Positions 1-64,000 of a DNA stretch of 64,000 bases are shown piece after piece. The notes beneath the pieces are model-generated. The model was not told the origin of the DNA. It searched no databases and was given only the letters and a program-made list of their open reading frames with translations. Made by a program: the position numbers and the translations under genes. The stretch's first letter is position 1. Each line of letters begins with the position of its first letter. Source of the DNA: Utricularia gibba (taxonomy: Eukaryota; Plantae; Magnoliophyta). The stretch lies in the NCBI GenBank assembly GCA_002189035.1, contig CM007991.1, positions 5,084,001 through 5,148,000 of the forward strand. The letters run 5' to 3'.

Positions 1-1350
1 AGTTTTGCATTTTCGTAGGCACTCATCCTTAGCTCGTCCAGCTCTTGGAGTTGCAAGATCCTTTGCTCTCCAGCAGCCTTGGCATCCAAATTTAATTCTT
101 TGATAGCCCAATATGCCTTGTGCTCTAATTCCACAGGCAAGTGACAAGCTTTCCCATAAACTAAACGATAAGGGGAGGTCCCCAAGGGAGTCTTATACGC
201 TGTGCGATAAGCCCATAAAGCATCAGTTATTTTGGTTGCCCAATCCTTGCGGGTTTTGGCCACCGTGTGCTCCATAATCCTCTTCAATTCCCTGTTAGTT
301 ACCTTCACTTGTCCGCAGGTTTGTGGGTGATATGGAGTTGATGCCCTGTGTCCCACTCCATACTTGTGCAAGAGCTTCCGGAATTCTCTTTCAATGAACT
401 GTTTTTCTCCATCACTTATGATGTATCTTGGGGCACCAAACCTGGGTAGAATGATCTGTTTGAAGAGCTTAATTACAGCTCTTCTATCAGCTGCTGGAAC
501 AGCAATAGCTTCTGCCCATTTTGAGACATAATCTACTGCCACAAGAATTTGAGTGTTGCCATAGGAAAATGGAAAGGGTCCCATAAAATCCAGCCCCCAA
601 ACATTGAAAATTTCCACCTCCAAGATATATGTCATGGGTCCTTCATCTCTCCTGGAAATAGAACCCGCGTGTTGACATGGTTCGCATGCTTGAACAAATG
701 CCCTCACATCATGATTCATGGTGGGCCAATAAAATCCAGATTGAAAAATTTTGAAGAGTGTTTTTGATGCTGCTGCATGCTCTCCATATGGTGATGAATG
801 ACAGTTCCAAATAACGTCCCTTACCTCCTCTGGTGGTAGGCATCTTCTGATAATTCCATCAGCACAACGTTTGAAAAGCATAGGTTCTTCCCACAAATAA
901 TGTTTCGCTTGCGCAAGGAAGCACTTCCGCTGGTTGAAGTTCAGATTCTGGGGCAAGACTCCTCCAACGAGATAATTGACAAAATCAGCATACCATGGCA
1001 GATTGTCATCTTGGACAGCAAGGATACGTTCTGTGAGGAAAGAATCATCGATGTGCAACTCCCCCACACTTGTTTCAAGCTGTAGGCATGACAAATGATC
1101 AGCCACTCCATTTTCCTTGCCCTTTTTGTCACGAATTTCCAGATCAAATTCTTGGAGAAGTAGTATACATCTTATCAACTTAGGTTTCGATTCCTGCTTG
1201 CTCAAAAGATATTTCAAAGCAGCGTGATCTGTATGAATGATTACCTTTGCACCCAGCAAGTAGGACCTGAATTTTTCAATGGCAAAAATAATTGCCAGCA
1301 ACTCCTTTTCTGTGGTTGTGTAGTTTCTTTGGGCTGCATTGAGAGTTTTT

Positions 1351-3402
1351 CTAGCATAATAAATCACATGAATTACCTTGTCTTTTTTTTTGTCCAAGAA
1401 CAGCCCCAACAGCACAATCACTTGCATCACACATCAGTTCAAATGGCAAGGTCCAATCTGGTGGTTGATGAATGAGTGCAATGATAAGAGCTTGCTTCAG
1501 TGTGTTGAAGGCATGCACACATTCTGCATCAAAACAAAAATCCGCGTCTTGCGCAAGCAATGCTGTTAGTGGGCAAGAAATGTGAAAAAAATTAGTAATA
1601 AATCTCCTATAAAATCCTACATGCCCCAGGAAGCTTCTGATCCCTTTTACCGTAGTTGGTGCTGGTAATTTTTCAATCACCTCAATTTTTGCTAGATCCA
1701 CTTGAATGCCTTTGGAAGAAATGTGATGTCCAAGCACAATGCCTTCTTCAACCATAAAATGACACTTCTCCCAATTGAGTACCAAGTTGCACTCAATACA
1801 CCTCTCCAAAATTATGCCTAAGTTCTGCAAACATGAATCAAAATTAGCCCCATAAACAGATATATCATCCATAAATACCTCCATGATCTTCTCCACATGT
1901 TCTGAAAAAATTGCTGTCATGCAACGTTGAAAAGTTCCAGGAGCATTGCACAAACCAAATGGCATTCTCTTGTATGCAAATGTGCCAAAAGGACAAGTAA
2001 ATGTGGTCTTGTGTTGATCTTCCGGATGGATTGGAATCTGAAAATATACGGAATAACCATCAAGGTAACAATAGAAAGCTTGATTACTTAACCTTTCCAG
2101 AATTTGATCAATAAAGGACAATGGGTAAAGATCCTTTATGGTGGCATCATTGAGTTTCCGAAAGTCAATGCACATTCTCCAGCCAGTGACCTTGCGCAAG
2201 GGGATGAGGTCTCTCTTCTCGTTTTATGTCACTGTCATGCCTCCTTTCTTTGGTACACAGTGCACTGGGCTAACCCATTGGCTGTCTAAAATAGAGTAGA
2301 TGATATCAGCATCTAGCAATTTCAAAATTTCGTTTTTAATCACCTCCTTCAGCATAGGATTCGCCCGCTTTTGTGGCTGCACAATTGGTCTTGCCTCAGC
2401 TTCTAAATAAATCCGATGGGTGCAGAATTGAGGGTCAAGCCCTTTCAAATCATCCAAGGTGTACCCAATGGCTTGTCTATGCTTGCGCAAGACATCCAGC
2501 AGCATTTGGGTGTGGTATTCATTCAATCTTGCATTAACAATCACGGGGTAAGTGTGATCATCCTCAAGAAATTCGTACCTCAATGATGGTGGCAGCTTCT
2601 TCAACTCAATTTTTCCTTCAGCATCAAGTTTCTTCTTTGTTAGCCGAGCCATCATTGGTGTGTCATCTGGAGTGTCTTCTTTTTCATCCTGCAGAAGATT
2701 TATTTCCTGAATTTCGCACAGAAAAACTGCTTGCGCATGCTCCTGCGTAACAGCATCTTCCGCTTCCCCTTGCGCAAGCTCGTCGTAGTCAAATCGCCTC
2801 ATTGCTTGATCAACATTGAACTCCAGTTCTTCTTCTCTGAATCTAAGTGTCAATTTCCTTGCTCTAACATCAATTAAGACTCCTGTGGTTGCCATAAAGG
2901 GTCTCCCAAAAAGGATTGGTACCTCTACATCAAGTGCCATATCCAAAACAACAAAATCACAAGGAACAAAATATTTTCCAATTTTTACTGGCACGTTTTC
3001 TACCACTCCTTCGGGATTCTTCATGGATTTATCAGCAAATACCAACTGAATTTTCGTGGTTCTCAGCTCTTCAAGATTCAGTGCTTTGAATAAAGTATAA
3101 GGCATCAAGCTGATACTTGACCCAAGATCATATAAGCACTTCTCAAAATTGCTTCTTCCAATGATACATGGGACTGAAAAAATTCCAGGATCTGCATGCT
3201 TTTGAATCAGCCCCTGTGTAAGAACCGTGCTGCATTGCTTGGATAATTCAATAACAGCATCATTCTCAATCTTCCTTCGATTGGCCAGAATATCCTTCAA
3301 GAATTTCACATAAGTGGGCATTTGCAACATCACATCAGTGAATGGGATGTTCACATGGAGAGTTTTTAGCATCTCCAGAAACTTGGAATATTGCTGATCC
3401 AC
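1351..3402 (-). pseudogene. Gypsy protease-reverse transcriptase-RNase H region
   Basis: Two long ORFs (392 aa and 282 aa) carry DLGSSISLMP, PCDFVVLDM and RT motifs. They are separated by a frameshift near 2200-2224. Confidence 0.9.
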
Positions 3403-4842
3403 TGATGATTTGGCCTGTCTCTGGGATAAGAAATTGGAGGATTATAAGAAGGTGGAGACACGTACACTGGGACATCCAGCAATTCGTCTGCTTGCGCAGG
3501 GGCTGCTGCTGTTGCACTCTGCATCCCACTTGTTGCCATAGCTTTGCATTCAGCAGGATTTTTCTCTGGTTGACTTGGGAGCCTCGAAGCCTTGTGGGTT
3601 TGAGCAGCATTATTCATCCAACTGTCCAGGATGTGGGTCGTTATCCCCAGTTGCTCCAAACGCTCATTCATTGCATTCACCTTTGTCTTTTGGTCTGAAA
3701 TTTCTCCTCTCATTTCTTTGAGTTGCTCCATTACTTCCTTATTCATTCCTTCTTGCTTTTCAATGAATTGCCCTAGCATATCTCGTAAGAATGGTCATTG
3801 GGGCTGCTGCTGGTTCTGATTTTGGGTTTGCCAAGTGTTGCTTCGGTTTCCCCAATTGTTCCCTTGCGCAGGCACAGAGGCTCCGTGCGCAAGTTTTCCC
3901 TGAAAGTTCACAAAATTAACATTCGTACCTTCCTCTTCTGCCTCACTCTCTGTCTTCTCTGAGGCTGCTTGGACTTGAGCAATGACTGGCTGGAGTTTGC
4001 TGATTTTATCGTCTAGTTTTTGCAATGTTTCGGTAATCTTTGAGACGGTAGTGTCACGTGGGTTGTCTCGAACTCCAGTTCTCGAATTCCTTGCTGGTTG
4101 AGACCATCGTGCCTATCGTTTTGCAAACTCATCAATTAGTACCCAAGCCCTTCTGGGACTTACCTGGTCTAGGGGTCCAACACCCGCATTCAGCAGTCCC
4201 TTTGCTTGCGCAGTCAGTCCATCATGAAAGCACATGATCATAGCAGCGGGGCTGAGTCCATGCTTATCCGTGACTCGTGTAATTTCCTTAAATCTCTCCC
4301 AAGCTGCTGTTATTTCTTCTCTTTCATCCTGTGCAAAATTGGTGATCTCAAACCTGGTGTTAGAATACTTTGTGGGTTCAAAATCTTTGTCCAAAAATGC
4401 ATCCTCCAATTCTTCCCAAGTGTAAATAGAGTTGGGTGTCAAAGAGTCTAACCATCTCCTTGCTGATCCCCATAATGAAAATGGATATAAACGTAACCTG
4501 ATCGCGTCATCGGAGACTCCTCGTTCCACCACCATGTCAAATTGCAATGTGTTCTTCGGGATCCTCACCCGGTTCTCCACGAAATGGGCTTTGTTGCACC
4601 ATGGTGATCAATGAAGGCTGGAGTTGGAACCTTTGCACGTTGATGGCTGGTGCTGAGATTGGACCAGGCTTCCTTGTGTGTCGAAAGTTATCACCTAAAG
4701 GGATTTCATCCCAGGGATCAACAGCAAATCTGTTAGCATTCTGCTCCCTGCGCACATACCTGTCCCTTCCTGCGCGATGGTTCCTCGCTTGCGCAGGTGG
4801 TTCCCTGCGTACTAGTTCTGGTCCTTCATCTTTGAAACTCAC
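3366..4842 (-). pseudogene. Retrotransposon gag (Retrotrans_gag-like), split by frameshifts and stops
   Basis: ORFs 4537-4842, 4113-4580, 3795-4025 and 3366-3779 contain FQLQPSLITMVQQSPFRGEPGEDPEEHI, AIRLRLYPFSLWGSARRWLDSL and QDEREEITAAWERFKE. Confidence 0.88.
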
Positions 4843-4889
4843 CCTTGCGTGTGTGCAAACCTTGAAGACTGACCTACTTGCGCAAGCTT

Positions 4890-5845
4890 TGGGGGTGTTA
4901 TGCTAAAGTAGTGCTACTCGGTGACCGTTATAGCACCGTCCCTTGTTTTGTGAGATTATGGAATAAACCACGCCACCAGAGCCATTTCACCTCTTGTGAT
5001 AACCCATGTTTTCCCCACAGCCAAATCTAACCCCTACACCTCACACCTTGCAGACAGATTAGACAGAATGTGCCTTACCAACGATGTCCGATTGAGCCCT
5101 TCTCCATAGGTGCTTGAGGCCAATCTTTGATTCTCCCACACTCCCTTAGGGTTATATGGTACTAAAGATCAGGTTGGTAAAGAAAACATTGCAAAAAACA
5201 GAATCAGACCTCAAATTAAATGTTGAAAAACATAGTAAGACAGTCACGCGTGTTGGACTTGCGCAAGCAAGACTTCACAGCAGATCCTCAGCCGCAAGCG
5301 CTCACACGCGCATGCTTGACTCTAAACAACAAAAGTTGATGAAAAACGAAGGGAAAGGAATCAAAAGCATGCTATACTCGACTCTAAACCCTAGATTGAC
5401 TCTCTGGTCGTCCACCACTTCGACTCCCTTAGGTCTTCGCATTTGGATCTTTATATAATGGTGGGGATTTGCCGGGCTTTCTTGATGGGCTCGCATCAAA
5501 TCTTCTATCCGAATCTTTGAAGATTTGATACAAATCTTCTAGGATGAGATCCGAGTTTTCCAAGATAAGATGCGAATCTTATCTTATCCGAGAATCTTCG
5601 ACCGAGTCTTCATCTCCGAATAGACCAAATCTTAGCCTCCATCAAAGTAGCTCGAAAATCCTCCAAATTATTCCAAATTCGTCCTGAAAAATCACAAAAC
5701 ATACTTTCCCTCCAAAAAGATCAAAGTGGTATGAAAGATATAAAATTTCTCTAAAAACATAAAGAAAGTGGAATAAAAAGAATGCAAAACTCATTTAAAA
5801 GAATCCTAAAAACCACAAATATAAGTGACATAAAATCACTTATCA
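4890..5845 (-). repeat. 5' LTR of the first Athila element, 3'-truncated
   Basis: Begins TGATAAGTGATTTTATGTCAC on the minus strand. No CA end or PBS is visible before gag. The lower boundary is approximate. Confidence 0.65.
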
Positions 5846-5846
5846 A

Positions 5847-6727
5847 TGATAAAAAACGAAAAAAACTATTAGAAATGTCATGCAATATTTTTTCCATATT
5901 TGTTAGTATCTTTTGCTCAAAGAATTTTAAATGGAGCAGGAACATCCCACCTCTACCAGGTTCATTGTGTTAGGTTGCATGTAAAGAACTCCACATTAAT
6001 AAAGATGTAGATTCCAGTACTTAGTTATGTCTATATAAGTTATGCCCATAAACTTGATTTCCAGCAGATCTACGACCGAGAGCAACCGCTAGACACTTCA
6101 TTTTCTATTTTCTGCACTTCTATTTCGTTAACAACTAGCTGCTGTTTCCTTCAACGTTTACATGCTTTCTGTTATGTTCTTGCACCTTGTCGCGAACGAT
6201 AGAGCCTTTGTAGACCTTATTTATGCATTAAATCATGTTCTTGACTAAGCCTTTCATGTTTGCCTTTAAGTTTAACGCGCTTTTACTGTTCCTGCGAACC
6301 ATGCTCTGTTTCTGCAAACTATTACTCTGTTTTCAAGCGTTCCAAGCTGCGTTTAAGTCTAAGGGCTCTCTTGAGTGACACAAGAGCTAGACCCTGGTGT
6401 AAAACCCAACCAAATTACTTTTATTTTATGTTTTATGCACCTTCACGTTAATTTCAGTCCCTCTTCATCCCTGCAACTCTTTTATTCCAGTAACTGTTAT
6501 TTTACGTCTTACCCGCATTAGACTTAAATCCCAGAAAACCCCCTGTTTCCAGTAAATGTGTTAAGCTTCAGAAAATTCTAACCATTCCCTGTGGATTCTA
6601 CCCTTGCTTGCCACACTACATTAATTCTTGTGATTTGTATAGTATAATAGCTCGGTTTATAAATTTCTTTTGATGCGTTGAATGTGCTAAACCGCGACAT
6701 TTAGCAACCCATTCCCAACGTTCATCA
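5847..6727 (+). mobile_element. Unpaired LTR (Athila-like, related to the LTR at 35079-36245)
   Basis: TGATAAAAAACG...GTTCATCA termini. The last ~250 bp match 36000-36245 (TTTATAAATTTCTTTTGATGCGTTGAATGTGCTA...GACATTTAGCAA). No TSD found. Confidence 0.8.
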
Positions 6728-7899
6728 GTGACCTTCATTACTTCATCTTCATTGCCTTTGTCTTTGGTATCCATGATTTCATCAAAATGCCTATACTATC
6801 CCAATCAAAATATTTGAGTCAATGGATGGTAATCGTACAAATTGATGGAAATTCTAAGCCCCATAGCTGCTCATCTTGAGAGGTCAACATGGTAAGTGGT
6901 GAGAAAACAAGATTAGTGACTCAACAAGCCTCAATTGATTCATGGAGAAGGCATAAGCCTACACACCCTCCCTCATCAAAAGCACATAAAAATAAGGATT
7001 ACAACCTAAGAATTCTTAGTATATGATTGACTATGAGGTTGGAACAAAAATCCAAACAACCTAAAATTCAAGTTCATGATAATGTGGCAACCATAATCTA
7101 GCAAGATTCACATTCCTCCTTGAAGCATGAGGGTAACGAAAAATGAACTAAATATCAATACATCGATTCTCATTACTAGGTACATGACAAGTGCTTACAC
7201 TAAGGGATAAGAAGACAATCTCATTACATTCCTGCTTGAGCGATTCATAGACTATGAGTTGACACTTGAATCTTACTCATTAGAATCATGTTACTATAAT
7301 ACATTCTAGCCCAAAGAACCTAAATTGGATTATCCATATGTAGGGTAAGAGCAAGAGTCTCATTGAAGAAGTTGTCTTCAATTCTAAAGATGTCGCCATT
7401 AATATCAAGGGGAAAGTAAAGAGAAGAGGTTGTTAGGTTACTATAGGCAGTAAAGTGGAGGTGGCTCATGCACAAGTCAGCCATCCTTACATTAATAATA
7501 CCCCTCTTTACCACACATTTATAGATATAGAAGTTTCTTTTGAACCAAATGATGTTGATTTACTTCAATCTAATTATGATCCCTTGAGCATCATGGATTA
7601 CATGAAGATAACCAAGTGAACTACATAGTAGATCAAGGGAGTCATTTCAAACCTCATCAAGGATGAGGTCATTTGACAACAAGACATATGAAAGAGGATA
7701 TCCTACCCTTTAAAACTAACTTATGATACTTCGGCTAACATTTCATCTCCTAGTTAGCAAAGTGGAGTTTAATTTCAATCAAGGATCAAGAGATTCATAT
7801 ATTGATAGGCTGTGAATATATAGTATGATCACAAATGACCTACCACTTTACTTTCAAGAGAACAAAGATAAATTCCTTTGTTATTATGCCATCTATTAT

Positions 7900-8950
7900 G
7901 CATATAAAATCGAGTTCTAAATAAGAGTGAGGATAGCAACTCTGACTGTGGACCAAGCTTAGGCAAGAGCTTACTACAACATTTCATGTAGAGTCTACTT
8001 TGAGGCTTTAGTGCATAATGTAAAAATGGTTAAAATGCTACCATGGTGATGGAGCCGAATGCAAGGTAAGTCTTGACACCAATTGATTATAGGGAAGTCA
8101 CCTTCTCTAGGATGGAAAAGAAGGTGGATCAAATTGTCTCTAGAAGTGAAGGCGCATTCATAAGATGTTTGATCAATTACTAAGATGTTTTTGCCTGAAC
8201 ACCTAAAGATCTTCAAGACATTGACCCCAACATGGTGAGTCACGAGATCAACACTAACCCAAATGCTAAATCCAATACGCAAAAATATAGGTATGAAAGA
8301 CTACCTTTTGACTAATTTGAGAAATGAATGTATTACCATGCTTTATTATGTGTGTATGAGATTCCACATAACATTTACTCTTTGATAATATACTACGTCA
8401 TTCATTCTTATCTAGTTTCCCTATCGAGTGCACACTTGAAATGCAACAAATATACATAGTTTGTTTGGAAATCCAAACTCATTACCTCATGGCGTGGTTT
8501 TTAGAAGAACACGTTTGAGAAGACGGAAGCCATAAGAAAAACTTTATAAGACTTCCTTATGATTGGATATATTTGGAAGGCATGATGCCCGAGTGAGGTT
8601 GCTAACCTCATTGTCATGCTAAAGTTGGAAGGCATGTGAGGAGTATGCATAATATATGAGGATGATATAATTATAGAATCAAAGAACAATGACATCTAAC
8701 ATTTGAAAGTGCTTTTCCACTTTAAAAGAATACGAGCAAAAGTTCAATCTAGAAAAATGTTTTTTTAGGATAAGAAGTGACAAATTATTGGGATATCATG
8801 TCTTGAAGAAATAAATAGAGCCTAATCTTACAAATATTAAAGTCATTTGGGAGATAAGGTGGCTCCAATGGCCATTTGGCATTGAGCCCAAAATGATATC
8901 AGATCAAAATACCCTTCTTTCAAGATTCTTAATCTCCAACAAGATCAGAG
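7900..8950 (+). pseudogene. Highly degenerate Tat-type Ty3/gypsy pol relic
   Basis: Manual translation gives NY*DVFA*TPKDLQDIDPNMVSHEINTNP (cf. DVFAWxxxDMPGIDP) near 8170-8270 and KFNLEKCFFRIRSDKLLGY (cf. KLNPxKCxFGVxSGKFLG) near 8740-8800. Confidence 0.65.
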
Positions 8951-9832
8951 GTAAAAAAGAAAAGTGATTAATATAAAGACACAAGAGAAGATGGGCCTTC
9001 CAATAAAGGAGTCTCCAAGGAATGAGACAGTAATAGGGAGGTAGAGAGGAACATATATTGATGACCATAAAATTGATCATCTATATAATGATCAATTCTA
9101 AAAACATTGTTCCACTTTATTGATGACCATAAAATTGATTTATGATCTTAATTTTATGAACCAATTTGGCGAAATGTCATATTCTTTAGATATTCTTAGT
9201 TTTTTTGTTTTCAAAATCAAAGCCTTAGCATTATCTTTTTCTTAAGGACAAAGTACCACCAACAAACACCAATTTGGGCCAATGTTTGTTTTGCAATTCC
9301 TTTTGTTTACAGTAAATGTATCGATGAGTGGCCACTTCTCCAGGTCGAAACTGGGGGGCAATGTAAACAAACAACCTTGTTACCTTAACGCGAACTATTT
9401 CCAAAGAAATGAAAATGGAAATGGCGGCGGGCCTTCTTTTGTGTATCCCATTCAGCCTACTCTTTATTGCAATCATACTTGACATCAGAACAATAACTCC
9501 TAAATTTAATCGTACGATAAGAAATCAGAATCCCTCTATGGTCAAACCTGTGAATCAGACCCCAAAGAAATATTAAAGTTCACAATGTGCCATATTCCGC
9601 CATATTGATGAAAATAGGACTTCTAAAATATCTGATACTGGAGGTGGGTCAAGAACAACATAAACCGACTTCAAAAAAAGAAAAAAATAAATAAAAAGGT
9701 TTTCCTCTCAACAACATGCAATACACAAATCTATCAAAGAACTTCGGAAAGGTCAAGTGGTGGAGCAATAGTGAGGATCCATACCTTTCAAGCTAATCGG
9801 TATTGTTGCCAGATCATCCTCGAATGAAATTG

Positions 9833-11153
9833 CTAGTCCCCAGCCCCATTTGTGGGGGGCACGTTGCTCATGGTCTCTCTTTGCATGGAATCCCTCCTCT
9901 GAACCTGCAATGCTTCATTGCGCCTGTCATATCGGGGGCGAGGCCTAGTCCTTGGGTTTGGTCTTCCAGTAAACCGATACTGTGGCCTGTGGATCACTTT
10001 TCCATCCACAAACAAATCACCTGCGAATTATTCCAATAAATATCCAGGATGAAAAAGGAAGGATGCTCAGACGTAGTTACCAACCTCCATAGTCCTTATT
10101 GGGAACATCCAAATATGAATCAGGCAAAACCCACAAAACCCCCGGTAGACCTGTGATTCAAAAAAAAGCCATAAGTTCACGGCATAAGCCAGATAAGGAG
10201 AATGCGAATAGCTTCATCCTTAGCAGCACTACGAATATCGAAAGAGCTCACTTCACTTCAGCTATCATTCTTATCGGCAAGAGTTTATATGGCACACCAC
10301 CTTTTACTTTGTATGACAGTTCTTCGGAGATCAAGGCTCCAAATCCAGTATACGTGGTAGTACAGACAGAGTAGATTTTCTTCTTAGCCTCTTCTTCGCT
10401 GCGCAACCAAGCAAAACGTATAATGAAAAACAAAAAACTCCCAGAACTAATATAAGCAACTAACACCCATGCAACTTCAGAAAATAATACATAAGAATCT
10501 GTGCTAGGTTCAGAAACACTAGAATTCCATTTCCATACTTCTTACTGTCAACAGCTTCATGAAATGCGCCATTGAAAAAAAAAAAAAGCACAGCTTCATG
10601 AAATGCCTTTTATTTTGCAGCAAAAAATAAAAAAGCAAGGAGTAACAAAACAAATAAAGCACAAGTGTGGAGTGCAGTTAGAACAGAAGGAGAGCAACCC
10701 CATGGGCATTGGACACATAGTGAAAGTTGGATGAAGGAATACGCGCACCTTTTTCTTTTTTCCTCTTCCCAGTATTATAAAGAAATCAAAAAGGTAAGGG
10801 ATCGCTAAAAATTACCAGCCATTACCTTCCTACTACGGAAGCTAGGGTTTTAACGTACGTGTCAACCATCTCTTCTTCAGAAGGCTTAGGATCAGAACTA
10901 AATTCCATCACAATAAGCCAGTGTTCGTAGTCGCATCCATCCAAGAGAATCGTCTCCTTCGGTGGGCGATTGCTCCAATTAGGGGACGGGTCGTTCAACG
11001 GGGAATAGCCACCCGATGTTCTGAAGCGGCATTGAGACCTTGCGGTTTCCAATGGTTGCTGGCACTGGGGACGAGAAAAGGAAGCGCGAGTCGGGAGCGG
11101 CGGCAAAAGACCGATCCCAAAGTTCGACGGGCGGCAAACAGAGACCGCGCCAT
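9833..11153 (-). CDS. MORF3: Multiple organellar RNA editing factor, MORF3/RIP3-like; 4 exons (11153-10826, 10398-10301, 10150-10085, 10020-9833); apparent frameshift in exon 1
   Basis: MORF box: [104 protein letters not shown]. All three introns are GT-AG, with 98- and 66-nt internal exons. The presequence-like MARSLFAARRTL start (ATG 11153) is out of frame with the MORF box. Confidence 0.9.
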
Positions 11154-13434
11154 GGTTGACTCCGCAGTTCGGCATCGGCACAAATAAAGGCGAGATAAAA
11201 GGAGACGTCATAAAACTGGGGAAAATTACAATTTTACCATTTCACTCATCCCTCTATAGCCATTGTTTGAAAACACATATCATGAATTTTTGTGGGGCGA
11301 ACCTTTGATTTTACCTGCTAGTATGAGTGAAATTTGCAAAGTGATGGGCCCTCCACATTTGTGCAGTCCATATATTAACAACAAAAAGAAGCAAAACATA
11401 CAACTTTAATAGTTGCGGTGCATGCAAACTTTCAGGATTGACGTGTAGTTTCGTTTTGTAAATAGAGGGAAATTCATCCTTCACAGCACACTTAATTTCC
11501 ATTCAAGCAACGAGCTTTTATGTATAATAAAAACTTGAGTGATACTCCTTAATAGAATAGAAAAAGAGAAATGATAGTATTTTTTTTACATTTGTGTCTC
11601 TTGTTTGATATAATTTTTTGAGAACAAAGGCAAAACAAGAGTGATAAATCTGATAATTTACTAAGATAAATTTCTTTATATTCATTGTGTTAAATAATAA
11701 AATTTTCTTATAATTGAATATTACTGCAGCCCTTGTTTTGGAGTGAGCTACGTAAAATTTTTATATCTTTTTTTTAATTTTTTTCGTAAATTTTTTAGAG
11801 AAAATAAACTAGAATCTAAGACTGATGAAGAATGAGATTTCAATCATCAACAGTTCTACGATATTATTCACCAATTTGTTGAACAAAATGTATATCAGCA
11901 TGTTGTTGAATGGACACATGAAAAGAGTTTATGATCCAAACTTGAGAATCTTTATGCTTCCAAGACGGATGGTGACACATTATTTTATGTCAAGAAATTG
12001 ATTACTCTAAAGTATAGAGAATGGAGTTTCATTGCAAATCATTTGGATGATATTTAAGAGGTCATGTCATAGTTGGCGACAATGAATATATTTTTTAAGG
12101 ATAATCTTCTAGCATTGTTGGTATTAGTGACTCTGCTAGAATCTTGGAAGATTCTCAAGATTACATTGACAAGTTTTCTAAATCTCTCACTTGAGCGACT
12201 CAAAAGTGTAGTTTTCAATGAGGAGAAGAGGAGAAAGATGCAAAATGCTTCAACCTCCGGACAACATGAAATCATAGTTGTAGAACCTGGGTCCAATCTA
12301 TGTAATGAAAGAAAAGACAACAAAAGTAGGAAAAGGAATAAATATAGCATTGTGGAGTATCATTTCTGCAAAAAGAAGGAGCTCAGTAAGAAAAATTCCT
12401 AGAGACAATATATCACTTGGCACCATGAATATAGAAAAACGACAATCGTCGAAGGTTGTAAGTAAAGACAATATTTTCTTATGTACCCACAAGGGGGATG
12501 AAGTTGACTTGGAAAGATGTTACACATGTGCCAAACATGCAATTAAATTTATCTTGGTTCATGTCTTGATTATGAAGGTTATGCCATAAATTTCAGTTAT
12601 GGCTGATGGAAGTTGACTAAAGATTTATTGATCGTTGAAATCAGAGAAAAGCTTAATACGTTGTATGTGACACAAACAAACATGTGTGTTGATGCTGCTA
12701 ATGTTGGTGAGAAAGGAATTTTTATTGATGTGTGGCATAGAAGCCTTTGCAATATGGGTGAAAAAGTCATGAAGACAATGATGAGAAGGGATAGTATTGG
12801 CTTACTTGTTAATTAAAATTTGAGACAATGCAATGATTTTTTCACTGGAAAACAAACAAAGGTGACATTTCAAACTAGGCATCCATATATGAACCCTAGA
12901 GATCACATTGCCTAGTGGGACTCACATTGATAATTATTCTCACATAACTTGAATCTGTCTCAAAAAGATTATAGATCAAGTTTTAGAGAAGTTCATTATA
13001 GCAAAAACGTCATCATTGATAGAAAGAGTAAGATGTCTATTGAAGTGAGAAACTAGAAATAAGGTGAAGTGCATTAGCACAGAAATGAGGGCAGACTTTG
13101 ATGACTATTGCAAGGAGATGAGAATCTAACACAAGCTCATTATAGCAAAAACATAATCATTGAATGGATTGGAAGAAAGGATGAATTGAACATTGATAGA
13201 AAGAGTAATATGTCTTCTTTCTCACTCAAAGTTATTATAAGTGTTCTAGAAAAAAGTTATTCTTACGATAGGATATATTTTGAATCTTTTGCCATGTGTG
13301 CCTTTGAAACATGATGTCCCTTGTAGTAATGAAAATTCAACAAATGTACGAGTGAATATGATAGTGCCAAATAATGGAGGTGATGTTGAGGATCATGTAC
13401 CCAAAGAACCTCATGATCATGAGGAACTAGAGGC

Positions 13435-13927
13435 TGTTGGTATTAGTGCATGTGTTCTAGAGACAATCAACTAGAACATAGATCTTATCTTTACAAGATA
13501 AGATCTTTACAAGATAAGATCTTTACAAGATAAGATCTTTACAAGATAAGATCTTTTACGGAGATTTGATTAGATATGTTATCAAATATTTATATAAGAT
13601 AATTAAAAAGATTTGATCCGCAGAGATTTTCATATCTTCATTCTCTCTAAGATTCATCTGTAAGGGGACGGTTTTCTCTACTAGCACCTGAGGAGATCGA
13701 CCAGCATTCTTTGGCCTTGAAAAGGTTATCCATGAAGTGCTTCACATGTGGATACCGTAGAAGCTGTTTCCTATTGGCAGTTGGTGAACAACGGAGTACA
13801 TTGAAAGGTATTGTCAATATCTCTTTATGTGACGTATACTGTATTCCAAGATCTGTGTGTAGGGTTTCTCAAAAAATTTTAAATTCCACTACACTGAGGA
13901 CATACGATGTCTACGAGAAACCTAACA
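13435..13927 (+). mobile_element. Short, internally deleted copia-type LTR (same family as 25847-27335 and 42915-44271)
   Basis: TGTTGGTATTAG...GAGAAACCTAACA termini. It shares TTTTCTCTACTAGCACCTGAG and CCAAGATCTGTGT with the two longer copies but lacks ~900 bp of their middle. Confidence 0.88.
13487..13556 (+). repeat. 16-bp tandem repeat (ATCTTTACAAGATAAG) x4 plus a partial copy
   Basis: Read directly from the sequence. Confidence 0.95.
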
Positions 13928-13929
13928 GT

Positions 13930-15265
13930 TGATAATGGAGATGTGTGATTTTGATTATAATTTTGTAAGTACATAAAAATCATTCAAATAATAAATAAAA
14001 TCTTCTCCATAGAGAATTGATTATTTTTGGATTTTCTAAAAACACATATAGAAAACAAATGACAACAAAACAAAAAATGACTTTCAATATTTGCTTGCCC
14101 ATGTGTGTGCATATTAGCCATAAGAACTGACTAGTTTTCCCATGTGTATGCATATAAGAATTGACTTGCTTGCCCATGTGTGCACATATAAAGCATAAGA
14201 ACTTACTCGCTTGCTCATGTGTGTAACCCTTATAGCATAGTTTCTCTTTTGGTGGGATTGTATAATCAACCATGCCACTAGAGCTGTTTTGACTCTTGTA
14301 ATAACTCGTAGTTTACCACATTTGCTCCTAACCCACACAACTCACACCCTCACAAAAAAATTAGGCCGAATGTGACATATCAACAATATCCTATTAAATC
14401 CTTCTTCTTATATACTTGACACAAATCCGAAATTCTCCCAGATTTTCTTAGGGTTTTATATTACTAAAGAGCATGTTGGCAAAAAAAAAATATTATAAAA
14501 AAACCAAACATCAAGTTAAATATCAATGAACATAGTCAAATAGTCACATGCATAGGGACTTGTGCATATAACGCTTCACTGCACATCCTCAATTGCAAGT
14601 CCTTACATGCACATGTTTAGTCCAATATAAAAATAAAAATGAAAATATGAAAAAATAAAAGAAAAAATCAATAATAGATGTCTCTAATATTTGAGAGAGT
14701 TGAGTATTTATTGGAGTAGAGATCTGAGTTTTATGTTGCACTTTCTTAATGGGCTTAGATAAGATTTTTTATCTAAATCTTTCAAGGTCATCTTATTTTT
14801 ATCTCATCCATGAATCTTGGAAGAAATTTTTATCTTTTGAAATGTCACAACCCACACTCTCTTTGCATGATGTTATCCATTTTTGGGCACTTAACCCTCA
14901 TGGTTTTATGTTCTGCCCTACTGAGGAAAAGGCCACGTGCAAGATTAGGAGAGTCCCTCAACTTATGCATGTCTCCTCCCTTACCGATAACCAATGTAGG
15001 ATACCATCACCAAGCCCTGGCCTAACATTTTGGACTTAGATTCATGTCCTCTCAAACCAACAAATTGTTGGGTCTTAATTTCTCCTCAAATCAACCCCAA
15101 AATGACCTAAAAATCAACAAAATGTACTTTTTCTACAAACAGATGAAATCAACAAAAAAGATGCAACATCAATAAAAAATAATGGGAAAGTGGAGTAAAG
15201 TAGGTAAAAAAAATCCCCAAAAGTGATACAAAGCATGTTTTGGAATGAAACAAAATCACTTATCA
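13930..15265 (-). mobile_element. Unpaired Athila-like LTR containing ~40-bp internal repeats at 14090-14225
   Basis: Minus strand starts TGATAAGTGATTTTG (15265), like the LTR at 5845, and ends ...CTCCATTATCA (13930). No TSD seen. Confidence 0.72.
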
Positions 15266-16049
15266 AGTTCAACAACCATCAAATTCTATCGGAGGTTCTT
15301 GTGTATGCACAAGATCAAGAAGAGTTGTGGCACCGTGCTAGATTATCATAAGATGAGTTCACAATGCCCACTTGTGGGGAAGAATCTTAGAGTTTTAGGA
15401 TGCTATGGAAAGTCAAGATAAAAATCTCTAGACGGAAGTTATTGAAGAAGAAATGAAGTCATTGAATTAGAATAAGACGTACCACTTAGTGAAGTTACTG
15501 GAAGTCATAAAGGCACTAAAGTGCAAGTTGGTTTTTAGAATAATTCATTTTATGAATATAAGCCTTGATGCATGGCTAGGCTAGTGATGAAAGGATTCAA
15601 CTAGCGAAAAGAAATCCATTATGATGAGATATTTGTACTAGTTGTGATGATGACATCTATCTAGATAGTGTTGTGGTTAGTAGCTAGTCTCAACATGAAA
15701 GTTGAGCAGATGAATGCCAAGATGATATTCCAATATGGAGATCTATAGGAATAGATCTATATGGAACAACAAAAAAGATTTTCAAAAGAGTGAAAAGAGA
15801 GAATGCTTGCAAGTTTCAACAAAAAATTAATTTTTTTAAAAACTTTTAGACAATAATACATGAAGTTTGACTCAGTCATGGAGAAGCATGACTTCAACAA
15901 GATGAGTATGTTTTTCAAAAGTTCACAAATTATGATTTTGTGACCTTGCTGTTCTATATAGATGATATAATTGTTGGTGAGAATATTTCAAGAATTGTGA
16001 ACTTGAATAATGGGTTGAATAAATATTTCTAGATGAGAGACTTAGGGCT

Positions 16050-19000
16050 GATAAAGTGGATTTGATGGATCCCTCTACATGTGTGTGGCCCACATATTAT
16101 GAGTCCTACACTACCCTAGAAGTAGGATCCCAGGCAAATCTGGATAATCCAATGATTTCTTTTTAGATGATGGGGCAGCGGTTCTCTATATGGATAAATG
16201 ACTTTATCCGCTTATTGGACTTCTACTTTGATGCATATATGCAAGACCACACCTATACAACTAGCATTTTCACACTCCCAAAACCCATACCATGTGAGGT
16301 TAATCTGATGTTTGAGGACTTAACAAGGGACTCTAGGCCCAAGAAAAACGCAAAAGGAAATTAGTTATAGAAACTAGCACTATAGTATATCCATGTCTTG
16401 ATGTCTCATGAGCTTTCCTATTGCAAGCGCAAGCTCAAGACATTTTTATGTTACATTGCATCAAACATGAATAGAGGGTAAATTTAGGCACCTTTCTAGT
16501 GAACCTACTGGCTCAAGCCCGCATACACCCCCTAGGTATGACTATGTTTTGGCCATGTAATCACCAAACTTGCACAAGGATTAGGGGCCTTCACCACCTC
16601 TGATGCAAAGTCCCTAATGATTTTGCCATCGATATCTATGTACGAAGCCTCCCTGATTAAATGTAGAAGGGTACAAGCCACTTGAACAAGAGAGTTACAA
16701 TTTTTTACGCTTGAAGGTTTCACTACACCTAATGTTTTGTTGGAACATCTGAATGCATTGGCACCTCAAGAAGTGGCAAATGTGTTGGGAGAGATAGTTG
16801 CTTCCCTCCAAATTATTTTTGGCCAATTGTGAAAATCTAGATCAGTGCCTATTAGCCTTGGAAGCACAGTTGTGCTCTACTCAGAGGTGTGTGCCTTTGG
16901 GGACCAAATGCAATGCAAGTATGGGGAGGGAAGCATCTAAGCATGTATGAGTTGTGCAGTTTGTGGCTTGTTATGCATTCCATGGTTGTGACCTTTTGTT
17001 TGTACCTTTACTACTATACTACAGTACATGAACTTGTCCTCCCCCCTCCCCCCGGATTTTATTTATTTGGTTGGACACAATACTATTTAATGGTATTATA
17101 ACTTTAAGATAATTGCTGCACATAAGAATTTTGGTCTACTTTCTGCTTATCTATCCTTTGCCATACTATTTTCTTGCCACTCCCTACACATGCTACACAA
17201 CCTAATTTTTCACTGAGAGGACTTTTTTCTTTACTTATTTTATGAGTGACATGACCATAGAACAAACAAAGACTTGTTCCTATGCATATTATAGACTAAT
17301 TCACCAGGTCTTGTGCAAGGGGATTGAGACAATAGAATTTGCTTTAATTTCTCCTAATATCCCACCTTGAAGTCGCTTAGTGAGCCCTGCTGCACCTAAA
17401 TCCTTTTTCTTTGGATCACCTCATCAGTAGCCTGATGCCTTATGAAGTTTATCTAGCATTGGATTTGGAGCCCCTTAGGACCACAAACTTAAAATTGTAG
17501 CTTGCAACCATATTGGTGGCCATTCCGAAGGGTATTGTGAAAGATGTTCTTGTTAGAGTCTCAAATACTTGCTATCCTTATGACTTTATTGTTGTGAAAA
17601 TGCCACCAACTAGAGTGCACCCAACTAGAGTGAATGATAATATTTTGATTTTGGGACATTGTTCTCTAGCTACTGAAAATGCTTAGATTGATTGTAGGAA
17701 AGGAGCTATAACAATTGATTTTGCTGATGATATTTCTATTTTTAAGACAAATGAAGCTGAAAAATTCCCAAATGATTTTGCACCTATGACTAGAGTTGAT
17801 ATTGTTGATGAGCTGGTGGAGGAAGTTTTTGATGAGGCACAGTGTGAACCTTGGAAATCTTTAGACAAGAAATTGAGCTTGAAGAGGAGGAAGTTGAACA
17901 GTTAATTTTGGAATGCTTTGTTAAGATAAGGATTTGGAAAAACTTGGTGAAGTGACTAGTGTTGAACCACTAGAATTGAAACTCTTGTTTCACATTTGAA
18001 ATATGCGTTTATTGGGTGAGAATTCAAAGCTGGTTTATCAGTGCAGATTTTTTCTTGTGAAGAAGAGATGAAGCTAATGAACGTTCTGAAAGCCAACAGA
18101 AAAGCCATCAGTTGCCATTAGATGACATAGCCAAAATCAGTACATATGTTACAATCGTAGGATTTATCTTGACAATGGAGTAAAATTGGTTGGACAATCT
18201 CAAAGAGGGCATAATTCTATCCTCATGGAGGTAGTGAAGAAAGAAATATAGAAGCTTTTGAAGGCTGGAGTCATTTACTAGATTTTTGATAGCACGTAGG
18301 TAAGTCCTATCCATGCAGTCTCTAAAAATAACAGGAATTACAATTGCTGAAGATGCTGATGGGAAGAAGGTGGCAACATGATGGGTATTCAAGGTATAAC
18401 CAGGTTGTTGTGGCATCATATGATCAAGAAAAGACGACTTTTATCAGCCTCTTTGGGACATATGCATACAAGAAAATGTCATTTGGACTATGCAACGCTC
18501 CTGCGAAGTTTCAAAGGCGTGTCACTAATATTTTTTGGATTATATTGATGATTTCATAGAAGTGTTTATGGATGACTTTACTTTGCATGGTTTAAGTTTT
18601 GATGATTTTTTGAACCATGAACTTTTTTTGAAACTTTGTGTTGAAAAGAATTCAATTTAACACTCTCAAAAAGCCATTTTAATAGCCACTATCATTCAAG
18701 CTCCAATTATGAAGTAGGCGCTATGTTGGGCTAGAAGCTTGATGGAAAAGATAAAGTTATTAGCTATGCCTTCAAAACTCTAGATAGTGCTCAAGTGAAC
18801 TACACTATGACTAAGGAGATTTCAGCTATCTTGTTTGCATTGGAAACGTTCAGAAGCTATTTGTTGGGAAATAAGATGATTGTGCACATAGATCATGCGT
18901 CCATCAAACACCTCGTGTCTAAGAAGGAATCCAAACCGAGGCTTATGAGCTGGGTCTTATTGTTGCAAGAGTTCAATGTGGAAATCAAGGATAAACCTAA

Positions 19001-20800
19001 GCACCTCAATCAAGTCGTAGATCATCTTAGAAAAATTGAGTAGCCCCTAGATGGTGTACAAATTGTTGAAGAATTTTCAGATGAACAACCTTGTGCAATT
19101 CAGGCTAATGCAAGCAAGAGCAGTGAACCATGGTACGTAGACATCATCAACTATCTATACACTGGAGAGATGACATTGGACTTAGAGAGCTATGAGAAGT
19201 TGAAGCAGAAGTTAAAAAGTGATAGTAAGCATTATTTTTGGGATGACTCCTATCTGTGGAAAAATTGTGCTGAGGTGTAGTGCTACGATGCTTGGTTGAA
19301 GATGAAATTCACCAAGTGCTAACATTCTATCATGCGTCTCCTTGTGAACGGCACTATGGTTCTAAATATACACTCAAGAAGGTGCTGGATTGCAGCTATT
19401 ATTGGCCAACAATCTTCAAGATGCTAAGTCTTACTGTAAGAGCTACGAAATCTGCCAAAGAACAGGGAACATCTCAAACTGCCATGAAATGCCAATGCAG
19501 CTAATTGTTTTTCCTGAAGTGTTGAATGTGTGGGGCATATACTTCATGGGACTCTTTCCAAAATATGATGGCTATGAGTACATCTTGGTAGTAGTAGATT
19601 ACATTTCAAAGTGGATAGAGGCTATCCCCACCAAGTCCCAACACACTCATTTAATCATTTGCTTTATGAAGAATAATATTTTTGTGAGGTTTGGAACACC
19701 CAAAGCCTTGATCAATGATTGTGGGAGATTGTTGAAAGGTTTGGAGTTTAGATAGATCTTCTAACTCTTATCACCCTCAGACCAATGGGCAAGCAGAAGT
19801 CTCTAACTGGGATATCAAGCAAATTTTGGAGAAAAGTATAACTTTCTCTCACAAGGATTGTAGCTCCATGCTGAATGGCACCTTGTAGGCAATTCGTAGA
19901 GCCTTCAAAACGCCAATTGGTATGTCTCGCTTTCGACTTGTATATGATAATTATTGCCATTTGATCATTGGATTAGAGCATAAGGCTAGATGAGCGATTC
20001 AGAGATTGAACTTGGAGATCCAAGGCAATGGTTATCTAAGAAAGCTCCAACTTTCAAAGATTGATGAATCAAGAAATGAGGCCTACATGCATTCTAAGAT
20101 CTTCAAGGAATGCACAAAGTAATTCCACGACCGTCAAATCTTGCGAAAGCACTATGAGCCTAGGCAAAAGGTATTGATGTTACAATCAAAACTCAAACTT
20201 CACCTAGGTAAACTAAAATCTCGTTGTAAGTGACCTTTTGTGATTAAAAGTGTGAATTCTAGCATTTCCATTGACATGTTTAACTCATTCATTGTGAACG
20301 GTCACCAATTGAAAGTTTTTCAAGAATTGATGACCAATGAAGTTGCACATGCTGTGGATGTTGTGGCATTCACAGAAATTCTTCTATAAGTGACTTTGCA
20401 GTTAAGTTTTACCCTAAGGCTTTTTCTAGGGTCCTCATTGGGAGATAACTAGACTTTATTTTCTTTATTTTACTTCTACACTTTTATTTCATTTCTATAG
20501 TTTATGTTCATGTGCTTAATTCTCTACACGGTTGCAGTTGTTGTTTTCTCTACCTCGTATGCACGTGTTGGGTTTCTTTGAAAACTGTCCTCTATCCCGT
20601 GTTGTTACATTTTTCTCTATTATTTTTTTCAACTGCACACATGCCTAGTGTCTTCATTCTCAAAAGGGTAGGAAACTCTTTTCTCTACAACTTCTTTACC
20701 CTTTGTGCCTCTTCATTTCCCATTCTTTCATCCTTTCACAAAACTGTTGTGTCCTCCCATCATGAGTCAAGAGAAATTTTTGTAGATCATTATAATAATA
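16050..20800 (+). mobile_element. Heavily deleted Athila-type gypsy element (probable LTR/UTR followed by pol relic at ~17480-20390)
   Basis: PKGIVKDVLVRV (protease region), YAYKKMSFGLCNAPAKFQR (RT), [22 protein letters not shown] (RNase H), HASPCERHY and DGYEYILVVVDYISKWIEAIPT (integrase). Many stops and frameshifts. Confidence 0.85.
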
Positions 20801-20814
20801 AAAGAAATTGGTTA

Positions 20815-21240
20815 TGATAACACTGTTTTTATTATATTTTTATATGCTTTTTTAGGTGTATTTTATAGGACAAAATGTTATTTCACATGCATAATTGTCT
20901 TATTTTGTGCATTTAGACGATAAGAATATATTTGTTGGGAAAATAGGCTCAATTATAAACCATTAAGCTGAAATTTCTAATGTTTCTTTCCAATATGTTT
21001 CTAAATCTTAACAGGGTAATAGTTAGTACTTGGAGTGCACTTTCTACATTCACAAGTCAAAAGGGGATAGAAAAGTTTTGAAAAAATGGCTTTTAGGCAA
21101 AAGTAACTGCCCTCTAAAAAGATAATATTTGAAGTAGAGATTTTCCTTCTAGAATAGCAAGAAATAGATGGAGATGTCCTTCCTTTTAGTGGGAAAAGAA
21201 AAGAGGAAAGAGGAGAGAGAAGGGAGAAAATAGGAGAAGG
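20815..21240 (+). repeat. 5' fragment of an LTR of the 35079-36245 family
   Basis: Starts TGATAACAC like 35079 and aligns by eye with 35079-35490 (AATAGGCT..., AGATGGAGAT..., GA-rich tract). Confidence 0.7.
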
Positions 21241-21392
21241 GATTCTCCTTGCTTTACGCTTCTCCTATTCGCTCCCTTCTCTCTGCTCTTTCCTTTTTTC
21301 TTTTCCCACTCACAGGAAGGACATCTCCATCTATTTGCTGCTATTCTAGAAGGAAAATCTCTGCTGCAAATATTTTTTTTAGAGGGCGGTTA
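21104..21392. repeat. Long inverted repeat (foldback), arms ~135 bp (21104-21239 and 21259-21392), 19-nt loop
   Basis: AGAGATTTTCCTTCTAGAATAGC...AATAGGAGAAG is followed by its near-perfect reverse complement CTTCTCCTATT...GCTATTCTAGAAGGAAAATCTCT. Confidence 0.93.
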
Positions 21393-21612
21393 TTGACGAC
21401 AATCCTCTTGTCCTCTCAATCCTCCACGGAGGAATCACATGAGATTATTCTTGTGCCTCCTTGACAATCATGGTGTAAGCGAGAATGAACTTTTCCTTGC
21501 AATTAGAACCAATTACTCGAAAGGAATCAGTGAAAGTCGACGTGAAGATAGATAAAAGGAGAAAATGGAATCCATTTACTTGGAATTGCTTCCTTTAGTC
21601 AAGGTGTATTAC
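21385..21612 (+). repeat. Left part of an Athila LTR (33050-34297 family) cut by a hAT insertion; ends in TSD TGTATTAC (21605-21612)
   Basis: Colinear with 33885-34105 (GACAATCCTCTTGTCCTCTCAATC, GGAGGAATCACATGA). The continuation is at 44833-44643 on the minus strand. Confidence 0.88.
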
Positions 21613-22635
21613 TAGAGGTGGGTTCGGTTCGGAACCGTTCGGTTTTGGTTCCGAACCGAACGGTTCCAAAACCGCGGTTCGCCATGGGCAACGGTTCTGG
21701 TTTCGGTTCGGAATCGTATCCGGAAGGCTTGAACCGAACCGAAACCGAGATTTAAGAAACCGAACCGTAACCGAAACCGCGGTTACTGTTCGTAGGTACT
21801 TTCCAAGCACCCATATGAATCCTTATGGGTGTGTGGAAGTGAAATTTTTAATAAATATTAAATATTTAAACAATTGATTTTTATTTTAAATAAAATTAAT
21901 ATATATATATGAAAAATTATTTTTTTCAACTATATTTCTAATAAATTATTTTTAGTTTAAATCTTTAATATTTCTGAGAAAATATTTTTTTATTATTAAA
22001 AAGTGAATACATTTAAATAATTTACTCTTACAGTTTCACATAAAAATGAAACATAACAATGTTATATTAACATCATCTGTAAAATAAGTAATTTGGTGAG
22101 AGTTTAATATAATAATATGAAATAAATAAATTTGGTATAAGTTCAATATATAATAAATAATTTGGTATATGTTCAATATATAATATAATATGAAATGAGT
22201 TAATTTCACTAAAAATTAATAAATATTGTTATCGTCCATTTTGTAATTCGTATGATTGTTTTTTATGTTCAATTTTATAATTAATAGAAAAAACATGATT
22301 CAGTTATTAAAAATTTGAAGCGATATTACGTATTAGAAGATTTCGTAGGACGTATAAAAAAATGATACAAAATAATTTTCTAGTAACGGTACCTACTAAA
22401 TAAGTACTTTGGTAGGAGCCAGCAATAATAATACAAAATAATTCAATTTTACTGGAAAAAACAAATATTGTTGTTATCTCTTTTGTAATTTGTATGTTTG
22501 CTTTTATGTTTAATTTTATAATTTTCGTAAAAAATCTCAATTAGTTATTAGAAAAATAAGCGACATTTCCGAAATAATTAGATTGTCACGATTGAAATAT
22601 AATACTACAAAATAAGTCAAATCTTTTGAAAAAAA
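21613..22635. mobile_element. One terminus (~1 kb) of a hAT DNA transposon, truncated internally
   Basis: TIR TAGAGGTGGGTTCGGTTC followed by dense AACCG/CGGTT subterminal motifs (21613-21800). The motif CCAAGCACCCATAT is shared with the repeats near 49275. No closing TIR nearby, and the right boundary is approximate. Confidence 0.85.
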
Positions 22636-23168
22636 AGGATGTCCTCATCATCAAGCATGGTGGAGGGTACCTTAGTGATGGTGCGGCCTTGAGGTGAGCA
22701 AGGTTTCTACAATCCACAAATCCACCTCAAAGGTAATATTATCGTACTCACCGTCCCCTTCCTCAGAGAGTGAGCGTCTGCGTTCAGCGGCTGGTGGGCT
22801 GGATGCCTCTTCCACTTTCGTTTCCTCTTCTTCCTCCTCCAAGTCGTCCAGTCAAAAATCTTCATTGGAGCTATCGGTATGGGCCGTGGTTGCAACAGCA
22901 TCTTGCTCCGGTGTGTCATCTACAACTGGGTTAGGTGTAGCTTCTCTCTTCGGGGTTGCTGCTTGCATTTCCTAGGCTGCCAAAGGTTCCTCATGTTTCC
23001 ATGGGAGGTACAAAACAGGAGGAAGTTCGGCTAAAGGGATTGGGGAGAATAGTAGAGAAATCTCCTAGGATGAAGTTTCCAATGGGGGCATAGACTGATG
23101 TTTGTGAGGTCTCGATGAGGGTGAAGCCAAACGCGGTGGGTTCCTCCATGCGTCGCACAGTAGTGGTG

Positions 23169-24305
23169 GAAAAGATTCATATTGTGCTACAAAAATTTAG
23201 TTTTACTACCTAGCTTTATATTTTTGCGCATAAGTACCGGAATTGTGTTATTTTAGTCTTAGTTGGGACTAAATCTACGATTTAGTCTTAACCTTCTAAT
23301 AGTTTTACTCGAGCAATGCAGTGCAGGTCGCAATACGAATCCCAAGGAGCCAAATATGCACAGTGTAGTGGCAGAAGATGAGTCCAAAAGTCTGAAAAGT
23401 GGTACACACAAAATCCAAAGAGGAAAAAGGGAGATTTTGGACAAAAAGGGAGGAAAGATGAGAGAGAAGGCAGATCTCCCCTTGGAGACTCACGAACAAG
23501 TTTCTGGGGATTTATCTGGAGAAAGAAGGAGGGGATGACGAACCAAAAGAACACAGCTTCTCTTGAGAAATTATTTTCATTCTTCATGTTTACTGTTCCT
23601 AGCTAAGACTAGATTTGGATTTCCTGTGTGAACGAAGTGTCTGTCCTACTTTTGCTTCATATTGCTCGTTGTTGTTTAGCATTTGTAGCCAAGATGTTGC
23701 TTAGTATCTATGATGAAGATGTTTTACTTTCCATTACCATGAGTAGCTAAGCACTTAGAGGGGGGTGCCTTGGGGTGAAGAGGAGAGAAATATGCTAATC
23801 CATACTTAAACCTAATAAATCACGAGTCACACTACTTCCTTAACAAACAAAGATAGATCCAGGAGGGGGAGGTAGTGAAACCCAATTTAACAACCCTAAT
23901 TAGAGGTAGACCAAAGATTAGGGGGAAAAACAAGAATCCGGGTAGACCTAGATCTTGTGAGTTAGTTGTATGATTTTTTATTTATGTGAGCTTGTTTAGT
24001 GATAGGCATACATTCCCTAGGAGTCCCAAGGCATCACCCATTCCATCCCAGAAACTATCGAAGCCCAAAACTTGTTACTTTTCCTTACTGCATTCTATCG
24101 TAGTTCTGTTTTATTTCTAGCTAAGACCAATTTTACCAACATGACACTGATTACATGCATTAACACTCACATAGCAAGCACCTGCTCTTCGTGTTCGACC
24201 CTAATCACTATGCTCATAATTGTTTTATGCTTGAAGGTGTATTAGTTTATAAATTTATTTGATAGGAATATTTACATTTACGACGTGTAAATTTTTCGTT
24301 TATCA
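23169..24305 (+). mobile_element. Solo LTR (Athila-like)
   Basis: Ends AAATTTTTCGTTTATCA and is flanked on both sides by TGGTG (23164-23168 and 24306-24310). The 5' TG appears eroded. Host sequence is continuous across it. Confidence 0.75.
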
Positions 24306-25846
24306 TGGTGGAAGTAGTGGTGTGAATGGGGAAATGGGTAGTTATGGTGAGAGAAGGGTTCTAAGGAGGATACTCATGGAGGGAAAGGAAAGCAAAATAA
24401 TCAATGTCTCTCGGTAGTGGTGTGTGGGATAGCGTGTAATCCCAATAGAATCCTCGAGAACCTGCAACGTCAGAAAAAAGTAAAAGAGGAAAGAGAAAAT
24501 TAACTCACGAGTTGCCTCCCGTGCAGCGCCAATTTAAAATCGTTGGCCGACTTGGTACGCTACTGATGGTCCTTGAACAAGAACAAACAGCAAGCTGTTT
24601 GCAGGTAAAAGTTCTCATAATATCGTTTCAACCTATGGCCATTGATCTTGAAACATTTCCCTATCTCATAAGAACGTTTAACAACGACACCATAACGGAA
24701 AACATATGAAATTTCATAAGGTCCTTGCCATTTAGATCTTAGTTTTCCAGGAAAAAAATTCAAAGTGGTATCATATAAAAGAACTTTCTGACCAACTCGA
24801 AATTTCTTTTCATGCAACTTACTGTCATGGAAGTGCTTTACCTTCTCCTTGTACATCAAGTGAATGGAGTAGGCGTTCAAGCGAATTTTCTCTAATTCGT
24901 TCAGGTCCAGTAGTCTCTTTTCTCCAGCTTGATCACTAACCATATTGCAAGCTTTGATGGCCCCATACACTCTGTGATGAATCTCCACTGGAAGGTGGCA
25001 AGACTTGCCATAGGTCATGTGAAAGGGAGACATTCCAATGGCATTTTTATAAGTTTTGCGGTAGGCCCTCAACGCATCATTCAACCTGAGATTCTAGTCT
25101 CTTCTGATCGGATTCACTATTCATTCCAGGATGCATTTGATCTCCCAATGTGAGTTTTCAGCCTTCCCATTAGTTTGAGGATGCCTAGCTGTAGAAAGAC
25201 TATGATGAACTCCAAATTTCGTTAGCATGGCCCTTATGACATTGTTAACGAAGTGGGTACCTCTATAAGAAATGAGAATCTTAGGATAGCCAAACCTAGG
25301 AAAAATGTGAGAAGTCAAGAAATATTTTACAGTCCTTGCATCATCTTTCTCACATGCCATTACTTCGACCCACTGATAGACGTATTCAACAACAAGAAGG
25401 ATATAGATTTTTCCTTTTGATGAAGGGAATGGTCCCATGAACTCAATACCCCAAGCATAAAAAATTTTGCACATCACGATGGGCTGAAGTGGCATTTGGT
25501 CCCTAAAGCCGATGCCTCCACCTCTTTTGCAATTAGGGCATGCCTTGCAATGAAGGTATGCATCTCGTAAAAGATTAGGCCAATAGAAGCCAGCTTCCAA
25601 GACCTTGTTAGGTGTGACCTTTGGACCAAAATGACCCCCACAAGGTAGTTCATGGCAATGAGTAAGAATTGAATTCACTTCACCTTGAGGGATGCACCAA
25701 CGAAGGATTTGATTAGGTCTAATCTTCCATAGGTATGGGTCATCCCAAATGTAGTGCATGCTATCACTCCGCAACTTCTCTTTTATACTGGATGTCCTCT
25801 AGAAAATATCCTGTTACAAGAAAATTCACAATGTCTGCGTATCAGG

Positions 25847-27335
25847 TGTTAGTGTATGTATTCTAGAGACAATCAACTCATTGGCAAATCTTATCTTTAG
25901 ATATTTACTTTGATTTGTGATTAAATTCATATCATTGATAAAATCCTCTACTTATCTATGTGCTATAGAAATTATGATGAGATCATCATGTGAGATTCTT
26001 CAAACATTTATGTTCAAGTTAAAAATTCCCTGGCTAGAGTATTTGTGAAATGAGGATATCACAAATATGGATAAGCTGGCACATATTGAGTTCCCTAAAT
26101 TGTTTAGGCAATAGTTCTCACAATTGATGTAATGAGATTACTAGAACCTATCTGTGGGTGTTGATTAGAGAATTGATTCACTGGATGAATCATCTACGAG
26201 GTGCTACAATGGGAAGCTAACTAAATGTCAGTAGCAAGATCTTCAATATGACAGTCGTGCAAATAAGCTTAGACTTGAGGTCAACAAAGTTATCTTGATC
26301 TTAAGCTCACATTTTCGCTCATTACTAATGGGACTCTAACCATGACTTTCCTAGTATGGATGAGAAGGGTTATGACTCCTTAAGGTTGGAGATAGTTGAT
26401 TGATCAATAAAGGATTCATCACTCATGTTAGCTATGAGATCTTATCTCAATTAATTGCATCAAAGCCATTTTGGGCCTAGGGTAATGACACTCAAAGAGT
26501 TTGAGTAGGTCATTGAGTGTTAGTGCTTAAATGCACATATAAGTTAGATACATTAGAAAGACACATACTCATGTTCTGTTATCGAATGTGATATAAATAT
26601 GATGAAATCTATTCATTGCATGGTGGCTAGTCATGGAAAGGCTCAATTAGTTCACCTAATTATTCTTACATCTTGGGGATCATGATATATTCCTAGACAT
26701 CACTCATGATCGATAATGATGGATTTGATTAATTAAGAGTTAATTAATAAATCCATTATTATAGCCTTGATTGAAGAAGCCTATAGGGTCACACACGATA
26801 CTGGAGTCACTCATCGATATAAAATAGAATGACGCAATTACATGCGATGCAATTGGTAGAGTGGATAAATTAAATAGTGAGGTATTTTGAGATTAATAGT
26901 GACTAAGCTCAAAATGAATGATCTAATATAGATAAGATTGGGAACATATATGTATCTCCACAAGATAAAATCTTTATGGGGATTTGATTTGATATGTTAC
27001 CAAATATCTATTAGAAAGATGTGATCTACACATCTTCCTATATATTCGTGCTCTTTGAGACTGATCCGCAAGGGGGTGATTTTCTCTACTAGCACCTGAG
27101 GAGATCGATCATCATTTTTCTACCTTCAGAAGGTTATCAACGGAGTGCTTCACGTGTGGATAGCGTATAGGCCATCTACTATTGGCGGTAGGTGAACAAT
27201 GGAGTGCTCTTAAAGGTATTCGCAGTATCCCTTTATCTAATGTATACCGCATTCCAAGATCTGTGTTTGGAGTTTCTCAAAAAATTTCAAATTTTGGTGC
27301 TTTTTTGACATGTGATGTCTATGAGAAACCCAATA
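25847..27335 (+). mobile_element. Copia-type solo LTR inserted in gypsy pol
   Basis: TGTTAGTG...GAAACCCAATA termini. Flanks TCAGG and CTAGG both derive from CCAGG. Removing the LTR restores the PWYADIVNFL motif. Confidence 0.93.
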
Positions 27336-30333
27336 CTAGGGACTTCCATCATGGATCATAAATAAGTGCTCATCAGGGAAGTTGTCATCAATGGGGCTGG
27401 ATGCTTCTCTAGAGGTGATGCGGCTAACATGATCTGCCACTAAAATCTCGCATCCCTTCTTGTCTCGAATTACTAGATGGAACTCTTGGAGCAATAGGAT
27501 CCATCTGATAAGATGGGGTTTCGAATCCTTTTTGTTGAGGAGATACCTCAACGCTGCATGATCAGAGTAGACAATAATCGTGGCTCCAAGCAAGTAGGGT
27601 CTGAATTTTTCCAATGCAAAGATGATGGCCAAAAGCTCCTTCTCTATTGTTGTATAATTCCGCTGTGCATCATCCAGACACTTTGAGGCGTAGTGGATCA
27701 CATGTGAATCCTTGTCCAGCTTTTGTCCAAGGACTGCTCCTAATGCTACATCACTAGTGTCACACATTAGCTCAAAAGGAAAATTCCAGTTAGGTGCCTA
27801 AATGATGGGGGCCGAAATAAGTCTTTCCTTCAAAGTATCAAAAGCTAACTGAAAATTTTCATCAAAAGTGAAATCAACATCTTTGGGTAACAAGGCACAT
27901 AAGAGAGATGCAATTTTCGAAAAATCTTGGATAAACCTTCTATAGAATTCTGCATGAACAAGAAAGGAACGAATGTCCCGAACACAAGTAGGGTAAGGCA
28001 TATTTCGGATTACCTCAACCTTTGCTTTGTCCACTTCAATCCCTCTCTTGGAAGCTACATCTCCCAAGATGATTCCTTGCTCAACCATAAAATGACACTT
28101 CTCGTAGTTAAGCACAAGGTTAGTATCAACACATCTTTTCAAAATCAAAGACAAATTTTCTAAGTATTCATCAAAACTATTTCCATAAACAGTGAAATCA
28201 TCCATAAAGACCTCAATTTCTTCCACATACTTCGAAAAGATACTCACCATGCATCATTGGAAAGTGGCTGGTGCATTGCATAGTCCAAATGGCATCCTAT
28301 GATAGGCAAAAGTTCCAAAAGGTCAAACAAAAACTACCTTGGATTGATCTTCGAGAGCCATGGGAATTTGGTAGAAACTGGAGTATCCATCCAAGCAACA
28401 ATAATGGCTCTTATCTACAAGTTGTTCAAGCATTTGGTCTATAAAAGGAAGGGGATAGTGGTCTTTCCTGATGGGCGGAATTAAGCTTGCGATAGTCCAC
28501 ACACATCCTCCAACCATTCTGCACTCTTGTGAGAATCAGATCCCCTTGTTCATTGCTCATCACTATGATACCAGTCTTCTTTGGGACAACCTACACAGGA
28601 CTAACCCACTCACTATCAAAGATAGGATAAATGATATCTGCGGATAGCAGCTTCAAAATCTCCTTCTTGACCACTTCCACCATTGGGGGTTCAGTCTCCT
28701 CTGTGGCTATCAGATGGGCTTCATCCCCTCCTCTAGGTAAATCCTGTGAGTGCAAACAGAAGGGCTTATCCCTTTGATGTCAGCTAGAGTCCATCCAATT
28801 GCTTGTTTGTGCTCCTGAAGCACAGCCTTGAGCTTCTCCTCATGTTCCAAGGTTAGTGAACTAGAAACAATAACTGGTGGGTCTCATCATCATCAAGAAA
28901 CAAATATTTCAAATGTTCGGGCAAAGTCTTTAACTCTAATGATGGTGCTCGAATAACGGAGGGCACTAGCGGCTTGCTAGGTGTTTCCAAGCTAAGAAAA
29001 GAAACATCTTGCACATCAGGTTCATCGAGTGGATCGTTTGAATGATGAAAAATTTCAAGATCAGGGAGAGAAAAAATCTTCAGGTTGAGAAATTTTCGTG
29101 TCTAAATCATATTCGAGCCCTTGTTCATAGATCATTGCATAGTGATCAGTGTCATTTTGGCATGTGGAGATTGCATGTATTTCAATGATCTGATCAAGAT
29201 GCTTCATGGCTTTGTCAAGATTGAAGTCCAGCACCTATCCACTAAACTGAAGACTGATGGTGCCTGCTTGAATATCAATCTTTGTTTCTGCAGTAGCTAT
29301 GAATGGTCATCCCAAAAAAAATAGACTTCGAAACCTTAGGGTCATCACTCTCCATAGGAATGACCAAAAAGTCAGCTGGAAAGACTAAATCTTTTACATG
29401 AACAAAAACATCATCAATGCAACCATTTGGTGTAACTGCTGATCTATCTACTAATTGACATACAATACTTGTCAATTGAAGTTTGCCTAACTTAGATGCA
29501 AGAAGAAGTAAAGAGATCTAGGCATAACATTGACCGAGGCACCAAGATCACACATAGCTACTGAAATCATTGTATCTCCAATGGTAACAGGAATTGAGAA
29601 CATACCGAGGTCCTTACACTTACGTGGTATTCTCCTTTGAATGATGGCTGAAATGTTTTCAGTCAAAGGATTCATTTCTTGTTCCACCTTTGCTTTCTTC
29701 TTCGAGTCACATCGGTCCTTCAAAAACATGGCATGTTTGGGGACCTGTTCATTCATATCAAGAAGAGGAATGGAGACATTAATTTTTTTCATCATCTCTA
29801 TGAAAGTTTTTAGTCCTTTCTTGTTCTTGTTCCTTCTTCGAAGCCTCATCGGGAAGGTTGGTGGTATGACTAATGGTTTGGCTTGAGGAATTTCACTTTC
29901 ATCCTTCTCCTGAACATCTTCGAGTGGCTTCAAAAGATCATTGTTCTGTACTAGTGAGTCATATGGATTCTCACAAATGATCTCTTTGTGGACATCAGAA
30001 TCACTGTCTATGACTTCCAACTCCTTTTCTTTAGATTTATCCACCTTATTTGTGAACCATAGGTAAGGGTCTGGCAGGTCAGTTCCACTTCTCAACGAGA
30101 TGGCATTAATGTGCTTTGGATTCTGCACTAGTTGTGATGGCAATGCTCCCTTCATTTCTAAACGGTTCATTGCTTGCGCAAGCTAAGTAATCTGGCCTTG
30201 TATGCTAGTGATTTGGCCCTTCATATCCTTCTGCTCAGCATGCATCTTGGAGGTTCTTTCATCTAGAGATTTGACCATGGCCTCTAAACTGTAGTTCGAT
30301 TGAGGACAAGTCTAACGTCGCTGTAGCATAGTG

Positions 30334-31438
30334 TGATAGCACATAGATTTTTCCGTTTTTATGATATGAAAATCGCAAATTTTTAATTATCTCTAGTTTT
30401 TTATTTTATAGTTTTATGTATTTTTACATAACTTAGGAAAATGTGATTTTTTGTGTGTTAGTGGGCTAAATCCTTTGATTTAGGCTACCTCATGTTCTAA
30501 CTCGATTTTGAGTCTAGCAGCAAACCCAAAATCATGGAAGAAACAAGGATTTTGTGCAAGTCACCAGGCTGCATGGAGCAATGAATACACTGTCGTGGCG
30601 GTAGTTTACAAGTCAAGGGTAGGAGCAAGATAGCTTTCAAAGATTGTACTTACTTTGAAAAGTGAGAGGAGAGAGAAGGATGAGGAGAGAGAATCACAAG
30701 GGAGTGGTAGCAGTTTTCAACATACACACGAGGGGTATCTCCCCAAACTCGAACACGAAGAATATTGAACCAAAAGGAGAAAGAAGGGCGATTTTCTAAA
30801 GAAAAACCTCCGATGTGAAGAACAAAGATCAACTCCCAGTGCAGTGCTACTGTTCTAGCCTGTGAACAGTAGGAGATGGAAACCAGAACTCTTGCTACTT
30901 TACTTTCGTTTGTTGATGTTTTTAGTTTTTGCAACCACCTCTTTCATGATGTTCTTGACACTTTTGTCACTTTATCTTAATGTTATCATATTTTTCCATC
31001 CAAGTATGAGTAGCTAGAACCCTATGGATGCCTTAAGGTAAAGCATGGTGGTGTGGATCTAGGGTTAATAATAAAATTTATAGTTGTTTCTTAGTTCTTA
31101 TTTCTATCATTCCATGGGTAGACCTAAGGAGGGGCACAATTAACTTCACCAACTAAGAGGTAGACTAACAAATGAAGGTGGGAGCAGTAGGTATTAGTCC
31201 GGCGTAGAACCAGTAAAACCGGGTAGACCTAGTTCTATATACTTTCCATGCAGGTAGACCTAATTGCAATGTTGGTGATGACATTGATGACTAGCTTAGC
31301 CGAAAATATGATGAATGACCCCAAAATGCACTATACAAGTTTTCTGAATTTGTATTTTGTATGGATTAAGGCTTATAAATTTATTTGATACAAAAATTTG
31401 ATTTTATTGCAATGAAATTGCTAAATTTTCGTTTATCA
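30334..31438 (+). mobile_element. Unpaired Athila-like LTR (family of 39198-40535)
   Basis: TGATAGCAC...AAATTTTCGTTTATCA termini. It shares CCATGGGTAGACCTAAGGAG and GCAATGTTGGT...GACATT with 39830-40150. No convincing TSD. Confidence 0.8.
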
Positions 31439-33049
31439 CAATACCTCGCATAGTCAAATCTAGATTATAACCACCTAATCCTATCCATTGGTATGTAAAT
31501 AACTTCTCCATGAATCTGCTTCACTATATGCCTTCATCAGCAACTTCATTGATAAGTCAAGTTTTTCAGCTTCTTTTCAACATCCTTTCCTAAACTTGAC
31601 TGCTTTCTCATGACTATCTAGTATCTCAGTTTTCTGAACACATCCTCTTTTAAAGGTTTAATGGAGATGTCAGCAACTTGATCTTTACTCTTCAAATATA
31701 TCAGCTCAATTTGCTTTCTAGTAACTCTCGAATGTACCGAAATTTTGTTCCTATATGCTTGTTTCTTCCATGAAAAATTGGATTCTTCTCAAGAGCTACA
31801 CTAGACCTACTATCTATCATAATATTTGTCAGTTCAACCTATTTGATGCTAAGTTCTTCAGGTACAAAATGCAACCAAACCCCATGGTACACACGAGTTT
31901 GTAAAAAACATATTCAGGTGCACTACTTGAAAGAGTGACAATAAATTGTTTATTTGAGACCCAAGAAAATGAAAAATTACTAAAGAAGTGAGAAAAACCA
32001 GAAGTATTCTTGCAATCAGCTTTACTTCCAGCACACTCACTATTACTATAACCTAAAGATACTAGAGTTCCAATACCATATCCCATATGCACAGTCTCTT
32101 TTAAGTATCTTAATATCCTTTTGACTACTTTTCAATGAACTTTGCCTTGTTTTAAATCCATCTCAATTGGTGTAGAAGCAATATCACAATCATCCATCTA
32201 AACCTTTTCAAGGAGTTCTTTGGTGAATTTTTTGTTGGCTAATGAAGATTCCAAAAGCGCTTACCTTTACTCATGAGCCCCAAGTGTCATTTCACATGTT
32301 TTTCTCATTTCTCTCTTTAAGGTTTCAATACTAGAAATGTCTAAACCCAGGACAAGGAGATCATCAACATAAAGGCATATTATTATGTTGTCACTTACTG
32401 CATTCATCTTCACATATATAGTTGGTTCATGTGGATACTTGAAAAAATGTTTGTCTAAAAAGCAATTGTCTATTTTCCTTTTCCAAGCTCTTAGAGCTTG
32501 CTTGAAGTCATAAAGATCTTTTTGTTTAGACACAAAACGAGGTCTTCCTTTCCTTTAGAGAGATAGGCTTGAGGTTGTTCGATATAAACTTCTTCTTGTG
32601 AGACATCATTTAAAAATGCTGTCTTTAAGTCAAGGTGGAACACTTTCCATGCGTTTTTTCCAGCAAGAGCTAAGATCAACCTCATTGTCTCCATCTTGGA
32701 AACTGAAGCAAAAAATTCATCATAATCAATGCCCTCTTGCTGCTTGTAACCCTTTGAACCAAGCCAAGCTTTGTGTCTTTCAATCTATCCATTAGCTTTC
32801 TTTTGATCTTGTAAACCCCCTTCACATCAGTGGCATCTCTATCAAATGGTTTGTAGTAATAATCCAAGTGTTATTTTTTATTATTGAGGCTATTTCTTCA
32901 TCCATATCCTTTTTCCATTCTAGAAAATCTAGAGCATCTTCAAAATACAAATTTTAGAATCCACTAAAAGACAGAGTTCAGCAGCATCATAAAGAATTTT
33001 TTCTTGCATTTGTGTAAATCTCATGATAGATCTCTTTTCTCTTGGACCT

Positions 33050-34297
33050 TGTTAAGTGTCATTTTCTACTTGTTTATTATATATTATTATGTGCTAGATT
33101 AGCATTAAGTTTACCCAAATTAGGAGTTATATTGGCAAGTATTTGTTTTTATTTTGTTGTCATTTTCATACACTTTGACTAAAATATGTTAGACTTGTAG
33201 GAGACTTGTAGGAGACTAGACACTGACCTTTCGTGCCTAACATGCGACTTGAACCAATTGTGGGTAAAAGACTAACACTAGTGAGGGCTCTTGACTTATG
33301 GTATGTCAGACTCTGTGGCAATGATTGGGTGCTTACTTGTATGTATAAGAAAGCTAGTTGCGCATGTAAGATAGAAAAAATGATGGAAAGAGAGCAGAGG
33401 AAGTTAATGTATGTGGAGAGTGAATTAAAACAAATTGGGAACAATTTGGATCCGACCTTTTTCTCACTTACTTTCACATTGGAACTTTTGGTTCTTCCTC
33501 TCCACCAAGGGAGGAAGAACACTTTACCTTTTTATTTTCATGGCCATTCGTGGCTAACCCTTTTTAGTTTTTTGGAATAGATAAAGTTTCCTTCTACGTC
33601 TTGAGCATCAATATTAGTTCTTTGTTGAATTTCTTCAGGATTTTGCATATTTCCATGCATCATGTTGTAGTCTTTCTATAACATCTTTTGGTCATGGTCC
33701 ATGAGTAGCAGGCCACTCCTCACAGATTTTGATGAAGAGCAAGGTGAAGAGCAGCATCATCTCTAGCCTTTCCAATTTGAGGGAAATAGTGAATTTTTTA
33801 TGATCAAGGTACCACAAGAGTCGTCCGGTAGTGACCTCGAACTCACCACTGGTCATTGGCCCACACATGCGCATAATTCGATTTTGAGGGCAATCGATGA
33901 CAATCCTCTTGTCCTCTCAATCATCCAAGGAGGAATCACATGAAGCTATTCCCCAGCTTCCTTGTCAATCAAAGTGTAAGGCAAAGTAGGTTATTCCTTG
34001 CTCTTATACCTAGTTATTCAGAAGGAATCAGTAAAAGCCAAGGCGAGGATCGATAAAAAGAGGAAATGGAATCTCGTTCCCAGGAACTGTTTCCCTTGGT
34101 CAATGTTCATTACTTATGTGTTATTTTATATTTCAATAGTTTTAAAACCCCATTTTACAAATTCATGACAATTTTTAAATGTCCAGTACAAAACACTTTC
34201 CACAAAACTCAACTTCCTGATATCTATACTCATACTACGCTCATCTGTGTTTTACATTTTTCTAAATTAAAATTAGTGGAGGAAACAATACGCAACA
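33050..34297 (+). mobile_element. Athila solo LTR with 5-bp TSD
   Basis: TGTTAAGTGTCATTTTCT...ATACGCAACA termini; flanks GACCT / GACAT (4/5 match). Confidence 0.9.
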
Positions 34298-35078
34298 GAC
34301 ATATAGCATTTGATACATCTATACTAGAAGAAGAAATGTCTTGATGCTATTGTGTTGTTGAATCATATGGGCCAGGAGAAACATTTCTAGCAATATCATC
34401 ATCAAGTTCTTTCAAAGTGACAAGATCACAAAACGTATAGTTTCGATTTTTTCTTTGTCAATCCCAACTTGAAGATTCATCAAAAACCACATTAGCATTG
34501 TGATGCATTTTATTTTACATAGGATAATAAAATTGATATCCTCTCAAATCATGATCATATTTAGAAAAAATCATTTTTCTACTTTTTTCAGTCAACTTTC
34601 CTCTTAATTGATCAGCAACATGAAAATTGGCCACACAAACAAAAATAAACTACCTCTGGTTTGATCCTTGTCCAAGCCTCCTATCAAGTCATATGAGGTA
34701 CACTCTTAGTCAAAGAGTGCTTAGAAGAAATATAGCGGTATATGGTGCATACCCCCATACTCCTTTAGCATCCTTTGGGCATGCCCCTTACCATATTCAT
34801 CTCCTTCTTGTTTCTTCTCTCGAATATGAGGGGAGTAGGCAGTTGCAAGAGGTTTTCTTAGACCAACAATTTTACAAAACTCTTGTTTCTTCACTTTAGT
34901 TTGTGTCTAGGATTAGAATTTTTTGAAAGTATCAAACACTTCAGATTTGAACTTTAGGATACAAATCAACATTTTTCTTAAATAATCATCATCAATTAGT
35001 AAGAAGTATTTATTTCCTTCAATAGAAAGCATTTTCATAGGATCACACACATCAGCATGAGCTAGTTCAAGAGGCACC

Positions 35079-36245
35079 TGATAACACCATTTTTATTGTG
35101 TTTTTATATGTGTTTTTAGGTATGTTTTGTAGGGTTAAATGTTGTTTAGTGTGCTAACTTGTCTCCTTTTTTGTAATTAGTTTGTTGAAATGTGTTTATT
35201 GTGAAAATAGGCTTAATTGGCAACAATTGAACTAAAAACTCTCATTTTTCCTCTAGTATGTGTTTAAGTGTTAATAGGATAAGAGTTAGTATTGTAGCAG
35301 CACATTTCCACGTTGAAAAGTCAAAAGAAGCAGAAAAGCTGAGAAAAAGCCACTTTTTGCGAAAGCAGCTACCTTCTGACAAGATAACATCTAGAGCAGA
35401 GATCTTACTTCTAGAACCCCATGGAAAAGATGGAGATACCCTTATTTTGAGTGAGAAAAGGAAAGAGGAAGAGGAAAGAGAGAGAGAGAACAGTAGCGGG
35501 GCGGTGAGCAGGGAGAAATGTGTTTCTTCGGCGAACAGCTTCGGCAGCCTATAGATCTACTTCTCTAGACCATGTTTCTGCCTAAAACTTCGATTTTCTG
35601 TAGATCTACCACCTAGAGAAACAGCTTGACTATTTATTTCAGCATTATGTGCTTAGATTTTCATTGTCGAACATGCTACTGTTATTTTCCGTGTTTCATT
35701 GCTTCTTGTTATGTTTGTGGTACTTTTTTGTGAACGAGAAACTTAATATGGACCTTATTTAAGCTTATGAACATGTTCCCGTTTAAGCACTTCGTGTTTG
35801 CTTTTAAGTTTAACATATTATTTACTATACCCGCGACCCTTTGCCTTATTTTAAAGCATGCTAAAACTGGGTTTAAGCCTATGGGTTTTAAAGACACAAG
35901 AGTCAGATCATAGTCTAAAACCCATCCAAATCACTTTCATTTTATGGCTCTGCACATTCCTGTTAATTTATATGCCTCTTCGTGCCTGCAACTCGTTTAT
36001 TTCAGCTACTACTATTTTATTTCTTACGTGCATTATAGCTAAACCCCCAGAAAAACCCCTCTGTTTTTAGTAAATGTGATCAACTTCAGGAAATTGCAAC
36101 CATTCCTTGTGAATTCGACCCTTACTTACTACACTACATTAACTCCTGTGATTTGTGTAGTAGAATAGTTAGGTTTATAAATTTCTTTTGATGCGTTGAA
36201 TGTGCTAGACTACGACATTTAGCAATCCCATTCTAAAGTTCATCA
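35079..36245 (+). mobile_element. Athila solo LTR with 5-bp TSD, inserted just upstream of the copia integrase core
   Basis: TGATAACACC...AAAGTTCATCA termini; flanks GCACC / ACACC (4/5 match). Copia sequence resumes on both sides. Confidence 0.92.
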
Positions 36246-39197
36246 ACACCATTGCTCTATAAGTAACTGCCTTGGAGATAATATTTCGAGTGTGTTCCCC
36301 TGTAAGACATCCTTTACATAGTTCACTAGGATGGCAAATTTGAGGAAGACCAAGTGCTATTCTTTTCTTATTAGGAACATGTAAGTGGTCAAAATTTACT
36401 AGCCGAGACCTTATTAGGACAAATTGTCTTCATTTTGGGAATAAACAATCTATTAGAATTCATATGAAGATGAGCCAAATTATCACTACCTTCTTTAGTA
36501 AGCACCAGCATTTTTCCTTTTGAATAAATTTAATACCCTATTTCTAGCAACTAATCCAAACTCAAGATACATCAAAGATAAGCTTATGACTTTCATCTTC
36601 CAACTTCATCAAAATGGAGCATTTTCTTGCAACTTTCGGCTTTGAGTTGTGTCCTTGTGATATTTCTCCATGGTGACTCTCATTAAGAGTAGAGAGTATC
36701 CTTTTGTACGCACACATATGGCTGCTACCACCAAAATCCAAGTATCATCTTGAAAAATCAGGATTTTCTTCTCTAAAAGCCATCAGCGAAATTGGATTGT
36801 CTTCTTGAGTGAAATTAAATTGCTGAAGTTCTTGTTTGTTTCTACATTCCCAGGTATAGTGACCCTTTTTTTGACATGAACAACACTCAATAGTAGATTT
36901 ATTTCTAGACCTTGGATTATTAAATATTGCATTACCTCTTGATTTCCAATTGCCTTGCCTCTCCAATTCCATCTTCCTCACAATGGTTGTGAAGACATTT
37001 CTTCACCAAACTTTCCATGACCATTATTGTTCTCTTTATTTGCATACAGACTTCCTCGTTCGCTCCCTCTTTCATAGAAACTTCTTCCTTGACCTCTTCT
37101 CCTTCTTGTACTATCTTGCTCCTGAGGTTTTGTAGTTTTCTCTTACGAAAGTTGAGGAGATTCTTCATCTCTTTCACCTCAGCATGCATAGGGACATAAC
37201 TCATCAATGGACATTTCACTTCAATCATTGGCCTATTCAATGGCCCTCGTAATATTATCATATTTTTTGTCAAGAGATCTCATCACTTTCTACACTATTC
37301 TTTCATCACTTATCTCCTCCCCTTGTCACATTTGATTTGTGATCATCTACATCCGTACCACATTTCAAAGCACCTTCACTTGATTTCTACTTTAGCCCTT
37401 CAAATTTTCCTTTAAAGATTGCAACTTTACGATCTTCACTTTATCAACTCCTTGGAAAGAAGCCCACAACATCTCCCATGTTTGCTTTGAAGTAGTAGCC
37501 TTTGCTACCTTGTCAAAAAGCTTCCCATCCAGTGCTTGGTAAATTAATGACTGAGATTTCTTATGGCTTTTCTACCCTACAGCATTCCTCTCAACTAGAG
37601 TCTCAAAGATCACATCCAAGCACTCATATGCACCAATAGTGCTTGCATTTTGAAGGCACCAAATCTCAAAATTTTCTTTATTAAGTTTAGGGCTGGAAGA
37701 TTCACACTAGCCATCATGAACTAGCTCTAATATGGATTTGTTGTAAACAAAGGAAGCCAACTTTGTTAAATTTTGGTTTTGTGGTGCACAATTGAAAATA
37801 TTATTGAGGGAGTATATGTAAAACCCTCAGAGAAAATTATCTTGTACATCACTTTTGAGCATATTAATTCAACTAAATAGAATCTTATGAATTTGTTGTG
37901 GTCACTTTTAGCATAGCCTACAATGCCATTCTCAAAAGGGCAGATATCGACACTATTATGAGTGATTTAGATACTTTGCTTTATTAAGGTGTGCCCATAA
38001 CATTTAATGTGCTAGAGATCCAAGAAAGCAAGATAAATAGACAATGATGTGATGACTTGAAAAACTAAAAAAAGCGAAGGTGCTTTCACATTAGGAAAAG
38101 GATTTCAACTGATGAAAATGTGACACAAAAATAGGTTACTTCTAAGTGTTTATTGTAAAATTTGTTGAAGGTGAACTTTTCTAGGTTGCTCTCTCCTTTT
38201 CCAGCTTTCTTTGTCCATGAAAAAATGACTAGATGTCCATGCTCTCCCCTTTTTCTCCATCGTATAACTAGCGAAACATCTTACGGTTGGAGGGGTTTTT
38301 CTTCTTTTAGCTAATTACTCTATCTTAACTTCCCTAAAGGTAATTAATACTCATATGTTTAGGAAAAGTAGTTGTCATCCCAATCGTTGGGATGAGAACT
38401 CCTAGTTGATCACTAAGGTCTTACTAGAATCCTTAATATCCTATTAGGCCTAATTGATGGCTATAAAGTTCATTGGAATACACACTGGAAGGTTTTTGAA
38501 TAGGGGACTAAAGGACTTATCAAGTGGAGCCCAACTATTATCTTGATGGGACAATTTGAGCATCACTATGAACACCTTGTTGGGCCTTAATGTAATCTTC
38601 TTGATGATTAATTCAAGGAGGTTATCCTCCCTCTATAACACTAGTCCCTTGGGCCCCAAAAATATATTGTTATGAAGTTGTGGGTTCAACTTGTTACATT
38701 GGTGAACATGTTCTAAGTAGACATGGAATGTCACCTCGCTCCCTTATGTGCTTTGGGGGAGATTGAAAAGGGAAAGGTGACTTGCATCTATAGGGTTTTT
38801 AGAGAGCTCCTAACAAGAGTGAGGTAACTCGTTGAGGTAAAAGGCTCCATAATGGATTTAAGTGTATTGCACAGAGTTGGATTTTGCAAGTATGCAATCA
38901 TGACTCTTTTTTAACTCCTTTTAATTTCAAATGCCTTTTCACATTCCTATTAGTTTTTTTGGTGCTTCCCATTCACACTCTGGAAATTTCTATTCAAGTT
39001 TCTCTGTTCAAATGTAATTTCCAATTCTTTTGATCTCTTAATCGATTCACAAAAGCCCTCTCTTATCTTGAGTGTAAGAACTTAGACCTCATTTACCTCT
39101 AAGATATGTAGAAGGCTTCAATGATGATGAGGCTGAGGAAAGGAAGAACAAGCTCCTTTCATTGGCCTCAACCTTTGTGGGGCTCTGATATGTCACT

Positions 39198-40535
39198 TGA
39201 TGACACACATTTTTCCTGAATTTTATAATACGAAATAGTTATATTTTATTGTGGTTTAGGTTAGATAAATGTGTTTTTTTTATGTTTATGTGTGTTTAAG
39301 TTAATTTTGTGTGTTTATGTTAAAAAGTGGACTAAATACTTTGATTTAAACCACCACCTTTGTTACTAATATTTGACTAAGTTAAGCAGAGAGATCAGCA
39401 GAGACAAAGAGCACTATTCTACCGCCATCAACAGTCTGCAAGTTCAGGGCGGGAACAGTGCTAGGGTCAGGAACAATGCAATAGAGTGAAGGAGAGGAGA
39501 TATTTAATTTCGAAAAGGAGAGAGAGCGGGAATAGCAATAACAGAGGCGGCAAGCATAGAACGCACACAAAGGGGGCTTCTCCTCCAATGCGAAAAAATA
39601 CCAACCAAAAGAGGAGAAGGAAGCCCTCATCGTCAAGAGCAGCACCAGAGCCCCGTCTAGCGCTACTGTTTTGGGCCGTGAACAGTAGAAATCGGGCGAT
39701 AGAACAATCTTTATTTCCTTTCCGTTTTCTGAACGTTTTGAGTTTTTGTATCTGACTTGCTTACAATGTTCTTGTTATTTTCGCCACATTATCTGAATGA
39801 AATCGTGTTTTATTTTCTAAGTATGAGTAGCTAAAGCCTTAAGGATGTCTTAAGGTGAAGTATGGTGATGTGTGCTTAGGGTTAATAATGAAATTTATGT
39901 TTGTTTTTTAGCTCTTGTTTCTATCAATCCATGGGTAGACCTAAGGAGAGGAATAAATAGCTTCACAACTTAGATGCTTGATTTAGAGGTAAACCAACAA
40001 ATCAAGGCGGGAGCAGTAGGTGTTAGTCCAGGGTAGAACCAGTAGAACCAGGTAGACCTAGTTCTATATGCTATGCATGCGGGTAGACCTAATTGCAATG
40101 TTGGTTATGACATTACGTAGTAGCTTAGCCAAAAATATGATGAATGACCTGGGTAGACTTAGGTTATTTGAAGTTGTGAGTGTAGGAAAATGTTAAATTA
40201 AATTAGGAACCTTAGCATAACACCACCTACAGATCCTTAAGGCATCTTCATGTTATTCTGAGTTAGAACCACTCCTTGTTACCTTTAGCGTTAAGACCTG
40301 ATATTGTTTACTGATCTTGTTTACCACTATTGGTCCGAGCTTAGACTAAGACTTACTGTTATTCCGAATGATGCATTTACTAAAACACTTAGCAAGCACA
40401 AGCTCTTCGTGATCGACCCCGACATCCATTATACAAATTTTCTAAATTTGTATTTTGTGTAGATTAGGGACTATAAATTTATTTGATAACGAAATTTCTA
40501 TTTTTGCAATGACATTAGGAAATTTTGGTTTATCA
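39198..40535 (+). mobile_element. Athila-like LTR, probably solo
   Basis: TGATGACACAC...AATTTTGGTTTATCA termini; flanks TCACT / CCATT (3/5, both differences transitions). Homologous to 30334-31438. Confidence 0.78.
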
Positions 40536-42914
40536 CCATTGCATATCATTCCCTTGACCTTAGGAGCCTTCAAAATTGTTGAGTTTCTCATTGTATCAAT
40601 TTTTTTAATTACTTTTCTAGTGATGTTGAGGGTTCTTGCCTTTGTCCTTCACCCTTGTGTCTTTGCAACCCTTACAACCTACTTCATTTCATCTTGATAA
40701 CAAGGTATCACTCCCTACCAAGACCATTTTCTTGGGCTTCATGACATTTGAAAAATGCATACCATTAGGATCGGTGAGTCAAGGGAACAATCAAAACTTA
40801 TTTTCACTCTCATCTCTCAAATGTGAGAGTTTGTGCTGTCCAAACTTGCAACCACTTGGGTTTCATGGTGGCTATATGGGCTCTAGTACTACTAGTTGAA
40901 GGCCACCAAGTGCAGCTTCTGCACAATCCCAAGCTTGGTCCAAATCTTTTGACTTTGAAGCTCTTTTGGTATTGCCAAATGAGGATGCTTCCCTAACTTG
41001 TTGCCTTTGAGGTGACATAGAGTTGCTATCTATTATACATTTTGTGAGTAGGAAACCTTGCTTGAAATTTACGAGCAAACACAAGTGGGCTGTAGGGGAT
41101 TGGGTAAGTCCAATGAGGATAAAGAGGACTCAATCCTAACTCTACCATCAAGCTTTACATGTGATTTGTCAACTAATTGACAAACCACACTAGTGGGCTC
41201 AAGTTTACCTAGCTTATATGCAAGGGAAAGATAAAGAGACATAGGCATAACATTAACCGATGCTCCTAAATCACACATGGCAATTGAAATTTTCGCATCA
41301 CCAATAGTCACAGGTATGGAAAACACACTAGGATCCGTAAACTTTCATGGAGTCCTTCTCTGAATAATTGATGAAATATTTTCAATCAAATAAAACACCT
41401 CTTCCACCTTTGCCTTCTTCTTGAGGTCACACAAGTCCTTCACCTTTTTTGCATACTTGGGCACTTGATCGATCATGTCCAACAAGGGGATGTTCACGTT
41501 GACCTTTGCATGTCTCTGACCTTCACCTCTTTAGGGTGGCGTCGCCACAATAGTGTTTTGAACTAGAGAACAATCTGGATTCTCGCAAATAATCTCCCCA
41601 TCCATATCTAAGACGTCTAATTCTTTTTCTTCAGACCTATCAACCTTATTCATGAACCCTAGGTAAGGGTCTGAAAGATCCTTCCCACTTCTAAAAGATA
41701 TTGCATTGATGTGCTATGGGTTCTTCACTGGCAGGGGTGACAATCCTCCTTGCATCTCCAGTCAGTTCATCGCTTGCATTAGCTAGGTGATTTGAGTTTG
41801 CATGCTAGTGATTCATCCATCCATGTCCTTTTGTTTGGCATGCATCTTGGTGGTACTCTTGACAAGGGATTTCACCATTGTGGTAAAGAACAAGAGGTTG
41901 ATGTAGAGCTCAAGTGATCTAAAAGGCTGAGGTGAAGTAGTGAGAGTTTTCTAAGGAACAACAGAAGGGTTCCCTAGTGATGGTGCTTGACTAGAAGGCA
42001 CTGGTTGTCTCCAGCAGAAACTAGGGTGATCTCTTCTTGGCATCTAGTAGTTTCAGTTGTTCTAGGTTCTGATAGAACACATTAACCTCTTGTGTTAGCA
42101 TCTGATAAACTGTGGGTCCTAGATCAGAATGATGACAGGTTGAAGATCCTTGATACCATCCTTGATGTTGGAGAAGTGATTGGAAGCCAAGCTTTAGAGT
42201 ATTACTCATGATAGCAAGTTGAGCTAAAATTTCAGAGTTATCCACTTCATACACTGATTTCACCGGCTAGGGAACTCCTCTAAGTGATCAATATGAGTGA
42301 TCGTATCAGCTCGAAGTTGAATAAGAATTAGCAATCATTTGTTCTCTCAATCTTCGTGCATCAGTGTTGTGGCAGTTTTCCAGTAATGTCCCATTATAAG
42401 CGGCATCCATTTGTCCTCTAATCATGGTGGTCAATCCTTCATAAAAATGCCGCAAAATAAGTCCATGTTGTGGATAAGTGTTACAGATCCAGTTGAATCT
42501 CTCATAATATTCCTGCGAATTTTCTCCTTCACTTTGTTGCTTGACAGTTAAAGCTCTTCTTTCAGTGGAGCCTCTTCCTAAGAGCACATATCTATCAAGA
42601 AACTTTTGAACCATTTGCTTCTAGGTTCCAAAAGAGGATGGTGGCAGTTCATACAGCCATTCCAAGGCTTGCTCAGTGAGACAGAAAGGGAAGACCTGCA
42701 GCTTGACTTGGTTCTCTATTGTAGTTTTTGGGCACATGCATGCACAAGCCGTGTGCAACACTGTAAGATGGTGATTTGGGTTATCATTCTCTCTTCCATC
42801 GAACTTAGGAAGTGTCAAAACATATATGGGCATATCTCAAGTCCTCTTTCGCATAAAAAATAATGCAAAGTGGTCGATTAGCATGATTGGCAGTAATTTC
42901 TTCTTTAATCGTCC

Positions 42915-44271
42915 TGTTGGTGTATGTGTTCTAGAGAATCAATTCATTGGCAAATCTTATCCTTTGATGTTTACCTTGAATTGTGATCAAGTTTACATCA
43001 TTGATAAAATCCTCTACTTGATCTATTGCTATAGAAATTATGATGAGATCATAATGTAAGATTCAAGTTAAAAACTCCCTGTGTAGAGTGTTTGTGAAAT
43101 GAGGATATCACAAATACGGATAAGCTAGCACACATTGAGTTCCCTAAACTATTTAGGCAATGGTTCTCACAATTGATGTAATGAGATTACTAGAACCTAT
43201 GTGTGGGTGTCGATTAAAGAATCGATTCACTGGATGACTCATCTTCGAGATGCTACTATGGGAAGCTAACCAAGTGTCAGTAGCAAGACCTCGAATATGA
43301 CAGCCGTGCAATTAAGCTTAGACTTGAAGTCAACAAAGTTATATTGATCTTAAGTTCACATTTTTGCTCATTACTAATGGGAACCTAACCATGGCTTGCC
43401 TAGTATGGATGAGTAGGGATGTGACTCCTTAAGGTTGCAGATAGTTGATTGATTAATAAAGGATTCATCACTCATGTTAGCGATGAGATCATATCTCAAG
43501 TAATTGCATCAAAGCCTAACAGTAAGTCCTAGGCTCAAGGTAATGACACTCGAATTGTTTGAGTAGGTCATTGAGTGTTAGTTCTTGAATGCAATTATAA
43601 GTTCGATACATCAGAAAGACACACACCCATGTTCTGGTATAGAATGAGATATAAGTATGATGAAAGCTGTTCATTACTATACATCACTCATGAACGATAA
43701 TGATGGATTTGCTTAATTAAGAGTTAATTAATAAATTTATTATTACGGACTTGATTGAAGAAGCCTATAGGGTCACACACAATAATGAAGTCACTCATCG
43801 ATATAAAATAGAATGACAATTAAATGAGATGTAATTGGTAAAGTGGATAAATTAAATAGAGAGCTATTTTGAGATTAATATTGATTAAACTCAAAATAAA
43901 ATATCTCATAGAGATATGATTTGATATGTCACAAAATATATATCAAAAAAGATTTAGATTTTAAGATCTGCTCTAAGGTCTTCGTGCTCTCTGAGACTGA
44001 TCCACAAGGAGGCATTTTTCTCTACTAGCACCTGAGAAATTCGACCAGCATTCAAGAGCCTTGAGAAGGTTATCGATGGAGTGCTCCACGTGTGGATACC
44101 ATAGAGGCCGTCTGCTATTGGCGGTTGGTGAACAACGGAGTCATCTGAAAGGTATTTTGAACATCCCTTCATCTGATGTATACCGTATTCCAAGATCTGT
44201 GTTTGGGGTTTCTCAAAATTTTTAAAATTCCGCTGCTTTTGAGACATACGATGTCTACGAGAAACCCAACA
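42915..44271 (+). mobile_element. Copia-type solo LTR inserted in gag
   Basis: TGTTGGTGTATG...GAGAAACCCAACA termini; flanks CGTCC / GGTCC (4/5 match). Colinear with 25847-27335. Confidence 0.93.
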
Positions 44272-44616
44272 GGTCCTTAGTGCTGAGCCATGATTAGTAA
44301 TCATTAGAACTGGAAAATATTGAGGATGTTGTTGCTCCTATTCCTCGTGAACCATGGGACTCCAATGGGTCGTTAAGCGGCCATTTCTTCGCCAGTAGAT
44401 GAATCTGATGCTTGTTCTCTCTTTTTCGCTAGAAATCTATTCTCAATCTCCAAATCGAAGGGACACAAGACTTCTCGAAATGATCTCAAGCTTCGGTAGC
44501 CCTTCGGTGGAGCTAAATGCATAAAAACTGAAAAATACAGCAGTAAAAGAGAAACAAAGAAAAAAAGAAGAAAGAAAAAGAAAACCTATAAGCACCACTA
44601 ACACAAACATACACAA

Positions 44617-44640
44617 CTCCCTAGCAAACGACTCAAAAAA
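44617..44640 (-). promoter_or_regulatory. Degenerate Athila primer-binding site
   Basis: TTTTTTGAGTCGTTTGCTAGGGAG lies immediately after the LTR CA end; compare the intact TTTTTGGCGCCGTTGCTGGGGAG at 46712-46734. Confidence 0.6.
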
Positions 44641-45359
44641 TTTGTTGTGTATCATTTTCTTAACAAATTTTAATTTACAAAAACATAAAACACAAATAAC
44701 CGCAGTACAAATGTCGATTTTAGAGAGTTGAGTATTGCCAAAAGTGTTTTGCACTAAACTTTTACAAATTATCACTGGTTTGTAAAAAGGGTTTCTCAAA
44801 TACAGAAATAAAAGATGCAACGCTAGTAATACATAGAGGTGGGTTTGGTTCGAACCGGAACCACGGTTTCGGTTTAGTTCGACATAATTGGAACCGTGGA
44901 ACCGACGGTTCTGATCCGTGTGTGAACCGTACTGTTCACGGTTTTAGAAATCGGATTTTAAAAAAAGGTAAAAAAAATTAAAAATAAATTAAAAACAATT
45001 AAAAACAATTTAAAAAAATTAGAAAATTAAAAAAATTAAAAAAATTAAAAAAAATAAAATAAAATAAAATAAATGTATATTATTTTTTACATTTTTCTCA
45101 TTCATACATACGAAGGAAATGGGTGCCTAAAAAATCTTCTCAAACACTGATGGGGTCTAAATCGATTTTCGCACTTAACAAACACCTCTTCCCAGACACA
45201 CTCACGCCAGATGTGGGTGCCTAGAAAATGGTCTCAGATACCCTCACGACACACTCTCTGAAATTACATACACTTATTTTTCATCTTGTTGATTTCTTTT
45301 GTTCACAAATAGCAATATACATCGATGGCTTTTGAGATGGAATATTCATTGTCTTCTTT

Positions 45360-45610
45360 GAACCACGCCCATGTGTATCCCACATTAACGCTACCTATGA
45401 AATAAGTAATTTGATAAGAGTCCAATACACGAACGCGGATTATACATCAACAATGCCCATATGTATCCTGTATTAACGTTATGTATGAAATAAGTAATTT
45501 GGTAGAAATCCAACACACGGACATAGGTTATGCATAAACCACGCATGTGTGTATCCCACATTAATGGCACCTACGAAATAAGTCATGTGGTACGAGTCCA
45601 ACACATTTGT
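45360..45610 (+). repeat. ~88-bp degenerate tandem repeat x3 in the hAT subterminal region
   Basis: TGTATCCCACATTAA...GAAATAAGT...TCCAA(T/C)ACAC is repeated three times. Confidence 0.8.
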
Positions 45611-45987
45611 GTATTCAACTCCTACAAAATTACTACTTTCATAGGTAGGGCTAATATAAAATAATTCAATACATAAATTTAAATACATAAATCAAAGTTT
45701 ATGTTGAACATTGTTTTTTGTTGTAAAACAAATAAGTAAAACAAAAATTAATATTTAAAAATTCCAATTTATATGATTATTCGAGAATGAAATATATGTT
45801 GTATATTATTCACATAAAAATAAATTATTAATTTTTTATGTAGACATATATTAAGCTCACTTGTTTATTGAACTATAACTCAATAGATTTATATGCTAAA
45901 ATAGAATAACAATAATTCACAAAATATTTTAGCATTTCATTATCTATATATTTTTCTCAATAACTAGTTATGCATTGCCAAGCTAAT

Positions 45988-47160
45988 TGTTAAGTGTCAT
46001 TTTCTTATTATTTCTTAAGTTGTTTTTCTGTTTAAATGTGATTAGAAGTGTCTAATTAGGAGTCTATAATGTGAGATTTGGGTTTTCATCTAGTTTAGGG
46101 TAATTATCCTAAATCTTGTATTTTATCTATTAATTTTACTAGTTTTAATTGAGTTTTTCTGTGGCCGTACCTCAAGATCAATGGACAGTTAGTGACCTCG
46201 TATCTGGACTCATTGGATCATTGGCAACACTTGGGCACATGCGCGCAATTCGGCCGTAAGGATATGCTGGCAGGACCTCTTATTCTCACGTTCGTCTAAG
46301 GAGGAGCAACATCGGGCTATTCCCGTGCCTTCTTGCAAGAGAGTGTAAGGGAGGTTAGGCAATTCCTTACTCCTACAACCAAGTACTCGAGAGGACCCGA
46401 GAAGAGTGAAGATACAACGAACATAGCTGGACAAGATTCCAAAGCCAGGAACACTTACTTTATTTAAGGTTCATCGCTTACGTTTATTTCAATTGTCTAT
46501 TCAAAACCCCTTATTCCCTTACTCAAGCTTCATCACCAACGTTTCTCACACATTTTACCTTCAAAACCGTTTACAAATCGTGACAGTTGTATTCGGGGTG
46601 CCTCACCTTTCACTCAAAAACAACTCCCTGTGTTCGACACCTGTACTACGCTTTTGTGTTTTACGAGTTTTAAAATTATTAAAATTTGTTGTGGAAACAA
46701 CACACATCAAATTTTTGGCGCCGTTGCTGGGGAGTTGGTTTTTTTTGTGTTTGGTGTTGTGTGTTGTGTGTGTGAGTTTTGTTTTATCTTCCTTTTTGTT
46801 TTCTTGTCTTTTTCCTTTTTCTTTCTATTTTTCTTCCCTTTCCTTGTTGTTTCTTTCCCTTGTTTCCGTTTCCGCTCTGTTTTTCTCTTTTTATGCAGCC
46901 AGGTCCACCAAGGGCTCGTCCAAGCCTGAGATCTTATAGAGAAGTTTTATATCCTTTGGACTAAGAGGTGGAACGAAACTTTCTTGCCAAAAGGAGAGAG
47001 CAGATGTCTTGTTCAACCACTGGGGACATCATGGCAGCACATGTACCCGTTGGAGTACCAATAGTGCCCGAGACCCAGGGAGAACAACCTCACGGAAACT
47101 TTCCAGTACTAGTTCCCACTAACTATGGACCAGCACTACGGACATATAAGAGTACACTTT
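45988..47160 (+). mobile_element. Athila 5' end: LTR (45988-46709, internally deleted), PBS, UTR and start of gag, truncated
   Basis: TGTTAAGTGTCATTTTCT...ACACATCA termini. The gag leader is homologous to 44520-44272 on the minus strand (GCACTACGGAC vs GCACTAAGGAC). Confidence 0.88.
46716..46733 (+). promoter_or_regulatory. Primer-binding site (tRNA-Asp type, typical of Athila)
   Basis: TGGCGCCGTTGCTGGGGA lies 6 nt after the LTR end. Confidence 0.9.
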
Positions 47161-47164
47161 CAAA

Positions 47165-48939
47165 AAAAATTTGTTTTTTGTATTCCCGAAAAAATTTCTT
47201 GCAAACATTGTGGTAAAGAATACACTTTGAAAAAGGGTTTGGGAACCGGTACATGTAAGAGGCATGTTAGGGAGAAGCATAATGATAAATTACCTCAGTT
47301 TGCTAAGGGGGTGACAATAGTGTGGGATTATCTAATTTTGTTTTTAATTATAAACTTTTTCAAGTAAGTGTGGTGCGTTATTTGATACTTAATGAACTTC
47401 CTTTTTCATTAGTTGAAAAACCTTCTTTTAATGATATGTTGAAACAAGCTCAACCAGGATACAACAATTTTTCTAGGAAAACTGCACATCATATGGCACT
47501 TGAGGATTTTAAAAATATACATGACTCTTTAATTTCTACTTTTAAATCTCTACATTGTAATTTTTGTTTGACTTGTGATGGTTGGTAGATAACTCTACAA
47601 TGAGTTATATTGTTATTACATGTTCGTGGGTAGATAATTCTTGGCGTATGCAAAAACGAATTTTAGCTTTTGAAGAATGGCCATCACCACATAATGGTTT
47701 TTCTATTACTAAAATCATTGAAAAGGTCACAGCATTTTATTGAATATCTGATAGGATTTTTTCTATTTCTTTGGATAATGCTTCTGCAAATACAAATGCT
47801 ATAGACATTTTGAAAAGTGGCATGAATCCTATGTTAAATAGCATTTTTTTCCACACTAGGTGCACTTGTCATATATTAAATTTGTGTGTTCAAAATGGTT
47901 TGAAAGAATGTAAAAATTTTTTAACTCCTATTCGTGATTTAATAAGTATGATTAGAACTACCCCTAATAGAAGAGATGATTTTAAAAGGATTTGTCAAGT
48001 AAGGAACATCTCTTATTGTAAATTTAAAAGTGATTGTCCAACTAGATGGAATTCTACATATGACATGTTACAATTTTTGATTCCTTATGAACATGTTCTT
48101 ATTGAATTTCGTGAATCTGTCACGGGTTACAATTTCTTGACTCATTCTATTTTTGAAAAAATAAGAGGTTTAGTAAATTTATTAGAAATATTTTATTCTT
48201 ATACTAAGATTTTGAGTGGTATTTACTACCCAACTTCTCAACTTGTGCTTTCATGTATTTGTAAAATAAGTTTTTGAAATATTTTGATGAAATCCCACAT
48301 TTGTTTCTTATTGCACCTATTTTGGATCCCCAGGTTAAGTCTAGAGGTATAAAAACATTACTTGAATGTATTTCAGAATCATTTAGTGCGGATGATGTTG
48401 CTTTTTCCATTAAAAATTGTGAAGAAATAGATGTTGATACCAATAATGTTCTACGTGCCATGTATTCCCTTTATGCGTCTAAATATAGTGATCCTAGTGT
48501 TCCTATTCCTAAAGCATGTAACAATTCGACATTTGGTAGTCGATATCCAATGGATATTATTCGTAGGAAGCATAGTTCATTTGTGTCCTCTTCATCATTT
48601 TCATTAAACTCTGTTGATCAAATTACACTTTACAATAATACTCCTATTGTTGAGGGTTTTGATGATGACAACTTTGATATATTGGGTTCGTGGAAGACAA
48701 ATTCTACTACTTACCCTATCTTGGCTAGAATGGCCAAAGATCTTCTAACACCTTCAGCATCTACAGTGGCATCCGAAAGTGCGTTTAGTGCAGGGGGACG
48801 AGTTCTTAATCACAAGCGCTCCAAATTGAACGTAGAGACTTTGGAGGCATGCATTTGTCTAGAGGATTGGCTGGAGGGTGTGAAAAGAAATCAAACCTTA
48901 TCCTCAAGTTCAAGTGAAGATGAGGTTGAAGACTCCTAA
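47165..48939 (+). pseudogene. hAT transposase (BED finger, RNase H-like DDE core, C-terminal dimerisation domain), disrupted
   Basis: CKHCGK...CKRHVREKH (BED), LTCDGW, SLDNAS, RCTCHILNL, PTRWNSTYDML, YPILARMAKDLLTPSASTVASESAFSAGGRVL. Stops or frameshifts near 47310, 47588, 47742 and 48275. The 5' end is missing. Confidence 0.95.
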
Positions 48940-49009
48940 TTTGGAAACATTTAGTACTCCATGAAATAATATAACTTTGTAAGAAAATGTTGTATTCATG
49001 TTTTTAATT

Positions 49010-49430
49010 AAAAGTGGGTGCCTGGAATTCGGTCGCAGACTCACAAGCATCCTCCCGAGACACCCACATGAGGGAAGGTGTCTAGAAAACTTTCTCAAAT
49101 ACTCCTTCCCACGCACCCATATAATAGAAGTGGGTGCATGTAAATCACTCTTCCCAGACACCTACACAATGCATTATTTTGTAGGTGCCGTCCAACTATC
49201 TTTCTTGAACACTCTCCCGAGGCACTCACATGAGGGAAGAGGGTGTCTGGAAAACTGTCTCAAATACTCCTTCCCAAGCACCCATATAACAGTTGTAGGT
49301 ACCTGGAAATGGACTTACCCACTGTTTCTAGACACCCGCACAAGTCCTTGTAGGTGCCTGGAAAAGGATATCCGACTCTTTTTCCAGACACCCACACGAG
49401 GCAATGTGGTTGCCTGGAAAATGATCTAAG
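49010..49430 (+). repeat. Degenerate ~45-bp repeat array with CACCC...GGGTG / GACACC...GGTGCC short stems
   Basis: Recurring TCCC(A/G)AGACACC, AAATACTCCTTCCCA and GGTGCCTGGAAA. Similar units occur at 45120-45260 and 21805-21840. Confidence 0.75.
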
Positions 49431-50126
49431 CAATAGACGAATATTCTTTATTTATTGAAATTAATTTGTAGTAATTAGGATTTATAAAATCATTTCATTT
49501 TCAGATTTTTATATTCCAATTAATGCACCAACAAATTTGTATATTTATGAAAATTAAGAATACTTTCAAAGATTGCACAATCCCCAAATTTCGGGTACGG
49601 GTGCCTAATTTTGGATTTCTTGTGCCAGTCGCCCACATTAGCGATTCTAGGTGCCTCAAAATTGGAGTATTAATTACACGATGGGTTCGCATCGATTCAA
49701 ACAAGCGGCACACACCTTGTCTGAAAACAACGGAAGCTATTATCGACAACCTACGAAAGTAGGGATATCATTGCGGGTAATCATTAGCTTATGATTTGGT
49801 GTATTAAACGAAATCCCCACGCACCCATACACAGCACTACACATCACCACCCCACTCCCCACTTTACCCACTCCCCACGTTGTCAATTAAGACAACCCTA
49901 ATCCCCACCCATCTGGTAAGAAAATTTTCTTACCTCTTTCCCCTCCCCCCAGCCAAAAGCGACCGGACGCTCCCACAGTCCCATCACCTACTTGGAATGT
50001 TCTTTAAATTAAAAAAGCTAAGTGATTTATTTTCCACCATGAGTTGTTGATCTATGTTCCAATTTGTAGTACCTTGTCGAATTATTATAGTTTGAATTTT
50101 TATACAATTCCTATGGGTGTTTGTAG

Positions 50127-50990
50127 ATGCACACTTCTGAAAAATTGAGAACTAGATTCTTGATACCAGATGTATATGAGATTTGGGACAAAGAACCGGA
50201 TGAGTTGATTGAGAATGAAATTCCAAACCGTGTGGTTCCAATGGAATTTGCCTTAAGCACGGAACATTTTCGTTGTGGTTTGCGCTTACCATTATTGCCC
50301 TTTTTAGAAGAAATATTAGAATGTTTGGATAATTTTGTTAGGTGTTGTTTGGATAATTTTGATGTAGCCTTATGGTCATCCCGTGGGGGTATGTATGCTG
50401 CATCTTTTTTTTTTTTTGTTGGAATTCATAATTGGTGCAAACACTTGCAAGTGATTTATTTTGTAGGGAGCAACTACAAGCAATCACTAAATGGGTCTTT
50501 CCACCTTCGTTATTCGACAAACTCATTTTCGTATGGGACCAAACCATGACGACGGACACCGGCGTACGTGTTCACAACAATCCTAGCAACACGGTTTACA
50601 TGAAGGAGTTGAGTCGTGTATGGGCTGTCAACAATAGATTGAACAAAAGATATGACCGTCACAATACCTTATTAATTGATTATTCACCTCACAAATCAAT
50701 GAAAAGTCCGGTAAGTCATTTTTTGCTAGTATACTCTTGCATACACTTGGTTATACATCAAAACTAACCCTTCAATTTTTAGGAAAATAATGCTGTTTTT
50801 CCAAGTCCCTATTCGCATACTAATAGGGATGATGAATCACTCAATGTTGATGGTGAGATGCGGGCTTTCCTTGAAGGGTTATGGTAAGCTAATGATGGTA
50901 CGAGTTATGTTAATGAGAATCGAATAGGCCAGCCTCCCATACATGAGGGACATGCCTTATGGGAGTATTGTGCATACCTACAGGATTGTT
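50127..50990 (+). pseudogene. Chimeric cargo gene: Transposase_28-like N-terminal fragment fused to the C-terminal part of a plant NIF/FCP1-like HAD phosphatase
   Basis: LRTRFLIP...EHFRCGLRLPLLPFLEEIL runs into NFVRCCLDNFDVALWSSR. Later segments bounded by GT-AG introns read LIFVWDQTMTTDTG...KELSRVW...NTLLIDYSPHKSMKSP and NNAVFPSPYS...DGEMRAFLEGLW*...NRIGQPPI. Family assignment is from recalled motifs. Confidence 0.78.
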
Positions 50991-51169
50991 CGAAGGAGCC
51001 TCTAATTTCAAAAGAGCCGTCCCATTTATTTTCAATTAGACTGACACTTACGAAATGTCACATTTTGATTATGCCATTGAATTTATTTTAAAATAAATGA
51101 ATAAATTAATGACACTACGTACGAAACAACTTATTTATACTGTATGGCGCTTATTTTGATTTTTTAAAT

Positions 51170-52460
51170 TAATTTACAGGGACGGCACATACACAAAAAT
51201 GTTTCTTGTAGAGGTCGCCAAAATATTGAAATACTATTAAATTTGATTACGGATGTGAATTGTTTATTAAACGATTTCCAATTACAATTGGCATCCATAT
51301 TTAAAAAAAAAAATTTCGTGCATAATTATTTTAAATAATTTTATGTTAAAACAAAGAATTATAAGTGTGTTGTTGACGTACAATCACATTCTAATTTAAA
51401 ACATTTTTAGCAAAAATATGATACGAATGTAAGTTCTTGTCTAACTTAACCTCAGATATTGTGACATTTAGTAGAGAAAAACATTTGAGATACAATATAC
51501 ATATACTTGTGTGAAAATACTTAATTTTTATAATCCTACCGTAAATATTCAGCACATTACAACATTTATGATGATAAACATCATCATCAAGGACCATTTA
51601 TATTAAAGACAACATAAATTTCCACTTCGTGGTTTAGGGTTTTCAGTGTTTTAGGGTTTATGGTAAATAAAATATCTGAAATATTCCCGCCTTTTTAATA
51701 TGTTGCAAATGTGAAATTTTGGACGGCATTTTGTAGGGGTGGCAAAAAAAATTTATGGAAACACTCTCAAATGTACTTACGGATGTGAATCATTTATTAA
51801 ATAATTTACAATTCAAATTGACGTCCATTAGATACAAAATATTTTTTGTATCGAATTTCTATTTAAAAAAATTGGTTCAAAAATCTGAAATTACAAATGT
51901 ATAATTCAATGGCAATATAATGACATTAAGGTTTATAAATAATCATCCACATTTACATTAAACGCTAATGTATCTTGTTCTCTAATTTAAATGTCAAATA
52001 TTATGATGCTTTATAAAAAAAATATTGAACATATATTTTCAAAGAAACGTGGTTTTTATTATTTTTAACGTTAAAATATTGGTGATGATAAGCTTCATTA
52101 CTATGAACAATAACTACTAAAATTTTAAATGTGTAGTTTAATTAAGAGTTTAGAACAATTTAAAATTTTAAATGTGTAATAAATTCTCCTCATTTTTTAA
52201 AAAAATGTAAGACTAGTTGGATCTTGAGAAGGTACATACAAACACACATAATGCGTAGGTGTCGATGAAATATATCCATAACCTATTTCGTTTATCATTT
52301 TCAAAATACTGAAAATTTGAAATTTGGTACGGCACATCAAACAATAAGTATTTTGTAGGTGCCGCAATTTTTTTAATTATTTTAAATAATTGATTTAGAC
52401 TATATATGGATGTGAATTATTCTATACAATATGCTTTTCTGAAAAAGTTGGCATCCACTA
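51170..52460 (+). repeat. Three dispersed direct repeats of a ~130-bp module, ~550-600 bp apart
   Basis: ACGGCA...TTGTAG...GGATGTGAAT...TTG(G/A)C(A/G)TCCA at ~51180-51300, ~51720-51830 and ~52330-52460. Confidence 0.75.
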
Positions 52461-52804
52461 TATAAGTGTACAACCCTACCTAGTTTACATCACGTTTTGC
52501 TGCATACAAAGGCTCTTCTTATCAGTGTCGTCGCGCTCCTGAAACCACAGAATTCGTCGGCTTAAAATCGGGTAATCTTGTTGTTGCAACTTACATTATT
52601 TTGGTGAAATGTATTCAATGCATTTGTTGCTGCAGTATGCGTTATATATTAAGTTGGGTTTAGTTATTAAAAATTGTCTTTTCATATAATTATGTATTTA
52701 GTTGGGTTTAGCTGCGTTTTTCATCGTTAATATCATGTTTGTTTTGCTATTTTCCATTTCCTTATTTTTAGAATTTCATTCTTATTATGTATCCTTTTAT
52801 TGAT

Positions 52805-54263
52805 TAGGGAATAGATAGATTTCGTGTTAAATATTTCATCCCAACCGATTGGTTGACAATTCCTGCTCCGCAAAACACACCTCGTGATGCCAATCCCCCT
52901 CATGAACATTCGAATGCTTAGCTTGTGTCTCGTAAAACATTTGATGCTGATCTTAGGCTACCTATTCATCCCTTTGCTCTTGATGTGCTCACCTACTTGA
53001 GATTGCCTATTGGGTTTTTAGCACCATCTTCCTGTAGTATTATCTTAGCCTTCTTACACTTGTGTGAAGAAGAATATGTAGAACCTTCTTTGTCAAATTT
53101 TTTTGCACTATCTCTTCCAAAAAAAGCTCCTAATGGAACATGGTATTTTCAAGGATTACCAAATACTAGATTTTATCAAAACCTACCAAGAACTGTGGCA
53201 CGATGGGATAAACTTCTTTTATGGATTGTACCACCTACATCTTTTGAAATCTCAAGGCATTATCCATTGACATATCCTGGGGATGATGTTATAAATTCTC
53301 GTATTGAAAAAATCAATGTGAATGAGGAAACTAGACATGCATTAAAAAGTCTTTTGCAATCAAAAAGATATATGACTGAAGACATCACCCAGAAGTCTGC
53401 TCAAATTCAAAGTAAGTCTTGTTAATTTACATTATTTTTCCAATATGTTATTTTACTTATTTATTTAACACTATGACAGCACTTCGAAACATTCATGGTG
53501 TCGTTGAGTAGCGGTCTGCACCAATATCAAGGCGAAATCATCATCAGCTTGTTGTTTATGAACAATCCATTCCGCTAAACATCGATAGCAATGAACAACA
53601 GGTAAATAAAGTAGGAATATTATTTAAATTTTTAATTTTCTATTCAAATAAATAAGGTTTGCAATATAAAAAAAATTTTGTTTAGGAGAATTCTGAACGA
53701 GAAAATGGAGATGAGGAGAATGAAATGCCTATTCATGAGGAGGCTGAAGTGTATATTAATGAGGAGCTCTCGGTTGCACCCCAACATGACAAAGAACTCA
53801 TTTTAAACCAATATAAACACATTCAACGAATGGAAAATGAGGTAATAAAAATGAAACTTATTTTGCTAATATATGTGATAGTTGTTTTTTTTTATGTTTT
53901 CTAATTTAGTTTTTTTTTCTTCTTTAGATAACAAATCTAAAGTTTCAGATTCAGAAAAACAAAAACAGAATGGATGATTTGGTAGCACAACAATCTGTAT
54001 ACAAGGTTGAATTGAAGATGAAAGGCGATGAATTCATTGCTGGACAACAAAAATCTATCAACTTTCAATTGGAAATAATGAAGCTGAATGAAAAAATACA
54101 GGTGTTAAAGGAAGAATTACAACTTCACAGATTGCAAGCTCAATTGAATGAAAACGATGTTATAGCAATGGCTCAACAAAGAGACATACCTTCTACAAGT
54201 GCGGGCACAAGCAAAGATAAAGGAAAAGGTAGAGGCAGACCCAAAGGAAAGGGAAGAAAATGA
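52805..54263 (+). pseudogene. Transposase_28-like (PF04195-type) domain gene with introns and a C-terminal coiled coil; premature stop
   Basis: RFRVKYFIP...NA*LVSRKTFDADLRLPIHPFALDVLTYLRLPIGFLAPSSCSIILAFLHLC resembles the GLRxPLHPF...LxPNSW motif. TAG at 52919-52921, donor-like GTAAGT near 53412, and a heptad-rich final ORF (53970-54263) ending in a basic KGKGRGRPKGKGRK tail. Confidence 0.72.
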
Positions 54264-54346
54264 AAAGAGTCATTAACAATGTTGTTTAAGTAGTATCATA
54301 GCTATGGATTGTCTATTTGTTTTGATACTTGAGGACAAGTACGATT

Positions 54347-54362
54347 TAAGTGTGGGGGAGTA
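54347..54362 (+). promoter_or_regulatory. Athila-type polypurine tract
   Basis: TTGAGGACAAG...TAAGTGTGGGGGAGTA lies directly before an LTR start. Confidence 0.8.
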
Positions 54363-55361
54363 TGTTAAGTGTCATTTTCTCACTTTCTTTTAGGTTGTTT
54401 TTATGTCTAGGTATGATTAAAGTTGTGTAATTAGGAGTCTATAATATGAGATTTAAGTTTTTTATCTAGTTTAGGGTAATTATCCTCAATCTTGTATTTT
54501 TTTCAAATATTTATGCTAGTTTTATTTAAGTTTTTATAGAGGCGCACACGTGGTAGGAAGTGAGAGAACGAGGGCAGTAGATGGCGACAAAATGGATCTT
54601 CCGGAGCTGACAGCACCTTGATTTCCGGAAGACTACAGACGCCTAATAATTAGCTTTGACGTGCAGAACACGGGAGTCTCTAACAAGCAACATCATTAGC
54701 GTACCAATGTCAGAGTAGATGGTTGCTTGCAAGTCACTTCAATTCACAGCAGAACCAAGGAGACATGAAAACTCATACTCTCATTTCAGTTCAGTCAGTT
54801 CAAACATACAGAATTCGAGCTTTCAATTTTAGTTTAAACTTTTGTTTCTATCTCTAAAGGATTTTCCTCTAGCTTCTCTCTAGAATTTGCTTTCGTTTTC
54901 TTTAGTTTGTATGGTTGTTCCAGCTAGGAACTTCCGTTTCTGGGTTGGGATACTCCCATATCTATGTTTCGTTAGCTTATCTTCATCTCCTCTTTGAATC
55001 GGAACGGGTTTCGTATGTCTTCACGCGACTATGGTATAGTCTTTCTATAACAGGCCCCTAATTCAAGATTCATGACTAACTGATTACTACCCGCGAGTTT
55101 TGGAGAGGAGCAAGGTGGAGAGCATCAACTCATGCCCTTTTGGCAAGAGGGAAATAGAGTTTTTTCTATGGCCGTACCTCAGGATCAATGGACAGATAGT
55201 GAACTCGTATTTGGACTCAATGAGTCATTGGCAACATTCGGGCACACGCATTCAATTCGACCGTGAGGGTACATTGGTAGGACCTCTTATCTTCACGTTA
55301 GTCCAAGGAGGAGCAACATTGAACTCTTCCCGTGCCTTCTTGCGAGAGAGTATAAGGGAGG
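54363..55361 (+). mobile_element. Athila 3' LTR, 3'-truncated
   Basis: TGTTAAGTGTCATTTTCTC start. Positions 54363-54530 and 55160-55361 align with 45988-46355. Confidence 0.88.
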
Positions 55362-55908
55362 TGTTAAGGGCGAAAATTGGTATGCCGGAGTGGGCCGACT
55401 TTCGGGTTGCAGATGGTATCGTTTCTTTCCGTCGACTACTCAGTTTGATCGGATGAAATGAAAATAGGCGGGGATTTTTTACGTGGAAACCACCGTGAGG
55501 CGGAAAAACCACGGAGCTATCCGACCTCGCCTGAGAAGGTTTTTACTAGATGAAGATGATGAAGAAAGATACAGGTTAGGAGCCTTGAGGTCCAATCCTT
55601 TTCCCGCCATGATTTCTTCTATTTATAAGGGGGGAAGGGGACCGACCCGACCGAATCATGAACTTCGCAGGTGTCGGCTACCTTTCTGCACTTGTGCTAT
55701 GATCTTGCTTTTCAGACAATCGCCGCCCATTCTACCGTGATTCGGTTACTCTTCAGACTGAACCATGCTGCTCTTGTCAGATCCTCTGACAAATATCGAT
55801 CTATCGACAGACATTATCTCATCTAAAACCTCGCTCGGAAGCCTTTTATACAAACCGATTATCCCCAACCGGTTTGTACCCTATTAATAGGCATCACTTT
55901 TATCAACA
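55362..55908 (+). mobile_element. Probable LTR of an unrelated family
   Basis: TGTTAAGGGCG starts exactly where homology to the 45988 LTR stops. There is a TATA-like TTTATAAGGG at 55622 and a candidate end TTTATCAACA. No TSD. Confidence 0.5.
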
Positions 55909-57719
55909 TGTTTGCACTTCACTAATGAAGAAACATCCAAAAAAATGAGGAACCAATGAAAATCAACTACAATTTTCTCAACAACCTTTTCAAAAGGAAA
56001 CCCATGTGATAAAAAAGTTAGATCTTCAATGCAAGCCCATAAATCTATTCTAACTATAACAAGTAATTGAAATTTATTTCCAAAACAAACCTCTATTTAT
56101 ACTAAACCCTTATTGCATAGAAACCCATGTGAAACAGCTCCTTCCTCGTTTTATGTTTGCATTCGATGGAGAAAGAGAGAAGGACCATAGGGAACAAATA
56201 TTTTCCTTCAGATAAAAAATTTGGGGATTATTCTACGAATGGCCTTCTCCAATAAAAATTTAAGAAGACTATTCAATGGTGTTAAGTTTATGATGATCTT
56301 TTCAAACAAGCCCAAGCCTAAGGTAAAAAAAATATTTTCGAGAATTTCATGGTAAAAATAGAAATGTTAATTAGAAGTATATGTTTTCTTATTTCTATTT
56401 CTGTCTGATTTTTAAGTATAGTTAAAAATTATTTTTTGTGAAATACAAAAATAAAAATAATAATTATTCTATGTAAAATTATTTTCAATGAAAACAAAAA
56501 TATAAATAGCATTCAAAAATTTTTCAGAACATAACTTAAAATCACCAAAAAATTGTTCATTGTATGTGGAAAGGATTTTATGCAAGCCCAATAGGTAACT
56601 TAGATTTGGATGGTGAGTGGCGTGAAAGGGTTGGCCGCCGGCGCTCAGTTGATGCTACTTTTGTGCATGGATAGAGCAGTTGATGGCCCATTGGCGGTTC
56701 ATTTCATTATCATATAATGAAATGGTGTTGATTTGAGTAGGCAGTGATTATGCATGTGCATAGTTGTGGATGATTGGATTGGATTGGATTGGAGTAGTCG
56801 GTGGGGTTGGGTTGGGACATCTATCCACCACCACTTATCCAACTCTGTGTCGGTGTCGGTGTCGGTGTCCAGTCCAGTGCAGGCTCCTTGATGGCGTGCC
56901 ACTGGAATGAATTATGAAGCGCGTGCCCGCAGCGCCTTGCTTGCTTGCTTGCGTTAGTTATTGCGGGGATATAATGTTGTCATGTGTTCCAAGGTAACCA
57001 ACCCGCAGGGGTAGGGGTAGGGGTAGGGGTAGGGGTAGGCAGCTGCTGGATCGCATCAAAATCCCATCACATGCCAATGCCATCCATAAAATCAACCTAC
57101 GATTGATTGTGTTGCAGAGACCAGGCCTCCGCCTAGCCATGCCATGCCATGCCACGCCGTGCCGGTGCCCACCCTCCACCGCCGCTGCTCTGCTCTCTAT
57201 TGCATCCTGGGGGTTTTCTTTTGTTTTGTGTTGTATATGATGCATCATTTTATTTATTCATTCTCCAACAAGGCATTGAATTCGCCCCCGAGGCGCAGCA
57301 TCAAAAATTGGACGGAATTCTCATAAATGTTAGTTTCTGGGGGCACGTGGGAATTTTTTTTTTTTTATTCGGTTAAGAAGCGGGCGTTACAAAAGGCCGG
57401 CCCAAATAACACACAATGGCTACCGGCAGCTAGCTGTCTGTCTGACTCCCTCCTCAGGTTCACAAGGCTAATATTATTCCATGTTTGGGCAAGGAACGGA
57501 GCGGAGTCCATGTCATTTTCCTTTTATTGTATTGCATTTTTCAAACACGTTGACCTGTGCGTTTTTTTTTTAAATTGGAAAACAGCTGTTAATGAATCTT
57601 TTTGTTTTATGGTAACATAACTCCCTCTCCATACGGAATTCATTTACAAAAAGGAAGGAAGAAAGATGTTTCCTTGAATTTAGGCTACGCCACAACACGC
57701 GATATTCTTGCCTAAGTCG

Positions 57720-57745
<26 letters not shown>
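57720..57745 (+). repeat. (CT)n microsatellite upstream of the response regulator
   Basis: Read directly from the sequence. Confidence 0.9.
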
Positions 57746-57751
<6 letters not shown>

Positions 57752-58083
57752 CTTGAATATTGCATGTCCAAGACACGGAAAGGGTGGAGCTGCCGCGTGA
57801 GCGAGCAGAGAGAGCGCCTGGCCGCTTTTTGCTTTCAAATTAATACCAAACAAGGAAACCACAACGGAGAAAAAGGAACAGCCGCAGAGCTTCAGACTTC
57901 CGACTCACATATATACAACCTGCCATCTTTTATCCCCTCTTACTCATTCTCTCTCCCCTCTCACGGAAACAGTTTTTAAAATCCGACTCGTACATTTCAT
58001 TCTGGTGGTGTTGAGATTTCTAGCACATGGTGTGTGCTAATTGAATGCAAATCTCGGGTCTTTTTGCTCTATGCGGAAACCCA

Positions 58084-60505
58084 ATGAATCTTGAAGCGAA
58101 GCAGCCCATGTCATTCGCCAGCTCTTGTTCTTCGCGAAACTCCGCTGATAGAGTTCCCAGACAGTTTCCCGCAGGCCTCAGAGTTCTCGTAGTAGATGAT
58201 GACCTCACTTGTCTCAAGATCTTGGAGAGGATGCTCGTCAATTGCCACTATAAAGGTTGTATGCCTAAACAAACACCCACTCTTATTTGGAATTAGAGAG
58301 GCCATACGCTTATGCCCATTTGGAGTTACTGGGGTTCGATAATAGATCTGATTCCGCTGCCTGATTGTAATTCTATTTTATTCGATATTTGGAAAGCCCG
58401 GAGGGTGATTTCCGAAATATATTTCTTTTTTTTTTCTACGGTTGATCGTATCTGTAATGCTCTTGCGGCTTTGATCCCATCGAGTTTAGGTTTGATGTTG
58501 CTGTGTGTTTTACCTGAACTGACTTATGTATCTGTTTTCAGTGACAAAATGTAGCCGAGCAGAGGATGCTTTGAAGTTACTGAGAGATCACAAGGACGGA
58601 TATGATATCGTGCTTAGTGATGTCCACATGCCGGACATGGATGGTTTCAATCTTCTCAAGAACGTCGGTCTGGAGATGGAACTTCCTGTCATCAGTGAGT
58701 AGCCCTCCTCCAGCTCTCATTGCTTTTTCGTGTGAGGGATGGATGTTGTTGACCTGGTGTCCTGCTTCTCAGTGATGTCAGCAGATGATAGCAAAGATGT
58801 TGTAATGAAGGGTATCACGCACGGCGCTTGCGATTATCTCATCAAACCTATCAGCATGGAGGCTCTAAAGAATATTTGGCAGCACGTGGTTCGTAGGAAG
58901 AAGCAGGGACCCAAAGAGCATTCTGGAAATGAAGATTGGGATAGAGCTCAAAGGCAATCGGAAGATGTTGATTACACCTCTTCAGCAAATGAAGCGCATT
59001 GGAAAGGTGGCGGTTCCAAGAAAAGGAGGGAGGAAGAAGACGATGAAGATGAAGACAGGGATGATTCATCTACTCTGAAGAAACCACGGGTTGTTTGGAC
59101 TTCTGAGCTTCATCTACAATTTGTGAATGCTGTTAATCAACTCGGAATTGACAGTAAGTTGTCACACCCTGTCAAATTTTGGTTCCAACTTATGCCATAA
59201 TCACCATCTTTGGATGCCTGTTGCAGAAGCTGTGCCTAAGAAAATTCTGGAACTTATGAATGTCCCTGGACTTACGAGAGAGAATGTGGCTAGCCATCTT
59301 CAGGTTGGAAGAACCAGTTCCTCAGTTACATGTTGATTGATGCCCATGTGCCTTCACTTACTCAAATGTGTATCAATTTGTGCAGAAGTATCGTATTTAT
59401 CTTAGAAAGCTAAATATGTCGCAACGCAATGGAATTGCAAGTCCATTCGATTCAGCATTTGGGACTCTCCATGGTCTTGATTTTCCCCTGTTTGGTGCCG
59501 CTGGTCAACAACTCTCCCCACAGGGTGCTGCCACCGTCCAGAACCCCCTGCTTAACCGGATTTCTAACAGGTCTGGCATGGATCCGAGGGCAATTTTCAG
59601 CTCAGAAAATCCAAAGATTGGATTTTTTCCGCAGAAAGACTGCAGCAATAAGCTACTGCATGGGATCCCAACAGCCATGGATTCCAAGCAACTTGCTGCT
59701 GCTGCTCTGCATCATCATTCTGAGCAGCCATTTGGGAACATAAATATCCCTATGCTTATCCCTTCGCAATCTTCAAACCAAAGCAGTTTGCCTCAGATGA
59801 TTCAACTACCGCTGAGGACTATCGCCAATGTCTTGAATCCTATGCCTTCTGGAATTCACAGTGCTGCTGCAGGGCACGGTGGATTCAGTAACGTTTACCT
59901 CAGAAATTTTGGTGCCTCTGTTTCGCAGCCGTTAGCTTTTGAAAGGAACCAGGGTTCGGATTTGCCGGATAGCAGCAGATTGTGTCCTGTGAACAACAAT
60001 GAGTGGAGAAATATGGGCCTGCGTGCTGATGCGAATACCCCAGTTGAAGAGATGAAGCTGGAAATGGTGGTATCTGGAGGAGGCATGAATAGAAGAGCGG
60101 TAGGGGACTTGGAACACCAAGCTGCAGGAGCAGTTTGTCCTGAGACCAAAAACAACTCCTCCTCGACATCTTCCTCCTCCGTAGTTCCCACATGTACAGG
60201 TGATAGTCCATCAAGAAACAAAGATGCTGAAGGCGGGGGGGTGCCTGTGGTCCATGACATCCACAACTACTTTTTCAGCGACCAGTACGAAGGGGAAGAC
60301 GTGATTAGCAGGCTTCTAGGACAGGTTTGGTTTCCTTTTCATAGCGCAAATAGCATTGCCCACCTTTTGCTGTGTGGGTAGGAGGTGGATCACCAACCGC
60401 ATCTTTTATGTGCAGTCAGAAAGCAGCGTTTTGGCGGTGGAACATGATTGCAGAAGCCTCGACGGATTCGTGTTCCCGTACGGCAACCAGCAAGAACTGA
60501 ACTGA
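58084..60505 (+). CDS. Type-B cytokinin response regulator (ARR1/ARR2-like); exons 58084-58255, 58542-58694, 58773-59153, 59227-59303, 59386-60324, 60416-60505
   Basis: Receiver domain [13 protein letters not shown]...[11 protein letters not shown]...VIMMSAD...GACDYLIKP; GARP Myb domain [12 protein letters not shown]...[11 protein letters not shown]. All five introns are GT-AG and the reading frame is continuous. The exact orthologue cannot be determined. Confidence 0.95.
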
Positions 60506-60533
60506 ACTGAACTGAACTGAACTGAACTGAACT
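60494..60533 (+). repeat. (GAACT)8 pentanucleotide repeat overlapping the predicted stop codon
   Basis: Read directly from the sequence; TGA at 60503-60505. Confidence 0.93.
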
Positions 60534-63500
60534 GGAGCTCTCCGATCGGGTACTGGTACTGGTACATAGAGTAGTCAGTTGGCCGGTTTATTTCCAATGC
60601 ATCTGGCTGCTGCATCGTCATCCTCGTCGGTGTTGGTGGGCTTCATTCTTTTCTACCAACACGTGGGAAGGAGAACAACAAACATATAATAATAGTACAA
60701 TAATTCTCAAATCCTGTGCTGCGCTGCCTGCCTGCAAGTGTGCCTGGAAACACATACAAAAGACGCCACGCACCAATCAATAACCGTTGTTGTGCAGGAA
60801 ACAAGATAGTCATTTCTCTTCTTCCTAATTAAATGGATGCTTTTTTTTTTCAAATTGTTTTGAGAAATGACCATCTTTTATAAAATCATTTAAAAAAATA
60901 TAGCTACATTTTTATATTTGTTTTATTGAATATTTTCAGCAATAATAATAAATGTATTATTTTTCATATTTAAACGGTACAATAAAATAGTTAATTTGTA
61001 TCCTTGAAGTCTTATATTTATTATAATAAAAAAGATAAATATAGAATCTTAGTTTAATTAAAAGTTATTTAAAAAAATGATCATCCTGTCTTTATCTCTT
61101 TCATATTAGGACCAATTGTTTACACATGGAATTATTACTTTTCTCACACACTCAAAGAAAGATAGCTACTTTTCTAATACATTCGGTTAACTCAATATCA
61201 TATACATTTTATTAATTTTTATTTCGTACACTTTTTTAAAAAGTACTTAATGTAAAAGAATAATATAGTTTTAATACAAAAAAATAAGCAATGATTTATT
61301 TTAAAAAATAAAATATACCAGTCAGTACACTTTTATAGAGGGTTTGAGCAATATTTATCAATAATAAACAATGAATAGACTATTTTTTATTTAAAAAAAC
61401 AATTTTTCAAATGAGAGTTTTTTAGTAAATTAACTCACTTTAAAAAATCTATTAGTCAAGTAATACTATTCTACAGTTTTGAAGAAACTATTTTAAATTT
61501 AATTAAAAATTGTATCTAAAATATTAAAGAAACAATACATAATTTTTCGATAATATTTTGAAATTAATATAAATTTCTCAAAAAACATAATTTATAATGA
61601 AAATGATTTGAACTCATGATTATACAGTTTGAAAAAACAATATATGAGTGCAAATTACATCTAACCCATGCCCATATTCATATAAGAAAAAATGCACAAG
61701 CATAAGTTACATATAATTGATTCCCATAAGCTATTTGAGTATATTTTAATTTTTAAATTTTTTAATTGATAGTTCAATTAGTTTTTGTTCTAATTTTTTT
61801 AATAAAATAAAAATTAATTCTAAAATAATATTTAAAATTTACAATATATATAAACATGGATTAAAACATAATACTAAAAAAAGTAATATTTATTTTTACA
61901 TATATACATTTATGAACTAGATCACAAAAAAATTAAATTTTAATAATTATAATTTTATATCTTTTTATTTTAAATTAAATATTTTTAAAATATAAGTTAA
62001 TGAAAACTATATTTATTATATTTGTAAATGTCATTACCAACGTATACCATTCATCTATATATGTCCTATATAGGAATGTGTAATATGGAAACTATGCACA
62101 TAGGAAGAACATCATATTCTTTGAATGGTACCAATGTGGTTTATATAAACCATATTCGAAAGAAGAGCATGTCATGACCTCATGTAAAAGACCACAAATT
62201 GGCCTTAAAAGGGAGACTATCTTCCTCCCTTATATGAAGTTGTTACACTACCTCATTTTTTATTAGGTTTTAGAAACATTCTTGGTTAATAAACATTTCA
62301 TTCACCCTAGCCCTCCTTGCATCATAGCAAGCTTATAGACTCCTCCATTTCAAAAGAGATTGGCATATTATGTGAGACACCAACATTTTGTCCGGAATTT
62401 AGACAATGAATGAGGAAACAAAGAAATGGAAATAGGTGAAAATGATTGCACAAATGTGATAGCTACCTTTTGGGCCAATGGTATTGTTTAAGGTGGCAAA
62501 GGAGTGTTAAGAAACCATGACTTTGAGGATAAAAGAGGATTAAGAAGCCATGACATTGAGGATAAGGAACACTTGAAGTGGTATAAGTATGAAAATTAAC
62601 CTTTGAAACTGAGACAACTCCTTATGGAGTAATAGTCATCATACACTTCGAGGTTGAGGAAATGAAAGAAAATGTTTGAGGAGCTGAAATCTAGTAAGGT
62701 TGGTGAAGGGGATGGCTCTATTTTGTTGATTTCACAAGGTTAAGGTTAAATGGAACTCCTATCTTCAATTTCTAAGGTTTATAGACTAAGGTTACAGAGA
62801 ATAAGGAAGCTTAACCATGCACGTAAATGATCCTATACCTAATGGATTCATATATGTTAGATGTTTTATATTTTATGTGGTCTCTTTCCTCTATGGTTTT
62901 TCATTAGAATGATATTGACTTTTTGACAATTTTCTCTTATTACTTGAATGTGTTTAAGTGTCTTGATCACTAAAAATCATTTTAGGTGACCAATAGGAGG
63001 AGGAAGACTAGGAGCTATGATCCAAACTTAGAGTAAGACATCGAGAGGCCAGCCATTTTGGAAGTCTTCTATGTGTGCTTAGAAGTGTCGATAGGGCTGG
63101 TGTCAGTTTGAAAATTGATGTCATGCACATTTATTTTTCTTGTGTGATGGTAACGTGTGGGGTTGTGTAGAAAAACTAAACCATGTTGTATTGTGACTTA
63201 TGTACATATCTCATATTTAACTTGATATTTCATGACTTTAGAATAATAAAGTTATTTATCTCATTTATGGTCATAGGTTTGAAACCTTAAGCTCATATTT
63301 GGGTTGTGTACGGGATAATAGGATGCTATAGCTTTATGATTTCTTCTTAGAATCATGACATCAAGTTTGAATCTAGAAAGATATGGATTTAGGTCTTGAC
63401 ATATTAGTTAGAACTTTATAAGGAGGAGAGTTAATCATTGTTGAATGGCTAGTTTGAGTATGTCTCACCTTCTTCATGCTAATGTAGAAACGTGACAATA

Positions 63501-64000
63501 GATATGTATTTCACTGTTATGATTTATAGATAAGCTTTATTAAGGCTAGGAATAGAACAAATGTGAAGGGAAAAACATTTTGAAGGAGGAAAAATGTGAG
63601 GAAACAAAAGATAAATTTGCTAATAGCAAAACTTTAAGAACGATTTGCACAGTCATGGATTTTAATCTCATGAGAGCAATGGAGCTATAATAAATTAACA
63701 AATTTTTGCAAGCATATAGAAGAGACATAAATGAGGGGTTTTGAATTTAGAAGGAGCTCATTTGGACAAGGATAAGTAGGATGATGGGTTCTAAATTTAT
63801 ATTGTATGTTTTACATGCAAATTTGTGTTTAAGTGATACCTATATATTGCATGATTCTTATGTACTGATTGGATATTATTCTTTAGATATTATGAACATG
63901 ATTTTTTTCACCTCTTTTAGTGTTCAATACATTTTTAAAATATTCATTGGTTTGGAAATAAGAGCAGGAAGTTATGAATTTTCTTTTAAAACTTTTCAAA

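Follow-up and report, generated by a model that had tools for sequence, protein, structure and literature searches.

In maize, inversions generated at p1-p2 by reversed-ends transposition (RET) of the elements Ac and fAc have been described by Sharma et al. (2021; PMC8225341) and by Zhang and Peterson (2004), as cited in that paper. In Drosophila, Galileo has been associated with inversions by ectopic recombination between inverted transposable element (TE) copies (PMC2775673). Here, we analyzed a 64,000-nucleotide stretch of Utricularia gibba DNA (assembly GCA_002189035.1, contig CM007991.1, positions 5,084,001 to 5,148,000; hereafter the window), in which pieces of a hAT element and of the LTR that it entered lie at both ends of an inverted block. 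The features at the two ends are as follows.

21392-21604, plus strand: left half (A) of an Athila-like LTR, lacking the 5' part; 75% to 33893-34106, 69% to 46276-46395
21605-21612, plus strand: first copy of the target site duplication (TSD), TGTATTAC; aligns to the single TTCATTAC and TTCATCGC of the intact LTRs
21613-22636, plus strand: hAT fragment F1, with TIR at 21613-21630, AACCG-rich subterminal region, and AT-rich interior with ~245-bp repeats
33864-34297, plus strand (33638-34297 as the whole solo LTR): uninterrupted Athila-like LTR, the reference for colinearity (self-BLAST, alignment)
44643-44825, minus strand: right half (B) of the LTR; 72-75% to 34115-34297, 67% to 46621-46832
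44826-44833, minus strand: second TSD copy, GTAATACA on the plus and TGTATTAC on the minus strand; same LTR columns as the first copy
44834-45987, plus strand: hAT fragment F2, 1,154 bp, with TIR at 44834-44851 and AACCG-rich subterminal region

The TIR TAGAGGTGGGTTYGGTTC is present in two copies in the window, at 21613 and 44834, both on the plus strand. The first, TAGAGGTGGGTTCGGTTC (21613-21630), directly follows TGTATTAC at 21605-21612, and the second, TAGAGGTGGGTTTGGTTC (44834-44851), directly follows GTAATACA at 44826-44833. The two 8-mers are exact reverse complements of each other; being reverse complements rather than identical, they were ruled out as parts of extended TIRs. When both strands were scanned for the 18-mer TIR with up to three mismatches, only these two sites were detected, both on the plus strand, compared to a chance expectation of 0.04. 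A metagenome scan for the TIR returned eight loci, chance matches unrelated to the window. TGTATTAC itself is common enough (three matches in the window versus 1.9 expected), and it is significant because of its position, since an exact reverse-complement 8-mer would directly adjoin the second TIR by chance in only 1 of 65,536 cases. The sequence positions and the mismatch scan thus confirm the original prediction of two co-oriented TIRs ~23 kb apart, accompanied by one 8-bp TSD in inverted orientation.

hAT elements terminate in short TIRs beginning YARNG, and here the TIR reads TAGAGGTGGGTTYGGTTCG, the termini of F1 and F2 being identical at 18 of the first 19 bases. hAT elements also make 8-bp TSDs, and the 8-bp TGTATTAC is found at both termini and is single in the intact LTRs. 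Subterminal short repeats are represented by AACCG/CGGTT, with a density of up to 17 per 200 bp solely beside the two TIRs; clusters of at least five per 200 bp are restricted to 21562-21859 and 44793-44993. In Ac, the subterminal repeats are AAACGG-type motifs.

Self-BLAST aligned 21392-21613 (plus strand) with 33893-34114 at 75% identity, and 34109-34297 with 44830-44643 (minus strand) at 72% identity. In a MAFFT alignment of the LTR halves with two intact LTRs, both 8-mer copies occupy the same columns, in which the intact LTRs have TTCATTAC and TTCATCGC, one copy each. Halves A and B were kept as separate rows of this alignment, with no joined, consensus, or mended retrotransposon sequence. 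The flanks 21392-21612 (plus) and 44833-44643 (minus) meet end to end and are colinear with the uninterrupted LTRs up to the LTR end and the PBS. On the minus strand, half B is followed by a decayed PBS, TGAGTCGTTTGCTAGG (44620-44635), and then by the gag start, with homology of 44273-44582 to 47143-46834. This succession of LTR, PBS (of the tRNA-Asp-like TGGCGCCGTTGC type), and gag characterizes Athila-like Ty3/gypsy elements, and an intact PBS is located at 46717, after the LTR at 45988-46709. Pfam ATHILA models did not match the gag-start ORFs. The expectation that the joined flanks rebuild one LTR colinear with 33885-34297, followed by PBS and gag, was borne out by self-BLAST and MAFFT. 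Upstream of half A lies a 290-bp palindrome.

The locus shows a hAT insertion into the LTR with duplication of TGTATTAC. One TSD and the halves of one LTR in opposite orientation imply that the intervening block, no shorter than 22 kb, was inverted. The core of the original prediction, one hAT insertion, one 8-bp TSD, and one LTR with an inverted block between its halves, is thus supported by the TIRs, the TSD copies, and the LTR alignment. Two independent insertions of same-family hAT elements at the same position of oppositely oriented LTRs, with each locus later halved, are scarcely credible. Nothing beyond general hAT target preferences speaks for them, and they require an identical base-pair position and 8-mer, although other LTR copies differ there (TTCATTAC, TTCATCGC), in addition to complementary truncations and element ends. 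Recombination between inverted repeats is not supported, as homologous inverted repeats were not found at both breakpoints; 21613-22700 compared with everything to the right of 44834 revealed no inverted homology except for 35-60-bp motif units.

In F1, homology between the internal ~245-bp repeats stops mid-unit, at the end of an A-run at 22636. Because the cut falls within a repeat unit, this end is a break and not a natural terminus; the remaining part of the broken unit was found nowhere. The inner boundary had been placed at ~22635, which agrees with the halt of repeat homology and with the branching of read contigs there: at 22636, contigs of X1 and X2 terminate or branch, and none among the contigs listed bridges it. 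This raises the question of an assembly artefact, in which the block would be misoriented and the joins at 22636 and on the right false. That no listed short-read contig crosses 22636, a position after an A-run in an AT-rich repeat, is consistent with such an error, yet we regard it as very improbable. At this low depth, contigs are interrupted every ~200 bp, which makes the gap at 22636 unremarkable; the window is without N, and no inverted repeats that might mislead an assembler flank the block. Moreover, the junction between half A and the TIR (21612/21613) is bridged in two studies, by an X1 contig (2,182 bp, no mismatches) and by an X6 contig from another study. The 12-letter loose end of X1 before 22636, CACTTAATTCTG, was sought in the window as a possible un-inverted junction and had no match.

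F2 contains the same 35-60-bp motif units as F1 in its interior and is otherwise without homology to F1. Because they are non-homologous beyond the TIR, the AACCG repeats, and the short units, F2 represents the opposite end of the element type; F1 and F2 differ as the 5' and 3' termini of a single element would. To the right of F2, the following features were identified.

45988-47150, right edge about +/-15 bp, plus strand: Athila-like fragment 'a', between the hAT pieces
47144-52460, plus strand: hAT body F3, with transposase, second gene, and family-specific motif repeats to ~52460 (Pfam, ORFs, tblastn)
52461-55362, plus strand: candidate distal side of the reciprocal breakpoint
52808-54260, plus strand: Transposase_28 and coiled-coil gene, within the candidate distal side
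54364-55362, plus strand: Athila 3' LTR 'b', after a PPT-like tract, truncated at 55362

The LTR of fragment 'a' begins exactly at TGTTAAG and is followed by the PBS TGGCGCCGTTGCTGGGGAG and a gag start. In the F3 transposase, Pfam domains zf-BED (~47190, E=5e-5) and Dimer_Tnp_hAT (in 48265-48936, E=2e-22) were detected. The region comprising both (47113-48936) is 2.3 kb from the second TIR with the Athila fragment between them, and the link of transposase and TIR therefore rests on shared family motifs. Matches of the GTAGGTGCC type fall within F1, F2, or F3 in 13 of 14 cases, and family-specific motifs are restricted to F1, F2, and 49.0-52.4 kb. The second gene of F3 combines a Transposase_28-like start with phosphatase-like exons (50127-50990). 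Most likely, the right-hand piece goes on past 'a' as hAT transposase and second gene, to at least 52460. F2, F3, and F1 sum to ~7.5 kb, plus a deleted N-terminal piece, and are complementary: each type of terminus occurs once, and there is a single transposase (zf-BED, Dimer_Tnp_hAT). A complete second element at 44834 was ruled out, with no minus-strand TIR, third AACCG cluster, or further TGTATTAC or GTAATACA to the right. A search with the 224-aa hAT transposase ORF retrieved no same-species copy, the best matches being proteins of other plants with 37-57% identity. The Transposase_28 ORF, searched library-wide, retrieved distant relatives alone, at most 36% identical and informative for domain architecture only. 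The response-regulator ORF had no match at E<=1e-20.

The block between F1 and half B is composed of retrotransposon material.

22637-44642, minus strand: block M, 22,006 bp, now inverted (Pfam, self-BLAST, contig depths)
22637-23145: single-copy stretch
23146-24351: high-copy repeat
24563-30278, minus strand: Ty3/gypsy (Athila-like) integrase, RNase H, RT, and protease
25847-27333: solo LTR 'R', inside the Ty3/gypsy region
30835-40539: probable nested copia, enclosing the reference Athila solo LTR
Remaining part: protease, gag, solo LTR 'R', and PBS of the retrotransposon with the interrupted LTR

The gag and RT of the probable copia lie between its paired LTRs, at 30835-31442 and 39651-40539. 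The block appears to be transposon-only and host genes begin near 56 kb, and therefore a direct phenotypic effect is unlikely.

Our preferred reading, held tentatively and a little short of probable, is a hAT insertion into the LTR followed by a ~30-kb two-break inversion that split the element. The first step, which the locus shows, was the entry of an autonomous hAT element of ~7.5-8 kb into the 5' LTR of an Athila-like retrotransposon, with duplication of the 8-bp TGTATTAC. We infer a later two-break inversion of a ~30-kb segment, with one break at 22636/22637, 1,024 bp into the element from one of its termini, and the other beyond the element body, most likely at 52.46-52.81 kb and less likely at ~54.3 kb or 55.36 kb. 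The short terminal F1 would have remained beside half A. The remainder of the element, made up of F2, the transposase, the second gene, and the Athila remnant nested among them, would have been turned into the opposite orientation together with half B, PBS, gag, and ~22 kb of nested retrotransposons. With both its ends co-oriented, the element is now dead. Since the right-hand piece reaches at least 52.46 kb, a simple inversion would span ~30 kb. The originally predicted ~22 kb thus becomes ~30 kb under insertion followed by inversion, 23.2 kb applying under reversed-ends transposition only, and the right piece is not a short end.

Re-inversion restores continuity on the LTR side, as seen in the alignment with the intact LTRs. 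A reciprocal breakpoint was sought at the nucleotide and protein levels by comparing 22637-24562 with 44834-57000, and nothing significant was found; likewise, no homology to 22637-23200 was detected to the right of 44834. A further point counted against a single inversion is that it leaves the pair 'a' and 'b' around the transposase region unexplained. These two are 83-85% alike and co-oriented, bracketing F3, and 'b' has a 625-bp segment absent from 'a'. The inversion might be real but the present arrangement the outcome of several events, with more than one inversion or deletion in the retrotransposon nest, including whatever brought the transposase region between 'a' and 'b'. The truncation of the 3' LTR at 55362, the interrupted LTR that lacks its own 5' part beside the palindrome, and the truncation of several block retrotransposons point in the same direction. 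We nevertheless consider such a series improbable, because block M is internally colinear, as the bracketing by the probable copia LTR pair indicates, and because one element with one nested remnant accounts for all hAT pieces.

It is possible, though doubtful, that the inversion arose in a single step, through reversed-ends transposition within an endogenous hAT family that carries cargo. This would have started from two linked hAT copies in direct orientation, with F1 as a fractured 3'-end piece and F2...F3 as the copy with the transposase. A joint cut at their facing termini would have been followed by insertion of these into the Athila LTR ~22 kb away. The TSD would have been made in the same event, 21613-44833 (23,221 bp) inverted exactly, and the DNA between the termini discarded. 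The locus has a TE terminus and a matching 8-bp TSD at each breakpoint, and its topology, with one TE inside and one just outside, is that of the maize RET inversions (PMC8225341). Reversed-ends transposition does not need a second breakpoint, consistent with the failed breakpoint search; F1 resembles fAc in being a one-ended fractured piece, and F2 has a same-family transposase gene as its neighbor. However, this route calls for additional events: there must have been a second copy, it must have fractured at 22636, and the F2-F3 copy must have lost its 3' end separately. Whereas two elements are a prerequisite, one terminus of each type is present, with no third terminus or other sign of two copies within the window, and the complementarity and summed length of the fragments would be a coincidence. 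Should this scenario be true, it would constitute a natural, fixed RET inversion outside maize Ac/fAc, in which the partner that bears the transposase still adjoins the breakpoint, and hAT elements would reshape wild chromosomes as Ac does in maize stocks.

Whichever of these routes was taken, this is a base-pair-resolved natural inversion with one side fully reconstructed via the transposon footprint, that is, the TSD and the split LTR. Through such cases, structural rearrangements in repeat-rich plant DNA can be dated and oriented. The locus shares with maize RET a hAT-superfamily terminus at each breakpoint, matching 8-bp TSDs exactly at these termini, an inverted block of tens of kilobases, and a pair of TE pieces, one within the inversion and the other immediately beyond it. 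The maize events, however, were recovered de novo from a known two-element progenitor allele, whereas the present case is known from its current arrangement alone; here, the inversion encloses the fractured piece, and a simple inversion after insertion is at least as good an explanation. The preferred reading shares with ordinary two-break (NHEJ-type) inversions one break in the element and one outside, complementary parts, and a surviving TSD, although such inversions normally show a reciprocal junction and none was identified within the window. TE sequences at both ends of the inverted segment are also a feature of Galileo in Drosophila. That mechanism requires homologous inverted copies at both breakpoints, with exchanged TSDs, whereas the present TIRs face the same way, share a single TSD, and belong to ends without homology past the termini. 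The locus is a clear natural case of a known type of transposon-linked inversion, not a novel mechanism.

The sequence re-read at 21605-21630 and 44826-44851 carries both 8-mers and both termini exactly as the original prediction gave them, within the following arrangement.

Features of the split hAT insertion and its surroundings
21392-21604, plus strand: left half (A) of an Athila-like LTR
21605-21612: first target site duplication (TSD) copy, TGTATTAC, adjoining the terminus TAGAGGTGGGTTCGGTTC (21613-21630)
21613-22636: left hAT end fragment (F1), which stops within an internal repeat of ~245 bp
22637-44642, minus strand: block M, a nest of retrotransposons
44643-44825, minus strand: right half (B) of the LTR
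44826-44833: second TSD copy, GTAATACA, adjoining the terminus TAGAGGTGGGTTTGGTTC (44834-44851)
44834-45987: right hAT end fragment (F2), followed by Athila fragment a
45988 to ~47150: Athila fragment a, which starts exactly at the LTR terminus TGTTAAG and includes the PBS and the start of gag
45988-46709, plus strand: third copy of the Athila-like LTR, from self-comparison
47144 to at least 52460: probable hAT body (F3)
52808-54260: gene encoding Transposase_28 (Pfam, E=1.5e-9) and a coiled coil
54364-55362: truncated Athila 3' LTR b, preceded by a PPT-like tract

The terminal 18-mer occurs twice in the 64 kb, both times on the plus strand, against 0.04 expected occurrences (scan of both strands, at most 3 mismatches), and no convincing terminus on the minus strand came up in a 10-mer scan of the window with 1 mismatch allowed. 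The TSD 8-mer itself is not rare (3 matches in the window vs 1.9 expected) and is informative because of its position: an exact reverse complement would adjoin the second terminus by chance in 1 of 65,536 cases. In the window, AACCG/CGGTT motifs cluster at 21562-21859 (up to 17 per 200 bp) and at 44793-44993, each beside one of the termini, and nowhere else.

Self-comparison of the window aligned 21392-21613 on the plus strand with 33893-34114 (75%), and 34109-34297 with 44830-44643 on the minus strand (72%). When the two LTR halves were kept as separate rows and aligned with two intact LTRs, the 8-mer formed the end of half A and the start of half B in the same columns, the intact LTRs carried the site once (TTCATTAC and TTCATCGC), and half B was colinear with them as far as the LTR end, bearing out the proposed split LTR and inversion. 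The intact LTR ending at 46709 is directly followed by TGGCGCCGTTGCTGGGGAG, a PBS of the Athila type (tRNA-Asp-like); a decayed version, TGAGTCGTTTGCTAGGGAG, follows half B on the minus strand, and homology to the gag start continues beyond it (44273-44582 vs 47143-46834, 67%). Colinear halves sharing one 8-mer site argue for a single insertion into a single LTR; judged from the sequence, this is one hAT insertion with one 8-bp TSD in one LTR, whose halves are now oppositely oriented. Directly upstream of the truncated half A lies a 290-bp near-perfect palindrome (21104-21392, arms 86% alike), an arm of which is part of a ~425-bp repeat (20815-21241) that recurs 0.8 kb downstream from the solo LTR (35079-35501).

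Opposite orientation of the halves can arise only by inversion or by a wrongly oriented assembly block. We compared 20600-24600 with contigs of four sequencing runs. A 2,182-bp contig of run X1 matches 20600-21866 with 0 mismatches and spans the LTR-TIR junction, as does, with 4 differences, a 106-bp contig of run X6 from another study. X1 may represent the source genotype. Contigs of runs X1 and X2 end or branch exactly at 22636, and no contig among those listed crosses this position. This gap speaks neither for nor against the junction, because contigs break about every 200 bp at this depth and graph contigs branch at repeat boundaries. By contig depth, 22637-23145 is single-copy and 23146-24351 very high-copy, at hundreds to thousands of times the depth of the former in all four runs; no other copy of this repeat was found in the window. 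We consider an assembly artefact very improbable.

The 8-bp TSD, termini beginning TAGAG, subterminal short repeats and nearby transposase point to a hAT element. The transposase region contains zf-BED (47113-47364, E=5e-5) and Dimer_Tnp_hAT (48265-48936, E=2e-22) domains by Pfam, and its nearest proteins in a large protein database are RICESLEEPER-like hAT proteins from other plants. F1 and F2 are identical at 18 of the first 19 bases, both have AACCG repeats, and each contains three interior units of 35-60 bp (AAATAAGTAATTTGGTA-type); outside of these they do not align, as would be expected if one is the 5' end and the other the 3' end of a single element type. Of 14 matches to the motif GTAGGTGCC in the window (at most 1 mismatch), 13 fall in 22388-22412, 45213-45566 and 49014-52355, and this distribution indicates that the transposase region, along with the sequence as far as ~52.46 kb, belongs to the family of F1 and F2. 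Quasi-palindromic short motifs, GGGTGCCTGGAAAA ... CCCAGACACCCAC, recur beyond the transposase on its downstream side (49000-49430) and in F2 (45110-45260), and F1 has a single related copy (21790-21840). These motifs may be binding sites or family-specific subterminal repeats.

The two TIR-bearing ends originally predicted stand, and the element exceeds the original proposal in size and complexity. A phosphatase-like second gene (50127-50990) follows the transposase. The BED-finger region begins where Athila fragment a ends, at ~47150, and we infer that a retrotransposon inserted into the hAT element and left this fragment when most of the retrotransposon, along with the transposase N-terminus, was subsequently deleted. 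Transposase_28-like coding sequence occurs at three sites: at the start of the second hAT gene (50139-50330), in a more complete gene (52808-53458) that has a coiled-coil tail and the architecture of free-standing Transposase_28 proteins and lies just before the Athila PPT, and as a short minus-strand stretch (13989-14129).

Block M appears internally colinear, since the direct repeats of a probable copia element bracket its own gag and RT.

Features within block M
24563-30278, minus strand: Ty3/gypsy integrase, RNase H, RT and protease
30835-31442 and 39651-40539: direct repeats of a probable nested copia, 76-80% alike
31832-32784, minus strand: RVT_2, inside these repeats
36748-37002, minus strand: zinc-knuckle gag, inside these repeats
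Also in block M: protease, gag and PBS belonging to the retrotransposon with the hAT-split LTR

Judging by this layout, 30835-40539 probably represents an old copia, nested with a gypsy element on either side, and the Athila solo LTR (33638-34297) lies within it. A TG...CA unit of 1.4-1.5 kb, which probably represents a solo LTR from a different family, has three copies: at 42915-44272, inside the start of the hit element's gag and flanked by GGACC/GGACG; at 25847-27333, separating RNase H from integrase in the 24.5-30.3 kb gypsy element (these two 86-88% alike); and at 13512-13928.

As to mechanism, an ordinary hAT insertion may have been followed by a two-break inversion, with one break at 22636/7 within the element and the other beyond its body, flipping a predicted ~30 kb from 22637 to ~52.5 kb. 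This would account for the single terminus of each type and the single transposase in the window, and for the mid-repeat cut of F1, whose third ~245-bp unit (22572-22636) matches 22398-22461 through an A-run and then changes abruptly. F2, body and F1 amount to ~7.5 kb, plus the deleted piece. Alternatively, reversed-ends transposition of two linked hAT copies, as for maize Ac/fAc, would have flipped exactly 21613-44833 (23,221 bp); it needs no second breakpoint but presupposes that a second copy existed and was fractured, and that the other copy lost its 3' end separately. The predicted ~22-kb inversion holds as a flip, its size depending on the model. No match to 22637-24562 was found right of 44834 at the DNA or protein level, leaving the reciprocal junction unrecovered, and the missing remainder of the repeat unit broken in F1 does not occur in the window. 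No full-length family copy was retrieved from any collection. We tentatively prefer insertion followed by two-break inversion, at a little under an even chance, and regard reversed-ends transposition as rather unlikely.

Neither model accounts for the co-oriented Athila pieces a and b (45988-55362), between which the hAT transposase and cargo sit. The 5' LTR-PBS-gag start of a and the PPT plus 3' LTR of b are 83-85% alike; b has a 625-bp segment (54536-55160) that a is without. A multi-step history would accommodate this pair, and we consider it quite unlikely overall. Directly after the truncated 3' LTR, GTGTTAAGGG (55363-55372) repeats the LTR-start 7-mer TGTTAAG, which may be fortuitous or mark the margin of a further nested element.

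The analysis supports a hAT insertion split by inversion, in DNA that appears to carry transposons only, and the locus represents a well-resolved natural member of the already known class of transposon-associated inversions. In maize Ac/fAc inversions generated by reversed-ends transposition, both breakpoints bear a transposon, one of the two lying within the inversion and the other immediately outside it, and the transposon termini have 8-bp TSDs (PMC8225341). The U. gibba locus has a topology that either of the two mechanisms would give.
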